Virus record (IMG/VR): IMGVR_UViG_2860317346_000001
Location: 62,001 to 126,000 of that record
Strand: one strand, 5' to 3'
DNA: 64,000 nucleotides
From: an uncultured virus (IMG/VR IMGVR_UViG_2860317346_000001)
Lineage: Duplodnaviria; Heunggongvirae; Uroviricota; Caudoviricetes
Shown here: one piece after another, positions 1 through 64,000 of the stretch
How the letters are laid out: every line of letters begins with the position of its first letter
How positions within the stretch are numbered: the stretch's first letter is position 1
Translations under genes and position numbers: made by a program
The notes under the pieces: model-generated
The model's input: only the letters and a program-made list of their open reading frames with translations
The model's database searches: none
Told to the model about the DNA's origin: nothing

Positions 1-10
1 AGATATAATT

Positions 11-640
11 ATGCAGCAACCGAAATTATTAGAAAGTACCGGGGCTGCTCTAAATACACTTAGGTTGTTGTGTAACGGAATGGCACCCGTTATACGAATA
101 AATGGGCCGGTTACCTTCGTCGACATATACGGTGATACGTATGATGTATCTACGGAAAACGTAACGAATCGGTTCGAACCTATTACATTTTACGACGAAG
201 AAACTAACGTTAGGTTTCGAGGTAGTATGATATACCAGATTCTTGACGCTGAAATAAATTATGATTTTATTCCTGTTAACACTGTTAATTATTCAAACGA
301 TGTTTTTTATATAAACGGCGAAATCAAAACACTAGCCGATATACTGTGTAATTATTCGTCACCGGACGTAATCAATGCGTTACCACGGTTTGACCATAAA
401 AAAATAATATACAACTTTGATGACCGGCAATATATCGGTTATAATGCGGTAGATAAAATAATAGACGACGTTGAGTATAGAAACCATACGTTATCACCTT
501 GTGATAACGGTTATGTTGTGGGACGGCAAAAATATCCGTTTTCAATGTTTCATAGTTACGACACGAATACGTTCGTTAATGATGTATTGGGTGTGGATAT
601 AGCTCCAGTTTCAAATAAACTGTCATTGCTATACTCATAA
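11..640 (+). CDS. hypothetical protein
   Basis: 209-aa ORF, no recognisable motif. Confidence 0.6.
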   Translation: MQQPKLLESTGAALNTLRLLCNGMAPVIRINGPVTFVDIYGDTYDVSTENVTNRFEPITFYDEETNVRFRGSMIYQILDAEINYDFIPVNTVNYSNDVFYINGEIKTLADILCNYSSPDVINALPRFDHKKIIYNFDDRQYIGYNAVDKIIDDVEYRNHTLSPCDNGYVVGRQKYPFSMFHSYDTNTFVNDVLGVDIAPVSNKLSLLYS

Positions 641-645
641 CCGCG

Positions 646-1182
646 CTAACGTTTATTAATCGCAGCTCCTTCCAAGACAGCTAAAATTCTGTCGATAAAT
701 GATTGTGGGAACATGGTACGTATAAACGGTAACTGAAATAGGTTTAACATTATCCATCTCGCGTATAAGACCAAAATGGGTATCACGGTATACGTGAAGT
801 CAAACGACAACCCCATGAGGGTTATTAATTGATTTAACAACACTACACATTCGTATAACATTATAAGGGATAACCCTTTTGTCATACCAATGGTTGCTGA
901 TTTCAATAAAATACCTATGAATTCCCGAACGTGACATGAAAATGAAAAATCATGCGAAGAACACTTCTCGGTTTGCACGCTGAACTGTTTTACCGTCATG
1001 GTCAATACATCCATAACTAAAAACACGTTTAGTATACGTAGAAGTTCAAATTCGGGCTGCATAATATATGCGATAATTACAGTTAGAATGGATAACATGA
1101 AAACACCAGCCGACGCAGATTGCTGTAACACGTATTGTAGTAACCACACCAAAAATACTTCATTTGTTACGTTATTTTCCAA
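646..1182 (-). CDS. membrane protein, putative holin (TcdE/Phage_holin_4-like)
   Basis: Several hydrophobic segments; pattern LxxFLVMDVLT...S..GMTKG...IMLNL...FPQSFIDRIL resembles holin family 4; GAGGTG RBS before TTG start. Confidence 0.5.
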   Translation of the reverse strand: MENNVTNEVFLVWLLQYVLQQSASAGVFMLSILTVIIAYIMQPEFELLRILNVFLVMDVLTMTVKQFSVQTEKCSSHDFSFSCHVREFIGILLKSATIGMTKGLSLIMLYECVVLLNQLITLMGLSFDFTYTVIPILVLYARWIMLNLFQLPFIRTMFPQSFIDRILAVLEGAAINKR

Positions 1183-1210
1183 GAAAACACACCTCTGATT
1201 GGTGATGATT

Positions 1211-1819
1211 ATGTTAGGTAAAATGAAAAACGGTGTCTATGTTCCTGTGTCCGAAAATGGGCCCGAAAATAGATTACAATGCCCCGCGTGTGGTAAGGTA
1301 TTGTTAACCGGTGGGTGTGATTGTACAGCGTACACCGGCGTCAAAATTGACAGCGACCACATACTGAAAATTGAAGAAATTATACAAATCTTGCGAGCTT
1401 CTGGTTATCACCCAGCAAAATTCGGTTTACAAGGTAAACACAAATTCCATTATTCCGATATCATGGTTAAACATGATACACCAGGTTTTCAAAATTCGAT
1501 AACATTGATAAATGAAGAACCACCGATAGAGGAACTTAGGAAGCGAACTTTCGCACTATCTATGGTGAAAATGTTCGTGGGTTATATCGTAGATTACGAT
1601 GCTATTGATGTATCGAAGTCTGAAGCGGTCGATTTTATCGTTGAACATTACGGGTACGTAACTGTTTACAGTAAACGTCGACTATATAACTATTATCCAA
1701 AAACCGATACTTTTATACCGTTAAATCATGTTAATTTGCGGACAGTTACGTCCGATAAAATGAAAAATCAAACATATTATAAGGTATGTAAACTGGAGCC
1801 TAAAGAGGATGTAAAATGA
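1211..1819 (+). CDS. Zn-ribbon-containing hypothetical protein
   Basis: CPAC-x8-CDC near N-terminus; GGTGA RBS at 1201. Confidence 0.6.
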   Translation: MLGKMKNGVYVPVSENGPENRLQCPACGKVLLTGGCDCTAYTGVKIDSDHILKIEEIIQILRASGYHPAKFGLQGKHKFHYSDIMVKHDTPGFQNSITLINEEPPIEELRKRTFALSMVKMFVGYIVDYDAIDVSKSEAVDFIVEHYGYVTVYSKRRLYNYYPKTDTFIPLNHVNLRTVTSDKMKNQTYYKVCKLEPKEDVK

Positions 1820-2043
1820 TAACCAAATTAAATGGTAATCTAGCGTCAACGATGATACGGGGACACATTAAAGCCGTATCAACATACGATGATGCTGAGC
1901 AGGATATAGGTGAATACAAACCTACGTTAGTGTTCAAACTCCCAAAATCCTCATTAAAACTAATATACGCAGATATACGTGGTATGCGTCGTTCGTTAAA
2001 ACACAGTGACGAAGACGAATATTCGTGGTTTTATCTGAGGTGA
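1816..2043 (+). CDS. hypothetical protein
   Basis: 75-aa ORF overlapping upstream stop (ATGA), GAGG RBS. Confidence 0.6.
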   Translation: MITKLNGNLASTMIRGHIKAVSTYDDAEQDIGEYKPTLVFKLPKSSLKLIYADIRGMRRSLKHSDEDEYSWFYLR

Positions 2044-2047
2044 TTAA

Positions 2048-2557
2048 ATGTTTTCAGGAATATTATCTCGCTATAATAAAGATACTGGTACAAAGGAAGC
2101 GTTAGCTAACACGTCGATTACAGCTGTTGATAACATAATCCCTGGTACCATGAAGTTGTACGTACAAACCGATTACACCGATATTAACGTTGGTGATTTA
2201 ATCGCTTTAACGATAGGTGATTATGATTACTATATGGTCGTCGACTTTGCGTATAGTACCGAATTGATATTAGTTGATTTATTAACGTACAACTTTACCG
2301 TTAGATTTGAATCAACGACGTTCAAATCGTTTATAACAAAATTACAACCATATATGATATTCAACGATACGTATGTACCAGATGTTATTGATTTTGATAT
2401 AAACACAGGTAGACTTATTGATGTTTTGGTACAATGTCAAAGTCGAGGTGTATCATTATCAGCACTTACCGGCTCAATTAGGGTAGTTGAGGTAGATAAG
2501 AGTATCCACCCGGAGCCTACAGTTGAAATGATATGTAATTCGTGGTCGATATGCTAG
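2048..2557 (+). CDS. hypothetical protein, possible tail hub/baseplate-like subunit
   Basis: AGGTGA RBS; beta-rich, INVGDLIALTIG resembles hub-type barrel strands (weak). Confidence 0.45.
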   Translation: MFSGILSRYNKDTGTKEALANTSITAVDNIIPGTMKLYVQTDYTDINVGDLIALTIGDYDYYMVVDFAYSTELILVDLLTYNFTVRFESTTFKSFITKLQPYMIFNDTYVPDVIDFDINTGRLIDVLVQCQSRGVSLSALTGSIRVVEVDKSIHPEPTVEMICNSWSIC

Positions 2558-3720
2558 TTACATCGGGGTGTACGTATAACGATAAAACATTCGGTGCATC
2601 GTATGGTTTTGTACCCGCATCGGTATTCGCTTTTCGTGAAACGATGAAAACCACACTTGATACACTGAACAGAAAATTGATGGACAGACAGATAAACGAT
2701 AATATAAACTATTATCCTATCAATCTCGATAAATTTGTAAAAGCTGGTGTTTTGAAGACGAAACAATTAAAATCAGCACTACAACCATCAATCGAATTAG
2801 ATGTATGCGATGTTTATACAGGGTTCGCTTCCGTGTTAACGGATATGGAATCAGTAAACGTCTGTACTATTTTGGATTTAGAAAAGCTTAAAACCTTCAT
2901 ATTACCACCGGCCGCATACACGGAATACGATTACAAATATGTTATACCCGTTGTCGAGTTGATGTATTTGGCTAAAGACCAAAACGTTATCAGTGATGTT
3001 GATAATGACTCATTAACGGCGTACCTAAACACACAGGGGTTTAATCCAACTATAACGCTACCTGATAATGTATTTACGTACAATAACATTAATTACATTT
3101 ACGATGACATGAATTCACTATTTTCGTTGTTATTTAGTGATATGTATGAAATGGTAACCAAATACACCGGTGGTTATATTGTAAATTTAAAGGTACAGAC
3201 TTCGATGAAATATGAAGTGGTTGACATGTATCCGGTTAATAGTGACAATTACGTTAATTCGAAAAATTTCTATTACACCGTCATGTATGGTAACGATTAC
3301 TTTATTTATAGGTCACAAGCGGCAAAAACCGGTGAACAAATAACTATCGATGGTAATATCTTCGATGACGTTGAGCTTACAAAAGATTTCTACATCACGT
3401 TCTATACTAAAACTAACACCTTGGAATCCATAGCTGGTGTGTTGGAAAAAGAAATTGAATCCGTGTTATCTAAAGTTGTCGAGAAAGCGTACCCTGGTAT
3501 TCGTGTTGATGGTGATAATCGCTTCAAACCGATATGTAGGGTGTCTATTAATGATTTAACCGTAGATGATATCTCCGTTTACAATTCACCAAAAATGATG
3601 AACAACAAGACTTTTACCGTAACTGAGTATACGACGAAAGAAGTACTAACGAAAGGTACACACTCGGATGTAATCGTTGATATTGATATAGGCGATGCTG
3701 AGGTGACATTATGCGTTTAA
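2551..3720 (+). CDS. hypothetical protein (putative virion protein)
   Basis: ~390-aa ORF in tightly packed operon. Confidence 0.55.
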   Translation: MLVTSGCTYNDKTFGASYGFVPASVFAFRETMKTTLDTLNRKLMDRQINDNINYYPINLDKFVKAGVLKTKQLKSALQPSIELDVCDVYTGFASVLTDMESVNVCTILDLEKLKTFILPPAAYTEYDYKYVIPVVELMYLAKDQNVISDVDNDSLTAYLNTQGFNPTITLPDNVFTYNNINYIYDDMNSLFSLLFSDMYEMVTKYTGGYIVNLKVQTSMKYEVVDMYPVNSDNYVNSKNFYYTVMYGNDYFIYRSQAAKTGEQITIDGNIFDDVELTKDFYITFYTKTNTLESIAGVLEKEIESVLSKVVEKAYPGIRVDGDNRFKPICRVSINDLTVDDISVYNSPKMMNNKTFTVTEYTTKEVLTKGTHSDVIVDIDIGDAEVTLCV

Positions 3721-5504
3721 ACCTCACAACCATGGAACCTGTATACGACGATACGATAAACCCACTGTATTTTATACGTCGTATGGATGGTGTGTGTGTG
3801 CACATTACACCTTCGTTACAATTAAAAGACGCCACCTACGAATGGTATATAGATAACACGTTTTATTCGAACGCTAAATCGATTGTATACATACCAGATT
3901 CGTACGAAGTAGTCGTAAAACTTATAATCACAAAAGCCGACCATGTAACTGAATTGACCCAAACATTTGGCAATACGCTCGAATTAGGTACACGTGACAA
4001 ATACATGGATAAATCGTACAGTGATATGCGATTTAGGGTTATACGTAACGAAGATGATGAAAAAATCGTACAAGTTAAAGGTAACACGATGTGTATCGAT
4101 AATATATCGATTAAATCGGAAATACCCGCAGTTGATATTAAGAAACACTATTTCAAAGAAAAACTTGATGTTCCTGAAGAAGAAAAGGAATACGATGAGT
4201 TAGGTAATGAGATAATTGTATATCACGATTTTGATATAACCGAAGTAGCCACTAACGTATTTAGATTATCTAATTTCACAGACGATTTCGGTGTGTATTA
4301 TCGAGAATTGGAATTATGGTTCAGCGTTAATACCGTACACTACATTCAACTCGTTAACCTACTATATAACCCAGTAAATACGAGTAGTTTGGTAAATATC
4401 CTAAACTCCGTAACATATTTCATTGACCCGTTAACATCGATATTGATGCATGAACGTGGTAATGCCGAACAGTATGAGCCTTCCGTGTTCGTAATGAGTG
4501 CTATATCAAATACTTTCGTTGACATTAACCCTGTAGAATCAACAAACGTTATCATAGAAGGTGATGAATTCACGGATGGGATAATTACCGGTACGTCAAG
4601 TGTTTTCTCCGGTGAAGCTGCTCGTTGGAATCATAAAGGTTACGTGTCATATGGTACCTATTACGAAGTCTGTTCACCTGACCCAACGACGTTTAGATAT
4701 AGCGGAGCTGTGTACGAAAACGTATACACGTTACGTATACAAAATAATTCAGTAGCTAAAGCTATAGTTATTGAACGGTTGGACGGTGAAACGTGGGTTC
4801 CAATTTTATTAACCGCTAATTCGGACGCAACGCCTTACCCAATAAAAGTATCCGATAAAATATCATTGGATAACTTATATGGTTTCGCTTACGATTCTGA
4901 AGATTATGCGTTCTTTGATGAACCAACACATGTTTACTTTACACCGTATATACCGGGTGTTCATAAAATAAAATACATAACAAAAACACAAGAAGGCACG
5001 TTAGTGAGCAATTTTTGTGAAATAGCCACGAACGAAAGGTTTGAAATTAAATCAAATGACAATTACATAACTGATAATTCACTAAATCGTACACTATTGG
5101 GAAACAAATTGTATGTATTGGAGGAAACTGTATTAGAAAAACACGATACGGTTATAAAATTGGATACAGGTAGTAATTACGACTGCACGGAAGGGTTTAC
5201 CGCCCTAGACGATAAACATCATTACGAAACAAACCATTTAACCATCGAACCTATAACTACAGATACGTTGGTTGAGGATTGCTCTGCGACAAAGTTAATA
5301 TACGATGAAATGATGAAGCAAAACATGCGTATATTTAATTATACAAATATGTTTAAACGTCACTGCAAAATAGATTCTGAAGTGCCGTTAACATCACCAT
5401 TTTTACACTTCCTTAACTGTTCATACCGCATAGTATACCCGTCAACAAAACGACCACAAACATACTACATAGGTACGTTCGATACACGGTTGATGGTGGT
5501 CTAA
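3711..5504 (+). CDS. putative virion protein with Ig/PKD-like segment
   Basis: 597 aa, beta-rich; TYEWYIDN...YEVVVKLIIT resembles an Ig/PKD-like strand pattern; GAGGTGA RBS. Confidence 0.5.
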   Translation: MRLNLTTMEPVYDDTINPLYFIRRMDGVCVHITPSLQLKDATYEWYIDNTFYSNAKSIVYIPDSYEVVVKLIITKADHVTELTQTFGNTLELGTRDKYMDKSYSDMRFRVIRNEDDEKIVQVKGNTMCIDNISIKSEIPAVDIKKHYFKEKLDVPEEEKEYDELGNEIIVYHDFDITEVATNVFRLSNFTDDFGVYYRELELWFSVNTVHYIQLVNLLYNPVNTSSLVNILNSVTYFIDPLTSILMHERGNAEQYEPSVFVMSAISNTFVDINPVESTNVIIEGDEFTDGIITGTSSVFSGEAARWNHKGYVSYGTYYEVCSPDPTTFRYSGAVYENVYTLRIQNNSVAKAIVIERLDGETWVPILLTANSDATPYPIKVSDKISLDNLYGFAYDSEDYAFFDEPTHVYFTPYIPGVHKIKYITKTQEGTLVSNFCEIATNERFEIKSNDNYITDNSLNRTLLGNKLYVLEETVLEKHDTVIKLDTGSNYDCTEGFTALDDKHHYETNHLTIEPITTDTLVEDCSATKLIYDEMMKQNMRIFNYTNMFKRHCKIDSEVPLTSPFLHFLNCSYRIVYPSTKRPQTYYIGTFDTRLMVV

Positions 5505-7192
5505 TGATAGTCGATATTACCCAAACTTACATAAAAAGTACAGTAAACGTAATCAAATCGGCAACGAATATAGACGATACGTATTCATATACACGTCAAA
5601 TTGATGTCGATATACCTTACGATAGTACTGACCCGATTTTTATCCCAATCAATACTACCCTTTTTGCCGAAGGTGTAGCGTTGTATAAATACAATACAAC
5701 AACTGGTAAATACGAATCACTGGATAATACGCTATTCGTCGTTAAAAGTAATACAGGTGTCATTTTAGGTGTTGTTGCGTCGATAAATGAAAGCGGTAAA
5801 TACGCTGTAATGTTCGATAAACAATTATCACTAACACAACCGGAATTATACCACGTTACATCAAAATATTTTGGTGTAGGTGGTGTACAGGACTTTGGGC
5901 ACGGGATTCAATCCGAGAAAGCGTCATGTGTAAACATCAACCTAACCTTGGATGCTATAAAAAGCGATACATACTCTGAACTTAGTGCTGCAACAACATC
6001 ACGTATTATACGTTCCGGTACACACGGTGAGATATCAGGTGTTGACCCTACAGAAAAACGTTCACTATTCCGCGCCACACAAGGTGACTGGAACGAATCA
6101 AATGTATGTACCCGAACACATAGATTGTGTTTAAAGGATATACCATATGAATTCAGTATGACGTTTAAATTGAGCCGCATCGATTTATTAGCTTCGGAAA
6201 TAATACAAGAAGCACAATCTTCACCGAAAACAAACGGTTTTAATGTGTTAGGTGTTAGTAACCGTTCAGTAGATTACCCAGTTAAAGGTAGTACGTTTGA
6301 ACATAAAAAATACGGTATAGGTTACACGGCGGCGAATGAAGTTTCTAACTTTAATGTGATAAAATACGATGCTGATGCCGATGCTCTACACGAAATAGGT
6401 GTATTGAACTATAACCGTGGATTTTTTGGTAATACATACAATGAAAACGCGGCGCGTTTAGATGCTTTATGTTTTGGTAACATGTCATGTACCGTTGGTA
6501 GAACATCGCGTATAGATTCGTTAGCCAACTTTAGAGCATATACGAATCCATTTACGTCGAAACATCTTAATACGAATCAGAATTGTTTCTATATGGAAGG
6601 AACACCACTGGTATCGATGTTACACGTTAATGTTGGTGATGCGTTATCGGTCGGTGAGATAGGTGTAATGCCTGAACTCAGTATACCGGATGCACGTGTT
6701 TTATACCAAGATTTATATGTGTCCGGTAAATCATCGCTTATAAGCTTCAAATCGGATGATAGCCATATGGCATCACTTGAAGCGTTGGCGATTAACCAAA
6801 AAACCATACCTAATGTGCTATTCCCGCTAAAAGTACTAACCTCGTTTAACGAAACGTCCCTTACGAATTTACGATTACCTATAAAAGGTACGGATTCTTA
6901 TTCGGACGCTACATTGGTACATTCTAATAAACAGATATTAGAAAATGTGATAATCGCACTGTCAAAATTATCTACAAACGTTCAAGCTATCCAATATTCG
7001 ATGTACGTATTGTCAAAATACGATATAACACAAAACGTGAATGTCGTACCAGCTCTATCATACCGTTCGAAACAGAGTATGCTAGAATCCGGTATTTCGG
7101 TTAAAAACGATTCAACACCGACTACAAATCGTTGTGTTTCTGTAAAAATTCCAGTAATTGAAATTCTCGTAGGAAATGCGAATAAAAATTAA
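5504..7192 (+). CDS. hypothetical protein (putative virion/tail protein)
   Basis: 562 aa, S/T/N-rich; TAATG translational coupling. Confidence 0.55.
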   Translation: MIVDITQTYIKSTVNVIKSATNIDDTYSYTRQIDVDIPYDSTDPIFIPINTTLFAEGVALYKYNTTTGKYESLDNTLFVVKSNTGVILGVVASINESGKYAVMFDKQLSLTQPELYHVTSKYFGVGGVQDFGHGIQSEKASCVNINLTLDAIKSDTYSELSAATTSRIIRSGTHGEISGVDPTEKRSLFRATQGDWNESNVCTRTHRLCLKDIPYEFSMTFKLSRIDLLASEIIQEAQSSPKTNGFNVLGVSNRSVDYPVKGSTFEHKKYGIGYTAANEVSNFNVIKYDADADALHEIGVLNYNRGFFGNTYNENAARLDALCFGNMSCTVGRTSRIDSLANFRAYTNPFTSKHLNTNQNCFYMEGTPLVSMLHVNVGDALSVGEIGVMPELSIPDARVLYQDLYVSGKSSLISFKSDDSHMASLEALAINQKTIPNVLFPLKVLTSFNETSLTNLRLPIKGTDSYSDATLVHSNKQILENVIIALSKLSTNVQAIQYSMYVLSKYDITQNVNVVPALSYRSKQSMLESGISVKNDSTPTTNRCVSVKIPVIEILVGNANKN

Positions 7193-8287
7193 ATGGTGAT
7201 TAATTTGATTATTCAACCTCACAAGTCTATATTTGTAGGTCCTGTAACCAGCGGTGAATCAGAAGCTCACCAGGTTACAATAAACATGTCATTGGGTGTC
7301 AAAATTGATGACGTGTTAGATGATAATGCGAATTCAGCAGCTATGAAGTGGTCCGTGGAGTTTTTGAAATCCAAGAACTATTTAACACCGGATGGTAACT
7401 ACCCACACATAACCGATGTTCAGTATTCACAAGAAGACCTTAACTCATTCAACTCATTGTATACGGGTACCGGTGAAACGTACGTATACATCCCTGAGTT
7501 CGATGGTGATGGTATGCCAATCTATTATGATGTCGCATGTAATTTCGACACCGTACCAACTACAGGTGTAGGTAAATTACATCTACCAATAATAGAAGCG
7601 TATAATTACAGCGCGACCGAATTCTTCTACAAAGATGCGATTAATTTTGAATTAATTTATAATTTTGACACTGTTGGCACTGTTACGCCATTATCCGCGG
7701 TTAGCGGAAACTCAACACCATTTACGGAAGTAGCCGTAACGCCGGTTTCGAACGTATTTACGGGTGGCGGATATTTATTCTACTACACGACGACTTACCT
7801 AAACGACTTGGGTCAGTATTTGTCCGTTAACGATGTAACCAACGATAACGTAAAATACGTTGAAGGTGTTTCCCGTAACATTCAATCGCAATGGTTTTCC
7901 GGCTTTATCATGAGAACGATGTTCCCAGGGTTCCGTGACGGAAATTATGCTGGTGTAGCTACAACCACGAATACGTTCTTAAATGGTATAAAAAAACAAT
8001 TGCTATACTGTAACCCACACAACATCGCCTCAGTTGCTGGTGTTGATGAAGGTTCATACGATTACGCGTTAGTGTTCTATACGGCACCATACCAGGTGTT
8101 AGCTATGGATTCTGGTAAAAGTAGCATTTTCGTTGTAGACCAATACGAAGGTGTCATGTCAGTTGGAAATGTAAATTACTACGATGACAAGTATTATGTC
8201 GTTCCTTTGAAACCGGGACAAATACTCGCGTCACCTGAAGGTATGATGGTTTCAAGTATTAAATACATCACAATCAGGGATGAATAA
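7193..8287 (+). CDS. hypothetical protein (putative virion/tail protein)
   Basis: 364 aa, Y/T/V/G-rich beta composition. Confidence 0.55.
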   Translation: MVINLIIQPHKSIFVGPVTSGESEAHQVTINMSLGVKIDDVLDDNANSAAMKWSVEFLKSKNYLTPDGNYPHITDVQYSQEDLNSFNSLYTGTGETYVYIPEFDGDGMPIYYDVACNFDTVPTTGVGKLHLPIIEAYNYSATEFFYKDAINFELIYNFDTVGTVTPLSAVSGNSTPFTEVAVTPVSNVFTGGGYLFYYTTTYLNDLGQYLSVNDVTNDNVKYVEGVSRNIQSQWFSGFIMRTMFPGFRDGNYAGVATTTNTFLNGIKKQLLYCNPHNIASVAGVDEGSYDYALVFYTAPYQVLAMDSGKSSIFVVDQYEGVMSVGNVNYYDDKYYVVPLKPGQILASPEGMMVSSIKYITIRDE

Positions 8288-8298
8288 GGTGGTATCAA

Positions 8299-9522
8299 AT
8301 GATTGTAATTAATTTCCCATATTATGCACCGGTTAACGCGAATGTGAACAGAATTATCGCATCCCGTGATAAAATTACCAACGCTACAAACTTGTATGTA
8401 AAATACGCCGATTCAACTGTAAAACCAAAACAGTATAAATTAAACGGTGTACTCACGGATAACACAACCGATAAATGGTTCGATTTAAGTTTATCCAATA
8501 CGACAAACCCGAGAGAAATCTACAACGATCAAACCGACAAGTGGAAACTTGATAAACGTAATTACATCTTAATCGACAGGTATAACCCTGCGGTAGCGGA
8601 TGCGGATTTAGGTTATGCGTTCGAATACGTTGATGGTGGTGACACGTACCGTTTCAGAATAGATGATGAGACCGAAATTAGAATTAAAACAAACATCATT
8701 TCGGTTGGTGGTGTCACCGAATCAGTTATCGGTACGAGTGTATCCGAAATGCAAGTTGTCGATATGTCAAATTACATGGTTGTAACTGCGGATGACATTA
8801 GTGCATCCGGTAAAGACCCGGCAAGTTACCAAACGTGGCTGTGTAAAGCATCTATTCCGACACCAACAAACTTAGTTTATACACAAACTAACGGTGATGG
8901 TGATAAAGTTATCAAAACAGGTGGGTTAGTCAGTATACAGTATTCACAGTTCAAAAATGAAGCTAGTGAGCCTATCTGTATATCGGAAGTTGTTACCGAC
9001 AACGAAACACTTTACCACTGGGCGTCCTGCGCAGCATTACCAGATTCTAAATCCGGTATTCTCGGACACAACGTGTTTACAGTAAACAACAACATTATGT
9101 TCCAGTTAAATTACAACCAGTACTATAACCCGGTAGACCCATCTACGGCTTACAAATGGGATTACGCTGTTGTATCTTTAACGAAACCCGATGAATATTT
9201 ATTGCTACCAAGTGAAGCGTATTCCGGTTTAGAAAGTGTAGGGTATCAAACAGTAAATGACCCAGTTGTTTACGTTACACATAAAGATATCCTCGAAGAT
9301 GGAACCATCGTTGAGGTTGGTACAACTAGATTAGGATTCATTAACCAAACAACCCAAGTTATTATCGGCCACACCACGAAAGTGGTTGGTGAGGAAACAA
9401 TCCACGCATTCGACGAAGTATTCGTTGTAGGTGGTTCATCTTCAGCTTGGGTGGATTTCGGATTAGTGGATGTTAAATATTACACAGAAATAGCTAAATT
9501 TGAAGCTGAAATGGCTTTATAA
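8299..9522 (+). CDS. hypothetical protein (putative virion/tail protein)
   Basis: 407 aa, AGGTGG RBS, beta-rich. Confidence 0.55.
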   Translation: MIVINFPYYAPVNANVNRIIASRDKITNATNLYVKYADSTVKPKQYKLNGVLTDNTTDKWFDLSLSNTTNPREIYNDQTDKWKLDKRNYILIDRYNPAVADADLGYAFEYVDGGDTYRFRIDDETEIRIKTNIISVGGVTESVIGTSVSEMQVVDMSNYMVVTADDISASGKDPASYQTWLCKASIPTPTNLVYTQTNGDGDKVIKTGGLVSIQYSQFKNEASEPICISEVVTDNETLYHWASCAALPDSKSGILGHNVFTVNNNIMFQLNYNQYYNPVDPSTAYKWDYAVVSLTKPDEYLLLPSEAYSGLESVGYQTVNDPVVYVTHKDILEDGTIVEVGTTRLGFINQTTQVIIGHTTKVVGEETIHAFDEVFVVGGSSSAWVDFGLVDVKYYTEIAKFEAEMAL

Positions 9523-9541
9523 TTATAACGGGTGGTAAATC

Positions 9542-10750
9542 GTGAAACTGTACGGACATACGTTTACAAGTGACGATAAACACCACAATTTTATCGATGA
9601 GATGGTTAAACCATCTTCACCATACATTTTTTCAATTTTCGGTAAAGCTGATTCTTTAGCTATCGAAACATCATCAACACACAACTTTTACGATTTAGAA
9701 GTATCGGTTGTATTCGATAAAGTTTTTATTCGTAATTTATCAAGTGAAACATTGCTGTTATCGCTATCGAACGGTAAATATTGTTCAATAAATAATTTCG
9801 ATGAACAAAAAGGTTCGTTTTACGCTAAACCGAATATGTTTGAGATATCAAATTCGTGGTTCATCGTAATCAAACCGTATGATGTAATTTCATTCTTTTA
9901 CGTAACTTATGGTACCGAAATGGAAATACAAACTAGACCATTATATAGTGACCCGGTTTGTTATGACCCTGTAAGTGACAAAGAGTATGTGATACCAAAT
10001 GGTGTATTATCGAATATTACAGATAAATACATCACACTGCGGTTTTTTACCGTAATAACTACGAAATATACGTTATCGGATGATGAATTAAATGAAAAAG
10101 TATGGTTTGTCGATGGTATACAGAATACCGAACTTGATGTGGGTATGCATCGTGTAAACGTTTTCATATCACCTGGAACGAGCGTGGATTTGTCGAATTT
10201 TATATTCGTACCACCGAATTGTATCGCTGAGTATCCAGAAGTAGCGTACACACCGCAATCAATAAAAGGAAATATCCTTTACAGAATCCAACTACCTTCT
10301 CAGTACGATTTCGTCAATATCTACGTGAATGATGTTGAAGTTCAATCCGTAAGAATAGGATACGCGGTTTATTTCAAAACGCCGTCTACTTTTACGAAGA
10401 TTACACTCAACGCTGAACGTGCATCAAAAATATTAACTCTTACCGACATTTATCAATCAGACTATATAGTCGACGTTGAATATTCGATACCGTTTAATTT
10501 CATAAACATCCACGGTGTGGATAAAGGGTTGGGTACTACTAACAAAATACTCAACTATAACTTCGCTAAAAACGAAATAACCGTAGAATTAGATATCACG
10601 GGTTTTGTTTCGGCGATATACCCCGGTGAATATTTTATGATAAGTGGTACTACGGAAAATGGTACGATGGTAAAGGATGCACAGTTTAAAATTACGTCGA
10701 TTGATACTACCGACCCTGAGAATACCGTTATAATTGGTAAACGTGTGTAA
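9542..10750 (+). CDS. hypothetical protein (putative virion protein)
   Basis: 402 aa, GTG start with GGTGG RBS. Confidence 0.55.
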   Translation: MKLYGHTFTSDDKHHNFIDEMVKPSSPYIFSIFGKADSLAIETSSTHNFYDLEVSVVFDKVFIRNLSSETLLLSLSNGKYCSINNFDEQKGSFYAKPNMFEISNSWFIVIKPYDVISFFYVTYGTEMEIQTRPLYSDPVCYDPVSDKEYVIPNGVLSNITDKYITLRFFTVITTKYTLSDDELNEKVWFVDGIQNTELDVGMHRVNVFISPGTSVDLSNFIFVPPNCIAEYPEVAYTPQSIKGNILYRIQLPSQYDFVNIYVNDVEVQSVRIGYAVYFKTPSTFTKITLNAERASKILTLTDIYQSDYIVDVEYSIPFNFINIHGVDKGLGTTNKILNYNFAKNEITVELDITGFVSAIYPGEYFMISGTTENGTMVKDAQFKITSIDTTDPENTVIIGKRV

Positions 10751-10752
10751 TT

Positions 10753-10962
10753 ATGTCAAATTCTAAAATACATATGGTTACTGGACGTAATGTAATCACT
10801 ACGGATATGGAAATTATTCCAATATCCGATTTTTTATACCGCGAACTTGAACGAAATGAAATCGTGAACGATACATTTGGTATAATAAATGAAAATGATA
10901 CCAGATACCGTTCATTATCCATGAAAGATACCCTAAAATTAATTGATGAATATTTAAAGTGA
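10753..10962 (+). CDS. hypothetical protein
   Basis: 69-aa ORF filling operon gap. Confidence 0.55.
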   Translation: MSNSKIHMVTGRNVITTDMEIIPISDFLYRELERNEIVNDTFGIINENDTRYRSLSMKDTLKLIDEYLK

Positions 10963-11555
10963 TTTTTATGTACTCATTCACGTGTAGTCACTGTGATAAA
11001 GATTTTTTTGGTGACGAATCCGTAAAGTATTGTCCATATTGCGGGCATGATGATTTTTTGAAATTTAACCCTAACCAGTACGCTTCAACATCGAAAATAC
11101 ACAAATTTAATCCGATGTCGTATGTGTACCCACCGGTCGACAGTATGGATGATAAAGCGCTACTAAATTTAGCCGCATTACTTCTAAAAAACCAGTGGCG
11201 TTCGGGTAAAAGTGCAAAAATAACCTTCAGTGAAGAACCTAATTTGCATCCTGAAACCGACTTACGCACATTTCATATACTATCAACGGAGTATGCGAAA
11301 CGTGTCGGTATAACCCGCAATATATCTGATTCACACAAACCAACCTTTAAATCCGAAGAGACCGTATACACGGAACTTCGGTACGTTGGGAAAGATAGAC
11401 AAGTCTGCTTCGGACAGGCGAATGACGTACCTAGTAATGTTGATTTATTAACTCAATTTTATTTAGAAAATGGGTGGGCGTATTACTTTGTTAAAGGCGA
11501 CAAAATCGAACAAGTAATACGAGGATTAAACGATGGAAAGTACAATAATCGCTGA
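10959..11555 (+). CDS. Zn-ribbon protein
   Basis: N-terminal CSHC-x12-CPYCG zinc ribbon. Confidence 0.65.
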   Translation: MIFMYSFTCSHCDKDFFGDESVKYCPYCGHDDFLKFNPNQYASTSKIHKFNPMSYVYPPVDSMDDKALLNLAALLLKNQWRSGKSAKITFSEEPNLHPETDLRTFHILSTEYAKRVGITRNISDSHKPTFKSEETVYTELRYVGKDRQVCFGQANDVPSNVDLLTQFYLENGWAYYFVKGDKIEQVIRGLNDGKYNNR

Positions 11556-11892
11556 CAAGTTAAGGAAAAGAGGATATTTCGTCCGTAATGATAAATACAG
11601 TATAACCGCGATAGGTAAAGCTTTAAGCGTACACCTAATGCCGAAAAATTCAAAACTCGTTCTAAATTATGACGAAGACGCAATTCCAGTATACGTTTAT
11701 AAGTATTCTATTACTATTGCGAAGTTGAATACGGAGAAGACTGTAATCAAATTATTTTCCCTAGACTCAGACGAACCTATTGCTGAATTAAACACAGCAG
11801 AGGAAACTGTAGAATGGATACTAACGGATGCTTCACGTAAAGTGTGTGAAACTAACTGGTGCTTTAAGCACGGTCGTGAGTGCATCGCTTAA
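11533..11892 (+). CDS. hypothetical protein
   Basis: 119 aa, GAGG RBS. Confidence 0.6.
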   Translation: MESTIIADKLRKRGYFVRNDKYSITAIGKALSVHLMPKNSKLVLNYDEDAIPVYVYKYSITIAKLNTEKTVIKLFSLDSDEPIAELNTAEETVEWILTDASRKVCETNWCFKHGRECIA

Positions 11893-11919
11893 ACAATTTT
11901 ATGCGACGATGGTGATGTT

Positions 11920-13719
11920 ATGAGTGCATTATTGAATATCAGTACATTTGAATCTTTGATGAATGGTTATAATAAGGAAAATGCCAATTTGGTGGCATCC
12001 TCGATAACCAGTGAAAAGGAAATCGTTGGTCACGCAAACAAAACATTTGCGTTAGAATACGATTTACCGCGAGATGTAGCGAAAGCGCACCGGGAAGGTG
12101 TTATACATTTACACGATTTAGATTTTTACGCTAGTCGTTCAAACTGTATGAATCACCCGATCGAAATTATCTTCAGAGAAGGGTTAAACGTATTAACGTG
12201 TGCATCTGGACCTGCGAAACACTTCCAATCCGCAATCAATCACATTTTGAAAGCTTTACATTCGATGCAAGGTGAATTAGCAGGTGGGCAAGGTATACCT
12301 ATGTTTAACGTGTTTTTAGCGCCGTTCGCACGTGGTGCGACTGATGCCGAAATTTATCAAGGTGTTCAGCATTTCATCTACGAATGTAACCAACTCAATG
12401 CGTCAAGAGGTATGCAAACCATATTTTCTAACGTAAATTGTGAATATTCGATTCCTGACTTCATGAAAGATGAAGAAGTTAAATATTCGAAGGAAATTGG
12501 TTCAACGTTTGGTGAATATGAGGTTGAAGCTAGAAAAATTCTTGACGCCGTGTGTAGCGTATTATTGAAGAAAGATTTCGAAGGTAAACCGTTCTTGTTC
12601 CCTAATTTCATTACGGTTATTAGGAAAGAAACAGACCCAAGCGACGAGTTATTCAAAAAAGTAATTCAAGTGAACTTAGAAGTGAACAACGCGTATTACA
12701 TAAACATGATGAAATACGGTACTAACCTCGGTTCAGCAATGGGTTGTAGAACATGGTTAGATGACAGTTACACTGGTGACTGGAAGAAAGACGTGTTTGC
12801 TACAGGAAACTTCGAATATGTAACAATCAACCTTCCACGTATTGCTATCCTGAATAAAATGAACAGAACGCCAGTCGAAGAATTACTGGACAATGCAATA
12901 AGGTTAGCTACTAAAGGTTTGTTCAAACGTAGAGAAAACATCGTTACAAAATATGAAAACAACAAGTACCGATTCATGAAAATGTATGACACCGAAGATT
13001 ATGGACACTACAACAATTACGACAGAACCACGATGGGTGTTGGATTTGTTGGGTTATCGGAATTTTTAACTCTTATGAATGCTGACCGAACATACGGTTT
13101 AGAATTCATGACCGCGTTTAAGAGAAGGGTAGATAACTTAAACAAAGTATCATACCACGATTTAGCTAGGAGTGTAGGTGTTGAATACACCGAACGTGAC
13201 GAAAAACCTAGATGGTCATTAATTGGTAGCCCAGCCGAATCATGTAGTTACAGGTTAAAAAGTCTCGACAACAAACTCTACGGTAGAGCGTTGAAATCCG
13301 AGAAGTTATACACCAAAAAGTATTACACGAATTCATTCCACGTACCGGAATCATCAGATGTAACTGCACTTGATAAATTACACGATGAAGAACAATTCCA
13401 CAAATTATGTAACGGTGGGTCAATAACTCACGTGTGGAACCCGGAAATTGACACAAACATCGATAGCGTTGCACAGTTCACGTACAACATATTGAAATCC
13501 TCGAATGTAAGATACATGACATACAGCCCAACGTTAGTTTACTGTAAAGCTTGTAAATCATTGTATTCAGGCGAACAGTCCGCTGAGAACTGTAAATGTT
13601 GTGGTTCACCAAACATCACCACGTACGCTAAAATTACCGGATACCTCGCGGATACAGGAAACTGGAACGAAGGTAAACGGCAAGAACTCATGAACCGTCA
13701 CGATTTCAAAGTGGATTAG
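11920..13719 (+). CDS. nrdD: anaerobic (class III) ribonucleoside-triphosphate reductase, no ATP cone
   Basis: NKENAN, IHLHDLD, SNC, GGQG, MGCRT, PAES, YYTNSFH, Zn site CKAC/CKCC and glycyl-radical loop KITGYL. Confidence 0.96.
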   Translation: MSALLNISTFESLMNGYNKENANLVASSITSEKEIVGHANKTFALEYDLPRDVAKAHREGVIHLHDLDFYASRSNCMNHPIEIIFREGLNVLTCASGPAKHFQSAINHILKALHSMQGELAGGQGIPMFNVFLAPFARGATDAEIYQGVQHFIYECNQLNASRGMQTIFSNVNCEYSIPDFMKDEEVKYSKEIGSTFGEYEVEARKILDAVCSVLLKKDFEGKPFLFPNFITVIRKETDPSDELFKKVIQVNLEVNNAYYINMMKYGTNLGSAMGCRTWLDDSYTGDWKKDVFATGNFEYVTINLPRIAILNKMNRTPVEELLDNAIRLATKGLFKRRENIVTKYENNKYRFMKMYDTEDYGHYNNYDRTTMGVGFVGLSEFLTLMNADRTYGLEFMTAFKRRVDNLNKVSYHDLARSVGVEYTERDEKPRWSLIGSPAESCSYRLKSLDNKLYGRALKSEKLYTKKYYTNSFHVPESSDVTALDKLHDEEQFHKLCNGGSITHVWNPEIDTNIDSVAQFTYNILKSSNVRYMTYSPTLVYCKACKSLYSGEQSAENCKCCGSPNITTYAKITGYLADTGNWNEGKRQELMNRHDFKVD

Positions 13720-13728
13720 TGATTCTCT

Positions 13729-14259
13729 ATGAATTTCATGTACGACGCACCGAGATTTGATATGAGCAAATCACCTGCTCTTGTAATTTTTTTCAATAAA
13801 TGTAATGTGAAGTGTAAATACTGTGACATTTCGTTTTTGAAGAAATTTAGAAATGGTGACCAGTTGAATCTCGATAAGATATTACCGTATGTGGATGATG
13901 TTGTGTTTTCTGGTGGTGAACCGTTGATGTTTTTCGACGAATTAGTAGAATTCGTAAAAACTGTAAAACAGCACTCAAAATCGTTAGTTTTATACACGAA
14001 CGCACTTTTACTCGATAGGCTATTAGAAGTTATAGATGAATTCGATAACGTTGTTATAGACGTTAAAGGAACTACAACCGACAATATTCTCGATAACGTG
14101 AAAATGGGTAAACGTGCTGCAGCAACGTTACTAGAAAACTACAAAATACTCAATACCACGTACGCAGACAAAATCGAATTCCGTGTAAATCAGTATATTG
14201 AACGGAATGATTTTTACAATGAATTGGTAAATAAAACCGAATACACAACCGTGGAGTGA
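13729..14259 (+). CDS. nrdG: glycyl-radical activating enzyme (radical SAM)
   Basis: CNVKCKYC (CxxxCxxC), FSGGEP; immediately downstream of nrdD. Confidence 0.92.
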   Translation: MNFMYDAPRFDMSKSPALVIFFNKCNVKCKYCDISFLKKFRNGDQLNLDKILPYVDDVVFSGGEPLMFFDELVEFVKTVKQHSKSLVLYTNALLLDRLLEVIDEFDNVVIDVKGTTTDNILDNVKMGKRAAATLLENYKILNTTYADKIEFRVNQYIERNDFYNELVNKTEYTTVE

Positions 14260-14264
14260 TTATC

Positions 14265-15953
14265 ATGCCTAGTGTCGTAGTTGTCGGTGATTTAGACCAA
14301 TTCATCGACCTTTACTATTTTGCTCAAACCGCACCGCCGATACCCGAAGCCGGGTCGGTATACTACGATGTTGAAAACCAACAACTTTGTGTGTATGACA
14401 TAAACACCGAAGCGTGGATAACGTTCGACGCAGCTACATCTAAGATTTCGGATGTTATGGTTTTGGTTAGAGCTGGTGATGACCTGTTCGATACACCAAA
14501 GAAAGGCTACTTACAGATAAATTCCGATAACTCGGCGTCCGTGTACACTGGTACAGATTGGATAAAACTTGGAGTATCAAAACTCAAAACTATCACACTG
14601 AATGCAAATATCAGCAACACAGCGTACTTGATACCAGAAACGGATTCATCCGCAGCCGATGTATCGTTACCGGAATCATTCTATCGTATTTTCAAAATAC
14701 CACTGGACCACGAAGTCGTTCCGTATTTCTTCTTAGTAAATGAAGTGGATGGTATAACTACTCTATCAAACGTTGAAGTCGAACATGAATTCGAAATCAT
14801 CAACGATACGGAATATTTGGTTTTGAAATTCGACGATAGAAATATCCCGAAAACACTAAAAATTAAGTTTATCGATTGTGCTACAAAAATTGAAAAGTAT
14901 ACAATCGCTGATGAAACTTCATTCGAAAACATTAATACGATTAATCCATTCAGCCTTATCGGTTCGATGACTGATAACGAAATCTACACAATAGAGCTTA
15001 ATAACCCAAACGAGTATACACTTGAGAACTATCTACTCGAAGTTAACCTAGATAATGACAACTTTAACTTCGCGGCATCAAGCGGTACGGGTAATGATAT
15101 CACATTCTACACCGACGTCGAATTATCACAAATCCTTCCAGTAGAAAAGATTTCGTGGAATTATGTCGAACGTACAGGACAGTACAAGGTAAAGTTAGCA
15201 ACTGTAGAAACTGGAGTAAATACAATCTACATGGTTGTAGGTATCACAGGGTCCTACCAATCGCTGACGTTAAATTTACTGAACGCAGTAAACATAACCG
15301 ATACAACCGTGAATATCACCGCTAAAAAAGCTTTCGAGTTAAACGGTACATTCACAGGTACAGCCGACGACCCATATATTCAGATAACGTTAATCGATGC
15401 TTTGTCGGAATTAACACAAACGGTAGCTTTACCTGTTGATGCCGGCGAACAACATCTAAACGTGATATGTGACGATAACGGTGTGGTTTTAATCGACGGT
15501 GTAGAAATTGGGTCCATGAATACAGAAACAGTTAAACAGATAAAATTCACGGTACTCGGTGATTCAGCAACGAACGTGTATTATCTTTCACTGACCGAAA
15601 ATAACCACTACAATAACCCACCGGCGGTAATTAGTCAAAACCAAACGTCTGTATATGGTTACAAGACATTTACAACCGACGATTACGTTATGTGTAGATT
15701 CAAAATTGAAACTGTAATCGCGGAACCACAAGAATTTATCATTAGAATTCACCCAAACGATAACCCGTACGATGTACTATATGAAGGTGTTTTCACGACA
15801 ACCGGGGCAACGACAAACGGACATTACGTCTTTTTTGTGCCCGCCGTGGGTGTGTCGTATAGAATTAATCTAATTTCCGATACACATTTCAATCTTATGG
15901 ACACCAACATGTGGACCGTATCCGAAAACTTCTACGCTTCAATGGTGGTATAA
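14265..15953 (+). CDS. DUF2341-like domain protein, putative adhesin/tail fibre
   Basis: IELNNPNEYTLENYLLEVNLDNDNFNF...GNDITF...LPVEKISWN matches DUF2341 pattern; N-terminal GSVYYD..Q.LCVY tail-fibre-like motif. Confidence 0.65.
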   Translation: MPSVVVVGDLDQFIDLYYFAQTAPPIPEAGSVYYDVENQQLCVYDINTEAWITFDAATSKISDVMVLVRAGDDLFDTPKKGYLQINSDNSASVYTGTDWIKLGVSKLKTITLNANISNTAYLIPETDSSAADVSLPESFYRIFKIPLDHEVVPYFFLVNEVDGITTLSNVEVEHEFEIINDTEYLVLKFDDRNIPKTLKIKFIDCATKIEKYTIADETSFENINTINPFSLIGSMTDNEIYTIELNNPNEYTLENYLLEVNLDNDNFNFAASSGTGNDITFYTDVELSQILPVEKISWNYVERTGQYKVKLATVETGVNTIYMVVGITGSYQSLTLNLLNAVNITDTTVNITAKKAFELNGTFTGTADDPYIQITLIDALSELTQTVALPVDAGEQHLNVICDDNGVVLIDGVEIGSMNTETVKQIKFTVLGDSATNVYYLSLTENNHYNNPPAVISQNQTSVYGYKTFTTDDYVMCRFKIETVIAEPQEFIIRIHPNDNPYDVLYEGVFTTTGATTNGHYVFFVPAVGVSYRINLISDTHFNLMDTNMWTVSENFYASMVV

Positions 15954-16372
15954 TGCCATCGGTTGTTGTTAGAGCATTTAGTACAACTGATTTTACATTC
16001 GAGGATTTAATCGTTCTTGAATCAGAATCTAACCTACTAAATATCGGTAGAAGTTATTATAATCGTACGGAAGATACGCTATACACTAAAGCGCTCGATA
16101 AATACGTACCGATGATGATAAAAAAAGAAACCCGTAATCCGATATTAATGCTGAAAGACGCACTAACTTGTAACGGCGACGTTACAATAACGGATAAAAA
16201 CACGCTTGTAATACGAAACAACCTTTTTAACAAGGAAGTTTTAACTGAGAACGTATTGAAAGACCTAATGTGTTATAAGTTTTACAAACTCGAAGCTGAC
16301 GGCAGAAAGCGATACGTAAAGATAAACTATACGGTTTCAGTTTACGATGGTGATATAACATGTTCGTTATAG
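15953..16372 (+). CDS. hypothetical protein, N-terminally paralogous to upstream gene
   Basis: TAATG coupling; begins MPSVVV like the upstream protein. Confidence 0.6.
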   Translation: MPSVVVRAFSTTDFTFEDLIVLESESNLLNIGRSYYNRTEDTLYTKALDKYVPMMIKKETRNPILMLKDALTCNGDVTITDKNTLVIRNNLFNKEVLTENVLKDLMCYKFYKLEADGRKRYVKINYTVSVYDGDITCSL

Positions 16373-17040
16373 GCGATGCTCACATTAAATCGAATAAAGA
16401 GTATATAGATTTTATTCACGTCGTTAACACGTTAGCGGCTTTAGATAAAGTGGTTTTACTCGGTGATATCTTAGATTTTACTAAAATTGAAGTTACGAAA
16501 TTAGACTGGAAAGTTAAGGATTTCGTGCACCCTAATCTCGTTTATGTTTATGGTAACCACGATATAGTGGCCCCAGAATTGGGTATTCCGTGTTATGAAT
16601 TTTATGAAGAAGGCGGTTTACGTTTTGAACATGGTCATAGATTTGAAGCCCGGTTGAATTCTAATTTCTTTATCCAACCGGAAGAGTATAACAATCTATT
16701 CAGGACGTTGTGTTGGAGTAAAGCCAATGCAAATAAACTAACACACACGTTATGGCAACTTAAAACGCTTATTACACGTAAAGTGCATTCGAATATAAAG
16801 TACGATATCATTAACGAAATGTATCGCTACGGAAATATGATTTGTGCTCATACACACGCTGAATTATTCAATAAAGCTACGAATACGTTATTAGTGGATT
16901 CGTATGTAGATAAGAAGTTGATATATTATGTTGAACCAGAAAAGTTTAAGCGACGCGGGACCTACGATACACTCAGTCACACCGGAACCCTTAAGCAGTT
17001 ACGGGATAGTGCATATCAACTCAGACATAATAAAAGTTGA
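16360..17040 (+). CDS. calcineurin-like metallophosphoesterase
   Basis: Motifs GDAH, GDILD, GNHD, HGH, HTH. Confidence 0.88.
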   Translation: MFVIGDAHIKSNKEYIDFIHVVNTLAALDKVVLLGDILDFTKIEVTKLDWKVKDFVHPNLVYVYGNHDIVAPELGIPCYEFYEEGGLRFEHGHRFEARLNSNFFIQPEEYNNLFRTLCWSKANANKLTHTLWQLKTLITRKVHSNIKYDIINEMYRYGNMICAHTHAELFNKATNTLLVDSYVDKKLIYYVEPEKFKRRGTYDTLSHTGTLKQLRDSAYQLRHNKS

Positions 17041-17434
17041 CCGTATAGGTTGGCGACTATTTTATAAAACCGATAACGAATACGTTGTCTTGATTAATTC
17101 GGGGTTCGAATCTATCGAAAACCCCGGTGATTTTTACTTTTTTAAACCCGATATAAAGTGTAAACGAGTTGTATTCCCCGTCGTGTATAAATACAAATTC
17201 ACCGAAGAGAACGAAATTATACGGCATAATGACACGTTGTCGACGTTAAACGGTGTAGACATTACCGATTATAAACGTGAAAATTTATCACAAGTCACCG
17301 GATTATCGTATCTAAGTTTATATGGTATCTACGTTGACTCCTGTGGTAAGGTGCCAAGTGAGACAGAAATCATTGAAATGATAAAACTTGACCGTAACGA
17401 TAAACGGCGTAATAACAAAAAGCGTAAGAAATAG
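16928..17434 (+). CDS. hypothetical protein (start uncertain)
   Basis: ORF overlaps upstream gene; basic C-terminus. Confidence 0.5.
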   Translation: MLNQKSLSDAGPTIHSVTPEPLSSYGIVHINSDIIKVDRIGWRLFYKTDNEYVVLINSGFESIENPGDFYFFKPDIKCKRVVFPVVYKYKFTEENEIIRHNDTLSTLNGVDITDYKRENLSQVTGLSYLSLYGIYVDSCGKVPSETEIIEMIKLDRNDKRRNNKKRKK

Positions 17435-17442
17435 GTGATGGT

Positions 17443-17634
17443 GTGGTTATTAAATTAAGTTCAGCGTCTAAAAACCAAATCAAAAAACAAATTAGCACGA
17501 AATCAACCAAACCGATTAAGGATGAACCATTCAGTGTTAATGCGTTTGTCGATAACTGGTGGTACGCTCAAAAAATGTATATACCCGATGATATTGCAGC
17601 AAAAATAAAACATAACCCATTACAGGGGTTGTAG
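17443..17634 (+). CDS. hypothetical protein
   Basis: 63 aa, AGGTGA RBS. Confidence 0.6.
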   Translation: MVIKLSSASKNQIKKQISTKSTKPIKDEPFSVNAFVDNWWYAQKMYIPDDIAAKIKHNPLQGL

Positions 17635-17642
17635 GTGATACT

Positions 17643-18266
17643 ATGTTAATTGAAGAGTTTTCAAAAATAATAAAACCATTAAAAGATGCCAACTGTATTT
17701 ACGTTACAAACGGTAAAGTAAAGTTTTCGTACGCTAATCGGGCGGTGTATGGGTTTTTAACCACGGAATACGATTTACCGGATTTCAAATTATCATACTT
17801 ACCTAATCTTTACGATATACTTAATACGGGAAATTATGACAGTAATGAACTTGTAATTACCGACGAAATACTTACTGATAACAAAAAAGCTATCGAATAC
17901 CCGTTATCGTGTGTAAGTGTCATGCCGTTCGAATGTATTATACCAAACGACATGAGTGGTGAAATCGACATGACAAAACTCAAAGTTGATTACATTTCAT
18001 TTGAAGGTGGTGGCGCTTATGGTATCAAAGAAGGTATAAACGCTAGAATGCTATTATCGGAAAAACAACACCATTTCAACGCTACGGTTAGAATTAAAGA
18101 TAAATTGTCGCTTTTACCAAAAACCAAATACAAGTATAGTTTAGGTGGTTCGACGTTAATCCTTAACCCGATTAATAACCCCGATATGTATTTTATTGTA
18201 ACCCTCGATTCAGTTTATTCATTAGAGCAGAAAAAGGCCGTAGATGCGATATTTGATGAATTATAA
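17643..18266 (+). CDS. putative DNA polymerase sliding clamp (T4 gp45-like)
   Basis: Size and segment-wise resemblance to T4 gp45 as recalled; upstream of polB. Confidence 0.55.
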   Translation: MLIEEFSKIIKPLKDANCIYVTNGKVKFSYANRAVYGFLTTEYDLPDFKLSYLPNLYDILNTGNYDSNELVITDEILTDNKKAIEYPLSCVSVMPFECIIPNDMSGEIDMTKLKVDYISFEGGGAYGIKEGINARMLLSEKQHHFNATVRIKDKLSLLPKTKYKYSLGGSTLILNPINNPDMYFIVTLDSVYSLEQKKAVDAIFDEL

Positions 18267-18284
18267 TTTTTTGGTGTAATCCAC

Positions 18285-18482
18285 ATGTCTAAGAAAAAAA
18301 TAACTAAACATGACATATTTAAGCAAATAGAAGAAGATAAAATCGATTGGTTAGCTATGGACACCGACGACGATGAAGAAACGCTCATACACGATGGTAT
18401 GGTGATGTCTGAGAGTGCGTTAAGTGAAGATTGGTTAGATGATGATGTATGGGATACATACGGGTGGGATGATGGAAAATAA
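18285..18482 (+). CDS. small acidic protein with SESALSEDW motif (antitoxin-like or DNA-mimic)
   Basis: Very Asp/Glu-rich, basic N-terminus; GGTG RBS. Confidence 0.5.
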   Translation: MSKKKITKHDIFKQIEEDKIDWLAMDTDDDEETLIHDGMVMSESALSEDWLDDDVWDTYGWDDGK

Positions 18483-21012
18483 TGAATGCACACTTATATC
18501 AGCTCAACAGAAAGGTTCTGAACTTCTCTGTTCTTTTAGAAACGAAGACGGTACGGTTAGAAACATGGTTATAGATTATTTTCAACCATATTTTTACGCA
18601 CCGAACACTACGATGTATAAAAAAGAAATGATAACGTCACTAAACAATGTTAGAAAAATAACAACGAAAACGCCATACGATATTCGTAAATTTAGGGATA
18701 GTTATGGTAGTTACACTTATGAATCAGACCTTTCATTCGATAGACGATTTTTCTTAGACCACTCTGAGCTTATAAATAATGAAATCAAATGGAATGTTTC
18801 ATGGATAGATATCGAAGCTCGAATGTTTACAACGGACCACCAAGGTAATCGTATTTCACACACGATACAAGGTCTTAGAGACGGTGATACGTATATTACC
18901 GCCATAACCAAAATGGATTCGTTGTATAAACGAATTAAAGTGTTCACCTTAACGAAAGGAACCGACATTGAACTAATTAAAGAAAGTGTATTTGGTGATG
19001 TCGTAACCAAACTTAACCGTGACGGTGAAATGACTGACGATGAAATTTTAGAGAAAAAAGCGGCAGTTCGTGATATACTTAAAGGCTATACGTTAGATAT
19101 TGTCATTTGTAGTGATGAAAGGGAGTTAATGAAACTGTTTTTGGCAGATTTACAAGAATTCCAACCGGATGTGGTTACGGGTTGGAACGTCGGTTTCGAT
19201 TTTGTTACAATTTACAACCGTGCAACGCGATTGGGGTTAAATTATTTACTTACGATGTTCAACCCGCTCAAGTATAAAGCCGAAGTAAAAATCAGACTCA
19301 CTGACGACGGAAACGAAATAATCGATTATCACACACCGGGTTATTACGTAGTAGATTACATGGATATCTACAAGAAAAGGCGCGGTAAGGTTGAGAACAG
19401 TTACGCTTTAAGTTATATAACGAACAGCTGGAAAGTTGAAATACCAAAAATTGACCACGGTTACGGTACCGTTGATGATTTACAAGATGGCGACCATACA
19501 CTATTCACGTATTACAACTTAATTGACGTTATTTCGATGTTTTTACTCGACGTTAAAACCGGATACATGGATACATCAATTCTACTATGTAACATTTCAA
19601 ACTGTCCATTTTGTAGCTGTACAGCGAATAGAACACTCGTTGATTCTTATCTTATATCTTCACTTAAAAAGCGTGGAGAGGTTAGAATATCACCACACGA
19701 AAAAGTTATGGATGATTCATCGTATGCTGGTGGTTACGTTAACGCCGAAACTGGATATTATTGTGCTTATTTTTGTGACCTGGATTTCACATCGATGTAT
19801 CCTATGATGATGATAAGTCTAAACATCAGCCCGGATACCTACGTAGAAATACCGGATAAAAATGGTAACTATACGATAGCAGCTAATGGTGCGCGGTTTA
19901 GAAAAGATAAAGTTGGTATAGTACCGGAAATTCTCGAACATTTGTTTAAACAACGTAAAGCGGATAAACACACAGCGATGGATTATAAAAACCAGTACGA
20001 CCAAACCGGTGATGAAAAGTATAATGATTTATTCAACTTATATTGGAATTTACAATCAGCTGAAAAAGTAATGTTGAATTCGTTTTACGGTGTAATGGGT
20101 GATAAGAAATACGCATTATATATGAAACCTGTAGCCGAAGCTGTAACTACCAGTGGTCAGAAGTTAATTAAATATGCAATCACCGAATTAAACGCTGCTG
20201 GTTATAAAGTGATTTATACGGACACAGATTCATGTTATGTTATCCTTGGGCCTGCTGAGGAAGGTAAACTTGATTTGTCAGATTCGAGTATAACGGCTAT
20301 ACTAAAATATGTTGACGGTATCGACGAGCTTTATAAGTTCATTAACGCCAAATTCGATATACTCGCGGCTGATATGAATATCGACAAAGGTAAACACAGG
20401 TTTGAAATGAAATCGGAATTACTTGGAAGAAATATCTTAATCATGTCAAACAAAATGTACGCGTTTAACGAATTATTATCCGAAGGTAAGATAGCCGATT
20501 TACGTAAATGTAAAACGGATGAAGAACGTGTAACGTACTTGAAAAATAGTAACCTTGACCCATCTGTGATTATTAAAGGAATTGTCATAATTAAATCGAC
20601 CTGTCCACGATTAATACGTAAATACGTAACCGCGGTACTAAAGAAACTTATCGTCGGTGAAATAAACAGAGAGACATTCGGTTTATTACTTGATGGTTTA
20701 TGGGAACGTAAAATCGTACCTGATGCCAAACGTGACCCATTAGGTATAGCTAAAGTTATTCGATTGAATAAAATACCTAAAATTGAAAATCAAAACGTTA
20801 GAGCAATTAAACGTTACAACGAAACTCATAACGTTTCGATATCACTAGGTGAAAAGGTATTTTTCCTCAAAACACTTGGCGATAACAGTGAAGTTGTTTA
20901 TAAAATGGGTGAAAAAGTAGACTCACAAGCCATAGATTTCAAAACTATGTACAAGAGTACATATAAAGTGCTTAAAGAAAGGTTAATTGACTGTATAAGG
21001 TGTAATGGATGA
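18472..21012 (+). CDS. polB: family B DNA polymerase with 3'-5' exonuclease
   Basis: ExoI WIDIE, ExoII GWNVGFD, ExoIII YNLID; motif A DFTSMYP, B KVMLNSFYG, C YTDTDS; start 18469/18472. Confidence 0.97.
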   Translation: MENNECTLISAQQKGSELLCSFRNEDGTVRNMVIDYFQPYFYAPNTTMYKKEMITSLNNVRKITTKTPYDIRKFRDSYGSYTYESDLSFDRRFFLDHSELINNEIKWNVSWIDIEARMFTTDHQGNRISHTIQGLRDGDTYITAITKMDSLYKRIKVFTLTKGTDIELIKESVFGDVVTKLNRDGEMTDDEILEKKAAVRDILKGYTLDIVICSDERELMKLFLADLQEFQPDVVTGWNVGFDFVTIYNRATRLGLNYLLTMFNPLKYKAEVKIRLTDDGNEIIDYHTPGYYVVDYMDIYKKRRGKVENSYALSYITNSWKVEIPKIDHGYGTVDDLQDGDHTLFTYYNLIDVISMFLLDVKTGYMDTSILLCNISNCPFCSCTANRTLVDSYLISSLKKRGEVRISPHEKVMDDSSYAGGYVNAETGYYCAYFCDLDFTSMYPMMMISLNISPDTYVEIPDKNGNYTIAANGARFRKDKVGIVPEILEHLFKQRKADKHTAMDYKNQYDQTGDEKYNDLFNLYWNLQSAEKVMLNSFYGVMGDKKYALYMKPVAEAVTTSGQKLIKYAITELNAAGYKVIYTDTDSCYVILGPAEEGKLDLSDSSITAILKYVDGIDELYKFINAKFDILAADMNIDKGKHRFEMKSELLGRNILIMSNKMYAFNELLSEGKIADLRKCKTDEERVTYLKNSNLDPSVIIKGIVIIKSTCPRLIRKYVTAVLKKLIVGEINRETFGLLLDGLWERKIVPDAKRDPLGIAKVIRLNKIPKIENQNVRAIKRYNETHNVSISLGEKVFFLKTLGDNSEVVYKMGEKVDSQAIDFKTMYKSTYKVLKERLIDCIRCNG

Positions 21013-21419
21013 ATAATAAATTATTTGAAAGATTAACTGTACCGACAATCGTAGCGGTTATACTCGCACATGATGGTTTTGGTGGAACGGAATACGAGGA
21101 TATACGAAATTACCTCACTTCCAGTTTTGGCGGCATCGCTACGAAATTCTACCAGCAGATAGACGCTTGTACGTTATCAAACATGTATTGGTCAGTTAAT
21201 TGTTTGTATACAGCTGAAGATTTCGACTTCGAAGGTTCAGAATACACGTTAAAGGTTGTAAGTAATTATGAAGTAAGAAGGGTGTGTCTGGACATAGCAG
21301 CCGTTGAATTAAACTTACCAAGACAAGCTGAGCCTAAATATGAAAAAATAATAAAATCAATTATTGAATCGGCGTACCGATTTGACCCAATAACTGAGGT
21401 GTTATATCTACCAGAATAG
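21009..21419 (+). CDS. hypothetical protein
   Basis: 136 aa coupled to polB stop; last gene of + strand block. Confidence 0.6.
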   Translation: MNNKLFERLTVPTIVAVILAHDGFGGTEYEDIRNYLTSSFGGIATKFYQQIDACTLSNMYWSVNCLYTAEDFDFEGSEYTLKVVSNYEVRRVCLDIAAVELNLPRQAEPKYEKIIKSIIESAYRFDPITEVLYLPE

Positions 21420-21840
21420 TTCGGGTGAATACATTTAGTGATAATCGACCGAATTTATCTTCATCCGTTTTAGCGTCACGAATTAAAATTTCTTCCCCTA
21501 TTTTTATTTTTTTAGTATTCAACACTTTTTTATAATCATAAACTGTAATTTCCTCAAAATCGGTATCCATTATCGTAAACGTTGTGAACATCGCATCATC
21601 GTTAACAGCAATAACGACACCACGTAATTCAGCGTTCCACATATCCGGTGCGAGGTTTGCTATTTTATCGTTTATCCAGTGTGTACGTACTTCAGGTTCA
21701 TACGTATCACCATCACCGAGATAATCGCGCCACATCAATTCTATCGTACTAACATCTAACATGTTGTTCGATATTTTGGTCATGTAGTCTTTAAATTCGT
21801 CGTAAGTTTGAAATTTTAATTCAGTTTTTAAATCGCTCAT
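21361..21840 (-). CDS. single-stranded DNA-binding protein, archaeal RPA-like OB fold
   Basis: KIANLAPDMWNAELRGVV...TIMD...IKIGEEILIRDA...FGRLSLNV matches RPA OB-fold pattern; ATG at 21840 with GAGTGA RBS. Confidence 0.8.
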   Translation of the reverse strand: MSDLKTELKFQTYDEFKDYMTKISNNMLDVSTIELMWRDYLGDGDTYEPEVRTHWINDKIANLAPDMWNAELRGVVIAVNDDAMFTTFTIMDTDFEEITVYDYKKVLNTKKIKIGEEILIRDAKTDEDKFGRLSLNVFTRTILVDITPQLLGQIGTPIQ

Positions 21841-21890
21841 AAAATAATCACTCTGTGCACCGTTTCGTGTATGTATGTATATACATATCA

Positions 21891-21906
21891 CCATATAAAC
21901 GTTATT
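21891..21906 (-). promoter_or_regulatory. archaeal-type BRE/TATA promoter of SSB gene
   Basis: AATAACGTTTATATGG on - strand, ~50 nt upstream of start. Confidence 0.55.
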
Positions 21907-22094
21907 ACTTACATACACACCACCATATATTATGGTGCACCGTATAGTATGTTGGTACATTAGACATTGACATAAGTGGCTGTATGTACCTGTGGTACGG
22001 TTTCGTAAATATGAACGCGTTCGTGCTAAACGGATAGGTTAAAAAAATAAGAAATGTATGTATGTGTTGTTGATACATAGGTTAGTGTACTAAA

Positions 22095-23429
22095 CTATGC
22101 TTCCGCACGTTCTTCACCCATATGGTTTCGGGTCGAATCACGATTTGGTGTTGGTGATGAGCCATCACCTTCCGGTGAACCGTTCGTTATACCATCGATG
22201 GTTCGACCATCAACTGGCGATTCGTTACTTGATGAATTCGAAGTCATGTAACCACGATTAGCTGCAAGCTTATCTTCGGTAATGTTATCGTAACCCAACA
22301 TCTGTCTGATTTCATTGGTTGTGAACACACCAAGACCTGTAGCAAGTGATGCACGTTTGAATACTTCGGTTTTCCACATCTCAAGCATAACTTTAGCTTT
22401 CGATAAGTCAGCACCGGGGTATTTGTATAAAAAATACTCGTTAATTATTTCGATGATAGAATCGGCGTTCATCATAAAATATGTAGCTATGATAAGTTCA
22501 CTTGAATAATTACTACCAGATTCACCACAAACGGCTGAGACCGGAACGTTTAAACCCGCAGCAATCGTTTTATCGATATCACTTAACATCTGATTAGGTG
22601 ATGAATAGTTAAGTTGGGTTTCAATGATATCAATATCAACGTTATCCGATGTAACGTATGATTGACCAGATTCAATACAACCTATACTCGAAACGTAATC
22701 GGTCATATATTCAGCCGCAGCGTCTTGAGCTTTCTTAATTTTCTCTTGTAATGTACCCGTGAATTCATCGATATCAACATCGATTTTAACCTTATGGTGT
22801 TCACGTGGGACCATTTTGTCTCTCCACATGACATCGTTGTCAACAAGTAATTCTTTCCACTTCAACTGTTTTAGCAACGGCTGGGTTGGTGGTACGGAAT
22901 AGATACTGTATGTTTCACGACCATAGATGTCTTTCATACGAGTTCCTTCCGAGTTTAACGATAAGTGAATAATATCATCAGCTTTATACGTTTTACGCGT
23001 TTGCTGGTCCTTTTCGTTTAACACGTATACTTTTTTATCGGTAATGTACACGTTTTTAGTATTAGTGAAGTTACCAACACGTTTAGCGTCATCAACGATG
23101 GTTACACCAAACGATGGTAACATTTTTTGTGTTTTCTTTTCGATGTACACATCACCGTATTTCATCAAGTTAAATGCTAATGAAATAGCTTTCTTTTGTA
23201 TACCTTCGTGTTTTGCGTTATAACCACTGTACGCTGACCCTACCGCTAAAGAAAAAAACCTTAACCCGGAATATAACGTAAGGTCATTTTCTACGAAATA
23301 ATCAATCATTTCGTAACGATTTTTATCAGTTTTAGCTTCGGCGCGGTCAACAATACTTGCTACAATAGCCTGTCTACGGTTACCGTATAGCGCTTTAGAT
23401 AGATCGGTATAAGTTTGTTTTAGTCCCAT
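22095..23429 (-). CDS. portal protein
   Basis: LMKYGDVYI, DIIHL, IAAGLNVP, GVFTTNEIRQMLGY portal hallmarks; disordered C-tail. Confidence 0.88.
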   Translation of the reverse strand: MGLKQTYTDLSKALYGNRRQAIVASIVDRAEAKTDKNRYEMIDYFVENDLTLYSGLRFFSLAVGSAYSGYNAKHEGIQKKAISLAFNLMKYGDVYIEKKTQKMLPSFGVTIVDDAKRVGNFTNTKNVYITDKKVYVLNEKDQQTRKTYKADDIIHLSLNSEGTRMKDIYGRETYSIYSVPPTQPLLKQLKWKELLVDNDVMWRDKMVPREHHKVKIDVDIDEFTGTLQEKIKKAQDAAAEYMTDYVSSIGCIESGQSYVTSDNVDIDIIETQLNYSSPNQMLSDIDKTIAAGLNVPVSAVCGESGSNYSSELIIATYFMMNADSIIEIINEYFLYKYPGADLSKAKVMLEMWKTEVFKRASLATGLGVFTTNEIRQMLGYDNITEDKLAANRGYMTSNSSSNESPVDGRTIDGITNGSPEGDGSSPTPNRDSTRNHMGEERAEA

Positions 23430-23469
23430 TTAGTATCAACCTCGAAAGAGATGGAAAAAAAGAAGATAT

Positions 23470-26400
23470 TTAAAATTTACTGGAAGTGGACTGTAGTATC
23501 ACTAAAGTTTTCATGTATGTCGACACATCTTCCAGAACTTCGAAGATATTCTTGAGGTATCCATTTGAATTCTTCAAAGCATCCACAAGGCTCGTTACCG
23601 AAGTTGTGATTAGGTTTTTAACGTCGAATGCGCTTCCAGCGGCATTAGCCACGTTTTTACCGGTATCCCATAAGGCTTTAGCCCCATAAACGGGTGCCAT
23701 TATTGTTTGTTTTACATATCCTCCGAGTGCGTTAGTTTGTGCAACTCTTTGGTCTTTTGTTTTCATTACATCACGTGCAGCGAGGTATGAGTCTATACCA
23801 ATTGAAGCAGCTGTTCCGATACCAGGTATGAAATCGGCTATACCACTTGCAACCTCTAAACCTGCACCGAAGTAATCACCTTCCATACCACGTTGAACCG
23901 CACCTATTCCATTGAATACGGCACCGACAACTGGTAATGATTTAAGACCAACTTTACCAATAGCTTTAGCGGTATCTTTACCCAAAACACCGGACGCGAG
24001 GTTTCGTACACTTTTAATTTTACTTAGCAATCCACCTGCGGCTAAACCCATGTAGGCGTCACCTGTTTGGCTTCTGGCTGAAGTAAGTGTTTCGTTCAGT
24101 GTATTAGATTCTGTATCCTCAGTTGATGACGCATTAACTGTAGTTAATGCGAGTAAACCGGCCATTCCACCCATGAGAAGTTTTTGTCTAAGACCTTTAC
24201 CTAGTTTAGAACCAGTAGTAGCTCCGTCAACAGCGTTAGCTAAACGTTTACCAATACCGGTTTTACCGGCAAGGTTCTGTACACCTTTACCCACACCATT
24301 CTGGTAGAAATCATCAAATACACCAGCTACGGCGTTACCAGCTTTACCAAGTGGATCTCCTAATAAATTACCAATCACAGCTGTAGGTTTTTGGAATATT
24401 TTACCGATACCACCAAGCGGTTTTTCAAACACACTACCGATTTTACCAAGTGGACCTTCTAACAAACCGCCAACCATGGCTGCAGGTTTCTGGAATACTT
24501 TACCGATGTTTCCGATGTTACCCAGTATTTTACTCGTTTTATTGAGTGTTTGTGAGCCACCAGTTCCACCAGTTCCACCCGTTCCACCGGTTTTACCTGA
24601 GATTAAACCTTTTACGGTTTTATATGCCGAGTACAACCCACCGATGCCTAGAATACCACTAGCAACCATACCGGCTTTACCGTAGTTGTTTGAATTGTTC
24701 CAGTTATTTACGATACCACCATCTGATGTTGATGGTGTTGTTGATAACTCGACGAAATCGCTACTTAAAGCACCAAAGTTTTTAATTGGAACTAAACCAG
24801 CTGTATTGTTTGTATCATCTGATGATGGACCATTAAGAAGTGAACCGCCTAAATTAGCTAACATACCTACGGCATATAACGGTAAACCAAACTTACCAGC
24901 TTTACCGCTACCTCCAGCAACCATAGCGGCGAGCCCAGCACTCGATACAACCGAACCCAGTGATAGTCCATTGTTAGTTACCTGGTCAACTGTATTCATC
25001 GCAGCAAATCCTGTAGCCGCGCCCTTAAGTGCACCGTATTTACTCGAGCTCATCATACCGAGTTGTGAACCCATCATCATACCACTGAAAGCCATATCAC
25101 CGATACCGTATTGTGCTAACGATTCACCGAGAAGTGACGGTATAATCATCGACAGTGCGGTCGTAGCTACATAACCGCCGAGCTGGCGTTTATAAAACTT
25201 CCTTTCGGATGAAAGGTCATCACCGTAATCAATGTGTGGTGTTGTAGTTGTTTGTTTTTTAGAGTCACCGAATATACGCGCTTTCCATGATTTTTTGGTC
25301 GTGGATTCCTGTGTCGGTATAGGTACTACGGTTGTATTAGCACCAGCGTTTACCTGCTTTTTCGAGTAGCGTTCTTTAGCTGCAACCGATGATACCGGTT
25401 CGTTTTTATTTATAGTAGTACCCGCAGCTATCGGGTCAATCTGTTTTTTAACGTTTATGTTTTTGGCTTCAATATTTTCAACTTTACTGAACGGTAGAAC
25501 ACCTGTAAGCATTCCGAGACCGGAAGCAGCTACGTTTTTAGTTTTCTGCCACATACTTGTTTTAGCAACATTACCACCAGAATTTAAATTTCCACCGGTC
25601 AATGTGTTAAATGTATTAGCTGCTGCACCAAATACTGCACGTTTACCGGTTGCAAGGTAAGCACCTATACGTTCAAGTAACCAGACCGATTTAGCACCTA
25701 GACCAGCTAACCTAGCGAAACCAAGCTGAGCAATACCGATAAGTGATACTGAAGCTTCGACCATCTGCATAGCATAACCTGCACGACCACCCATTTCAAC
25801 CTGTTTAAGGATTGCACCGAGTTCTTTGAAGTTGCTACCAGTTGACGCAGCTGTAGTTCCACCGTTATCGGTATCAACGTTTTCAATTGATGTGTAAGCG
25901 ATACCCATCGCTTCAGCAGCTCTTATGTATAAACCCTGCATCTGCCCCATAGCAGCTTCGTATACGTTACTGTTACCTTGAGCAACCGTAATAACATCTG
26001 TATCAAGCTTACCTTGGTAGAACGCTTCGATTTCACGTGAGTAATCGAGTAATCTGTTGGTTTCAACATTCGTACCCGTTAAACTTACAATTGTTACAAC
26101 GCTGTTGTACAATGCAGCTAAGAAATCTACCATTAAACCCGTGTTAAGTTTAATCGCGTCCATAGGTTCCGCTAATGCAGCTGATTCCAAACCGAAATTT
26201 TCATCAACAATCGCACGAGCCTTTGTACCCTGTTGTGCTGCGAATAGTTTTTCAAGTTCACCGTCACCTAAGTTAGGGTATAGCGAACGTAACGTGTCAA
26301 CGCTATCGGTGTTGTATTCACCCGAAAGGTAAACGGTTTGACCTGCGTCAGCACTTGCGTATTTAGCATACCATTCCATCAATTTAGCTTGTTCATCAAC

Positions 26401-29400
26401 ACCTTGTGTGTTCATTACGGTAAATATCGTCGGGTCCGCACGTACTAAAGCGGCGTATTCAGCCGCACTACCTTGTTTAGCTAACGTAGCAGAAGCCTGT
26501 CCTGATGCTCTAGCCATATCGAGTCCTGACGCACCATAATATGGTACCTCGAAGCCCTGTGACTTTAGCAGTTGTTCTGATAACGTACCCTCTGAGCGTC
26601 TACCCATGCTTTTCAATCCCGAAACGGATTGCCATGACCAAAGCATACCAAGGGCACCCATTAAAGGACCAATCATGGCGCTACTCATCTGCATAGCTTT
26701 TCCACCGAATAAATCAAGTGTTTTTTCAGTCGCAGTAAGTGCACCACGTACACCACTCCAAGTTTCGCTCTTGCCTTTATTTTTGTATTCGGCTTTGGTA
26801 GAGTTGTAGATTTCTCCGAATTCCGTAGTTTTCAACCACTTTGAAACTTTGTTTTTAACTGAGTTTGAAAGTGTTTCGTTCATTATGTCAGCAACGTCCT
26901 GAACTTCTGTATCTGATAAACTACCATCTTCGATTTTACTAGCAAGGCGTTCTGCTTCCGTTTTGAAACTACCTGACATTCCGCGTACGGCTTTGTTGTA
27001 TTCATCAATAGCGTCAGAACCCATGTTACCTACAGCTGTTTTGATATCGTCTGCCGATTTACGTGAAATCGTTGATTCGTCAAAGCCATCACCAAGCATT
27101 TTAGCAACGTGACCGCGTGCAGTTTTTAGGTCTTCACCAGATAAATTACCATCAGCATTATGGACGAGTTTCATTATCTTTTTAGTCATAGTTTCGTTAG
27201 TATCGGTGTTATCGTCCAATACCAAGTCTTCTACATTCGTAGTTTTCGTCTGTGAGTAATCACGTACCATCTGAGCAAATTCTGCTCTACTAACACGTTT
27301 ATTATCACCAACGCCACCTTTTAAGCGCTTAAGGTCAGCTTTAACGTTAGCCGTTTCATCTGGGCCTGACTGAATACGTGCATCTGCACCCGCACCAAAC
27401 AATTCACTACCAACCATACCACGCATGACGGTTTTGACGTTTTCGATACGTTTCTGCTCACGACCTACCTCAGCTTCGTTTATTCCAGCTACTTTCTCGA
27501 ACTTAGTGCTTCCCGGTTCATCGAATTTACGGTCAAACACGTATTCCAAGCTATCCATGATACCTTTTGGTGCTGGTACGTTCGCGTTGTTTAAAACGTG
27601 TGAAAGTACAGACATCATCGAATATCTCTGAACTTCTTGCATGTTGTCGTTTACAAGATTCAGGACGCTGTTCTGTAAGTATTCCGGTAAGTTAGCCATA
27701 GGTAAGTTCTGTGTCAATACACCCTGGTTTCTCATTATCTGTTTGTATTGTTTAATTTTCGATAACGAATCCATTGTACGTTGTATTGAATCGTATTTCA
27801 TTTTAGCCGCGTAATCCCAGTCGGTTGAGAATAACGCTTTGTCGGTGACTCTAGTTACACCATAACCCTCAACATTAAAGGTGTAAGCTCCAGCGTTGTG
27901 ACCTATAATTTTATCGAGACCTTCAAAGTCTTGCATTTTAGCCATAGCTTCGGGTGCAACACCTGCACTAGCTGACATTTTACCAAGTTCAAGAACCATA
28001 GCAGCTGTAGCGTACGGGTTACCTGATAAAGTTGCTGCGTAAGTTGAAACCATTCCACGGGTACCTGTATCGAGAACTTTTACAAGTTTACCAACGTTAT
28101 CCGTAATAGCGGCATACGCATCACGAGCTTCTGGTGATGTGTTATCGTCATTTAATGCTGTTTCAGCTTCGGTTGCGATTTCTTTCTGCCTTTCTTTAAC
28201 GGTAGCAACATCGAAGATGTTTTCAACAATGTCAGCGACAGCTTTTTGTGTAGCATTACTTGTTTTATCAAGATTTTGTACCTGTAAGTACGATTTCGTA
28301 GCGTAAGTTTCCAACATCGACGCTGTACTTGCACGGTTTAGATTATTACGTAAGTAATCAGCCATTGATAAACCCGCTAAAAGTTTAGCGTCTTTACCAC
28401 CGGAAGCACCTTCCATACGTTTTATTACTTCTTCGTTTAATTCGGAAGTATTTTTCTTAGCTAATTCGTGTAAGTCGTCAAACACGAAATTTAACGTGGA
28501 ATGCATAGATTTGAGGTCTTTATTGAATATATTTGTTATATACCCAGACGCGGAGTCGATTGCACGTTTAAATCTATCTAATGATTGGTACGAACCAACG
28601 TTAGATTTAGGATTGTAAACAGCTAAACCGTTTTTACTTTCATGGATTGCTAACGAATCATTTACATCGTATAAGTTGTTCGTAAACTCGTCACTCATTA
28701 ATTTTCTCGCATCTTTGTCTTTTATTCCTTTCTTTATCGCTATGAGACCGAGTTCTTTAACGTCGTCATTCGTAAGTTTACCGTATTTTAATTTACGTTC
28801 ACTTATCATTTCGATGAAGCTGTCATATACACCGGATTCAACACCGAGATTTCTTTCGGAAGAGTCACTGAATGTTTTCAACATAGCAACGGCACCACGA
28901 ACACTCTCAACTGAACGTAAACGGTCACCGTTATTCAAAGTTTTTTCAAATAACTGTTTGAATGCACCGTATTCCATTCCACGGAAATCGTACATATTTG
29001 ATACGAGGTCTATGAAATTCTTATCAGTATCAGGTATACGGTTCTTGTATGTTTCTGTGAACGGTGTACCTTTGACGATTGTCCGTATTACAGCTTTAGC
29101 GGTATCAAGTGCACCACCTGTGTTACCACCTGCAAATTCCACACCGTCGCCGAGTTCATCCCTATGCGTTTTGACATATTCGTGTGCATCTGCACGGTCA
29201 ACCACTGTAACGTCGCCTGTAACTCTATCGCGGAATACCATATGACTTGAAGTCTGGTTTTTCCATTCGTTGGCTCCGTGGAATTTGTTGCCCGCATCAG
29301 TTGCGTGTGTATTATCGTTAACGTACGCGCCAGTTATTTTGAAACCTTGTTCACGTAACTGCTTGATTACTTCGGAATTAGGTAATCCTTTTTTATCACC

Positions 29401-32400
29401 TACACCGTGTGATTCAAACACTGTATCAGCACCACGGGATGCAACCGTACCAATTAATATGTGTCGACCCGAACCCTTGTCATGATTACCACTTATAAGC
29501 GGAACCCAATTAGCGTCGTTACCATCGTAATTGTCACCACCGTTAAGCTCGTACATTACATTCATCATGTTTACGTCGGTAGCCGAATCAAACATGTCAC
29601 CTTTCATGAGTACTTTTTCAGGTAAGGTCTTTCTGTAGCGTTTTATTTCTTCGATATAATTTGATTCATCACCACTTGGTCTGAAGTGTTTATCACTTAC
29701 GACATATTCACCGGGCATGGTCTGTAAGCTTCCACGAGCTCTAGCTAACGCAACACCTTTTTGCGCCGCACGGATTTGTTCTTCCGATACGAAGCCTAAT
29801 GAGTTGATAGTTTCAGCATCCACACCAAATTCATCAGCTATCTGAGCGTTGAACGCTTTCATAGCATCACGTGGTGTCATTCTGAGTACCGGAACCTGTT
29901 TACCACCAACATCTACTTTACTTGATGTAAATGCGCGTAACTGTTCTTTCATTTTACTCATGTAGTTAATTAGTGTAGCTTTATCCTTAGTACCTTTCAC
30001 GTTTTCAAGCGTTGATGTACCAGCAAATTCTAACTGAATAGCTTCATCATCTAAAGCATTACCGTTTTCGTCAAACCTGTTTTTGAGTATCGCAACAGCA
30101 CCATCATCACGTATATCTATGGATTCTGATGCGGCCATATTAGCTACAGCACCAATAATGCTCTGTAACGCCGTAATGTTTGCTGTGTCGTCTCCACCTA
30201 ACATATTGGTTATGTTATCGATGTCTTCTTTTCCAACACCCAACTCTTTCTCGATATCGTCATAGCTAACATTACCATCTTTGTTGTAGTATTCGTTCTT
30301 TTTAGCGTAGATTAATTCGTTTGCGAAATCAACCATCATGCCGATTTTTTCGTCATAGGTTGCACGTTTTTGGGTATTGGTATCGGTAGCGATAAGGTCC
30401 TGGAATTTTTTACCTAAAACCTTAAACAACGCAGCCGTACCTTCAGAAAATTCTTCTGATTTGAAGTGCGCTTTGTTGAATCCGGCTGATAACACATCAC
30501 CGTTAACGTCTTTAATCTCACCGTAACTCATAGCGTTTAAGAATTCATCGTATGAACCGAATTGTGAATCTTTACCGTTACTGTACAACCGAGCGACCTT
30601 GTTCATGTCAGCTGTATCATCAGTTACGAAACCTTTAGCGGAGTCTTTAACCGAATCGAAAGCTACAGCGTCGTACGTTGAACCGTTTCTTATTGCGGAC
30701 AGATATCTATCTGCAATCTGTACAGCCGGAATTCTTGACATTCTACCGTATGGTGCGGTTGATAATAAGCCACTTTCATCGTTGAAACGTAGTGTCGCCA
30801 TACCAGATTTCTTGAACACACCGTACCTATGTACATCCGCGAGTGCGTTTAATGCGTGGTTAACTTTAACCGCAGTTGCTGTATCAGCTTCCGACATACC
30901 TTTACCGTGTGTATTTAATTTATTACTCCACACTTCGTATGTCCCTTCTAAATATTCGTGTGCTTCATCAAGTTTATCAGCGTTGACTAAACTTTGAACC
31001 GTGGTAATAACCTCGTTTATGGATTCACTCGTGGCACCAGTTGCTAAGGCTGCAGCAGGTATAGTTGTAGGTTCAATGGCCCTAATGTTCGCTTTAAGTG
31101 AGTTTTCATATTTTTTGTTATCCGTAAGTAAACCTTTCGTGAGTTCATCAGCAACACTGAAAATCGTATCTAAGTGTCCCTGTGTTTCATCTGATACATT
31201 CGCACGTGCAACCATGTAATCCATACGTGATTGTACGAATTCGTTTACGTAAGCCATCAGATTTGAATAAATAACACTTCCACTTAATGGTGTGTCGGAT
31301 TGTAGCGCTTCGTCAAATTTACCAAACGATTCCATAACGTTATTTGCTATCGAGAACAGGTTTACGCCATCTTCACCTTTACCTAAATTCTTCAGGTAAG
31401 CCATTGATTTTTGTAATTTTTCTTTCTGTTCAGCGCTAACGTCAACATCAGCCAACCGTAAATTATTACGTAAAGCTTTATTGAATACCGTATTTTTCGT
31501 TGCGTTATAGTTTGAACCTTTGAGTAACAGGTAATCCATTACGTTGCCGTAAGTGTTTCTGAAATGACCTGATGCGTCACCACTAACGTTTTTATTACCG
31601 TTTAGCGTTGTGAGTAATTCTGACATCTCAGCTGCTTCACGTAAGTTTTCGGGTATCATCGAATACATACTACCTTTATTGTACGTAGTTACCATGTTAC
31701 TGTGTGAAACCTTATGTGGTACAACTTTAGAACCCTTTTCGGTGTTTTCTAACCTAAACCCAAACAAATAGCCCATTAAATCATCAGCGTTAACCGTAGA
31801 CATGTGTGCTAAATTTAAATTTGCACCATCACGTGTTGTACCTTTGATGAAATTTACGATATCGTTCGTTACTCTACCACTTTTAGCGTCGAGCATTCCT
31901 GCTTGTAAACTTACAAGTTTTGAACGTAACTTATCGGTATTTGTAGCATCTTCACTCGTATTGAGTACCGCTTGTTGGAATTTTTTAAGGTCATCTTCAG
32001 TTAAATCGAAACCGTAACCGAAATTGCTTATGTTTTTAGTTGATTTAGCAACCATGTTTTTCATTCTGCTGAGTTCTGAAACTACAGCAATCATGTTAGG
32101 TTTTCTTTCCGTGAATGATAAGTTCTTATCTAACCCAGCAATAGCTGTACCGACACCGAATAATCTATCCATTCTGAACATATCTTCGAGTGAACTAGCT
32201 TTGTTGATTAAACCAGGAGTTTCATCATCACCAAACATAAACCTTTTAGCGTTTTCGTCACCGAGTCTAAACATATTCCTATTAGTTTGCATATCTGCAG
32301 CTGAAATCTTTTTACGGCTGTGACCGTATAACGTATCGGCTCCGTCTTCGTATTTTATCAACTTACCATCAGAATCAAACATTTCACGTTCAAATTCCTC

Positions 32401-35400
32401 TAAAGCGTTAGCCCCGTGGCCGAAATCCGCTTGGAACATTTTGTACAGTATCATGTTGTCCAAGTTTCTACGATTACCGATAATGCTACCGTATAATTCT
32501 TCATTACTGATACTAATCGCATCGTACCCGAAAGTTGAGCTAGTATTATTTGTAGTCCATTTTTTACGTAAATCATCGAGTGATAATGCGCGTGTAAACG
32601 ATTTATCGTCTGCATCGAACTTCATATCCTGATAAGCGTATTTAACGAAAGCCTTAAAGGCATCACTATTGATTTTATTACGTTCCATACGGTTAGCGCC
32701 ACGTAATATGTTTACACCGTCATCGGAAAGAGATGTTACATATTCGCTCTTAGCATAATCGTTAACTGTAACGTAGCTATCATTTCCGGCGTCATTAACC
32801 AGAAGTTTTCTATTCGAAAGGCCCTTTAATGTTTTTTTCTGACCATTATCAAATACTACAATGTTACCTTCGTTATCGGTTCCTTGTACCTTATAATGTG
32901 ACTTACCGTCAACAACTTCTTTTACAGCACCAGCTTGTAACAATCGTCTAGCGTTAGCTTCGGTTGTCGTGTATGAGAATTTCATACCGGTTGTATCGGA
33001 TAGTTTATTGAATTCATGTAATTGTTCACGCACGGTTGATGCCGATGTACCCTGTAAATCAACACTGACTCTGTACTTATCTGCTAATTCTACAGCTGAA
33101 ACACCTAAATGTTTGAATTCTGCTGTTAACATTTTGAACGAAAAGGCTAAATCTTTAAACCATGCAGACCCACGAAGTTCACTTGCGCTACTTGCTGTGT
33201 CGAAACGAGCTGAATACATTTTACGTTCTTGAGCAACTCTAAACTGTAAGTAATCGTTTGTTGTAGCTAACTCGCCATTTATAGGTACGTTTTCAAGTAA
33301 CTTTGACGCGGTAAGTCCACTTACTGAATGGTCTTGTGTATTGAACTGGAACCTTGAATCGCCAATAAATTTATTAACGTTTCTTGCCTGATTTGCGTAG
33401 TAATACCTCAACCAGTGTGGTACTTCGTACATTTTACCATCGCGCATCGAAGCCATGTTATTTTTATCAAACGAAGTCATCATAGCTTTATATGTTCCGG
33501 CTAATGAGCTTGTCATGACGTGTTTTCCGAAACCGGACGCCTGTAATGCCATAGGTAATAACATGTTAAGTTTTTCACCTGTAGCATCCATCAGTGACCT
33601 GTCGATTCTACCACCGAATGCATTACGTAATTGTGTAAAGATTATACCGCGTGTTTCCGGTGAAATACCGGCGTCGTTACTGAATAGTGTTTGGAATCTA
33701 CCATTAATACCTCGGATACTGTCGAGTAATGAACCTATAAACTCGTTATTATTTACATCACCGATACGTTCGGGGTATCCCTCTAATGTCTTATTTAAAT
33801 TATCCAAAGCGCCCCGAATTCTATCGGTATCACGCTGGCCACCACTAGCCTCACGTGAATCGCGTACGATATTATCGAATAGTGTACCGTATACGTCCAA
33901 AGCGATACGATGTGGGTCAAACGCGTTCAATCTAGGTGTATCGAGTTCGGATAATTTTGATATAATCGAGTCGAGGTGTACATTTCGTTTATCATTAGGC
34001 ACCATTCCACCTACTTCACTGTATAATAACGTACTGATGTATTTTGACATCTTTTTCATGTCATTAACGAAAGCCGCCTTTTCATCCGCGTTTTCAGGTA
34101 ATTTCATGTTCGTACCGTTGAACATTTCGTCGAGTACGTGATTAAATATACTCTGACCATCCAAGTCGAATAACTGGTACAGCATTCCGAACCTTATCGC
34201 ACCCGGTGCGTTCAAGCTGTTCGTCGCATTAAACCCAATACCTGCTAATACGCCAGATAAGAACATTTTGTCGTTGAATTTCATAACAACGTCAAAGGCG
34301 TCTTTGTTGACTAATTCGAAGGTATATAACTTGGATATAGTTTCTGCGAATTTAACGACATCACTGATATTTTCATCTTTGTAGAACTTTCTGTATAATG
34401 GTCCCATCAAATCTACAAATAAACGCGCTTTAGCTGTGTCGTTTAACCTACCCTCAGCGGTAAAGTATTCTCTGTACGCTGGGTTCTGTTCCAACATCTG
34501 ACCTAATATTACGTTGAGTTCGGATGCTACTGTTTTGAAGTTGAACAAAAATTTAACTTCGGAACTTGCACGTTCACGCATACTTTCGTCACTGAGAGCG
34601 TACTCCAATGCACTTTTCAAGTATGCACGTAATTCTGATTTACCAGCTTTATCCAATCCGCTGTATGTAAGTTGTTTCAAGTCACCATCGAACATGATAT
34701 CCGTAGGTGTAAAGAACATACGCATTAAGTCTGGTGGTGTACCTTCACCCGGTATTCCCCCTAAGTGGAATACTTTCATCGTAGCTTGAACCAAGTCACC
34801 GCCAATTTTATTTATGGCATCACTTGAATCCATGAAATCGTCGGAATCTGTCATCAAACTTAATTCTAACCAGTCATCACCTAAATTAAATTCACCTTTC
34901 TTGAAATTGGATTTCTTAGACAAATAAAGCGCGTCGTATAAGTGTCTCATCCATTTAGCGTGGTTTTCGTTGAGTATAATATCACGTGTAAGTAATCTAC
35001 GACGAACACCATCGCGGCAAGTGTGCATTACACCAGCTGGTATTTTGGCGTTTTCACCAAAGAAGCCGAGAACTTTAATATCGACGAGTTTACCGTTTTC
35101 GTATTCCTCGTAATAGAGAACTTTACCCATTTTCGTGTTTGAATCGAGTAATGTCTGAACTGACATTTCAGCTATACCTTGTACAGCGTTTATACGTTGT
35201 GATATCGTGTTTGCGGCATCATCAAGGTCACCCGCAACGAATTTTTGTTCGGCCATCTGTTTCAATAACCTTACGGACATATTTAATCCAACTAAACCAT
35301 TTATTTTGGTTGACATTGAACCGTTTTTCAAAAATACGGGAGTCGACCCTCTGTTTGCGGTGTACAACTCTTTCATTACACTACCAAACGCTTGTATAAC

Positions 35401-38400
35401 TGAATCCATCGATTTTGCATCTACGTCGTTACCAACAACCGCTTTAACCAAGTTTATGAAATTTTTGTTTGTTTCGTCGAATGATATATGCGTTCCACCA
35501 GCCGTGAAACTTACACCAAAGTCGTTCAAGAACGATTCAACGCCAGTACCACCGGTACTTGACATTACTTTTATCGTCGAGTTGTTACCATCAACTACAC
35601 GTAATGTATAATCCTTATCGAACGTAATTTTGATTTTGTTCGTGAATTCGGATTTGTTGAATATTTCGGTAAATGTGGATGCGAGTGCGTTGGTTATAGT
35701 AGCTGATTCCAGTCTGGTTACGAAAATCAAGTTACCGAATACATAATTAATGTCTTCAAGTGATGTTTTCATACCACCTTGACGTGTAACGGTCGTTATT
35801 TTCGTTTCGAAATTATGTTTACGTCCAGAATTCAAAGCTTTCATGTAATCTTTATAATTATCGAGTGTAGCGACATTTTTGTCACCTATGTTAAATCTAT
35901 CGATAATACTCTGGATATACACACCCATACCCTTGTTACCACCCAAGGTTGCAAGTTTAGGTGTCATCGTTACGATAGGTAAGCTTGTATTCAGGTTTAC
36001 ACCTTGGTGTTCTAAATTGAAACCGGTAATCATACCATACATCGATTTAGAAATGCTTATAGGCTTTCCGTCGTACTTAATTACGGTCTTATCGCCAATT
36101 ACAGGGGATATACCGTTAGCTATATCAGCTAATGTCAGAGTCCTATTAGAATCAGTGTAGAATTTGTTTTTGTTACAATTGTAGTAACCGTCGTAGTTCT
36201 CAATCGTGAATAACGCCGTATTTGGTATGGATGTTGCCATATCTTTAAGTTTAATACTGGACGTACTAGGTAAGATAGCGTCACATATACCGCGGCCGTG
36301 TTTAGCCATTTCGGTCATGATTTTCTTTTCGTTTTTACGCATAGTAGTGTCATTGTTAACTAAGATTGAATCCTCGATTGTGTGCGCGGTTCCATCCCAG
36401 AACATAACGTTTGCACCAACTTCACCACCTGTTGAAAATGCAGGTGTTACGTTAGGTCGATTACGTGTAGTTGCTAGTTTTATGTACGAACCATAACCAT
36501 CCACAATGTTCAATAATGAACCAATGATAGCTTTTTCGTGTTTAGTCAAGATGTCAATCCTAGGTTGTGAAACGGCACCCATTATACCCGCTGGACCGCT
36601 GTTAATTAAGCCCATAGGTAAAACCGGAATTAAACCATCGTGTAATTTCGATTTATTCAGCAAATCTATTGTGAATTGATTCGAACGTAAAGATAACGCG
36701 TTCACAGAATCCAATTTTACATCAGCGATATTTTCAAACAACTGAGCATAAGTTTTACCATTAATAACGTTACCGCGACCCATAACCGTCTTGTATGCTT
36801 CTTCAACAGCATTCTGCATAGATGCGTTGATACTAGCTACTACACGTTTAGCTTCGTTATCATCTTTAATGGTTCCATTTAAAGCGGATTCGAACTGGTT
36901 TATGTATTTACTTCTTACGTTTTGAACTTCATTCATCAATTCAACGTTGAATCCACGCATTAAATCCATAGCTAACTCTTTGTTAGCACCATCACGTAAT
37001 TTAACGGATAAACTTGGAATCTTTAAGTGTGGTATACGAACTTTATCAGCAACGTCTAGTTTACCGGATAACGTTGTCGGTTTAACATCATCTATATCGT
37101 TAAATACGTTAATCTCAGCACCTTTAGGTACAATGTAAACCATGTTTGACGATGTATCGATGTAAACTTGTTTCGTTTTGGTGTTGATATCGTGACCCTG
37201 CGCTTTCAAGCTTTCAATTAATTTAGCTTCGCTTGTATACGCGTCAAGTCCTAATTGAACTCTCTTACCTTTTGACTTTGAACTTAATGTCGTTGTCATA
37301 ACTTTAGCGTCTTCTGTATATTCAGCGACGCCAAATGTTCGGTTCGTAGGTTCACCCTCAACAATAAACGTTGCACCCATGGCTGACTCTTTGATTTTCT
37401 TAACAGCCGGTTGTGTAATGTCAAACAACGCTTTAACGTTTGCATCACCACTCTTTGTGTCACGTAAATATGAATAGAAATCAACCATTCGGCTATCTTT
37501 GATTTCACCTTTCGAATTCAGAATACCTTTATGTTTCAGGTCTTCCGCGTTATCAGTAATTACACGTTGTAAGGTTTCGTTAAATTTCTTATATTCAGAT
37601 TTTTTGAAATTGTAATGTTGCGAAACATCAAAATCGTATTTACCGCTACGTTTAAACACATCAACTGAATTAGCCAAAACAACAGTATCGAGAACTTTTG
37701 AAACGTATCCCGGAATCTCAACGGCTTCACCTCTAAGGATAAGACCTTCTGCCGCGGAAATCGCTAACAATGTATCGTTAATAACGTCACTTCTGAATAA
37801 CGATTTACTCGAAATACCATAGTACGATGATATGTCATTAATGATTTTATTCAATGTATCTGCATCTTTACTGATTTTAGATAGTGTAGCTGCATCGTAA
37901 TTTAATAACGCCGAGTACGCATTGTTTGTAAGAACACCAGTACGTGCACCGAGGTTAACACCAGTACGTACTAAAGCTACGTGTGAAATTGCCATGTGTA
38001 CGAATCCTTCAGGTTTTCCCCTGAGCTCTTTATACATTTGTTTAAGGCCGTAGTCGTGTTCAGCTATCTCACCGAGTGAAACAGTTTTCACAACGTCTTT
38101 TGGGTTTTTTGCCAAATTACCATTTTTATCATAACCGATGATAACGTCTTTACCTTCACTAACAACGGTTGTGTATGTCGTGAATAGTAATCTACCGAGT
38201 TTGGTTATGTCGGAACCAGCTAAATCGTTCAACGCTTGTTTTACGTCTTTATTTTTCAAGAATTTACGCGCATTTGATTTCAGTGTATTGACGTCAACGT
38301 AATCACCACAGATTTTTGCAAGTGCATCATCCGTTACGCTACCGCCCGATGCGATATATAATGATGACGCCGTACTGTAACGCTTGTACGCTTCTTCTAA

Positions 38401-40677
38401 GTCGTTTAGTGATTTTTTCTCAACGTCTTTGATGTAAGCACCTAAACCGTCTAAACTTTTCTGTATTTTCGTTTTCGGAACTGAATACTTTATGGTTTTA
38501 GCGATTTTACCAAGGTCTACGGTTTTCAAATCATCGAAGTACGCACCTACGGCTAAGAATGATACCTGTTGATTACCCGTACTTGCTACAGTTGGACCCA
38601 TGATTTCTGATAACAACTGTATCGAGTGACCTACGTAATTTATGAGTGTACGTCTACCGATTAATCGAATTAATTCAGTGTCAACACCAGGATGTGTAAA
38701 CGAGTCGATTTTCTTCAACAATACTTTTTTTACAATTTTATCCGGGTCAGCTAACATACCTTCCTCATCTTTCACCATGAGGTCGGATAATTCTTTCGTT
38801 AATTCAAGCTGTAATTTCGCGATAGCCTTATCCAGATTCTTTTGTTCCGCTTCGGTTTTTGAATCGTAGATTTCACCGTAGTAGTTATCATCTTTCAGGG
38901 TTATATGATTGAATGCGATACCTACAACATCCGCGATAAATCGTGACGTGTTCAACTTATTATCCCTAACAGCGTTAGAAACGAATTGATTTACACGTGT
39001 GTGTATTTTACGGGTCGTTGCTGTCGATGCGAGTTCGATTGTCGTGTAATCGACTATACTTATCGGACTGTTTACGCTATTACGAACGGCTTCGATACGC
39101 TTATCAACATCTTTTATTTTTGCAATCGCATTAAATTTACGTTCCATCACCGCATTACCTTTGTGTATCACTAACATATCATCAATAACCGCATCAACGG
39201 TATCAGCGTATATGAAATATGATGGGTTTTCTTTAAGCGATTTAAGTAAATCTTTTTTACGTTTGCTGAGTCTTTTGTAAACACGTACATCTATACCGTA
39301 TTTATTTACAGCTTCTTCTGACGTATCTACTGGTTTTTTAGGTGCTTTCGGGTCAGCAACTTCGTATAAATCCTTGAAGATTAACGCGGTTTGTTGTGTA
39401 ATTTCAGCTTCATGTGCGAAATTAGCTTCATGAGATAAAATACGTAACGAAGCTTCGGCTGAATTCATTTTCTGAATCGAATACCTATTACCAACAAATT
39501 TACCATTTTTGTACTCTTTATCGAGTTTCAGAACTCTAACGTTTTTATACTGCGAAATCGATGGGATAGTCCTAACGGAGTCACCATCGAAATCCGCGTT
39601 TAACGGTTTCAACAATATCGGGTTGATAATTATAGCATTTAAGTTCGGGTCCTGAATGATTTTGATTTTCTGGTCTCTGTAACCGATAGCACCTAAAATC
39701 GGATACCTCATCATAATTGATGAATCACCGTCAATTAAGTGACGTTTACAGTACGCAACCAATTTATCAGCTTTATCAGTAGGAACTGAAAATTCTACAT
39801 TATCTATTGTGAACGTACCGACACCGTTAGATGTGGTATATTTAAACGCTGTGTTTACTTTAAATTTGTAAATATCGTTTTTCTGTTCACGAACCTTGGT
39901 TGTAGCGTTAATTATTTTCGACAGTATTTTGAAGCTAGCGTCGTCACCCATAGCCTTGTACGTATCCCTTAAATCTTCAAGCTCTCTAGCGTTGAATGCT
40001 ACACTTTTCACACAACCTTGCCGTGCACTTTTCGTTGAAATGCTTTTGAAATTAACTGGTATAAGTTGGTGTGTAGCGTGTTTTAACGGGACTAGTATAG
40101 TATCTGGTGGACACAACGGGCTAGGTACAATTGTCGACATCGGAGCAGACTCAGTGGTTTCATTGTGGATTGCACGTTCACCAAGTTGACCTTTAGCCGC
40201 GGTTAAGTAGTTTAGATTATCCATAGAAAATAAATCGTCTGGTGACGGTACCTGACCGTATAAATCCAGTAAATTCTGTGAAGAATTAGCTACTTTTGAC
40301 ATGACCATATTAACATCTATGTCATCGAACGCTTTATCGTTTAGAACGAACATATCAACGTCGGCATGATTCGAAATGATTGACCTAAGTGTATTAACCC
40401 TATTCATTGTAATCGGGTCACCTTTACAACCATTTATGGCGTGTAAAAATTCCCTAAATGTTTCGAGTTGGTATAACTTAGATGATATACCCACCGTGTC
40501 GTTACGTAGAACTAAATAACCTTGGTCAAATTGAATCGAGTAATGAACGGTACCATCCAATGTGGTAGTACCGTAGCTTGATGAAAATTCGAATTTACCA
40601 AAGTCTTTCACGGTAAACATCATATCCGAAATCAATGCAACGTTGACAAACTCTCTGGATATACCAGTTTGTGCCAT
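23470..40677 (-). CDS. giant tape-measure protein fused to two-barrel (beta'/beta-like) RNA polymerase; putative virion RNAP
   Basis: ATG 40677 with GAGGTG RBS, 5,735 aa; RYP..NP..LNADFDGD (39580-39600), bridge-helix-like segment (37905-38004), EDSILVN (36355-36375), KLATLGGNKG (35929-35958); Gly/Ala-rich TMP-like C-terminus (LPVVG...GDYFGAGLEVASG...PGIGTAASIGID). Confidence 0.9.
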   Translation of the reverse strand: MAQTGISREFVNVALISDMMFTVKDFGKFEFSSSYGTTTLDGTVHYSIQFDQGYLVLRNDTVGISSKLYQLETFREFLHAINGCKGDPITMNRVNTLRSIISNHADVDMFVLNDKAFDDIDVNMVMSKVANSSQNLLDLYGQVPSPDDLFSMDNLNYLTAAKGQLGERAIHNETTESAPMSTIVPSPLCPPDTILVPLKHATHQLIPVNFKSISTKSARQGCVKSVAFNARELEDLRDTYKAMGDDASFKILSKIINATTKVREQKNDIYKFKVNTAFKYTTSNGVGTFTIDNVEFSVPTDKADKLVAYCKRHLIDGDSSIMMRYPILGAIGYRDQKIKIIQDPNLNAIIINPILLKPLNADFDGDSVRTIPSISQYKNVRVLKLDKEYKNGKFVGNRYSIQKMNSAEASLRILSHEANFAHEAEITQQTALIFKDLYEVADPKAPKKPVDTSEEAVNKYGIDVRVYKRLSKRKKDLLKSLKENPSYFIYADTVDAVIDDMLVIHKGNAVMERKFNAIAKIKDVDKRIEAVRNSVNSPISIVDYTTIELASTATTRKIHTRVNQFVSNAVRDNKLNTSRFIADVVGIAFNHITLKDDNYYGEIYDSKTEAEQKNLDKAIAKLQLELTKELSDLMVKDEEGMLADPDKIVKKVLLKKIDSFTHPGVDTELIRLIGRRTLINYVGHSIQLLSEIMGPTVASTGNQQVSFLAVGAYFDDLKTVDLGKIAKTIKYSVPKTKIQKSLDGLGAYIKDVEKKSLNDLEEAYKRYSTASSLYIASGGSVTDDALAKICGDYVDVNTLKSNARKFLKNKDVKQALNDLAGSDITKLGRLLFTTYTTVVSEGKDVIIGYDKNGNLAKNPKDVVKTVSLGEIAEHDYGLKQMYKELRGKPEGFVHMAISHVALVRTGVNLGARTGVLTNNAYSALLNYDAATLSKISKDADTLNKIINDISSYYGISSKSLFRSDVINDTLLAISAAEGLILRGEAVEIPGYVSKVLDTVVLANSVDVFKRSGKYDFDVSQHYNFKKSEYKKFNETLQRVITDNAEDLKHKGILNSKGEIKDSRMVDFYSYLRDTKSGDANVKALFDITQPAVKKIKESAMGATFIVEGEPTNRTFGVAEYTEDAKVMTTTLSSKSKGKRVQLGLDAYTSEAKLIESLKAQGHDINTKTKQVYIDTSSNMVYIVPKGAEINVFNDIDDVKPTTLSGKLDVADKVRIPHLKIPSLSVKLRDGANKELAMDLMRGFNVELMNEVQNVRSKYINQFESALNGTIKDDNEAKRVVASINASMQNAVEEAYKTVMGRGNVINGKTYAQLFENIADVKLDSVNALSLRSNQFTIDLLNKSKLHDGLIPVLPMGLINSGPAGIMGAVSQPRIDILTKHEKAIIGSLLNIVDGYGSYIKLATTRNRPNVTPAFSTGGEVGANVMFWDGTAHTIEDSILVNNDTTMRKNEKKIMTEMAKHGRGICDAILPSTSSIKLKDMATSIPNTALFTIENYDGYYNCNKNKFYTDSNRTLTLADIANGISPVIGDKTVIKYDGKPISISKSMYGMITGFNLEHQGVNLNTSLPIVTMTPKLATLGGNKGMGVYIQSIIDRFNIGDKNVATLDNYKDYMKALNSGRKHNFETKITTVTRQGGMKTSLEDINYVFGNLIFVTRLESATITNALASTFTEIFNKSEFTNKIKITFDKDYTLRVVDGNNSTIKVMSSTGGTGVESFLNDFGVSFTAGGTHISFDETNKNFINLVKAVVGNDVDAKSMDSVIQAFGSVMKELYTANRGSTPVFLKNGSMSTKINGLVGLNMSVRLLKQMAEQKFVAGDLDDAANTISQRINAVQGIAEMSVQTLLDSNTKMGKVLYYEEYENGKLVDIKVLGFFGENAKIPAGVMHTCRDGVRRRLLTRDIILNENHAKWMRHLYDALYLSKKSNFKKGEFNLGDDWLELSLMTDSDDFMDSSDAINKIGGDLVQATMKVFHLGGIPGEGTPPDLMRMFFTPTDIMFDGDLKQLTYSGLDKAGKSELRAYLKSALEYALSDESMRERASSEVKFLFNFKTVASELNVILGQMLEQNPAYREYFTAEGRLNDTAKARLFVDLMGPLYRKFYKDENISDVVKFAETISKLYTFELVNKDAFDVVMKFNDKMFLSGVLAGIGFNATNSLNAPGAIRFGMLYQLFDLDGQSIFNHVLDEMFNGTNMKLPENADEKAAFVNDMKKMSKYISTLLYSEVGGMVPNDKRNVHLDSIISKLSELDTPRLNAFDPHRIALDVYGTLFDNIVRDSREASGGQRDTDRIRGALDNLNKTLEGYPERIGDVNNNEFIGSLLDSIRGINGRFQTLFSNDAGISPETRGIIFTQLRNAFGGRIDRSLMDATGEKLNMLLPMALQASGFGKHVMTSSLAGTYKAMMTSFDKNNMASMRDGKMYEVPHWLRYYYANQARNVNKFIGDSRFQFNTQDHSVSGLTASKLLENVPINGELATTNDYLQFRVAQERKMYSARFDTASSASELRGSAWFKDLAFSFKMLTAEFKHLGVSAVELADKYRVSVDLQGTSASTVREQLHEFNKLSDTTGMKFSYTTTEANARRLLQAGAVKEVVDGKSHYKVQGTDNEGNIVVFDNGQKKTLKGLSNRKLLVNDAGNDSYVTVNDYAKSEYVTSLSDDGVNILRGANRMERNKINSDAFKAFVKYAYQDMKFDADDKSFTRALSLDDLRKKWTTNNTSSTFGYDAISISNEELYGSIIGNRRNLDNMILYKMFQADFGHGANALEEFEREMFDSDGKLIKYEDGADTLYGHSRKKISAADMQTNRNMFRLGDENAKRFMFGDDETPGLINKASSLEDMFRMDRLFGVGTAIAGLDKNLSFTERKPNMIAVVSELSRMKNMVAKSTKNISNFGYGFDLTEDDLKKFQQAVLNTSEDATNTDKLRSKLVSLQAGMLDAKSGRVTNDIVNFIKGTTRDGANLNLAHMSTVNADDLMGYLFGFRLENTEKGSKVVPHKVSHSNMVTTYNKGSMYSMIPENLREAAEMSELLTTLNGNKNVSGDASGHFRNTYGNVMDYLLLKGSNYNATKNTVFNKALRNNLRLADVDVSAEQKEKLQKSMAYLKNLGKGEDGVNLFSIANNVMESFGKFDEALQSDTPLSGSVIYSNLMAYVNEFVQSRMDYMVARANVSDETQGHLDTIFSVADELTKGLLTDNKKYENSLKANIRAIEPTTIPAAALATGATSESINEVITTVQSLVNADKLDEAHEYLEGTYEVWSNKLNTHGKGMSEADTATAVKVNHALNALADVHRYGVFKKSGMATLRFNDESGLLSTAPYGRMSRIPAVQIADRYLSAIRNGSTYDAVAFDSVKDSAKGFVTDDTADMNKVARLYSNGKDSQFGSYDEFLNAMSYGEIKDVNGDVLSAGFNKAHFKSEEFSEGTAALFKVLGKKFQDLIATDTNTQKRATYDEKIGMMVDFANELIYAKKNEYYNKDGNVSYDDIEKELGVGKEDIDNITNMLGGDDTANITALQSIIGAVANMAASESIDIRDDGAVAILKNRFDENGNALDDEAIQLEFAGTSTLENVKGTKDKATLINYMSKMKEQLRAFTSSKVDVGGKQVPVLRMTPRDAMKAFNAQIADEFGVDAETINSLGFVSEEQIRAAQKGVALARARGSLQTMPGEYVVSDKHFRPSGDESNYIEEIKRYRKTLPEKVLMKGDMFDSATDVNMMNVMYELNGGDNYDGNDANWVPLISGNHDKGSGRHILIGTVASRGADTVFESHGVGDKKGLPNSEVIKQLREQGFKITGAYVNDNTHATDAGNKFHGANEWKNQTSSHMVFRDRVTGDVTVVDRADAHEYVKTHRDELGDGVEFAGGNTGGALDTAKAVIRTIVKGTPFTETYKNRIPDTDKNFIDLVSNMYDFRGMEYGAFKQLFEKTLNNGDRLRSVESVRGAVAMLKTFSDSSERNLGVESGVYDSFIEMISERKLKYGKLTNDDVKELGLIAIKKGIKDKDARKLMSDEFTNNLYDVNDSLAIHESKNGLAVYNPKSNVGSYQSLDRFKRAIDSASGYITNIFNKDLKSMHSTLNFVFDDLHELAKKNTSELNEEVIKRMEGASGGKDAKLLAGLSMADYLRNNLNRASTASMLETYATKSYLQVQNLDKTSNATQKAVADIVENIFDVATVKERQKEIATEAETALNDDNTSPEARDAYAAITDNVGKLVKVLDTGTRGMVSTYAATLSGNPYATAAMVLELGKMSASAGVAPEAMAKMQDFEGLDKIIGHNAGAYTFNVEGYGVTRVTDKALFSTDWDYAAKMKYDSIQRTMDSLSKIKQYKQIMRNQGVLTQNLPMANLPEYLQNSVLNLVNDNMQEVQRYSMMSVLSHVLNNANVPAPKGIMDSLEYVFDRKFDEPGSTKFEKVAGINEAEVGREQKRIENVKTVMRGMVGSELFGAGADARIQSGPDETANVKADLKRLKGGVGDNKRVSRAEFAQMVRDYSQTKTTNVEDLVLDDNTDTNETMTKKIMKLVHNADGNLSGEDLKTARGHVAKMLGDGFDESTISRKSADDIKTAVGNMGSDAIDEYNKAVRGMSGSFKTEAERLASKIEDGSLSDTEVQDVADIMNETLSNSVKNKVSKWLKTTEFGEIYNSTKAEYKNKGKSETWSGVRGALTATEKTLDLFGGKAMQMSSAMIGPLMGALGMLWSWQSVSGLKSMGRRSEGTLSEQLLKSQGFEVPYYGASGLDMARASGQASATLAKQGSAAEYAALVRADPTIFTVMNTQGVDEQAKLMEWYAKYASADAGQTVYLSGEYNTDSVDTLRSLYPNLGDGELEKLFAAQQGTKARAIVDENFGLESAALAEPMDAIKLNTGLMVDFLAALYNSVVTIVSLTGTNVETNRLLDYSREIEAFYQGKLDTDVITVAQGNSNVYEAAMGQMQGLYIRAAEAMGIAYTSIENVDTDNGGTTAASTGSNFKELGAILKQVEMGGRAGYAMQMVEASVSLIGIAQLGFARLAGLGAKSVWLLERIGAYLATGKRAVFGAAANTFNTLTGGNLNSGGNVAKTSMWQKTKNVAASGLGMLTGVLPFSKVENIEAKNINVKKQIDPIAAGTTINKNEPVSSVAAKERYSKKQVNAGANTTVVPIPTQESTTKKSWKARIFGDSKKQTTTTPHIDYGDDLSSERKFYKRQLGGYVATTALSMIIPSLLGESLAQYGIGDMAFSGMMMGSQLGMMSSSKYGALKGAATGFAAMNTVDQVTNNGLSLGSVVSSAGLAAMVAGGSGKAGKFGLPLYAVGMLANLGGSLLNGPSSDDTNNTAGLVPIKNFGALSSDFVELSTTPSTSDGGIVNNWNNSNNYGKAGMVASGILGIGGLYSAYKTVKGLISGKTGGTGGTGGTGGSQTLNKTSKILGNIGNIGKVFQKPAAMVGGLLEGPLGKIGSVFEKPLGGIGKIFQKPTAVIGNLLGDPLGKAGNAVAGVFDDFYQNGVGKGVQNLAGKTGIGKRLANAVDGATTGSKLGKGLRQKLLMGGMAGLLALTTVNASSTEDTESNTLNETLTSARSQTGDAYMGLAAGGLLSKIKSVRNLASGVLGKDTAKAIGKVGLKSLPVVGAVFNGIGAVQRGMEGDYFGAGLEVASGIADFIPGIGTAASIGIDSYLAARDVMKTKDQRVAQTNALGGYVKQTIMAPVYGAKALWDTGKNVANAAGSAFDVKNLITTSVTSLVDALKNSNGYLKNIFEVLEDVSTYMKTLVILQSTSSKF

Positions 40678-40687
40678 TACTACACCT

Positions 40688-42901
40688 CTAAGTTTTCGTA
40701 AGGACGAAATCTTCAACAGACTTCACGACGAATCTACCATCGCTAATATTTAAATAATCCGTAAATTCGAATGCGTAAATATTATCGAAGAATAAAAAAT
40801 CAGCACGTGGTTTGTCTATAACACTAGCACCTTTCACGATAATAACTGGATTACCGACAATAATTGGGTTATCAACGGTGACTGTATCACCACTGACACT
40901 GATTTCAGGTTTCGTGTATAAATGAGGAATAACGTCAAAATTAATATTCATTTCGGTCGTGTTTTTCAAATCAAATGTTTTTTCACAAACAAACACATCC
41001 CGGCTACCACGTACGTAATACTCGTATCTAACGGTAACCCTATTCCCAAATCTCATAGGTATGTTTATATAACTTACCATCGACGCGAATAGCGAGCCGT
41101 TAAGGTACCAATTACCGTGGGTTATGTCATTTGAATTTGGATGTGAAACGTGTACTTCTCTACCATTAAAGTTTGACAACATACCATGATTACACGTTGA
41201 AAACATTTCAATACTGGTCCTGATTTCTTGTTCACCTATGTAAAGTGTAACATCGGCTTTGTACTTACCAGTCGTATAAACCTCAATAAATTCCGTTTTA
41301 TTCTTCGGAACCATTTTAACGACGTTATCGGTTTTGATAATCATGTCACATGGCGCAGTTATGTAAAACCCATCCGTTGCTTCACGTACACCAAAGTTAT
41401 ATGACCCGAAATCAACATTAACCATTTTATAAAGATGTATTTTATCCTCATAGGTTAACCAAACGTTACACATACCGGCTTTCGTAAATCTAACAACGTA
41501 TGCGGTGTTATCGATATTCTCAACGATTTCGAGGTCACCAGTGATTACGTATTCACCTTCAAATGAATCAGCTGAATTTATCCGCATCATAGTTTTTTTA
41601 CCAAACACAGGTATTTCGTCGAATACGATGTCAACAAATGATGTTTTAGTAGTTTCATCAAGAACGTTAACATCAAACGAACCAACATATTTGTTATTAC
41701 TAACTTTATAAACGTTACACGTGAATTTACCACCTCGATTAAATGTATATTTGTTGATTTCATCACGTTTAAGCGAAATAGTATCGTTACCTGATGTTTC
41801 AATGATAACATCATCAAAAGCTAACAATTCGATGTATTCCCCTTTTTCAATTGTTGTATTGGTTAAAAACTGCAGTAATATACGTTCAGTGGACGCGTAC
41901 AGTTCCGTGTATTTTCGAATTGTGAGGTTTAACGGTGATACTTTAACGATTGAATATATCCTATACAACCCTGGTTCTGTATTAAATGTCACGTTGGAAC
42001 CATACATCGAAGTCGTTAATGTTTCCGTTATACCATCAACCTTGTAAACTTCAGTAATACTTGTACAATCGTTCGTACGGTTACATTTTTCCCATATAAC
42101 TTTATAATTCAACATACCAAGCTTCTGAATTGATATATCGGTCATAATATCGGTTAAACACGTATAATAAAACAATTCAACTTTACCAACGTAAATGGAC
42201 AGCATTTTATACTTGTCATCCGGTGCAAACTCCATTACAACATATCGGTCTTCGTGGTCATAACTATCAACCATATCGGGTGAAGATACGTATACAGCTT
42301 CCGTGTTATTTTCATCAGCGGTTATATTCATTTCGGACGAATCTATAACTATGTAATTACCGTATTGGTATAACTTGATTGTATCAGATACGCTTTTGTT
42401 ACAACAAAACGTTCTGACGATATTTTCGGATACGACCGTTCCACCTTTTTTGATTAGCTTAGATACCGCTCTAAATTGTACATTTTCATCGGTTATCGAT
42501 ACACTTTGTAGAACACCATCGTATATTTCGTAAATGCCATCAGTTACCGACACATAATACGTTTCGTATTTCTTATCATTAACATAATCGTATACGAAAT
42601 CGAGTATATCCGATCTAGTGACCGTAGATATACTAAACCCGTACGTTGGTTCGAGTGGTTTGTTGTTATCTATTAACATCGGCGACTTTACAGTATAAAC
42701 CTCACCATCTTTTAAGGTGTATTCACAATACGGCGTTCCGCTAATTGACGCGGATGCAGCCTTCAGGGTTGGAGCTTCTTCGACGTTGTTATTATTTTCG
42801 AACTGAGCTTCACCTGGTAAATATATCGTCGTATCGACGTCTTTATACAACTCACCCTCGCCATCAACGGCATATTTGTATAATTGTAACGTTACAGCCA
42901 T
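40688..42901 (-). CDS. putative tail-tip/baseplate protein with Ig-like repeats
   Basis: 737 aa, beta-rich, repeated FxxxGxY/F-x-V Ig-like strands; next to TMP. Confidence 0.55.
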   Translation of the reverse strand: MAVTLQLYKYAVDGEGELYKDVDTTIYLPGEAQFENNNNVEEAPTLKAASASISGTPYCEYTLKDGEVYTVKSPMLIDNNKPLEPTYGFSISTVTRSDILDFVYDYVNDKKYETYYVSVTDGIYEIYDGVLQSVSITDENVQFRAVSKLIKKGGTVVSENIVRTFCCNKSVSDTIKLYQYGNYIVIDSSEMNITADENNTEAVYVSSPDMVDSYDHEDRYVVMEFAPDDKYKMLSIYVGKVELFYYTCLTDIMTDISIQKLGMLNYKVIWEKCNRTNDCTSITEVYKVDGITETLTTSMYGSNVTFNTEPGLYRIYSIVKVSPLNLTIRKYTELYASTERILLQFLTNTTIEKGEYIELLAFDDVIIETSGNDTISLKRDEINKYTFNRGGKFTCNVYKVSNNKYVGSFDVNVLDETTKTSFVDIVFDEIPVFGKKTMMRINSADSFEGEYVITGDLEIVENIDNTAYVVRFTKAGMCNVWLTYEDKIHLYKMVNVDFGSYNFGVREATDGFYITAPCDMIIKTDNVVKMVPKNKTEFIEVYTTGKYKADVTLYIGEQEIRTSIEMFSTCNHGMLSNFNGREVHVSHPNSNDITHGNWYLNGSLFASMVSYINIPMRFGNRVTVRYEYYVRGSRDVFVCEKTFDLKNTTEMNINFDVIPHLYTKPEISVSGDTVTVDNPIIVGNPVIIVKGASVIDKPRADFLFFDNIYAFEFTDYLNISDGRFVVKSVEDFVLTKT

Positions 42902-43887
42902 CTTATAACACCCTCTCCACCTATTTCGTGGTCGGCGTCACCACTTTTGCTAACCGTATCTACATATATGTCCAAAATCGCCGAAAATGTGTTTCCAGTA
43001 AAAGCAATCGACTGTTTTTCGGCTGAATCTAGCTTGATATCGTAACTCCTAACGACGATTTTAGCTGATTCTTTGTAAAAGGATTGCGTCATGTACATAT
43101 CAACGTCTAACGCATACGAATTTGGTAAATCGGACACCATAAATCCGTTCCATTTATTTATTTTATCTTGATATACGTCGTAAACGTACATCATAGTTTC
43201 GGTGGTTCCGCTTTTTACGTTATTAATTGAAACCGTTGACGATTTACTATATGTTATAGTTTTAATGTCTAAATCTTTATTAATCACTATACGCATCGGA
43301 CAAAAGTCGTAATCGTACCAATTTGATATATCATAATCACGATACACAGCTTCGATTTTGGGTACAACGATTGTAACCTCACACGTGTTCGCGGCATTAA
43401 TATTCAGCGTAAAAGCTGCCGATTCGAGTATACTATTGTCTATTCTATAATATACCCACGCATCTTTAGATTTTGAGTATTGTGACGTAGGTACGTATAA
43501 TGTAGAATTGTACCAGAAATTTTCATCCATAAACTGATAATGAAATGGTAACGAAAGTGTCATCCTAACGAATGTTTTACCGTAATTCTTATTACGCGAA
43601 TATATCTGCGAATTAATGTAATTGACCGACATTGTGTCTTTAAATACGTTATACATGTCTAAATCGGTTGAATACGTGAATGTATCTGGTTGGTTGATTA
43701 ATCTGGATTTTGGCTGTATCATGTTATCCGAATTTTTAACTACGTCAAAATAAGATGAACTGTACGGTATAACATTCTGATACTGCTGTTCCAGATGTTT
43801 GTTGTTATCATTAACCGCAAAAATCGTATTCTTCGATATAGACACGTTACTTATTTTTTTAGCCGGAAGAATACCGTTCAATAACAT
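42892..43887 (-). CDS. putative tail protein (distal tail-like)
   Basis: ~330 aa between tail chaperones and TMP; start refined to ATG 43887. Confidence 0.45.
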   Translation of the reverse strand: MLLNGILPAKKISNVSISKNTIFAVNDNNKHLEQQYQNVIPYSSSYFDVVKNSDNMIQPKSRLINQPDTFTYSTDLDMYNVFKDTMSVNYINSQIYSRNKNYGKTFVRMTLSLPFHYQFMDENFWYNSTLYVPTSQYSKSKDAWVYYRIDNSILESAAFTLNINAANTCEVTIVVPKIEAVYRDYDISNWYDYDFCPMRIVINKDLDIKTITYSKSSTVSINNVKSGTTETMMYVYDVYQDKINKWNGFMVSDLPNSYALDVDMYMTQSFYKESAKIVVRSYDIKLDSAEKQSIAFTGNTFSAILDIYVDTVSKSGDADHEIGGEGVIRWL

Positions 43888-43930
43888 GCTACATCTACCT
43901 GAAATTTGATTAAAATAAAAAAAGAAAATA

Positions 43931-44239
43931 TTATAACATATCAATACCTAACATCCGAGATAACTCGTCGGGGTCCTCAACACCAACAAACTCCGCGATA
44001 TCGGGTATATCACCGTGGGGTTTCTGTACTTTAGCTGCTAACTCAGAAAAGTGTGTGTAAAATTTAATGTCAAATAATAAACCACGTATATCATTTTTGA
44101 GACCGACAACATCAGATGGTCGTAATTTAGTCTTTTGACAGATTAAATTAACACCATCAGCTATCGATGACCTCAAAAACCTTTCCGTACGGTTATTTAG
44201 TTTTTCTACGCTGTTCTGGAAATAAGTTAGATACGCCAA
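43931..44239 (-). CDS. tail assembly chaperone, frameshift-extension (T-like) part
   Basis: No RBS before its TTG; overlaps upstream ORF in +1 frame; ICQKTKLRPSD resembles T-part motif. Confidence 0.55.
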   Translation of the reverse strand: MAYLTYFQNSVEKLNNRTERFLRSSIADGVNLICQKTKLRPSDVVGLKNDIRGLLFDIKFYTHFSELAAKVQKPHGDIPDIAEFVGVEDPDELSRMLGIDML

Positions 44240-44663
44240 TGATTGAATCGATTACATAGTGTAATTCGAGAACACTCAACGGGTTAACTGTAGGGTCAAG
44301 TGAGCTTAATGCCGTTACATCAAACTTAATATCACTTTCTGGTAAGACCTCAACGTATTCATGAAGATCGGGAAGTAATATTTCAAAGACTTCTTTGTTT
44401 GTACGTCCGCCATTTTGCATGATATCGAGTATCTCAGCAGATATCATAATGTTTACAGGTTTTACTTTCAGAATTAACAGTTTATCCTGACGATAAAATA
44501 TTCTTACATCGTCCCTATCGTATATTTTAAGTCTAGGGTCGTTTTCTTGTTTTGATTCAGATTCAAGTTTGGCGTTAGGGTTTACGGATTCTGTGTTCTC
44601 AGTAGCTTCAATGTTGGCTGATGTTTCGGGGACGTTTTTATCTACCTTTTTCGGTCTAGCCAT
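44193..44663 (-). CDS. tail assembly chaperone (G-like)
   Basis: 156 aa, AGGTGA RBS; ends NLFP at candidate slip site TTA TTT CCA. Confidence 0.55.
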   Translation of the reverse strand: MARPKKVDKNVPETSANIEATENTESVNPNAKLESESKQENDPRLKIYDRDDVRIFYRQDKLLILKVKPVNIMISAEILDIMQNGGRTNKEVFEILLPDLHEYVEVLPESDIKFDVTALSSLDPTVNPLSVLELHYVIDSIIGVSNLFPEQRRKTK

Positions 44664-44674
44664 AGTTAATCACC

Positions 44675-45253
44675 TTATTTTTTACTTTTGGGCTTTTTAC
44701 CATTTTTTTCTGTTTTAGATTCGGGGGTTTGCGGTTCAAGTTCATCAGCAGCGGATTCTTCTGGTTCTTGTTCCGGTACTTCCGGTTCAACAGGGTCTAC
44801 AGGAGTCTTTTCAGAGAACTTAACAGGCTCCTCTTGCATGGGAGATTCATTCACATCATCAAATACAATGTATAACGCTTTCGAAACCAATCCAGCACAA
44901 TTAGCGTCTTCGAGTTCGATTGTAACGAGGTCCATATCTTCTTTAATCTGTGTGATTGTTTCTTTAAGTGGTATTGGTCTCTTAGATTTGAATATATGGA
45001 TATTATCTTCGATAATTTTAAGTGGGCCGATACCATCGTGTGTTAACGATTTTTTACCTACGATGTTACCGGATGCAGCTAATCCGATTCCGATCGCTGG
45101 ACCTTTTACCGGGGTTACTGATTTTACTCTAACACCCATTGGTTTGAGTTGTCCGATGTCAATACCGATAATTTTGTCACCCGGTCTTATCTGACCAGCT
45201 GGTAAAATGTTTTTTCCGTATACTGTAGTATTTTTTCCAATAGTAAATTTCAT
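44675..45253 (-). CDS. degenerate Hint-fold protein with acidic/Pro-rich tail
   Basis: TIGKNTTV...IRPGDKI...VRVKSV and LVTIELEDA resemble Hint blocks; catalytic Cys1 and terminal His-Asn absent. Confidence 0.5.
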   Translation of the reverse strand: MKFTIGKNTTVYGKNILPAGQIRPGDKIIGIDIGQLKPMGVRVKSVTPVKGPAIGIGLAASGNIVGKKSLTHDGIGPLKIIEDNIHIFKSKRPIPLKETITQIKEDMDLVTIELEDANCAGLVSKALYIVFDDVNESPMQEEPVKFSEKTPVDPVEPEVPEQEPEESAADELEPQTPESKTEKNGKKPKSKK

Positions 45254-45260
45254 GTTTAAT

Positions 45261-46802
45261 TCACCGTTTAATTGTATAAGCTTTCGACACCGTCATTCTA
45301 CGTCTTCTAGGTGCCATGTTTTCATTAGCTAATGTATAAGCTTGTACGACCGCATCGGCAATATCTTTCGAACCCATTTTAGGGTGGTCGACACGTTTGT
45401 CGTTAATTAATTCGAGGTCACGTAACTCTTTATATAACTTGTCGTGATATGCGACTGAAACCTTACCGAAATCGAGTGAACCCTTAAAGTCCTCGTACTC
45501 TTTACGTAGTACATGTCTTACATCAAACTGGTACACACGCTCAGATATACGTTGCAGCAATTCAGCATACATGTAAATATCCGTTGAACTCGCGACAATA
45601 TTTGGATATCTATCAAACAAATCACCATAAACATAATTGTTTACAGCTTCCGCATCTAACAGTTCACCTTTTTTAGATTTAATGACGTCACCATTTTCAT
45701 CCTTTAACCGTTCATTAAACGTAGTTACACCGTCAACAATGACGTTACCGGTTAGGTCGTCAACACGACTTAAAGCGATACCGAATTGGTCACCCTTGAT
45801 TGCGGGGTCCAGACCTAAATATCGAATGTGTTCGTCGCAATGATTATCATCGTGTAGAATATTTTCCATTTCAAGTGAAAGGTTAATATCTTGGTTAGCG
45901 AACAATTTTTCTTTCATATTAGTATAGTCAACGTATCCGGGTTCAGCTGCGAAATCTCTTAAGAAAACACCTTCATCTGAACAGAAGGCACGAAGTTTCT
46001 CTTCGGATTCGTACGGGTTCATAACCCAAGTAGGTTCCTTATACCATACAGATAATGGTAATTTACCACTTTTAGCTTCCTCAATTTTTGATGTAATCGG
46101 ATCACCAACGTATACCGGCGAAGATAAGGCTAGCACTTTACCAAACGTATCCATCGTCATCGTAGATGCTGAAAGATACTTAAACAAGTAATTAGCACCA
46201 TCTGGTCCAGCTTCTGAATTTTTCATGTGACCGAACTCATCTATCGCAACGAATGCAGCGGTCCTACCAACCAGACCTGAAGCGTGTGATGGACCACACA
46301 AAACGTTAAGATTACGTCTGAACTTCAAGTGTCCGATGGCACTATCCGGTTTATAGTTTTCGTTAGCAAACATCCCACCACGTTCTTGGTTATCCTTGAT
46401 AATCGTATCGATACGTGTGAATAATGTTTGTAATGCTTGTTGTTCGGATTTCGCCGAAACAATCCAATATAAACCACCGGATTTAACGTTAATAGGTTTC
46501 TTGAGAACCTCAGTAGCCCACTTCTCAATATCATCGAGAATGAGAAATCGGTACAAATGGTATAACGCCATTAAACTTACGAGCGTAGATTTACCACTAC
46601 GCATCCCACACAGCAGAACCAGATATTTGTATTTATCGATTCCTGCGTCGTCCTGTTTAAAAAATTCCCTAATTATTTCAGCTTGTTTTGGGAATTTACT
46701 TAAATCAAACCCACACTGTTCTTTACAAAACAGTAACGGGTCCAAATCATACTTTAATCGCTCGTGTATTGTGAGCGAAGTATCCGTGTTTTCTTCAACC
46801 AT
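45261..46802 (-). CDS. terL: terminase large subunit
   Basis: Walker A GMRSGKS, Walker B VAIDE, nuclease GLDPA..GD, DHP...SKDIADA. Confidence 0.95.
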   Translation of the reverse strand: MVEENTDTSLTIHERLKYDLDPLLFCKEQCGFDLSKFPKQAEIIREFFKQDDAGIDKYKYLVLLCGMRSGKSTLVSLMALYHLYRFLILDDIEKWATEVLKKPINVKSGGLYWIVSAKSEQQALQTLFTRIDTIIKDNQERGGMFANENYKPDSAIGHLKFRRNLNVLCGPSHASGLVGRTAAFVAIDEFGHMKNSEAGPDGANYLFKYLSASTMTMDTFGKVLALSSPVYVGDPITSKIEEAKSGKLPLSVWYKEPTWVMNPYESEEKLRAFCSDEGVFLRDFAAEPGYVDYTNMKEKLFANQDINLSLEMENILHDDNHCDEHIRYLGLDPAIKGDQFGIALSRVDDLTGNVIVDGVTTFNERLKDENGDVIKSKKGELLDAEAVNNYVYGDLFDRYPNIVASSTDIYMYAELLQRISERVYQFDVRHVLRKEYEDFKGSLDFGKVSVAYHDKLYKELRDLELINDKRVDHPKMGSKDIADAVVQAYTLANENMAPRRRRMTVSKAYTIKR

Positions 46803-46803
46803 A

Positions 46804-47115
46804 TTATTCTAAGCCACTCAAGAAGTTATCAATTGAGTTCTGAAGCACCTCCGTGGGAATGAAATAATATTTCGGTGGTAGTACAACCACACGTGATAAA
46901 TGTGGTGAAGCCGTTTTCGCTAAATCCGGGTGTTTTGTACGCAATTCATCTAACGTCATACTAGTTACCGGACACATCAGAGTTTTATCAACCACGATTT
47001 GTTTCCCATTCATAATTACTAACCATTCTGACATTGATTTATTGAAACCAACGTAATACGTCCCATGTTCAAGAAATAAATAAATAGGTAAGTCTTTATC
47101 GATTAGATAAGACAT
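46804..47115 (-). CDS. hypothetical protein
   Basis: ATG 47115 with GGTGA RBS. Confidence 0.6.
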   Translation of the reverse strand: MSYLIDKDLPIYLFLEHGTYYVGFNKSMSEWLVIMNGKQIVVDKTLMCPVTSMTLDELRTKHPDLAKTASPHLSRVVVLPPKYYFIPTEVLQNSIDNFLSGLE

Positions 47116-47125
47116 TGTATCACCA

Positions 47126-48385
47126 TTAAATTGGAGCTTCAACCGTAATTTGTACGTTAGCTGTATCAACCGAACCACCAGCACCAGTTACCATAGCGGT
47201 AACCGTCCACGTGCCAATTGTATCGAATATTACAGCGGCTTCATAACAGTTATCACCGTTAGGTGTCATCGCTTTAGCTTCAACGTCCGGTGCATCGGAT
47301 GCGATATTAGCTGTAAGAACCGTACCGGTTGTATTTAATGTGAATATCGTAAAGTTACCCTGCACAACAGTAGTTTGTGCGGCATAGAATGATTCGATTG
47401 CAGCTGGTATTTCTTCTTCAACTGTCACGTAACAATTCTTAGTATCTTGATTTACTGCGGTTTGTGCGGTAGCTGTAACCGTGTGGGTTCCGGTGCTATC
47501 GAAATTTAAAACAGCAGACCAATTGGTACCACCACCTTCGTTATACATATTACCGGATTGCACAACAACACCACTTGCATTTTTCACCTCGTAAGTGAAA
47601 GATATCGGAAAACTCCAAGTGTTTGCCACCAATGTGGCTGAATTGTTTATATCACATGGATTTGGCATCACGTACAGTTCATTGATAATCTGCCCCGGTA
47701 CATACGAATCCGAGTAACTACTGTTGTCGGAATAACCACTCTCGTATTCACTGTGGTAATTCTCTGGAAATTCGTCACCAGAATAAACCAATCTATCGAT
47801 TACTTTTATAGCTAACGCCCCACTACCAACGGAAGATGAACCTTTAGTTTTACTAAAAGTAGGATTAATACTACCAACTAACGTGGCCCATGTACCTGAT
47901 ATGTACAATTGTGTCGTTGTATCGAGTACTACTTCACCGGTTGTATTTCCATTTGGAAACGATGCTGCAGTTTTAGCCGTTAATGTCGGTAAACTCCACA
48001 ACCTAAACTCATCTGCGTGTTTTACGTATTTCGATGCAACGTGGGTTTCGACGTGTTTAAAGTATTCATCATGGTCGCTGTGGCTCCCACCTTCTTCACT
48101 TTCTGAATATTCGGAATAATCATTATGGTCTACACATTCCGAGTATGTTTTTTCGTTTTCAACGTAAACACCATCAGCGTAATTACCATAATCTTCGGTA
48201 TAATCACGACCGGGGTTTATGGTTTGGTCGTCGCCGCGCGTTGAATGTGACCCGTTGTAGTCGTCACTGTATAGATTCGTCTTCGAAGCGTGGAAGGAGT
48301 AGTTTACTCCCAGTAAATTCCAAGAGTAATCATTTCCACTTTTACTAACTGATTTTTCAACGGTTGTAGTTTCGGTGTGTCCCAT
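47126..48385 (-). CDS. putative virion surface protein with S/Y/D/H-rich segment and C-terminal Ig-like domains
   Basis: YSDDY/YSEYSE low-complexity; two FDxxGT(H/W)TVTA Ig-like repeats. Confidence 0.6.
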   Translation of the reverse strand: MGHTETTTVEKSVSKSGNDYSWNLLGVNYSFHASKTNLYSDDYNGSHSTRGDDQTINPGRDYTEDYGNYADGVYVENEKTYSECVDHNDYSEYSESEEGGSHSDHDEYFKHVETHVASKYVKHADEFRLWSLPTLTAKTAASFPNGNTTGEVVLDTTTQLYISGTWATLVGSINPTFSKTKGSSSVGSGALAIKVIDRLVYSGDEFPENYHSEYESGYSDNSSYSDSYVPGQIINELYVMPNPCDINNSATLVANTWSFPISFTYEVKNASGVVVQSGNMYNEGGGTNWSAVLNFDSTGTHTVTATAQTAVNQDTKNCYVTVEEEIPAAIESFYAAQTTVVQGNFTIFTLNTTGTVLTANIASDAPDVEAKAMTPNGDNCYEAAVIFDTIGTWTVTAMVTGAGGSVDTANVQITVEAPI

Positions 48386-48394
48386 TTAATCACC

Positions 48395-50104
48395 TTACAC
48401 AACTGAATCCGTGTGTATGTTGTTATACAGCCCAACAAACGTTGTATCTAACAATTCCCACAGAACTTTCGTTATAACCATGTGCATACCAACACCAGCT
48501 GACGCAAGGTTGCTGTAATTAAATACTGCAGGTATCATCAAATGGTACAACATTAACAAGATGTAAACCATATCTAACGTTTCCATCGTTTTTGATGAAT
48601 TATACGCAAATAATATATCCTTCACATCAGGTGCAGTTTCTATCGCGTTTACTGACGCAATAAAGTTATCGCCGCAATCTTCTACGGTCCAGAATCGAAT
48701 ATCATAACTAGTTTCGTATAAACCGGTATATCTATCGGTACCGAGATACGTTTTATTTGGAACCAGAATGATTTTTGACGAATTTGGTGGAATGTAGTAT
48801 ATTGAACCATCAGTATTACCAACATATACAGCGTAGTTAAACGCTGATACGTGCAATTTCATATAACTGAACGTAGGAATGCTACCATTGAATCTTGATG
48901 GCATTTTGTTGACTTCTAACCTATCGATGTATTGTAAAAGTGTGTCAACCGTTTGTATCTCATTAACCAAAGAAAGTCGCAAACTTGTATTACCGGCGGT
49001 GTGACCATTGAGGTAATCGACTGCATCATAGCATTGGTCGGCGAATGTGCTGTATCCCGTCGTGTGCTGAGGTCTGATGTTTGCCACAAGACTGGTACCC
49101 CACGCTCGTGAGTCTTCGTAGAAGTTATCATTCGCAGTAGTTGAGTCAAACATGAAGTCGGCAAACCAAGGACCTATTTTATTAAACGATAACTTGGTGG
49201 ACCTTCGCCTGTTATGACCAAAACGGAGAATACCTTCTAAGGTACTAGCACCAACCGAACGAATACCATTCAAAAAAGTACCATCAGTATATTGTGACAG
49301 GCCCGGTGAATAAGGTTCATCGGTTTGGGTTTCTACAAGCGCTTTATCGGTTTCGTTCAACAGTTGATAATATTCAGCTGCGTTCAGCATGTAGAAATCC
49401 CACAACTTGTCAACGTGGAGAACGGTATTGTTTTTGAATGATTTACTCGGTAAATCGTAGATATCCGCGCTGTACACTTTCGCGTACTCATAAGTAGTAG
49501 ACACGGTTGTAACCGAATCTTGCGTGTACGGTACTTCCGCACCATCAACGCTTATTAAACCAGCTTTATAATGGCCATCTATTGCATAAGAAGTACCGAA
49601 ACTAAACGGTATCTGTGCTGTTGATTTTTTTGGGGGAATAACGTATGTATACACCTGATCACCCAAATTTAAAAGACCATTTGATACAACGATTTCGACG
49701 TAAGCTGGGAATTTAAGGTCATTATTTACAACTTTAACTTTATCAGAATCTAAATCACCATATTCAACCCAAGTTTCGTATACAGTACCGACATCATAAT
49801 CCGTATTGAGCGTTTCAGTTGATTCAGACGAAGCAATTAACGGTTGAAGTGTGTTGTTAATTAATATGTACACATCAACCTTTTTGGACGTATAAATTCC
49901 GTCCCTGTAATTGTTGTAGAGTCTTTTATTCTTGAATGAACGTTCAACGTCATCTGTTTCGGTGTATAATTTGTATCTCACCGAAAACATTTTCACTTTA
50001 ACTGATTTGATTTTGATATTCGTAAATGAAACCGTTCCGTCTGGCGGTGGGAATTCCACGGTGATATCATTACTGTAAACTTCACGTAGTACATTGTCAA
50101 CCAT
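48395..50104 (-). CDS. putative virion structural protein
   Basis: 569 aa within morphogenesis block. Confidence 0.55.
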   Translation of the reverse strand: MVDNVLREVYSNDITVEFPPPDGTVSFTNIKIKSVKVKMFSVRYKLYTETDDVERSFKNKRLYNNYRDGIYTSKKVDVYILINNTLQPLIASSESTETLNTDYDVGTVYETWVEYGDLDSDKVKVVNNDLKFPAYVEIVVSNGLLNLGDQVYTYVIPPKKSTAQIPFSFGTSYAIDGHYKAGLISVDGAEVPYTQDSVTTVSTTYEYAKVYSADIYDLPSKSFKNNTVLHVDKLWDFYMLNAAEYYQLLNETDKALVETQTDEPYSPGLSQYTDGTFLNGIRSVGASTLEGILRFGHNRRRSTKLSFNKIGPWFADFMFDSTTANDNFYEDSRAWGTSLVANIRPQHTTGYSTFADQCYDAVDYLNGHTAGNTSLRLSLVNEIQTVDTLLQYIDRLEVNKMPSRFNGSIPTFSYMKLHVSAFNYAVYVGNTDGSIYYIPPNSSKIILVPNKTYLGTDRYTGLYETSYDIRFWTVEDCGDNFIASVNAIETAPDVKDILFAYNSSKTMETLDMVYILLMLYHLMIPAVFNYSNLASAGVGMHMVITKVLWELLDTTFVGLYNNIHTDSVV

Positions 50105-50120
50105 TATTTACACCGGAACG

Positions 50121-53100
50121 TTATTTAGAATCATTATTTATCACGAGTTCACTTTCTGTTTTAAATACTGTACCGAACTGCGAGTAATATTGTATACCGT
50201 AGATACTGATTTCCGTATCTTCCTGAACGTTCGATAAGAACACGGAACCTATGTCGAAATCACAAACGCCATTAGCGAATGTACAGAGCGGTATAACTCT
50301 ACATTCACCAGGTAGTAAATTATAGGTTTCATAAGAATCCAAATTCGATACAGGTACGGTATCGTTAAACATACCAGCGGGTGTAGCACCGACGTGCAAT
50401 TGGCACGTTTTTGACGCTGCGATGTATAAGAATCTACACAAATCCGTTCTATCGACACCGGGTAGTATAGTAACGGTTTCGATATCTGTTCCAGACGCGA
50501 CAACTTCCGTAGGTGGTAAACCGATATAAAACATAAATCTATTATCGGAATCTTCATTATCATCGGATTCAACGTTTATACGTACTTCCGATGCATTGTA
50601 CGCGCTGTCTACTTCTTTCCATTCACCAGCACAGTTCGATGTTATTTTAACTTTAAAGTCTTTTTTAAGTCCGTCGTACACGGTAGCCGCATCTGTACCG
50701 GTCAAATCCTTTTTATCGGTATAGGTTTCGTTAGCTGCATTGTGTTTCCAAACCATCATTTGTCTACGCGATACAACTTTAAACACTGGATTATCCGGTC
50801 TTAAATCAAATGTAGCGACTTTATAATCAACATCAGTACCACAGACATCCGCGTCTATTGTACTGACCCTGTAACTACCACCTATTTTTGTGATAAGTTG
50901 CTTATACGTGTTTAATCCTTCTTCGGTTGATGTATCAATGATATCATCGCCGAAACGTGGATAAGCAACCTGTTTTACCGAAAATCCAGTTACACAATAA
51001 GTTGAAATGTCAACCGTTATCGGATTTGTAGTAATCGATGGGTACACAAACGACGCACAATCGTCAGGGTTATCTATATCGCACGTAATCGAGTGGTTAG
51101 CATCCTGTGAAGTAGCTATCGTATAAGGTTTAAACGATAACCCGTAGTAGTTTGTTTTTGCAATTTTCATGCTAAATGGGAAATACGAGGATAGCATCTT
51201 GGTACCATCGTCAAGTTTAAACCCTGATAAATCGAACGATACGAGAAAACCTTTATTCGGGTCGGTGTAGACACCTGATAACGTACATGTCATACCATCT
51301 GGGTATTTCATCGTACCTTCGACGATGATATTAGGTGTAAGGTATCCGTAATAATCAATGTTTTCGCTTATGATATCTGAAATTTCATTTTCTAACCACG
51401 TATCGATGGCCATTGGCGGTACGTAAACGTATTCACTCGGTTGTGCGAAGCTCATTAATCGTCTTCTGTATACAAAATCACAGATGTCTATGTTTTTATC
51501 CGTTTTAACATCGTCAAACACAGCCGATTCTAAATAATCGTTTCTATCATCAGCCGTTATAGTCATAGTCGCCAATGAACCATTTACAGATACGTTAAGC
51601 TCATTAGCGAATAACGTTTTACCATTTATCGAAATTTTACAAGGGAATTCCGTTATACCAAATTGACTGGTTATGTTGTTTTTCGTAGCATCAATTTTTA
51701 CAGAACGCTGTATAGTATAAGTGTGTTTAACTTGTGGTTCTGACACTTTTCTTAATTTATCGTACGTTGTAGCTGAAACAACCGTATATTTCTTATTTTC
51801 ATCAGTTACGCTATCGTAAATGGTAGCGTATGGAATTAACATAAACGGTTTTGAACCAAAATTATATGTCGTAAAGTACGCGTTATATAATGATAATTTA
51901 ACGAACGCGTTTAATTCAGTTCTTTTATGCCTTGGTGGTACGATAATTAACCTATCAACGTTCGTAGTACCCAAAGAAACGTCTACAGTTTCACCCTTAG
52001 CGTTAATTTCACTCACACGTATCCTATCCAATAAAATCGCACACATATCGGAATCGTTTTCCTGTACCGAACTATTGATTAAATAATCTGTAATATCACC
52101 ATTTACCGTCGTGTACGCTTTGTCACTATATAATCCCGTATCGTTATCGCGTAAGTACAATTTACAGAAATCAGAACCCGTTTTGTTGAAATCAAGAACA
52201 ACAGCGTATCGTGTAGAAGTTAATTTCAAACACATACCTTGTTGGGCTGAACTTAATACCTGTTTGTTTATAAATTTGATATTGTAGAATAATCCGTTAA
52301 ACCTACCGTTTGATAAATTACAACAGAACGGCGGTAAGTCCTGATTGGTTTTATATAGCGATTTCACGGTCGAATTCAGTATCGGTTTCAATGGTTGTAA
52401 TTTGTTCATTTGTATTAATGATAGTGGTGTGATTGAATCTTCAAGTGTAAACACACGTTTACCGTCATCGCTTACGTGTACGAGGTTAGACGTTACCTGT
52501 GCGTCGCTCACTTCACTCATAGCATCGTACGAAACGTTTGAGCGTGTCCATAAGAATGTATTCATAACATCCGAGTCCAACTCATTGTACATAGTTATAT
52601 CTTCAGCCGTGGGCACAAGTGTTGGGTCACCAGTCTGGTTATTAACACAGTTTAACTTCATCATAGCCGTTTCCCACGAAACTAATGTCGGTAACACCGA
52701 ATCAAAATACAAACCAGATTCGGGTATAAATGGTTGTGCGGATGCTAACTTAGCTGTATTCAACGGATTCAGCATATCAGAGTTATTTTGATTAACCGCC
52801 GCAGTTATAGCCTTATACGTACCATCAACCAATCGTGTTTTATTCTCATCGTAACTGATAATGTTACTTTTGATGTCGGTATACAGAATCGCAGGTTTGT
52901 AAAAGTTTGTAAACCTAGATACTGGTTTATTCGAGCTATCAACACCATCAGCAGCAAATAAACTGAAACCAACGTCGTTTAAATATACATTGTTAACGTT
53001 TCCACTTAAGTCAAATGGGTATAACCGTTTTTTGAATTTGTTTTGTAAAATAACACGATTTTTAGTTATCGCATCGACGAACGAATAATTTGTAATATCG

Positions 53101-54158
53101 AATCCACTTAAATTGAAATTTTGTAAATCGTCGTACTCTACAAATTTCAAATCATCGGCACCTATAACGTCCGTAACGCTATAAACGATATCGTCGGAAG
53201 TTAAACCATTCATTTTGTACTCAGTGTCATGTACATTTGCTAAAACGTATTTTTCGATATCGAGTAAGTGATACCCTGGTGCTTCAACCGGTAACGGCAT
53301 GTTGTCACCATCGGTTAATATGTTCGATGTCGTGTTTGTTCCTAAATCAGATAACGAATCAAATGTTCCGTACGTGTGAATACTGTCAAATACGGTTTTA
53401 GATGAACATGTGTACTGTATCGCGTTATCATTATTGAGTAATTTAGCTGATACGATAATCCACATCACGTTATCGTAAATGAACTCCGCACCAACCGGTA
53501 TAACATCGGGACTCGTAAAACTTAACTGATTAGTTGTAGCATCATCTGTATATTTGTATGATGTACCGGCGAAATCGAATTTGGTAACCGTATAAGTCAC
53601 ACCGCCAATTTCAATAATTTCATACTCGTAATCACCCCCAATGTAAGGTACACCATCTACAATAGTTAACCCTGGGTTGTTTTCTAGCGTGAATAAATCA
53701 AGTGATGATAGCGCAGGACCACTGACACCGGTACCTTCTATCGGGAACATATTGAGTATCTGAAATTCGTAACCACCATCACCATCATCGGCTAAGTCAA
53801 AGACCACGACGGTATGGACAGGAGTGAGTTTTGTAGCCGCGTTTATACACGTCTTTCCAGAAGGATTACACACATTTATCGAGTAAATACCGGTTTCTAA
53901 ATACCATTCATCATTATCGTCTTTTATTAACGTAAATAAATCCGAAAACTGTTCGGTAAACGTTTGAACGTTGGATTTCTCGAATAATATATAATTATCA
54001 TCCAGCGTATACGCTTCTTTAATTACAGCGTATTTACCAGCATACTCACCGATGTCTTCGATGTTTTTGTATGCGAAGAAATTACTGAACGTTTTGTTTA
54101 TATAAAACGTGTGGGGCGTTCCGTCTCCAGATTCGGTTATAACTAACTCGGCTAACAT
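50121..54158 (-). CDS. large putative tail/baseplate or fibre protein
   Basis: ~1,345 aa, D/T/N/Y-rich beta composition, in tail region. Confidence 0.55.
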   Translation of the reverse strand: MLAELVITESGDGTPHTFYINKTFSNFFAYKNIEDIGEYAGKYAVIKEAYTLDDNYILFEKSNVQTFTEQFSDLFTLIKDDNDEWYLETGIYSINVCNPSGKTCINAATKLTPVHTVVVFDLADDGDGGYEFQILNMFPIEGTGVSGPALSSLDLFTLENNPGLTIVDGVPYIGGDYEYEIIEIGGVTYTVTKFDFAGTSYKYTDDATTNQLSFTSPDVIPVGAEFIYDNVMWIIVSAKLLNNDNAIQYTCSSKTVFDSIHTYGTFDSLSDLGTNTTSNILTDGDNMPLPVEAPGYHLLDIEKYVLANVHDTEYKMNGLTSDDIVYSVTDVIGADDLKFVEYDDLQNFNLSGFDITNYSFVDAITKNRVILQNKFKKRLYPFDLSGNVNNVYLNDVGFSLFAADGVDSSNKPVSRFTNFYKPAILYTDIKSNIISYDENKTRLVDGTYKAITAAVNQNNSDMLNPLNTAKLASAQPFIPESGLYFDSVLPTLVSWETAMMKLNCVNNQTGDPTLVPTAEDITMYNELDSDVMNTFLWTRSNVSYDAMSEVSDAQVTSNLVHVSDDGKRVFTLEDSITPLSLIQMNKLQPLKPILNSTVKSLYKTNQDLPPFCCNLSNGRFNGLFYNIKFINKQVLSSAQQGMCLKLTSTRYAVVLDFNKTGSDFCKLYLRDNDTGLYSDKAYTTVNGDITDYLINSSVQENDSDMCAILLDRIRVSEINAKGETVDVSLGTTNVDRLIIVPPRHKRTELNAFVKLSLYNAYFTTYNFGSKPFMLIPYATIYDSVTDENKKYTVVSATTYDKLRKVSEPQVKHTYTIQRSVKIDATKNNITSQFGITEFPCKISINGKTLFANELNVSVNGSLATMTITADDRNDYLESAVFDDVKTDKNIDICDFVYRRRLMSFAQPSEYVYVPPMAIDTWLENEISDIISENIDYYGYLTPNIIVEGTMKYPDGMTCTLSGVYTDPNKGFLVSFDLSGFKLDDGTKMLSSYFPFSMKIAKTNYYGLSFKPYTIATSQDANHSITCDIDNPDDCASFVYPSITTNPITVDISTYCVTGFSVKQVAYPRFGDDIIDTSTEEGLNTYKQLITKIGGSYRVSTIDADVCGTDVDYKVATFDLRPDNPVFKVVSRRQMMVWKHNAANETYTDKKDLTGTDAATVYDGLKKDFKVKITSNCAGEWKEVDSAYNASEVRINVESDDNEDSDNRFMFYIGLPPTEVVASGTDIETVTILPGVDRTDLCRFLYIAASKTCQLHVGATPAGMFNDTVPVSNLDSYETYNLLPGECRVIPLCTFANGVCDFDIGSVFLSNVQEDTEISIYGIQYYSQFGTVFKTESELVINNDSK

Positions 54159-54163
54159 TATTA

Positions 54164-55582
54164 TCACATTTCATTAAGTGTTCCAGCTTTTTTCGCCGCA
54201 TTTATGATGTCGTCTTTAGTATCAGGTTTCTTGTTCGTTGATATATCAGCGACGTTAACCCCGTACAATGTTAATTTATCATCGTAAAGATTCGTCTCAA
54301 GTGCGACAACTTCGATAATATCACCGACGTTAAATTTTAATTTCGTGGCGAATGTTTTACCGATAACTATCTCGGTACCATCATCATCGGTTGAGATATC
54401 GTATACATAACTGTCGTTTTTAGTCTTCGATATAAATTTTACCCTAACGTCAACGTCAGCTGATTTTTTTATAGCGACCATTTGTTTCGGGTCATCATAC
54501 GATGAAGACATATCACGTATAACTATACCATCGTAGCATGGTTCGTTTACGAAATCGAGCAATTTGATTAGATTGCAGCTGTAAGGTTTTTCAGCATTTA
54601 CGGTTGTCAGGGTTTTTGCAACTGGTATATTTAAATCGGTTAAGTGTCTGAATCTTATGTAATAAGGCTCATCGACTTTCAAGTTTACGTAATCGAAAGC
54701 TGTAAACAGCATATCTTCGGTAAATTCGCCGCGTTTAATTAATCCTACAACTTCGTTCCTAGGTAAGGTCTTACTCCAGATTTCACCAACGATATACACG
54801 TCATCTGGAAGTTTTTTAGCGATAAGCGTTTCGGGTTTAATATCGAGAACATTTAAATCGTCGGAATATACGCGGTTATTCCTAACAATAGCTTTCATTC
54901 CATTCATTTTAGGTTGTACGGTAAAATACGTGTACCCTAAATCTTCCACCTTAACGTCTTCGGTCTGAACGAATTTCGTGTGAGGTTTTATTACCTTAAT
55001 ACCTTTACTAAACTCAGCTTCACGTACAGCATCCGGTATACGTTTAACTAAAGCTAAATCGTAAGACTCGATATATGGCATATCGTCTGGTAATTTAGCA
55101 CTGTACATGTGAAATTGTTTATCTGGTGTTTCGTATTTGTTACGCAAAGCCATTACTATCCAGCGTGGAATTTTGGCGAGTGGTGATGATAAAAACATAT
55201 TAACGCTATCATCAGTCGAATACACGCCGATAACTTTAACGATACTCTCTTTCAGACCATCGAAACCATCAATGTTTTCACTGAAGTTAGCATTCGACGT
55301 ATCACACCTAGCTAACATACATGAATCGAGATATGTTTGAATATCACGGTCAAATATAGTTACAGGTATACCAAGTTCGTTAAGTTTGGCGTACATTGTA
55401 CGTAAATAGACGTTATAAAATTCACTATTACCGAAACGTGCTTTAAAAACGTCGGTTTCGGTTATATCGATGTAACTTATAGCATCGGACCACATTGAAG
55501 CCAATTTTCCAACGGCTAACGAATCTTCACGGCTAACACCGTTTATGTATTCGATTTTCTCGAATATCGTTTTTCCAACCAT
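54164..55582 (-). CDS. ATP-dependent DNA ligase
   Basis: Motif I QPKMNG, III IVGEI, IIIa FTAFDY, IV DGIVIR, V AIKK, C-terminal OB-like domain; ATG 55582 with GGTGA RBS. Confidence 0.85.
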   Translation of the reverse strand: MVGKTIFEKIEYINGVSREDSLAVGKLASMWSDAISYIDITETDVFKARFGNSEFYNVYLRTMYAKLNELGIPVTIFDRDIQTYLDSCMLARCDTSNANFSENIDGFDGLKESIVKVIGVYSTDDSVNMFLSSPLAKIPRWIVMALRNKYETPDKQFHMYSAKLPDDMPYIESYDLALVKRIPDAVREAEFSKGIKVIKPHTKFVQTEDVKVEDLGYTYFTVQPKMNGMKAIVRNNRVYSDDLNVLDIKPETLIAKKLPDDVYIVGEIWSKTLPRNEVVGLIKRGEFTEDMLFTAFDYVNLKVDEPYYIRFRHLTDLNIPVAKTLTTVNAEKPYSCNLIKLLDFVNEPCYDGIVIRDMSSSYDDPKQMVAIKKSADVDVRVKFISKTKNDSYVYDISTDDDGTEIVIGKTFATKLKFNVGDIIEVVALETNLYDDKLTLYGVNVADISTNKKPDTKDDIINAAKKAGTLNEM

Positions 55583-55594
55583 TACATCACCGTT

Positions 55595-55619
55595 AAAAAA
55601 CAAAATAAAAAAAAAGAAA
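55595..55619 (-). terminator. oligo-T terminator after tail tube gene
   Basis: Long T-tract on - strand directly after stop; similar tracts follow MCP, cement, chaperone, TMP and portal genes. Confidence 0.55.
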
Positions 55620-56966
55620 TTAGATTCTGTTGATTGTGAAAGCAGCTAATTTGTTGTTAATTAAGCTTTCACCACCAACTACGAGGTCTTTGAATATACC
55701 ATCTGATGAATCAGCTAAGATTCTAGCGGTGAAAGCTAATTCAGCTTGAGCACCAACTGATGAATCTAATGGTGTTGATTCAATCAATACGTTAGGCATA
55801 ACGATGGTTGTTCTGTTTGGAGCTGATTTAACTGGTGCTAACGGATTAGCCAAGTCGCTTAACTCCAATCTTGTAGGACCCCAAGGGTTTCTTTTGGTTT
55901 CACCCACAGTTACAGTGTTAGCTAAAGGTGCCATGTCTTTTGAGCTACCCATTTTGGCAACTAATGACATTTTACCTACACCACACTCTGTAGGTTCGAT
56001 AATACCATCTTCCTCTAAAGTTGCACCGTTTACGAATCTGTTGTAGTATTCGTTTCCTGTGTCGGTTTCGAAGATATCATCGATTGAGAAGTTAACTGAG
56101 AAGTTGTGGTTTTTAACTTTTCTCATAGGGTATTCAGCTGCGAACACGGAACCCATTCTGTGTGCATCGTCACTGAACGTGTTGATAGCACATGAAATGT
56201 CCATACTTTTTACGTTAGAGATAATATCTCCTACAAGTAACCAAGTTGGAGCTGAGTCGTTTGGTATTCCATCTGGTTCACCGTCGGTATCTTCACCTTC
56301 TTCGGTGTAAATAGCTTCGATGACGGACCTTCCACCAGCATAAGCTTCATCGAATGGAACCAATTCGACGTCACCGTACAACACGAGGTCGAGTGACCTA
56401 ACTAGGTCGTTTGGTGGTAATGGTGCAACAGCAGAATAGTTCTGTATGTTGGCATCGTCGAATTTGAAAACTCTTTTCGAGGTCATAGCGTTAAACGAAA
56501 GGTCACACATAACCGGTTTTGAGATATCCATCGTCAACTTGTAGTTGGAGAAAACGGTACCAGGGAATAATCCTAAAACTTCTGGTTTAGGTTTTAAGTG
56601 CGCTAACGTCATGTTAGGCATCAATTTTGATGTTGGTAACGCAACGCTCTGTCTAGCAATTTTAGTGTTAGCTTCGTAAAGGTCCAAATCAATTGAACCA
56701 CCGAGACCTAACTTGTTCAAGAAGGCAAATTGGCTCATTCTAACTGGGATGGTAACTGAACCATCTACAGAAACAATACCACCATCACCATCAACAGCAT
56801 CTTGTTCGTAGAGTGTTTCTTCGTATATGATGTTTTTGTTGAGGGTAGCCTTAAAGTTCTTGGCGTCGATTATAACTTTATCAGCATCGTCGACGGACGC
56901 GTAATCTGGAACTTCACCGTATGCAGTTTCAGGAACGAGTTTAATCATTTCTTTTGTTATAGCCAT
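55620..56966 (-). CDS. major tail tube protein
   Basis: N-terminal ETAYGEVP, VDGSVTIP, C-terminal MPNV...ELAFTA typical of siphovirus tube proteins; follows terminator/adaptor. Confidence 0.8.
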   Translation of the reverse strand: MAITKEMIKLVPETAYGEVPDYASVDDADKVIIDAKNFKATLNKNIIYEETLYEQDAVDGDGGIVSVDGSVTIPVRMSQFAFLNKLGLGGSIDLDLYEANTKIARQSVALPTSKLMPNMTLAHLKPKPEVLGLFPGTVFSNYKLTMDISKPVMCDLSFNAMTSKRVFKFDDANIQNYSAVAPLPPNDLVRSLDLVLYGDVELVPFDEAYAGGRSVIEAIYTEEGEDTDGEPDGIPNDSAPTWLLVGDIISNVKSMDISCAINTFSDDAHRMGSVFAAEYPMRKVKNHNFSVNFSIDDIFETDTGNEYYNRFVNGATLEEDGIIEPTECGVGKMSLVAKMGSSKDMAPLANTVTVGETKRNPWGPTRLELSDLANPLAPVKSAPNRTTIVMPNVLIESTPLDSSVGAQAELAFTARILADSSDGIFKDLVVGGESLINNKLAAFTINRI

Positions 56967-56978
56967 TAAAGAATCACC

Positions 56979-57515
56979 CTAGAGATGAATTGGGTTTATT
57001 TGTGCTGTACAATCCGCAATAATCACATAACGATAAACATGCATCGAACCTACGTCAGTCTTCTGTTTTTTACCATCGGTTACACGTAGCTGCAAATTCT
57101 GGATACCCTCAATGTCGTTCGCTTCGGCGACGACTGAAAAACATAAGTGAATCAGAACGTCCAGAGCATCAAGAGTAGGTTCCAAGGATGCTTCACTAAT
57201 CGTAAAACCATAATAATAACTCACATTTATTTTCTCATTCGTAAACGAGTTAAAAGAACAACCGGCAAAGTCTATTATCATCGAACGGGCCATTACACTA
57301 TTATCACTATACATATCAGCGGCTTCACTAATCGGACTGGTTGTAACACCAAGGAACTCACACATAGGCAGATACGCTTTTTCTTCACTAATCGATTCGT
57401 AATACTTCGTGTTTTCATCAATGAATTCATTGATACGAGCAGTTAACACGTTACCGATAGTAAGTGCGGTTTTACCTATACGGGAACCAGTTGGTGGTGT
57501 TATAATGTCGGTCAT
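56979..57515 (-). CDS. putative tail terminator/completion protein
   Basis: 178 aa, position just upstream of tube gene; YLP..F motif. Confidence 0.55.
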   Translation of the reverse strand: MTDIITPPTGSRIGKTALTIGNVLTARINEFIDENTKYYESISEEKAYLPMCEFLGVTTSPISEAADMYSDNSVMARSMIIDFAGCSFNSFTNEKINVSYYYGFTISEASLEPTLDALDVLIHLCFSVVAEANDIEGIQNLQLRVTDGKKQKTDVGSMHVYRYVIIADCTAQINPIHL

Positions 57516-57521
57516 TCAGCA

Positions 57522-57950
57522 TCACTCATAGTAATTATCAATAATAGATTTTGTCACACCGAACGTGAAACGACCAAGTTTCGGTTTTACAACCGTTTTA
57601 TTATCGGTGTCCATTTGCGACAATAACTCGCGTATGAGTTCGTCTGGAAGTACATTCTTTAATGCTACCGGGAAAACTTCACGCGCGTGTTTATTCTTCT
57701 TATTCGTGTGTGATAAGATGGTAGATAACAATCTGTTTACAGTTAATTCGACGGTGGCACCGTAAATACGACCTTCAGTAGCTGTATCAAGTTTGTTTTG
57801 TTGAACGTACGCGCACATTTCATCGTAAATGCCTAGAATCATAGGGTCATCTTTGGTATTCCTCGGTGACATGGTCGTGTCGTATTTACCCAATCTAACT
57901 TTGATATCGTAAAGAGCCCGTTGGGTGCTTAAATCGCTAACATCAGTCAT
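57522..57950 (-). CDS. putative head-tail adaptor
   Basis: Helical 142 aa right after MCP; IKVRLG...DD..I...ATVEL pattern. Confidence 0.6.
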   Translation of the reverse strand: MTDVSDLSTQRALYDIKVRLGKYDTTMSPRNTKDDPMILGIYDEMCAYVQQNKLDTATEGRIYGATVELTVNRLLSTILSHTNKKNKHAREVFPVALKNVLPDELIRELLSQMDTDNKTVVKPKLGRFTFGVTKSIIDNYYE

Positions 57951-57994
57951 TTATAGACCACCTCGAAAAAATAAAATAATCGTACAATGTACGA

Positions 57995-58849
57995 TTATAA
58001 AATGCTGGTAAGGTTGATTATTCTCTTAGTTTTACCAGCTTCATCCTCTGGAACTACCTGACAGTCCATCATGATGATTGACGTGTAGTAGATTCTTGTT
58101 TTTGAGGAGTCATCGTAATCGATGATTGGTGATTCGTCGTATTCAACTGAAAGTGTACCGTAGTTATCCTGTTTGAATGCTAAAATAGCTTCAGTTGACA
58201 ACCTTTTGGTGAATACAACTTCTTTAACATAGCTTTTTACCATGTCGAGAACTTTTTCACTTCTGAACTCAGAATCGTAATCTTTCATTCCGATTTTGAT
58301 TGAGTAAGGTACGTAGAGAACTGTATTCTCGTTGTCTTCCTTCTCTTCACAGAAGAAGATGGTTTCAGTCATGGACTCAAGAGCTTTAACTAACCCCGCT
58401 TTGATTCTTTCAGGGTAAATAACACCTGCAGCCATCCAAGGGTTTTCTTCTGCTTGTGCAGTTGCTGCCGTTTTCATCTTGTCGAGAACGTAAGCATCAA
58501 CATCCAAGATGTGGGATTCGTTTGTAACTCTAACTTGCTGAGCAAGGTAATCTTCCAATTTCAAGTTTTTGATTTGGAACTTGTTTTCCTTGAATCCGTT
58601 TTCGAATGTCTGGATGTGGAAGTCTACGTTGATTGCAGCAGCTTTTGGTGCTCTAGTTTGTGCGGTACCAGCGGATAACGCATCGGTCATTCTAGTTTTC
58701 GCTCCTTTAGGAAGCACAATCTGGTGGTTGTATGACAACGTGTTGATTGTTGGCAATTTGTACGTATTTTCGTAGAATACTGAACGTTTTGATAACACCG
58801 CAATTGTTGCTTCCCTTGCAGCTTCTGAAAAGATGTCTTTGTCAACCAT
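57995..58849 (-). CDS. major capsid protein (HK97 fold inferred)
   Basis: 284 aa after scaffold and cement genes, highly expressed-type codon usage, followed by T-tract. Confidence 0.72.
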   Translation of the reverse strand: MVDKDIFSEAAREATIAVLSKRSVFYENTYKLPTINTLSYNHQIVLPKGAKTRMTDALSAGTAQTRAPKAAAINVDFHIQTFENGFKENKFQIKNLKLEDYLAQQVRVTNESHILDVDAYVLDKMKTAATAQAEENPWMAAGVIYPERIKAGLVKALESMTETIFFCEEKEDNENTVLYVPYSIKIGMKDYDSEFRSEKVLDMVKSYVKEVVFTKRLSTEAILAFKQDNYGTLSVEYDESPIIDYDDSSKTRIYYTSIIMMDCQVVPEDEAGKTKRIINLTSIL

Positions 58850-58919
58850 TTCGTTAACACCTGTGTTTAATCGTTAATTTAAATGTATGAATGTATAATA
58901 AGATAAAAAAAATCGTCAA

Positions 58920-59318
58920 TTAAGCTTTAACGACGGTTTTGTTTGACTTGATGTAGATTCTTGCTTCGTTACCAGCGCTAGCTTTTTCTAAACAGATAGC
59001 AACGATTTTTTCAGTAGCTACAGCAGGTTTCATCTGTCCCGCGTTTAAAGCATCAATTGTTAATTCATCATTAATTTCAACATCAGCTGAAACCATTACA
59101 TCCGCAATACCAACGGATATAAAATCCGGCTTACCGGTTTTGTTGGTTGTAACGTAGAACGCTTCTGTGATTGGGTATGCGATACCTTCAAAATCATCAG
59201 CGGATGCGGTTGGTGTGATGATACCAGCTGCAAGGCTACAAGCTACAGGCGCTTCGTTGATTGTGTTGGTTGTTAATTCTTTAGTAAGAATGTTTTGTCC
59301 GTATTGTTCTAGCATCAT
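58920..59318 (-). CDS. capsid cement/decoration protein (DUF2190-like)
   Basis: FEGIA...GIADV...INDELT...VAICLEKASAG pattern; between scaffold and MCP. Confidence 0.7.
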   Translation of the reverse strand: MMLEQYGQNILTKELTTNTINEAPVACSLAAGIITPTASADDFEGIAYPITEAFYVTTNKTGKPDFISVGIADVMVSADVEINDELTIDALNAGQMKPAVATEKIVAICLEKASAGNEARIYIKSNKTVVKA

Positions 59319-59340
59319 TAGTGCATCACCGTATGGTTAT

Positions 59341-60495
59341 TTAGTAAGCTTTCATTAATTTGTCTAACATTTCAGCTTTCTGAGCACCTGCATCTGTTGA
59401 GATAACTAATTCTCCAGATTCTGGTATAATACCGGATTTCGAGAATGCTAAACTAATAGCTTTTAAGGTTGCTACCTGTGCAGGCTCATCTAATCCTTCG
59501 AGAATTGTTTCGTCGAATTCTTTCTGGTGTTTTTTGATGTCGCTGAGTAAACCAGCTTTCTCACTTGAGAATTGCATTTTCTGCATTTTGTCGCTCAATT
59601 CGAGAACTTTAGCTTCAGCTTCTTGTCTTTTAGTTTCGTCTTCTGTAGCTTGTCTTTCGCTGAGTTTCAATGTTACAGCGTCGGTAAGTTCTTCATAATT
59701 AACTTCCGGTACCGGAACTTGTATTTTACCAGCAACAGCTTCAGCTACCTGTTCGTAATTAATTTCAGGTGCGCTAAATTTACCACTAACAGCTTCAACG
59801 ATGGAATCAACTGAAGGTACTTCTAATGTTGAGAATTTACCATCGAAAATTTCAGCGATTTTAGCAGCTTGTGCATCGGAAAATTCAGCTTCAGCAGGTG
59901 TATCAGCTTTTATCTTTGCAGTTACTGCATCGACAATAGCGCCCATTGTAGCTTCATCTATCTGTGGGGTTTTTTCGTTTTGTTCCACTTTATCACTCAA
60001 TTTAAGTTGTTCAACATATTCGTCGAATATGTTAACTAGCGATTCAACAACGTCGTCTTGTAACGCGTCACCGAATGTTTCTTTCAGTTTGTTATGGATA
60101 TCTTGTTTGCGTGAAGAGAACGCAATGACGGATTTAATGTCGCAACCTTGTATGGCTGGATATTTCGTCAAAACACCGCCTGTGATAATTAATTCATTAC
60201 CATAAACAGTGACTTCTGCCGAAACGTGCGGATTCGCTTTATAAGCTTCGTACACGTCTGAGCCAAATAGCATGGCTGTAAAATCTAAGTCGTCTCCTTT
60301 TGGGATAAACTCAGTAAACTGACCGGCATACCGACCACCGTGTTCCGCTTCCATCGTTATCATGTTCTGATTTGATAGTTTGATGTTCTGCTTTGGTAAG
60401 TCCAGTGTGTGAGTGTTACCTCGCATGTCGGTGTGCGTTCCACTTTTCAACAAGGTCCCATGAATCATGTAAACCGGTAAGGTCAGCTTTTCCAT
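59341..60495 (-). CDS. prohead protease/scaffold fusion
   Basis: N-terminal protease-like domain (GTHTD, EH, VSAE, LTKYPAI) plus acidic coiled-coil C-terminus. Confidence 0.75.
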   Translation of the reverse strand: MEKLTLPVYMIHGTLLKSGTHTDMRGNTHTLDLPKQNIKLSNQNMITMEAEHGGRYAGQFTEFIPKGDDLDFTAMLFGSDVYEAYKANPHVSAEVTVYGNELIITGGVLTKYPAIQGCDIKSVIAFSSRKQDIHNKLKETFGDALQDDVVESLVNIFDEYVEQLKLSDKVEQNEKTPQIDEATMGAIVDAVTAKIKADTPAEAEFSDAQAAKIAEIFDGKFSTLEVPSVDSIVEAVSGKFSAPEINYEQVAEAVAGKIQVPVPEVNYEELTDAVTLKLSERQATEDETKRQEAEAKVLELSDKMQKMQFSSEKAGLLSDIKKHQKEFDETILEGLDEPAQVATLKAISLAFSKSGIIPESGELVISTDAGAQKAEMLDKLMKAY

Positions 60496-60568
60496 TATCA
60501 ATACACCTGTATAGTCTAGGGGACAACTTCAATGAAACAAGTGTCAAAAAGCACTAGCATATAGTTAA

Positions 60569-60584
60569 GTATATATATGTTATC
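60569..60584 (-). promoter_or_regulatory. archaeal-type TATA promoter of head operon
   Basis: GATAACATATATATAC on - strand. Confidence 0.5.
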
Positions 60585-60591
60585 GTAACAT

Positions 60592-61047
60592 TCACTCTAG
60601 TTTTAGATTTTCACTGTCCATGAGCATTAATAGTTTCATTTTACACGATGGACACATACCTTCGTCTAACATACGTTTGATGATTATGTCAGTCGTTTCG
60701 GCTTTCGGTAAAGCGGATACATCTAACTCGGTGAACCTTTTGGTTCGCTCCATATCATGTTGCGTAGCTACTGTTTTTCTGAACGTGTCGACAACTTTCA
60801 TTTTCGTGTCGTACATCGATACATTTGTAGCAGTTAAACTGGATATGTCGTCAAAGTCTTCAGCTAAAGATTTTAGCATGTTTCGTAACGTCACCGAAGG
60901 TGTGAATCTGTCATCGAAGCCTTCAAGTATTTCCATCAATTGCGATATAACAGCCTGTGGTTCCTGCGCCGTTAACGCGGCATAATCTTCTAAAGGTATG
61001 CCACCGTCGAGGAACATTTTCCAGATATTGTTGTCCGCATTGACCAT
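60592..61047 (-). CDS. putative terminase small subunit
   Basis: 151 aa helical protein, first gene of late block, next to repeat-rich intergenic region; C-terminal CPSC. Confidence 0.5.
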   Translation of the reverse strand: MVNADNNIWKMFLDGGIPLEDYAALTAQEPQAVISQLMEILEGFDDRFTPSVTLRNMLKSLAEDFDDISSLTATNVSMYDTKMKVVDTFRKTVATQHDMERTKRFTELDVSALPKAETTDIIIKRMLDEGMCPSCKMKLLMLMDSENLKLE

Positions 61048-61080
61048 ATTAACATCACCGAAACGCGATAAATGGTCTGT

Positions 61081-61097
61081 CCTTTATATGCGTTATC
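61081..61097 (-). promoter_or_regulatory. archaeal-type TATA promoter of terS
   Basis: GATAACGCATATAAAGG on - strand, ~35 nt upstream of ATG. Confidence 0.5.
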
Positions 61098-61135
61098 CTA
61101 AAAACGTTAACACAGGTATACGTAACATGCCTACA

Positions 61136-61183
61136 CACAGACATACAGGGGTACATGGATACAGGTACACAGCGCTACATGAC
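61136..61183 (+). repeat. six tandem 8-nt units, consensus YACAK-N3
   Basis: cacagaca tacagggg tacatgga tacaggta cacagcgc tacatgac. Confidence 0.7.
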
Positions 61184-61347
61184 ATGGGGTAAAAAGGGTA
61201 TGCTCGATAATTACATCGGCGCGATGACGATATAATTAAAGTATTTGAGAATTTTATAAATTTTCCGAAAAAATGCTATATTATATATATTATACTTTTA
61301 GAGTGCAAAAACCGCGACATTTTTTGACAGGGGTAGGGTGGGTATAC

Positions 61348-61399
61348 CATCATGGGTATCCGAATACAGATGGGATACATGAGTTACACTATAGTTAAG
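61348..61399 (+). promoter_or_regulatory. conserved early element copy 1 (putative viral RNAP promoter)
   Basis: CATCATgggTATCCGAATACA-N16-TACACT. Confidence 0.7.
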
Positions 61400-61423
61400 T
61401 AGAAACCTGTAGGTGATATCTCT

Positions 61424-61645
61424 ATGGATACCTTAGTAAACTTAGCTCACACAGCAAACACCACACTATTAGCGGAAGCTAATATTCGTGGGAAACTATA
61501 CCCTGGGTTCGATAAAGCGGATGGGGTTTGGTATGAACTCCAAGACGTAACAGATGACGCTTTCGGTTTAATCGAAAGTGTGCAAGCCGCAGTTTGTAAA
61601 GAAATTGCGGATTACTTCGGTGAAGAACCGATGTATAACTTCTAA
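61424..61645 (+). CDS. small early protein
   Basis: 73 aa, AGGTGAT RBS, T-tract after stop. Confidence 0.75.
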   Translation: MDTLVNLAHTANTTLLAEANIRGKLYPGFDKADGVWYELQDVTDDAFGLIESVQAAVCKEIADYFGEEPMYNF

Positions 61646-61688
61646 TTTGTTATTTTTTTCTTTTATTGATTATATCTATAAAAAAACT

Positions 61689-61746
61689 CATCATCACGAT
61701 ATACGAATACAGATTGGATTAGTTTGACTACACTGTTTTAGAGTGG
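61689..61746 (+). promoter_or_regulatory. conserved early element copy 2
   Basis: CATCATCACGATATACGAATACA-N17-TACACT. Confidence 0.8.
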
Positions 61747-61772
61747 AATAAAAACTCTATAGGTGATGTGTA

Positions 61773-61991
61773 ATGATTAACAAAATATCTAATACTATCG
61801 TAAAATTCTTCAACCAGTTAGACGCTGGTAAGAAGGGCAGAACGCCATACATGGTGTTCAAACATGGAACCATCTTGGAGGACTTAGATGGTAGATACTT
61901 TATCGTCAGAAATGACACCTACAAAGTTGTAGGTAAGTGCTCACCTGAGAACCTTAACGGTCTTATAGAACGAGCGTTAATGCTCGAATAA
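61773..61991 (+). CDS. small early protein
   Basis: 72 aa, AGGTGAT RBS, T-tract after stop. Confidence 0.75.
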   Translation: MINKISNTIVKFFNQLDAGKKGRTPYMVFKHGTILEDLDGRYFIVRNDTYKVVGKCSPENLNGLIERALMLE

Positions 61992-62040
61992 TTCTATTTT
62001 ATTTTTTTCTAACCGTAATGGTTTGTAAATAAAAAAAAAG

Positions 62041-62094
62041 CATCATCACGTTATACGAATACAATTTGCAGATATTAGATACACTGTAGTTAAG
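62041..62094 (+). promoter_or_regulatory. conserved early element copy 3
   Basis: CATCATCACGTTATACGAATACA-N16-TACACT. Confidence 0.8.
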
Positions 62095-62117
62095 CGATAA
62101 CCATGAGGTGATGTACA

Positions 62118-62336
62118 ATGTTTGTACCAGTAAATAGAATGTTTAACACGACCGAAGAATCCGTTGATGCGGCTATGGAGGTGTTACACATACTATCTCA
62201 CGACCTTGCCGACCTTGATAAACCTGAAAACAAATACTTGTTGGATGTGTTGTATAAAAGGTTTGGTGTGATGGTGTGTCCGAATTGTGGTGCTACCATC
62301 CGTGAAATACACGGGTGTAAGACCTGTAGGGTCTAA
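62118..62336 (+). CDS. small early Zn-ribbon protein
   Basis: CPNC-x9-CKTC; GAGGTGAT RBS. Confidence 0.75.
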   Translation: MFVPVNRMFNTTEESVDAAMEVLHILSHDLADLDKPENKYLLDVLYKRFGVMVCPNCGATIREIHGCKTCRV

Positions 62337-62384
62337 CCCTAATTCTTTTTTTTATTTTTATAGATTTCATTTATAAAAAAAAAT

Positions 62385-62442
62385 CATCATCACGATATAC
62401 GAATACAATTTGCGATACATTCGTTACACTATTTTAGAGTGG
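62385..62442 (+). promoter_or_regulatory. conserved early element copy 4
   Basis: CATCATCACGATATACGAATACA-N17-TACACT. Confidence 0.8.
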
Positions 62443-62526
62443 GTAAAAAAGTAGGTTATGGTTTGTCTGTTGCAGAGACAACTCCTGTAGCTTACCGCTT
62501 TATACCAACGTATTCAGGTGGTCTGA

Positions 62527-62727
62527 ATGGATTTGAATATTGCGAAAGCAAACATGAATAAGCACGGTAACGGTCAAGCTGCTGTGCGGATAGAAGGAAA
62601 GTTGTATGTTGTCAATGTGACTTCATACAATGATTTGACTATCAAAATTAATCGTATTTTAACTAGCTTAGGTTTACCTAAGTTAGATGACGATTACACG
62701 CGAGAAGGTGATATAATAATCGCCTAA
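62527..62727 (+). CDS. small early protein
   Basis: 66 aa, AGGTGG RBS, T-tract after stop. Confidence 0.72.
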   Translation: MDLNIAKANMNKHGNGQAAVRIEGKLYVVNVTSYNDLTIKINRILTSLGLPKLDDDYTREGDIIIA

Positions 62728-62773
62728 ATATCTTTTCTTTCTTTTATTTTATATAAATCTATATAAAAAAAAT

Positions 62774-62825
62774 CATCATCACGATATCCGAATACAGCTC
62801 GCCACGTAGCTCTCCACACTATTAT
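62774..62825 (+). promoter_or_regulatory. conserved early element copy 5
   Basis: CATCATCACGATATCCGAATACA-N18-CACACT. Confidence 0.8.
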
Positions 62826-62854
62826 ACGGTGAACAAAAAACAATTGGTGAAACT

Positions 62855-63262
62855 ATGGCATTCGGTATCGGTACAACGACAGAAAACGCAGCAACAGGAA
62901 ACAACTTCGGGTGGGTAGAAACAAAATACCCACTTGCATTAACAATATTCATTAACAAACCGATGGGAGACAAAGAAAAAGTTGTCGTCAAAATCATAGG
63001 CGACAAAACGAAATTCGACGTCGGTGGAACGTTCGCGAAAGGATATTCGTCAGCAGCATTCAAAGCGAACATGGAACGTGTTAAAACATTCCTAAACAAC
63101 ATAGCTGGTCAGGAAGAACAAGCAGTAAACTATCTTCTTGAGAACCATTACATTAAACTCGTACAGCAAGGCCCTGGAAACAAAGCCTTCTGGTACGTGT
63201 ACAAGCCTACAGAGAAGTTACTTCTCGAAGGCAACCTCGGTGTAGACGAAGGTCTACACTAA
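62855..63262 (+). CDS. early protein, unknown function
   Basis: 135 aa, GGTGA RBS, T-tract after stop. Confidence 0.78.
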   Translation: MAFGIGTTTENAATGNNFGWVETKYPLALTIFINKPMGDKEKVVVKIIGDKTKFDVGGTFAKGYSSAAFKANMERVKTFLNNIAGQEEQAVNYLLENHYIKLVQQGPGNKAFWYVYKPTEKLLLEGNLGVDEGLH

Positions 63263-63362
63263 ACATTTTATTTTTTTACAAAACAACAACCAAACAAACA
63301 CATCATACGCACAATCATCATAAACGTATTTAACACGACGCGTTATGTACAAAGGTATACAC

Positions 63363-63399
63363 GGGAATGGGGCGAAGCCCCATTCCCTTTCTTATTTTT
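63363..63399 (+). terminator. hairpin-type intrinsic terminator
   Basis: GGGAATGGGGC-GAA-GCCCCATTCCC (perfect 11-bp stem) followed by TTTCTTATTTTT. Confidence 0.8.
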
Positions 63400-63652
63400 A
63401 TAGGCTAATCACCCGCCATATTAGGAATATAATTTTCACCTGACACTATTTTATGATGGTAATAAATGTTATTTTATTACCTATTCTTTATCAATCAATC
63501 ACGACTGCTGCGCTGGTTTGGTGAACGTCATTTAAAGCTGCGCTTTAAATAGAAACGAAGCTGAAACAGTAGGGCACGTGTGCGGTTGAACGAGAATACG
63601 AATCAAAACAAACCACATTAAAACAAACAGTACAAACAAACAGGTGAACAAT

Positions 63653-64000
63653 ATGTTTTCAAACCTCTTCGGAATGGACAATACAGGTAAAGACAATGGA
63701 GCAGCAGTAGCTGCGGACAATAACGATAATATCAAACGTACCTATGACGCAATGGTACAAGCAACTGGAAACGTTGCTGTACACCATAAATATGCGGATT
63801 TCAGTGAGAAACCTCTCGGCTGGAACTTCGGTATCTCAATGGACGAATCAAAATTAGAACACCAAAGAGTCATCAAGTCATTCGACTGTATGGCACACAA
63901 AATAGTAGACAAAAGGTACACCTCGTGTGCCGTAATGCACGAAACAGGTCAGTGGATTGGCCGAGAAATCGCAAACGGTAACATAAAACCAGAAACGATG
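63653..64000 (+). CDS. ORF running off the window end (not in ORF track)
   Basis: AGGTGA RBS, ATG 63653, open for 116 codons (MFSNLFGMDNTGKD...). Confidence 0.75.
   Translation, partial: MFSNLFGMDNTGKDNGAAVAADNNDNIKRTYDAMVQATGNVAVHHKYADFSEKPLGWNFGISMDESKLEHQRVIKSFDCMAHKIVDKRYTSCAVMHETGQWIGREIANGNIKPETM

Follow-up and report, generated by a model that had tools for sequence, protein, structure and literature searches.

The window, a stretch of 64,000 nucleotides, belongs to a virus record of 174,953 bp, which is 84% complete and has a GC content of 38%. The minus strand of the window contains a giant ORF (23470..40677), which encodes 5,735 aa when read from the ATG at 40677, or 5,748 aa when read from the TTG at 40716, and which ends with a stop codon at 23470-23472. 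The ATG is preceded by an AGGTG ribosome-binding site, and the upstream 737-aa ORF ends with a stop codon (40688-40690) located directly before this AGGTG. The presence of this site and of the upstream stop indicates that the ORF is real and that its length and coordinates in the original prediction, which was made from the DNA sequence, were correct. All of the motifs named in that prediction were also found at the residues assigned to them. The features of the locus are listed below with their coordinates in the window.

45261..46802, minus strand: terminase large subunit (TerL), phrog_2 E 8.7e-15
40683..40687, minus strand: AGGTG ribosome-binding site, 5 nt 5' of the ATG at 40677, right behind the upstream stop
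39574..39762, minus strand: beta'-type double-psi beta-barrel (DPBB-A), aa 306-368, with RxP and NADFDGD
37903..38004, minus strand: bridge-helix-like stretch of the original prediction, aa 892-925, without statistical support
35158..36603, minus strand: candidate beta-like module, aa 1359-1840, five collinear motifs of the original prediction
26881..35157, minus strand: central region of ~2,760 aa (aa 1841-4599), without recognisable domain
23473..26880, minus strand: C-terminal module of ~1,136 aa (aa 4600-5735), Gly/Ala-rich, low charge
23722..24015, minus strand: conserved ~100-aa glycine-zipper-like motif, aa 5555-5652, phrog_23178 E 2.4e-14
22095..23429, minus strand: 444-aa gene, weak portal candidate, directly downstream of the giant ORF
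61349..62850, plus strand: tandem promoter-like repeats (CATCACGATATACGAATACA ... ACACTAT), four strong and one weak

The giant gene belongs to a late structural run with an operon-like layout, in which TerL is located five genes upstream. The strand block ends after the 444-aa gene, which matched the NCBIfam portal_HK97 model with E 1.1e-4 and 21.5 bits, far below the family cut-off, and which had no PHROG, Pfam or PDB support. PDB sequence searches with three neighbours (444, 569, and 448 aa) returned chance-level matches only, and 25-30 structural proteins scanned with Pfam and PHROG under relaxed settings gave nothing usable. The fibre/baseplate-like genes (Laminin_G_3, RCC1, Kelch, DUF2341) form a separate block (G000, 33-53 kb), away from the giant gene. 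In the giant protein itself, the central residues 1841-4599 gave no match to the families of Pfam, PHROG or NCBIfam under the thresholds applied.

The giant protein contains in its N-terminal part an RxP element (MRYPIL, aa 323-328), the metal-binding NADFDGD (aa 360-366, 39580-39600), in which the catalytic loop is intact, and the sequence AEASLRIL (aa 407-414). The Pfam family RNA_pol_Rpb1_2 (PF00623) matched with 26.7 bits against a cut-off of 25.3, and with 30.2 bits in a six-frame search, and phrog_2987 matched the barrel with E 3.8e-6. Among PDB sequences the barrel matched archaeal Rpo1N (E 0.012) and the P23-45 tape-measure chains 8h2m/8h2n (E 0.18-0.29). An exhaustive HMMER search with aa 1-1200 against 1.84e9 representative proteins yielded seven matches, all of them to largest-subunit RNAPs of the Rpb1 type, and all confined to aa 253-378, which was the sole part of the query that was matched. 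In a seven-row alignment of the barrel the R, P and D.DGD residues were invariant, and the virus's own 549-aa beta'-like protein also aligned with this region (E 4e-5). The AF2 model of aa 250-480 obtained with the seven-row alignment had a pLDDT of only 34, although the barrel itself is solid by sequence. These data confirm the beta'-like catalytic elements that had been proposed, and make solid the assignment to the giant protein of a genuine beta'-type catalytic barrel with an intact DFDGD.

The properties of the opposite end of the protein agree with the earlier description of a Gly/Ala-rich C-terminus with hydrophobic helices and 11-residue repeats. The content of Gly was 10-22% and that of Ala 8-13% in windows from aa 4501 to the end, 11 of the 15 hydrophobic 19-residue windows of the giant protein fell within aa 4661-5628, and the repeat G[KS][IV]F[QE]KP was found at aa 5392, 5414, and 5425, with spacings of 22 and 11 residues (aa 5392-5431, 24385-24504). 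A GGT run detected by TRF (24557-24592) is also located within this coding part. The glycine-zipper-like motif at aa 5555-5652 was matched in 46 phage records and in a 962-aa metagenomic protein (P0011; 48% over 98 aa, E 2e-12), which was the only match in the C-terminal homologue search of the shorter length class, while the ESM Atlas gave only sub-0.9 leads for the C-terminus. This Gly-rich hydrophobic motif of ~100 aa is common to the giant protein and to the products of baseplate-hub cluster genes in T4-like phages (phrog_23178), including PHM1_019 of P-HM1, located between gp51 and gp5 (blastp E 2.3e-16, 45% over 102 aa). Unlike the giant protein, these hub-cluster proteins are 600-740 aa long, lack an RNAP and are annotated with M15-type peptidases; those with the motif are annotated as peptidase, endolysin or gpD, not as tape measure. 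The combination of a genuine catalytic barrel with a membrane-type, tail-protein-like end suggests that the giant protein is probably an RNAP injected together with the viral DNA, that is, a virion-delivered RNAP of the P23-45 kind.

The precedent cited in the original prediction holds, as gp96 of Thermus phage P23-45 is described as a virion RNAP fused to the tape measure, which transcribes pre-early genes including that of a second RNAP (PMC10770324). The genes for gp96 (5,002 aa) and for the 5,735-aa protein studied here both lie among late structural genes. In each protein the RNAP part is N-terminal and contains DFDGD (779-783 in gp96, within NADFDGD 360-366 here), and the C-terminus is hydrophobic and Gly/Ala-rich; both viruses encode further, non-fused RNAP genes. 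The region of aa 727-789 of gp96 aligned with the barrel (blastp, 34% over 64 aa, E 3e-5), whereas outside this 64-aa stretch the matches were at chance level (E at least 1.3), including a weak collinear match near the two C-termini (z 3.7, 2 of 300 shuffles). Other P23-45 proteins had no credible match to the giant protein. In gp96 the beta barrel precedes the beta' barrel, while here the beta barrel, if present, follows it. The metallopeptidase domain of gp96 was not found here by Pfam or NCBIfam, although hydrophobic helices are present. The positions of the genes also differ, because gp96 follows the tail genes and precedes the tail-tip genes, while the gene studied here is located between TerL and the portal candidate. 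Finally, the host of P23-45 is Thermus, while the virus studied here, with its GC content of 38%, probably has an archaeal host.

The original prediction went further and named the giant protein a tape measure, an identity which is unproven from the sequence. When the protein was searched in three pieces, none of the tape-measure families of Pfam, PHROGs or NCBIfam matched it, and no tail tube, sheath, chaperone or baseplate families were recognised in it or in its neighbours. The upstream overlapping pair of 156- and 102-aa ORFs, which is in the +1 frame and lacks a slippery heptamer, showed no frameshift-chaperone signature. The gene order typical of tape measures, after the tube and the frameshifted chaperones and before the tail tip, was not seen here, which is a weak test given that the structural genes have diverged too far to be identified. 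The hydrophobic, Gly-rich C-terminus fits tape measures but is not exclusive to them, and the presence of a portal candidate downstream means that a head-associated protein fits as well. These observations, together with the location of the fibre/baseplate-like genes in a separate block, would agree with the giant protein being an RNAP cargo or ejection protein packaged in the capsid, in which the hydrophobic C-terminus would build a trans-envelope conduit after ejection and the length of the protein would say nothing of the length of the tail. Such giant RNAPs are packaged in the head in N4 and crAss-like phages, and N4 gp50, a T7-like and not a two-barrel enzyme, is ejected from the virion and transcribes early genes. 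The crAss-like gp66 of phi14:2 is likewise described as a virion RNAP, with two barrels on a single chain in the beta-then-beta' order (PMC10770324). The protein studied here is very large, as are gp66 and gp50, and would further resemble them in being virion-packaged and ejected for early transcription. On the other hand, it had no sequence match to crAss-like or N4 RNAPs among the 50,697 phage records searched (E 1e-3), and its second barrel, a candidate, would give the opposite order to that of gp66. Moreover, its C-terminal motif is common to myovirus baseplate-hub-cluster proteins, its C-terminus weakly resembles that of a proven tape measure, and no other tape-measure candidate was recognised in the 175 kb of the 84% complete record. 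Hence, we view a capsid-packaged cargo as a serious but rather unlikely alternative to a tail-associated, P23-45-like RNAP. The tail would reach 0.8 micrometre only if the whole chain served as the ruler.

The claim that the RNAP is a complete, two-barrel enzyme was borne out for the beta' barrel, while the beta barrel was detected at the level of motifs only. The candidate module contains, in order, NSGPAGIMGAVSQPR (aa 1359-1373), GANVMFWDG (aa 1421-1429) and EDSILVN (aa 1435-1441), which together span aa 1421-1441 (36355-36417), KLATLGGNKG (aa 1574-1583, 35929-35958) with Lys 1574 and Lys 1582, and VGLNMSVRLLKQMAEQK (aa 1796-1812). The strongest of these motifs are FWDGTAHTIEDSILVN (aa 1426-1441) and KLATLGGNKG. 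When the giant protein was scanned with the ED block of E. coli RpoB, the EDSILV site ranked first among 5,718 positions, with a score of 30 against 18 for the next best, and a maximum of at least 30 was obtained in 2.4% of 5,000 shuffles (p 0.024). The K-x8-K block ranked KLATLGGNKG fourth among 5,720 positions, and the two blocks occurred in order in 39 of 5,000 shuffles (p 0.008). Of the six E. coli beta blocks, the remaining four (N/fork, SR, H, and GEME) missed the sites proposed earlier. Searches for a second, beta-type barrel in the giant protein using Pfam, PDB phmmer and hhalign, the last being a profile-profile comparison, were all negative. The Smith-Waterman comparison of the beta-like part with RpoB gave a z of -0.37, a four-block chain PSSM for the beta motifs gave a z of 0.16 with its peak elsewhere in the protein, the ESM Atlas returned no usable match for aa 1300-1860, and the AF2 model of aa 1330-1870 had a pLDDT of 35. 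Such tests are underpowered at this divergence, as the 362-aa beta-like protein of this virus was likewise missed by Pfam and by the comparison with RpoB. A beta barrel placed 5' of the beta' barrel, within aa 1-320 (for example with KSARQGCVK at 216-224), was also considered and rejected, as it had no support in hhalign, Smith-Waterman or block scans.

The bridge helix that had been proposed at aa ~892, where the sequence FVHMAISHVAL (aa 892-902) is located, was not supported statistically. A two-sequence bridge-helix block ranked this site second among ~5,700 positions, yet 46% of shuffles reached its score, so the match is no better than chance, and Pfam Rpb1_5 (PF04998) had no match in the genome. 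The second barrel and the bridge helix, which derive from motif resemblance only, are thus not established. This outcome, and the confinement to aa 253-378 of the sole matches among 1.84e9 proteins, could be explained if the polymerase were incomplete, with a beta' barrel only, which would either pair in trans with a separate beta-like protein or be a non-catalytic relic in a polyvalent-type virion protein. The genome indeed encodes two stand-alone beta-like proteins. Each of these, however, already has an adjacent beta'-like partner, as they belong to two small beta'-then-beta gene pairs (328+282 aa and 549+362 aa). The catalytic RxP...NADFDGD is also fully intact, the tests which failed to detect the second barrel lack power, and the ED block stands out clearly where it would be expected, with the K-x8-K block following it. 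We therefore consider an incomplete polymerase improbable. The count of genes points in the same direction, because there are three DxDxD barrels in the genome, that of the giant protein included, versus two clear beta-like genes, each behind its own beta'-like gene, which would favour a beta partner internal to the giant protein.

The 362-aa beta-like protein has one homologue, 37% identical, on a 7-kb contig; an alignment of the two, scanned over IMG/VR and JGI, found nothing. The plus-strand block that contains the 549/362-aa gene pair is headed by the cluster of tandem promoter-like repeats, each of which stands before a small plus-strand ORF. The 20-mer of the repeat is unique to this cluster, as no copy with 4 or fewer mismatches was present elsewhere in the 174,953 bp. 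These repeats are candidate promoters for the putative injected polymerase.

The archaeal host assumed in the original prediction is plausible. The genome contains an EarA-like gene (E 3e-22), a histone fold (E 6e-14) and an Hjc-like gene. The EarA family matched 2 and the histone family 3 of 14 control genomes, and every matching genome was archaeal. Ribosome-binding sites of the GGTG type precede 69 of 197 ORFs, as compared to 8 of 197 for GGAG, with the GGTGA type dominating. The nearest matches of the RNAP barrel are of the Rpb1/A' type, and the Pfam scans of 150 + 30 + 30 proteins detected no family of peptidoglycan hydrolases. These features suggest that this is probably a very divergent tailed virus of an archaeal host. 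They make it doubtful that the virus is a divergent jumbo-type phage of bacteria, in which the archaeal-looking genes would be acquired or coincidental and which would remove the archaeal novelty. Such a host would be consistent with the tblastn matches of TerL (~25% identity) to terminases annotated in Streptomyces phages, with the proximity of PolB both to T4-like cyanophages and to haloviruses, with the occurrence of the C-terminal motif in bacterial phages, with a Tad2-like anti-Thoeris domain in the genome, and with the negative result of host-match scans of genome contigs (giant protein in GTDB; NrdD). The nearest TerL and PolB matches, at 24-27% identity, are to a mixture of bacterial and archaeal viruses.

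Relatives of the giant protein were found neither by the homologue search with aa 1-2000 in the length class of 3,154-10,037 aa, nor by tblastn against the 50,697 phage records (E 1e-3), nor in IMG/VR, GTDB genome contigs or JGI metagenome contigs. TerL had no relatives in IMG/VR. The PolB search gave 37 loci, all with at most 30% identity, and PF00623 was absent from all four records examined behind these loci. A crAss-like identity was rejected for lack of phage-record matches and of crAss-type genes, and the "moraphage" jumbo lineage is unrelated, being T4-like and without RNAP (PMC12619734).

Taken as a whole, the best explanation, to which we give about an even chance, is that the giant protein combines a virion-delivered two-barrel RNAP with a tail-channel membrane module, and serves autonomous early transcription in an archaeal host. 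In this model its first ~1,900 residues would form a highly diverged two-barrel DNA-dependent RNA polymerase, with the partner beta-type barrel at ~aa 1420-1600 (EDSILV, K-x8-K) and with the beta'-then-beta order of the two other RNAP gene pairs of the virus. The multi-helix C-terminal ~1,100 aa would reside in or at the tail channel in tape-measure fashion. The protein would enter the host along with the DNA of the virus, and upon ejection its C-terminal module would insert into the host membrane, which would hold the polymerase at the DNA entry site. There it could transcribe the first-entering genes from the tandem repeats (window 61.35-62.85 kb), including the 549/362-aa RNAP pair, which would then take over. 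An injected polymerase followed by an early RNAP pair would make the virus independent of the host RNAP early in infection. The stronger form of this model, in which an autonomous tailed archaeal virus has three two-barrel RNAPs, one of them a 5,735-aa virion-delivered, tape-measure-like fusion with the beta'-then-beta order that arose independently of the Thermus fusion, is at present a speculative one, and we would not expect all of its parts to hold.

If the host is archaeal, a genome with three DxDxD barrels breaks the rule that archaeal viruses encode no RNAP of their own. To our knowledge, the fusion of an RNAP with a tail or ejection protein of such size has been described only in Thermus phages, and a second, unrelated case would mean that this arrangement evolved more than once. 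According to a review from 2010, archaea apparently lack two-barrel RNAPs of the non-canonical kind (PMC2919709), and full-text literature searches found no later report of an RNAP-encoding archaeal virus, so this virus is potentially the first one. The beta'-then-beta order in a single chain, if true, would add a new topology to the oldest polymerase fold, permuting that of all described single-chain two-barrel RNAPs (QDE-1, YonO, crAss gp66, P23-45 gp96/gp64, and yeast plasmid Orf6). The significance of these points depends on one orphan sequence for which no relatives were found. A template for examining a new and perhaps highly specific transcription system is at hand in the unique tandem promoter-like repeats.

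In having several sets of RNAP genes, with beta and beta' encoded separately, this virus is also similar to the jumbo phages phiKZ and AR9, the latter of which is described as not dependent on the host RNAP (PMC5312081). In contrast to these multisubunit enzymes, the virion candidate studied here is one fused chain without a sequence match in phage records. The small sets of this virus also differ from those of phiKZ and AR9 in being minimal (328+282 and 549+362 aa), with the beta'-like gene placed first.

The virus record that holds the giant open reading frame is 174,953 bp long, with the window at its bases 62001–126000, belongs to the provirus class, and has an estimated completeness of 84% and a GC content of 38%. 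The contig behind it is longer (207,348 bp), with ~32 kb absent from the virus record. The ORF listing gave a single open frame on the minus strand (window 23470..40716), and its translation was free of internal stops. Because the sequence AGGTG precedes the ATG at 40677 by 5 bases, right behind the stop codon of the 737-aa ORF upstream, the length of the giant protein was set at 5,735 aa, as in the original prediction, and all motifs quoted there were found at the residues given. The central claim, a virion RNA polymerase (RNAP) in a probable archaeal virus, is plausible, and the observation is real and interesting; its two further parts, the complete two-barrel RNAP and the tape-measure role, are each supported in part only, and all claims on this protein depend on a single orphan sequence.

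The database matches make a solid case that the giant protein carries a β′-type catalytic barrel. Residues 306–368 matched the Pfam family RNA_pol_Rpb1_2 with 26.7 bits, above the curated cut-off of 25.3, and also matched phrog_2987. When all PDB sequences were searched with phmmer, the matches were solely to largest subunits of RNAPs, in every case over residues 310–415 of the giant protein; they comprised archaeal Rpo1N and plant Pol IV/V, with the P23-45 tape-measure RNAP represented by its two crystal chains. An exhaustive HMMER search of residues 1–1200 against 1.84 billion representatives gave seven proteins at E ≤ 0.001; all seven matches were confined to residues 253–378, and every one was a bona fide Rpb1/A′-type subunit according to Pfam. 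The RxP and D.DGD residues were invariant in the seven-row alignment. The blastp match of the barrel to gp96, the tape-measure-fused virion RNAP of Thermus phage P23-45 (34% over 64 aa, E 3e-5), was stronger than that to E. coli β′ (E 0.018).

The original prediction was of a complete two-barrel RNAP. The β′ barrel was supported by Pfam, PDB and the alignment, but the β module (residues 1359–1840) was seen at the motif level only, and the polymerase beyond the β′ barrel is not a solid prediction. No Pfam Rpb2 family was found in residues 1359–1840, and this module had no match in the PDB sequence search or in hhalign against a profile built on the virus's own β-like proteins. Its Smith–Waterman comparison with E. 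coli RpoB gave a z value of −0.37, and a four-block chain PSSM applied to the giant protein gave a z value of 0.16, with the peak at another site. These negative tests are weak in power, because the virus's own 362-aa β-like protein likewise has no Pfam match and a z value of 0.54 against RpoB. When short motif blocks of E. coli RpoB were scored along the giant protein, FWDGTAHTIEDSILVNND ranked first of 5,718 positions for its block (score 30, runner-up 18) and TPKLATLGGNKGMGVY ranked fourth for its block. A maximum as high as that of FWDGTAHTIEDSILVNND was reached in 2.4% of 5,000 shuffles, and the two motifs in this order, 30–300 residues apart, were found in 39 of 5,000, values which are optimistic because the blocks were picked with the original claim already known. 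The other four RpoB blocks did not select the sites proposed for them, and the proposed bridge-helix site had rank 2, yet was at chance level (P 0.46). The AlphaFold pLDDT of 35 for residues 1330–1870 is uninformative, since the Pfam-significant β′ barrel, modeled with the seven-row alignment, scored equally low (34). In another part of the protein (residues ~3690–3740, window ~29460–29610) a GD...GNHD spacing like that of calcineurin-like phosphoesterase motifs was seen, with no Pfam support, as well as HDKGSGRH, the top match in the giant protein to the E. coli β K-x8-K block, in which the second lysine is missing; both resemblances are probably due to chance.

Two further pairs of RNAP genes are present in the record:

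Record 60253–61239 (plus strand): β′-like gene of pair 1, 328 aa, LDGDYDGD
Record 61160–62008, ending at window position 8: β-like gene of pair 1, 282 aa, GDKISNLHGQKG, Pfam Rpb2_6 with 25.2 bits
Record 126885–128534, starting 885 bases past the window end: β′-like gene of pair 2, 549 aa, EGDFDGD, Pfam Rpb1_2 with 28.6 bits
Record 128557–129645: β-like gene of pair 2, 362 aa, GVKMIGYDAQKG

In both pairs the β′-like gene lies ahead of the β-like gene, which is the reverse of the cellular rpoB–rpoC order, and the genes of pair 1 overlap by 80 nt in different frames. In an alignment of three β-like proteins ED, G.K......QK.T and DSI..R...G were invariant. The genome has in total three DxDxD barrels and two clear β partners, each encoded behind its β′ partner, and therefore a third β-type barrel is predicted within the giant protein, downstream of its β′ barrel. 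The C-terminal half of the 328-aa β′-like protein had a weak match to the TusE/DsrC family (NCBIfam, E 8e-5), which was below the cut-off.

Among known systems, P23-45 gp96 comes closest. The two proteins are homologous in the barrel alone, the giant protein has its catalytic loop at residue 360 versus 779 in gp96, and, unlike in gp96, no metallopeptidase domain was found by Pfam; hence, the giant protein is not a member of the gp96 family, yet it is predicted to work like the gp96 system. Other P23-45 proteins had no credible match in the virus. Archaeal viruses are said to encode no RNAP in the abstract of one paper (PMC5569661), the absence of RNAP genes in these viruses is also stated in another (10.1101/2021.07.29.453957), and an excerpt of a 2010 review describes the apparent lack of noncanonical two-barrel RNAPs in archaea (PMC2919709). 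Full-text searching gave no counter-example of an RNAP-encoding archaeal virus.

The predicted Gly/Ala-rich C-terminus was borne out; the ~1,100 terminal residues are also charge-poor, contain 11/22-residue repeats, and hold 11 of the 15 hydrophobic windows of the giant protein. Residues 5555–5652 matched phrog_23178 (E 2.4e-14), as well as a 962-aa metagenomic protein. The C-terminal motif matched 46 phage records in tblastn, the majority from T4-like cyanomyoviruses and others from Acidovorax, Xanthomonas and Stenotrophomonas phages. Its counterpart in P-HM1 is a 626-aa "peptidase" (blastp E 2.3e-16), the gene of which belongs to the baseplate-hub cluster and has gp26/gp51 on one side and gp5 on the other. 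In T4 the baseplate-hub cluster encodes gp29, the tail-length determinator; the equivalence of the P-HM1-type cyanophage protein to gp29 could not be demonstrated. At their C-termini the giant protein and gp96 aligned weakly (z 3.7, 2 of 300 shuffles), which may reflect composition because both termini are Gly/Ala-rich.

The proposed tape-measure role is consistent with this C-terminal module and its hub-cluster motif, with the location of the giant gene in a late operon together with the terminase large subunit gene (TerL), and with the P23-45 precedent, and no other tape-measure candidate was recognized in the record. On the other hand, no tape-measure model of Pfam, PHROGs or NCBIfam matched the giant protein, and its neighbor genes gave no nameable match in Pfam, PHROG and PDB sequence searches. 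Additionally, the overlapping upstream pair of 156 and 102 aa, in the +1 frame, lacks a slippery heptamer, the downstream 444-aa protein weakly matches portal_HK97 (E 1e-4), and the fibre/baseplate-like genes sit in a different block. A role as capsid cargo is about evenly balanced against one in the tail lumen as tape measure, and in both cases the giant protein would be delivered by the virion. The genes of that other block include the following:

Locus L005, 13460–16783, minus strand: RCC1-repeat protein, 1,107 aa
Locus L006, 1–4101, minus strand: Laminin_G_3 protein, 1,366 aa
Locus L006, 8818–9879, minus strand: Kelch-repeat protein, 353 aa

Together with DUF2341 proteins they form their own minus-strand block, 30 kb from the head/terminase block, and are probably fibres or baseplate.

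Near the end of the window a repeat cluster was found:

Window 61349–62850, plus strand: tandem promoter-like repeats, four strong and one weak, CATCACGATATACGAATACA, ~20 nt, then ACACTAT

The copies are ~345–390 nt apart, each with a T-rich, terminator-like stretch before it (for example, the hairpin GGGTCTAACCC with a T run at 62329–62363) and a small plus-strand ORF with an AGGTGAT site after it. The repeat 20-mer was not found elsewhere in the 175-kb record at ≤4 mismatches, and the cluster forms the head of the plus-strand block that holds the 549/362-aa RNAP pair. A few polymerase-specific pre-early promoters are described for P23-45 in a published study (PMC10770324), and the layout of the repeats is as would be expected of putative promoters of this kind, which makes the cluster a candidate template for the giant protein's polymerase.

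The host is likely to be archaeal, as suggested in part by three genes of this tailed virus:

Record 162903–163154: EarA-like wHTH, E 3e-22
Record 138143–138322: archaeal-type histone fold, E 6e-14
Locus L005, 7509–7949: Hjc-like nuclease

The histone-fold protein is 209 aa long and extended at its N-terminus; its NCBIfam archaea_histone score of 41 bits was under the cut-off of 50. Among 14 control genomes the EarA family was detected in two and the histone family in three, all of them archaeal. GGTG was present upstream of 69 of 197 ORFs versus 8 of 197 for GGAG, and a GGTG-dominated ribosome-site pattern is typical for many archaea. These features agree with the original assignment to a probable archaeal virus. 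Scans of genome contigs matched no host genome, and TerL and PolB were equally distant from bacterial and archaeal viruses. At 11000–11899 of locus L005 (plus strand) a guanylate kinase is encoded in fusion with a domain that resembles the anti-Thoeris protein Tad2 (Pfam E 8e-16), and this domain would serve in counter-defence in what is probably an archaeal virus. Nicotinamide phosphoribosyltransferase extends over two neighboring ORFs of locus L009 (5792–6667 and 6689–7300, plus strand), the first with NAMPT_N and the start of NAPRTase and the second with the remainder of NAPRTase, so that the gene may be split or frameshifted, or the sequence may contain an error.

What the first reader, a model, noticed from the sequence alone, without database searches (positions are those of the whole stretch)
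61348..63262. Five promoter-ORF-terminator cassettes with a bipartite motif: candidate promoters of the virion RNAP
Seen: five copies (61348, 61689, 62041, 62385, 62774) of CATCATCACGATATMCGAATACA-N16/17/16/17/18-YACACTRT. Copy 1 is degenerate, and copies 2-5 are preceded by an A-tract. Each lies upstream of one small ORF that has its own RBS and ends in a T-tract. The spacer is variable in sequence but nearly constant in length, and YACACT resembles a bacterial -10 hexamer rather than an archaeal TATA box. I did not see this motif elsewhere in the window. Inference: these are pre-early promoters read by the injected TMP-RNAP, driving host-takeover or anti-defence genes. The repeats could also act as recombination points for swapping cassettes.
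Basis: partly seen in the sequence, partly recalled or inferred. Interest (0 to 1): 0.86.

Follow-up and report, generated by a model that had tools for sequence, protein, structure and literature searches.

The report
Five terminator-promoter cassettes, probable viral-polymerase promoters
Five small genes of a large, probably archaeal, tailed virus each carry the same two-part DNA signal found nowhere else in the virus, which is most likely the start signal for the virus's own injected RNA polymerase, although reading by the host's polymerase cannot yet be excluded.

Summary
CGAATACA-N16/17/16/17/18-YACACTRT occurs five times on the + strand (0.01 expected) and nowhere else in the 174,953-bp virus record. 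Copies 2-5 share a 23-mer at 96% identity. The spacer (53%) and the five ORFs are unrelated in sequence. Each unit runs T-tract, A-tract, 23-mer, fixed spacer, box, SD (ribosome-binding site), small ORF. The array starts the rightward arm, next to the structural arm, which holds a 5,748-aa ORF with an NADFDGD RNA-polymerase motif. A second DFDGD (beta'-like) gene lies 1.6 kb downstream.

The layout matches the mapped pre-early units of Thermus phage P23-45, which are read by a tape-measure-fused virion polymerase. The motif sequence does not match.

My best reading (0.45) is composite terminator-promoter units read by the virion polymerase. The main rival (0.30) is a host archaeal TBP/TFB promoter: a TATA-like tract ends 24-25 nt before the invariant CA, as in halovirus HF2 intergenic repeats.

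There is no RNA data, and no relative of the virus or motif was found. The proposed host-takeover or anti-defence role is untested. Earlier notes from this scan report similar cassette arrays on other DNA; I did not check them.

The parts
61219..61311 (+). Decayed partial unit upstream of cassette 1: a 23-mer-like stretch at 61224-61250 and TTTTAGAGTG at 61296-61311, embedded in TATA-rich DNA
   Evidence: the repeat finder families D10 (70%) and D6
61348..61392 (+). Copy 1 of the bipartite motif. The upstream half is degenerate; CGAATACA-N16-TACACTAT is intact. No A-tract.
61424..61645 (+). Cassette 1 ORF, 73 aa, SD TAGGTGAT; followed by a T-rich tract at 61646-61667
   Evidence: no family hit
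61680..61736 (+). Copy 2: A7 tract 61680-61686, 23-mer 61689-61711, 17-nt spacer, box TACACTGT 61729-61736
61773..61991 (+). Cassette 2 ORF, 72 aa; T-rich tract 61992-62009
62031..62087 (+). Copy 3: A9 tract 62031-62039, 23-mer 62041-62063 (1 mismatch), 16-nt spacer, box 62080-62087
62118..62336 (+). Cassette 3 ORF, 72 aa, with CxxC...CxxC near its C-terminus; weak hairpin 62327-62341, then T-rich tract 62344-62359
62375..62432 (+). Copy 4: A9 tract 62375-62383, 23-mer 62385-62407 (exact), 17-nt spacer, box 62425-62432
62439..62727 (+). Cassette 4 coding part. It is atypical: the aligned SD is mutated (GGTTAT), with a 10-codon mini-ORF or a 40-aa GTG ORF (62439-62561). The 66-aa ORF (62527-62727) has its own AGGTGG. 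T-rich tract 62732-62750.
62765..62822 (+). Copy 5: A8 tract 62765-62772, 23-mer 62774-62796 (1 mismatch), 18-nt spacer, box CACACTAT 62815-62822
62855..63262 (+). Cassette 5 ORF, 135 aa; T-rich tract 63266-63278
   Evidence: only itself in 5.8 billion proteins
63363..63397 (+). Strong hairpin (11 pairs, 8 G-C) plus T-tract that closes the array; homologous to the hairpin/T-tract after cassette 3
   Evidence: family D5, 77%
63405..63469 (+). Decayed sixth unit: ATCAC...GGAATATA, only a 10-nt spacer, then ACACTATTTTA. It lies about 200 nt before the next ORF.
   Evidence: family D3, 74%; not among the top scores of the weight-matrix scan
63644..64000 (+). Start of the next same-strand gene block (260-aa ORF running off the window). 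This block holds the 549-aa DFDGD beta'-like gene at record 126885-128534.
23470..40716 (-). 5,748-aa ORF of the structural arm with NADFDGD at residues 373-379: the candidate virion (tape-measure-type) RNA polymerase
   Evidence: Pfam RNA_pol_Rpb1_2 E 7.7e-6, 26.7 bits vs cut-off 25.3
61048..61423 (.). 376-bp divergent intergenic region between the structural arm and the cassette array; the cumulative GC-skew minimum of the record falls here

Best explanation
Each ~115-bp intergenic unit is a composite transcription stop-and-start signal. An oligo-T tract ends the previous transcript, and a dedicated two-block promoter starts the next one. The promoter is the near-invariant 23-mer, a 16-18-nt spacer of free sequence, and YACACTRT with about 10 semi-conserved bases. 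Each small gene is therefore its own unit.

The promoter class is private to these five genes. It is most likely read by the RNA-polymerase domain at the N-terminus of the 5,748-aa tail protein, delivered with the DNA. That would make these the first genes expressed, by analogy with Thermus phage P23-45.

Shown: the motif, its uniqueness, the block-wise conservation, the cassette anatomy, and the presence of polymerase motifs. Inferred: that the blocks are a promoter, which polymerase reads it, that the giant protein is packaged and injected, and the timing.

Predicted 5' ends, if the box is the proximal element, are purines 6-8 nt after YACACT: about 61397, 61741, 62092, 62437 and 62827.
For: Uniqueness and excess over chance:
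-.

Selection on two blocks only:
- The 23-mer is 0.96 identical and the box 0.85.
- The spacer is 0.53 and the box-to-start stretch 0.52, against an unrelated-DNA baseline of 0.52.
- Spacer length is held at 16-18 nt.

Unrelated ORFs between homologous units:
- (best E 0.22).
- All copies are on the coding strand, 37-43 nt before an SD-led start in 4 of 5.
- T-rich tracts follow all 5 ORFs. Genome-wide, 19 of 64 ORF ends have such a tract, against a 4.6% background.

Polymerase genes:
- A candidate virion polymerase sits in the structural arm.
- A second DFDGD gene lies 1.6 kb downstream on the same strand, and a beta-like GDK..HGQKG gene lies elsewhere. The virus therefore needs private promoter classes.
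- This is the only long shared motif found in 60 upstream regions.

Precedents:
- The mapped P23-45 pre-early region has the same architecture. TSSs at 66, 346, 579, 883, 1283, 1657 and 1982 each sit 6-49 nt after the previous terminator, in front of small ORFs, before the non-virion polymerase gene (text of PMC10770324).
- Virion polymerases of phiKZ/AR9-type phages use extended, highly conserved promoters with the start 6 nt downstream (PMC5312081).

Copy 1:
- It keeps CGAATACA-N16-TACACTAT without any A/T tract.
Against: - There is no transcript data: the only public run holding this DNA is a DNA run.
- The full motif is absent before the second-polymerase block. Only a decayed unit with a 10-nt spacer is there. 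The beta-like gene lies about 60 kb away. A simple virion-to-non-virion relay is therefore not shown.
- A TATA-like tract ends 24-25 nt before the invariant CA of the 23-mer in copies 2-5, which is the archaeal TBP/TFB geometry. HF2 class I repeats show that such multi-block repeats can be host promoters.
- Polymerase identity rests on one barrel motif just above Pfam's cut-off. The second barrel was not found in the giant ORF. Packaging is inferred from gene position only.
- No relatives exist, so there is no co-occurrence test.
- The motif is not AT-rich and is unlike the P23-45 motif (40 matches vs 42.3 expected).
- The phi14:2 virion polymerase has no common promoter motif at all.
Confidence: 0.45

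Rival explanations
1. These are host archaeal RNAP promoters. The TATA-like end of the A/T tract (TATAAAAAAA, TTTATAAAAAAAAA) recruits TBP/TFB, and transcription starts within or just after the invariant CGAATACA. The 23-mer is then the proximal promoter/initiator plus an operator for a viral or host regulator (it contains the direct repeat CGATATA-CGAATACA). YACACTRT lies in a ~65-nt leader.
For: - The A-tract ends 24-25 nt before the terminal CA of the 23-mer in 4 of 4 copies that have an A-tract.
- HF2 class I intergenic repeats (58 bp, three conserved blocks, genome-unique) have a TATA beginning at -26 and a TSS inside the conserved gamma block. They work from a reporter plasmid (PMC8707807, sections 3.1-3.3).
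- Reviews state that no sequenced archaeal virus encodes RNAP subunits and that their promoters carry TATA/BRE (PMC9501531 passage; PMC5123050 passage).
- Archaeal signals in this virus: the EarA and histone-fold families ring only in archaeal control genomes.
- Oligo-T tracts without hairpins are found genome-wide.
- The record encodes several wHTH/HTH proteins that could bind an operator.
Against: - Copy 1 has no A/T tract, yet it keeps both blocks and a normal SD-led ORF.
- No purine-rich BRE is evident upstream of the TATA-like tracts (reading).
- No comparable TATA-plus-block unit stands before other genes of the virus.
- This virus, unlike HF2, carries polymerase genes.
- The fixed 16-18-nt spacing between two blocks has no obvious role in a leader. 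The leaders show no RNA structure beyond shuffles (z -0.46 to +1.21).
Confidence: 0.3
2. The motif is a promoter of the virus's second, non-virion polymerase (549-aa DFDGD subunit and partners). The cassettes would then be an early or middle class rather than the very first genes.
For: A second beta'-like gene with DFDGD and a beta-like gene exist. In P23-45 the non-virion enzyme has its own distinct motif.
Against: Known non-virion phage multisubunit polymerases use short motifs: AACA-N6-TA/G in AR9 and TATG in phiKZ (PMC5312081). They serve many genes, whereas here only five tiny genes carry the motif. The polymerase gene sits downstream of the array, not upstream.
Confidence: 0.12
3. The repeats are not primarily transcription signals. 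They could be recombination sites for cassette exchange, structured RNA elements (ribozyme, leader, sRNA), or N4-type DNA hairpin promoters.
For: Unrelated ORFs sit between homologous ~115-bp direct repeats, which are the longest DNA repeats of the record. T4-type PeSL terminator/promoter motifs do mediate such shuffling (PMC4122927, abstract). CAUCAUCAC could pair with the GGUGAUG of the SD in copies 2 and 3.
Against: - No Rfam family matches at E<=1 apart from one chance lncRNA hit inside an ORF.
- RNA folds are no better than shuffles.
- No conserved DNA hairpin on either strand of the motif (z -1.2 to +0.9).
- The SD pairing is absent in copies 1, 4 and 5.
- Block-wise conservation with a free spacer of fixed length is not what homologous recombination alone would maintain.
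- No integrase was found among the ORFs scanned.
- A recombination role can coexist with the promoter role but cannot be tested without relatives.
Confidence: 0.08

Closest known systems
Pre-early promoter/terminator units of Thermus phage P23-45, read by the tape-measure-fused virion RNAP gp96 (PMC10770324; main-text passages and Supplementary Data 1 seen)
   Same: Both have a giant tail protein with an N-terminal two-barrel RNAP motif. Both have a tandem same-strand array of small ORFs, each with its own conserved promoter placed a few tens of nt after the previous terminator (unit length 233-400 bp there, 344-389 bp here). Both have a second polymerase gene just downstream.
   Different: The P23-45 motif is a single AT-rich block (..ttATTCCTTTA) ending at the TSS. 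Here there are two blocks with a 16-18-nt spacer, no sequence likeness and only 5 copies against 14. The P23-45 terminators are a 26-bp GC hairpin motif; here they are T-tracts, mostly without a hairpin. The giant proteins share only the DPBB motif (E 0.12). The host here is probably archaeal. Nothing is mapped here.
Virion-RNAP early promoters of phiKZ/AR9-type jumbo phages (PMC5312081, passages seen)
   Same: Both are an extended, nearly invariant promoter class private to early genes in a virus with virion and non-virion multisubunit-type RNAPs. The start is expected a fixed few nt downstream of the conserved block.
   Different: AR9's motif is AT-rich and single-block (AAATATATATTAT-N6-G), with 41 copies spread over the genome. 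Here the motif has the genome's own composition (9 G/C of 23) and two blocks, with five clustered copies.
Class I intergenic repeats of halovirus HF2 (PMC8707807, abstract and section 3 part 1 seen)
   Same: Both are from an archaeal tailed virus. Both are genome-unique intergenic repeats of ~58 bp or more with several conserved blocks separated by variable positions, and both contain an AT-rich tract.
   Different: HF2 has no polymerase genes. Its TATA and TSS were mapped, and the repeats work with host machinery. Its repeats head long operons across the genome, not a tandem array of one-gene cassettes.
PeSL composite terminator/early-promoter motifs of T4-type phages (PMC4122927, abstract and outline seen; PMC2839356, search listing only)
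   Same: Both are small composite terminator-promoter units that flank small unrelated ORFs of unknown function. They are proposed points of cassette exchange.
   Different: PeSLs are a stem-loop terminator plus a host sigma-70 early promoter in bacteria. Here the terminator is an oligo-T tract and the promoter matches no host consensus. Exchange is not testable here.
Phage N4 virion-RNAP hairpin promoters (PMC4496689, search listing and abstract only; promoter anatomy recalled)
   Same: Both are few in number and clustered where early genes lie, and are read by an injected giant polymerase.
   Different: N4 promoters are DNA hairpins read by a T7-like single-subunit domain. No conserved hairpin exists here.

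Membership tests
P23-45-type pre-early units of a tape-measure-fused virion RNAP | Virus encodes a two-barrel RNAP domain at the N-terminus of a giant tail/tape-measure protein | tested here: inconclusive
   NADFDGD at residues 373-379 of a 5,748-aa ORF in the structural arm. Pfam Rpb1_2 scores 26.7 bits against a 25.3 cut-off. There is a weak PDB hit to P23-45 TMP 8h2n (E 0.12). The second barrel was not detected. Tape-measure identity rests on size and position only. There are no homologues.
P23-45-type pre-early units of a tape-measure-fused virion RNAP | Tandem same-strand small-ORF units, each with the same upstream motif and its own terminator | tested here: met
   Five units spaced 343-389 bp apart. 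T-rich tracts follow all five ORFs. Compare the P23-45 table.
P23-45-type pre-early units of a tape-measure-fused virion RNAP | Sequence likeness to the P23-45 AT-rich promoter or its 26-bp terminator motif | tested here: not met
   TTATTCCTTTA with up to 2 mismatches gives 40 matches against 42.3 expected, and none heads a cassette. Only 2 of 5 cassette terminators have even a weak hairpin.
P23-45-type pre-early units of a tape-measure-fused virion RNAP | Units include or precede the non-virion RNAP gene and lie at the genome end that enters first | tested here: inconclusive
   A DFDGD gene lies 1.6 kb downstream, but it lies behind a strong terminator and only a decayed unit. The physical genome ends are unknown, because the record is a fragment of a 207-kb contig.
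P23-45-type pre-early units of a tape-measure-fused virion RNAP | TSS mapped at the motif; transcription independent of new protein synthesis and of host RNAP; polymerase bound there | not testable with these tools
   No RNA run holds this DNA.
Archaeal TBP/TFB (BRE-TATA-Inr) promoter | AT-rich TATA box centred about 26 nt upstream of a pyrimidine-purine start | tested here: inconclusive
   The geometry is met for copies 2-5 if the start is the CA ending the 23-mer (A-tract end to CA is 24-25 nt). It is not met for copy 1, which has no A/T tract. If the start were at YACACT, the TATA window would be ATACGAAT, a poor TATA.
Archaeal TBP/TFB (BRE-TATA-Inr) promoter | Purine-rich BRE directly upstream of the TATA box | tested here: not met
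   The bases upstream of the TATA-like tracts are T-rich. The BRE consensus is recalled, not taken from a call.
Bacterial sigma-70 promoter | TTGACA and TATAAT hexamers 16-18 nt apart | tested here: not met
   The spacing fits (16-18). But AATACA matches 3 of 6 and TACACT 4 of 6. The consensus scan calls none of the five, and finds 10 sites in the region against 11.2 expected. The host is probably archaeal.
N4-type hairpin promoter | Conserved short DNA hairpin in the promoter | tested here: not met
   DNA folds of both strands of all five copies give z -1.2 to +0.9, with no shared stem.
PeSL-type composite terminator/promoter cassette | Conserved terminator+promoter unit flanking unrelated small ORFs | tested here: met
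PeSL-type composite terminator/promoter cassette | Stem-loop terminator plus host early promoter; exchange of cassettes between related genomes at the units | tested here: inconclusive
   The components differ (oligo-T tract, non-host-like motif). Exchange is untestable because no related genome was found.
Known structured RNA (ribozyme, riboswitch, leader) | Match to an Rfam family or a fold better than shuffles | tested here: not met

The most novel reading that the evidence does not exclude
This is an archaeal tailed virus that brings its own RNA polymerase into the cell on its tail protein and starts infection from a private two-block promoter class, independent of TBP/TFB. That would be the first virus-polymerase promoter known in Archaea, with five natural copies, two decayed copies and natural spacer-length variants ready for in vitro testing.
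Probability: 0.3. Interest if true: 0.85.

Novelty: new variant of a known kind. Interest (0 to 1): 0.62.

Why it matters
Reviews read here state that no sequenced archaeal virus encodes an RNA-polymerase subunit and that archaeal viral promoters use host TATA/BRE elements (PMC9501531; PMC5123050). This record carries two DFDGD genes and a beta-like gene, together with archaeal-type histone and EarA genes. The cassette motif is its only strong candidate for a private promoter.

If the reading holds, the unit gives a defined template (23-mer, spacer, box) for testing a new two-barrel polymerase. It also makes directly testable whether archaeal viruses can transcribe without host factors. If the host-promoter reading holds instead, it is a second, HF2-like case of multi-block viral promoters in Archaea, which is ordinary but useful.

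Tried and rejected
**Searches for relatives**
All listed hits were single matches, so it was uninformative.
- The 20-mer scan gave one hit, inside a coding region of an unrelated prophage-like contig.
- The metagenome scan with a 19-mer gave 42 single hits. None of the 42 has the CATC prefix or a YACACT within 40 nt.
- Relatives sought by protein all came back empty: the 284-aa structural protein, TerL and NrdD in named genomes, the N-terminus of the giant ORF (only the ~60-residue barrel motif matches, best E 8e-6), the 549-aa gene, and ORF5.
- blastn of the region against phage records found no match.

**Expression data**
- No RNA holder is listed. The single holder is one DNA run that may be the source. 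Read laying was not used, because contigs cannot show 5' ends.

**Function of the small ORFs**
- The single-sequence fold of ORF5 had pLDDT 39, so no fold search was made.
- PADLOC, Pfam and PHROGs found nothing for the small ORFs.

**Other motifs and models considered**
- A k-mer and Gibbs search for other promoter classes in 55 other upstream regions found only T-tracts, TATA-like words and a weak ACGT word, with no positional preference.
- The idea that CAUCAUCAC sequesters the SD was rejected.
- An integron-like attC reading was considered from memory only and dropped, because no integrase and no hairpin were found.
- Complex prediction was not used, because no protein-pair claim is made.
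- Supplementary figures of PMC10770324 (motif logos) were not read. Only Supplementary Data 1 was read.
Full report
**Observation**

The window is bases 62001-126000 of a 174,953-bp IMG/VR virus record (38% G+C). The region 61348-63262 holds five + strand copies of CGAATACA-N16/17/16/17/18-YACACTRT. Shuffles give 0.01 matches on average, and 0 of 100 shuffles reach five.

The longer upstream element CATCATCACGATATACGAATACA is exact or one-off in copies 2-5. In copy 1 it is degenerate. The whole record has these five matches and no others on either strand.

Weight matrices built from the copies separate them cleanly from everything else. The boxes score 17.6-23.3 against a next best of 15.3. 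The 23-mers score 39.5-40.9 against a next best of 14.2.

There is one deviation. Cassette 4 has a mutated SD at the usual place and a mini-ORF there. Its 66-aa ORF starts 101 nt after the box.

**Anatomy**

A self-comparison of the record shows that the cassette intergenic regions are its longest DNA repeats. Copy 2 against copy 4 aligns over 115 bp at 80%. The repeated unit runs from the T-rich tract after one ORF to about 20 nt past the box (families D1-D4).

Conservation within the unit is block-wise:

| Segment | Identity |
|---|---|
| 23-mer | 0.96 |
| YACACTRT | 0.85 |
| Next 10 nt | 0.63 |
| Spacer | 0.53 |
| Box-to-start stretch | 0.52 |
| Unrelated ORF DNA (baseline) | 0.52 |

The spacer is free in sequence but held at 16-18 nt. 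The five ORFs (73, 72, 72, 66 and 135 aa) are unrelated to each other and to any Pfam, PHROG or PADLOC family. ORF5 has no relative among 5.8 billion proteins, and its single-sequence fold failed (pLDDT 39).

Decayed units flank the array. One lies upstream of copy 1 (61219-61311). The other lies after a strong hairpin terminator (63363-63397). It has a degenerate 23-mer, a 10-nt spacer and ACACTATTTTA (63405-63469; families D3, D5, D6, D10).

The T-tract and A-tract of each intergenic region form a weak AT-only palindrome (I16 and I25, z -1.6 to -3.1).

T-rich tracts after ORFs are a genome-wide habit. 19 of 64 ORF ends with a gap have at least 8 T in 10 nt, against a 4.6% background, and this includes late structural genes.

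**Context**

The array sits at a divergent junction. To its left is a minus-strand block (21361-61047). This block holds the large terminase, a scaffold-like protein and a 5,748-aa ORF.

The N-terminal part of that ORF carries NADFDGD. It passes Pfam's RNA_pol_Rpb1_2 cut-off narrowly (26.7 vs 25.3 bits). Its best solved-structure matches are archaeal Rpo1N and, weakly, the P23-45 tape measure. Its C-terminal part hits a peptidase PHROG.

Beyond the ~60-residue barrel motif, it has no detectable relative in 1.84 billion representatives or in the word-indexed 5.8 billion. An Atlas feature search gives only leads to phage Rpb1_2 clusters (0.87-0.88).

To the right, 1.6 kb after cassette 5 and on the same strand, a 549-aa protein carries DFDGD. 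A 282-aa protein with the beta-subunit signature GDK..HGQKG lies at record 61160-62008. The virus therefore has at least two beta'-like genes, one of them in the virion module.

**Host**

The EarA-like and histone-fold proteins of the record belong to families that ring only in the archaeal members of 14 control genomes. The SD is overwhelmingly AGGTGAT rather than GGAGG. An anaerobic ribonucleotide reductase is present. I take the host to be archaeal with about 70% confidence. No named relative could be found.

**What it most likely is**

Two conserved blocks at a fixed distance, on the coding strand, 37-43 nt before SD-led starts, each unit preceded by a T-tract: this is promoter-terminator anatomy. 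The alternatives that do not involve transcription fare badly:

- No Rfam family matches.
- RNA folds are no better than shuffles.
- No conserved DNA hairpin of the N4 kind is present.

The open question is which polymerase reads the units, and where transcription starts.

For the virion polymerase, the best argument is the match to the only mapped system of this kind. In P23-45, Supplementary Data 1 lists pre-early TSSs at 66, 346, 579, 883, 1283, 1657 and 1982. Each sits 6-49 nt after the previous terminator and in front of a small ORF, ahead of the non-virion polymerase gene. ChIP assigns these units to the tape-measure-fused gp96. The present array has the same unit size, orientation and neighbourhood.

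Virion polymerases of jumbo phages likewise use long, nearly invariant promoters. No other long motif exists in this genome's 60 upstream regions.

**What speaks against it**

- The motif shares no sequence with that of P23-45 and is not AT-rich.
- The second-polymerase block is preceded only by a decayed unit behind a strong terminator.
- The beta-like gene is far away.
- The phi14:2 virion polymerase has no common promoter motif.
- Most important, in copies 2-5 a TATA-like tract ends 24-25 nt before the invariant CA of the 23-mer. That is the geometry of an archaeal TBP/TFB promoter.

Halovirus HF2 shows that genome-unique, multi-block intergenic repeats of an archaeal tailed virus can be host promoters. 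There, the TATA begins at -26 and the TSS lies inside a conserved block.

Copy 1 lacks any A/T tract but keeps both blocks, which argues mildly for the motif itself being the promoter. However, copy 1 may be read from the TATA-rich DNA further upstream, or it may simply be decaying.

**Verdict**

- 'Composite terminator-promoter units private to five small genes' is well supported.
- 'Read by the injected polymerase' is the best single reading at about 0.45.
- A host TBP/TFB promoter stands at 0.30, the second viral polymerase at 0.12, and other readings at 0.08.
- The proposed gene functions are untested.
- The recombination idea fits the anatomy (compare PeSLs) but cannot be tested without relatives.

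Earlier notes of this scan describe similar cassette arrays tied to phage polymerases on other DNA, one in a methanogen virus. I did not check them, and they are not evidence here. The two start-site predictions, 6-8 nt after YACACT versus within CGAATACA, lie about 30 nt apart, so a single 5'-end mapping experiment would decide between them.

Noticed in passing
window 23470-40716 (-); G000:C1:126885-128534 (+); G000:C1:61160-62008 (+): A probably archaeal tailed virus with two DFDGD (beta'-like) genes, one inside a 5,748-aa structural-arm ORF, and a beta-like GDK..HGQKG gene. Reviews read here say no sequenced archaeal virus encodes RNAP subunits. The giant protein has no relative beyond the barrel motif.
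   Followed up: partly
G000:C1:137816-138445 and 162891-163169: A virus-encoded histone-fold protein (209 aa, CBFD_NFYB_HMF E 6e-14) and an EarA-like winged-helix protein (E 3e-22). Both families ring only in archaeal control genomes.
   Followed up: partly
G000:C1:30700-31599: A 299-aa protein joining a guanylate kinase domain to a Tad2-like (Thoeris anti-defence 2) domain.
   Followed up: no
window 61048-61423: The 376-bp divergent intergenic region has G-rich runs, repeated GGTA/TACA words and TATA-rich DNA. The cumulative GC-skew minimum of the record falls here. It is a candidate origin or packaging end.
   Followed up: no
window 61646-61690, 61992-62042, 62337-62386, 62728-62775: In each inter-cassette spacer the T-tract and the A-tract form an AT-only palindrome (DNA fold -3.1 to -4.9 kcal/mol, z -1.6 to -3.1). 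Its role is unknown: a bidirectional stop, an easily melted region, or a TATA box.
   Followed up: partly
window 62439-62561: Cassette 4 has lost the usual SD (GGTTAT) and carries a 10-codon mini-ORF or a 40-aa GTG ORF overlapping the start of the 66-aa ORF. It may be a decaying or re-used cassette.
   Followed up: no
window 62118-62336: Cassette 3's 72-aa product ends in CPNCG...CKTC, a zinc-ribbon-like pair of CxxC motifs.
   Followed up: no
G000:C1:147592-148467 and 148489-149100: Nicotinamide/nicotinate phosphoribosyltransferase is split into two adjacent ORFs.
   Followed up: no
G000:C1:165246-166055; whole record: A ParA-type ATPase is present, and no integrase was found among the ORFs scanned, although IMG/VR classes the record as a provirus cut from a 207,348-bp contig.
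   Followed up: no
G000:C1:33160-46362 (-): A second minus-strand block holds an RCC1-repeat protein (1,107 aa), Kelch-repeat and DUF2341 proteins, probably fibres or host-recognition proteins.
   Followed up: no
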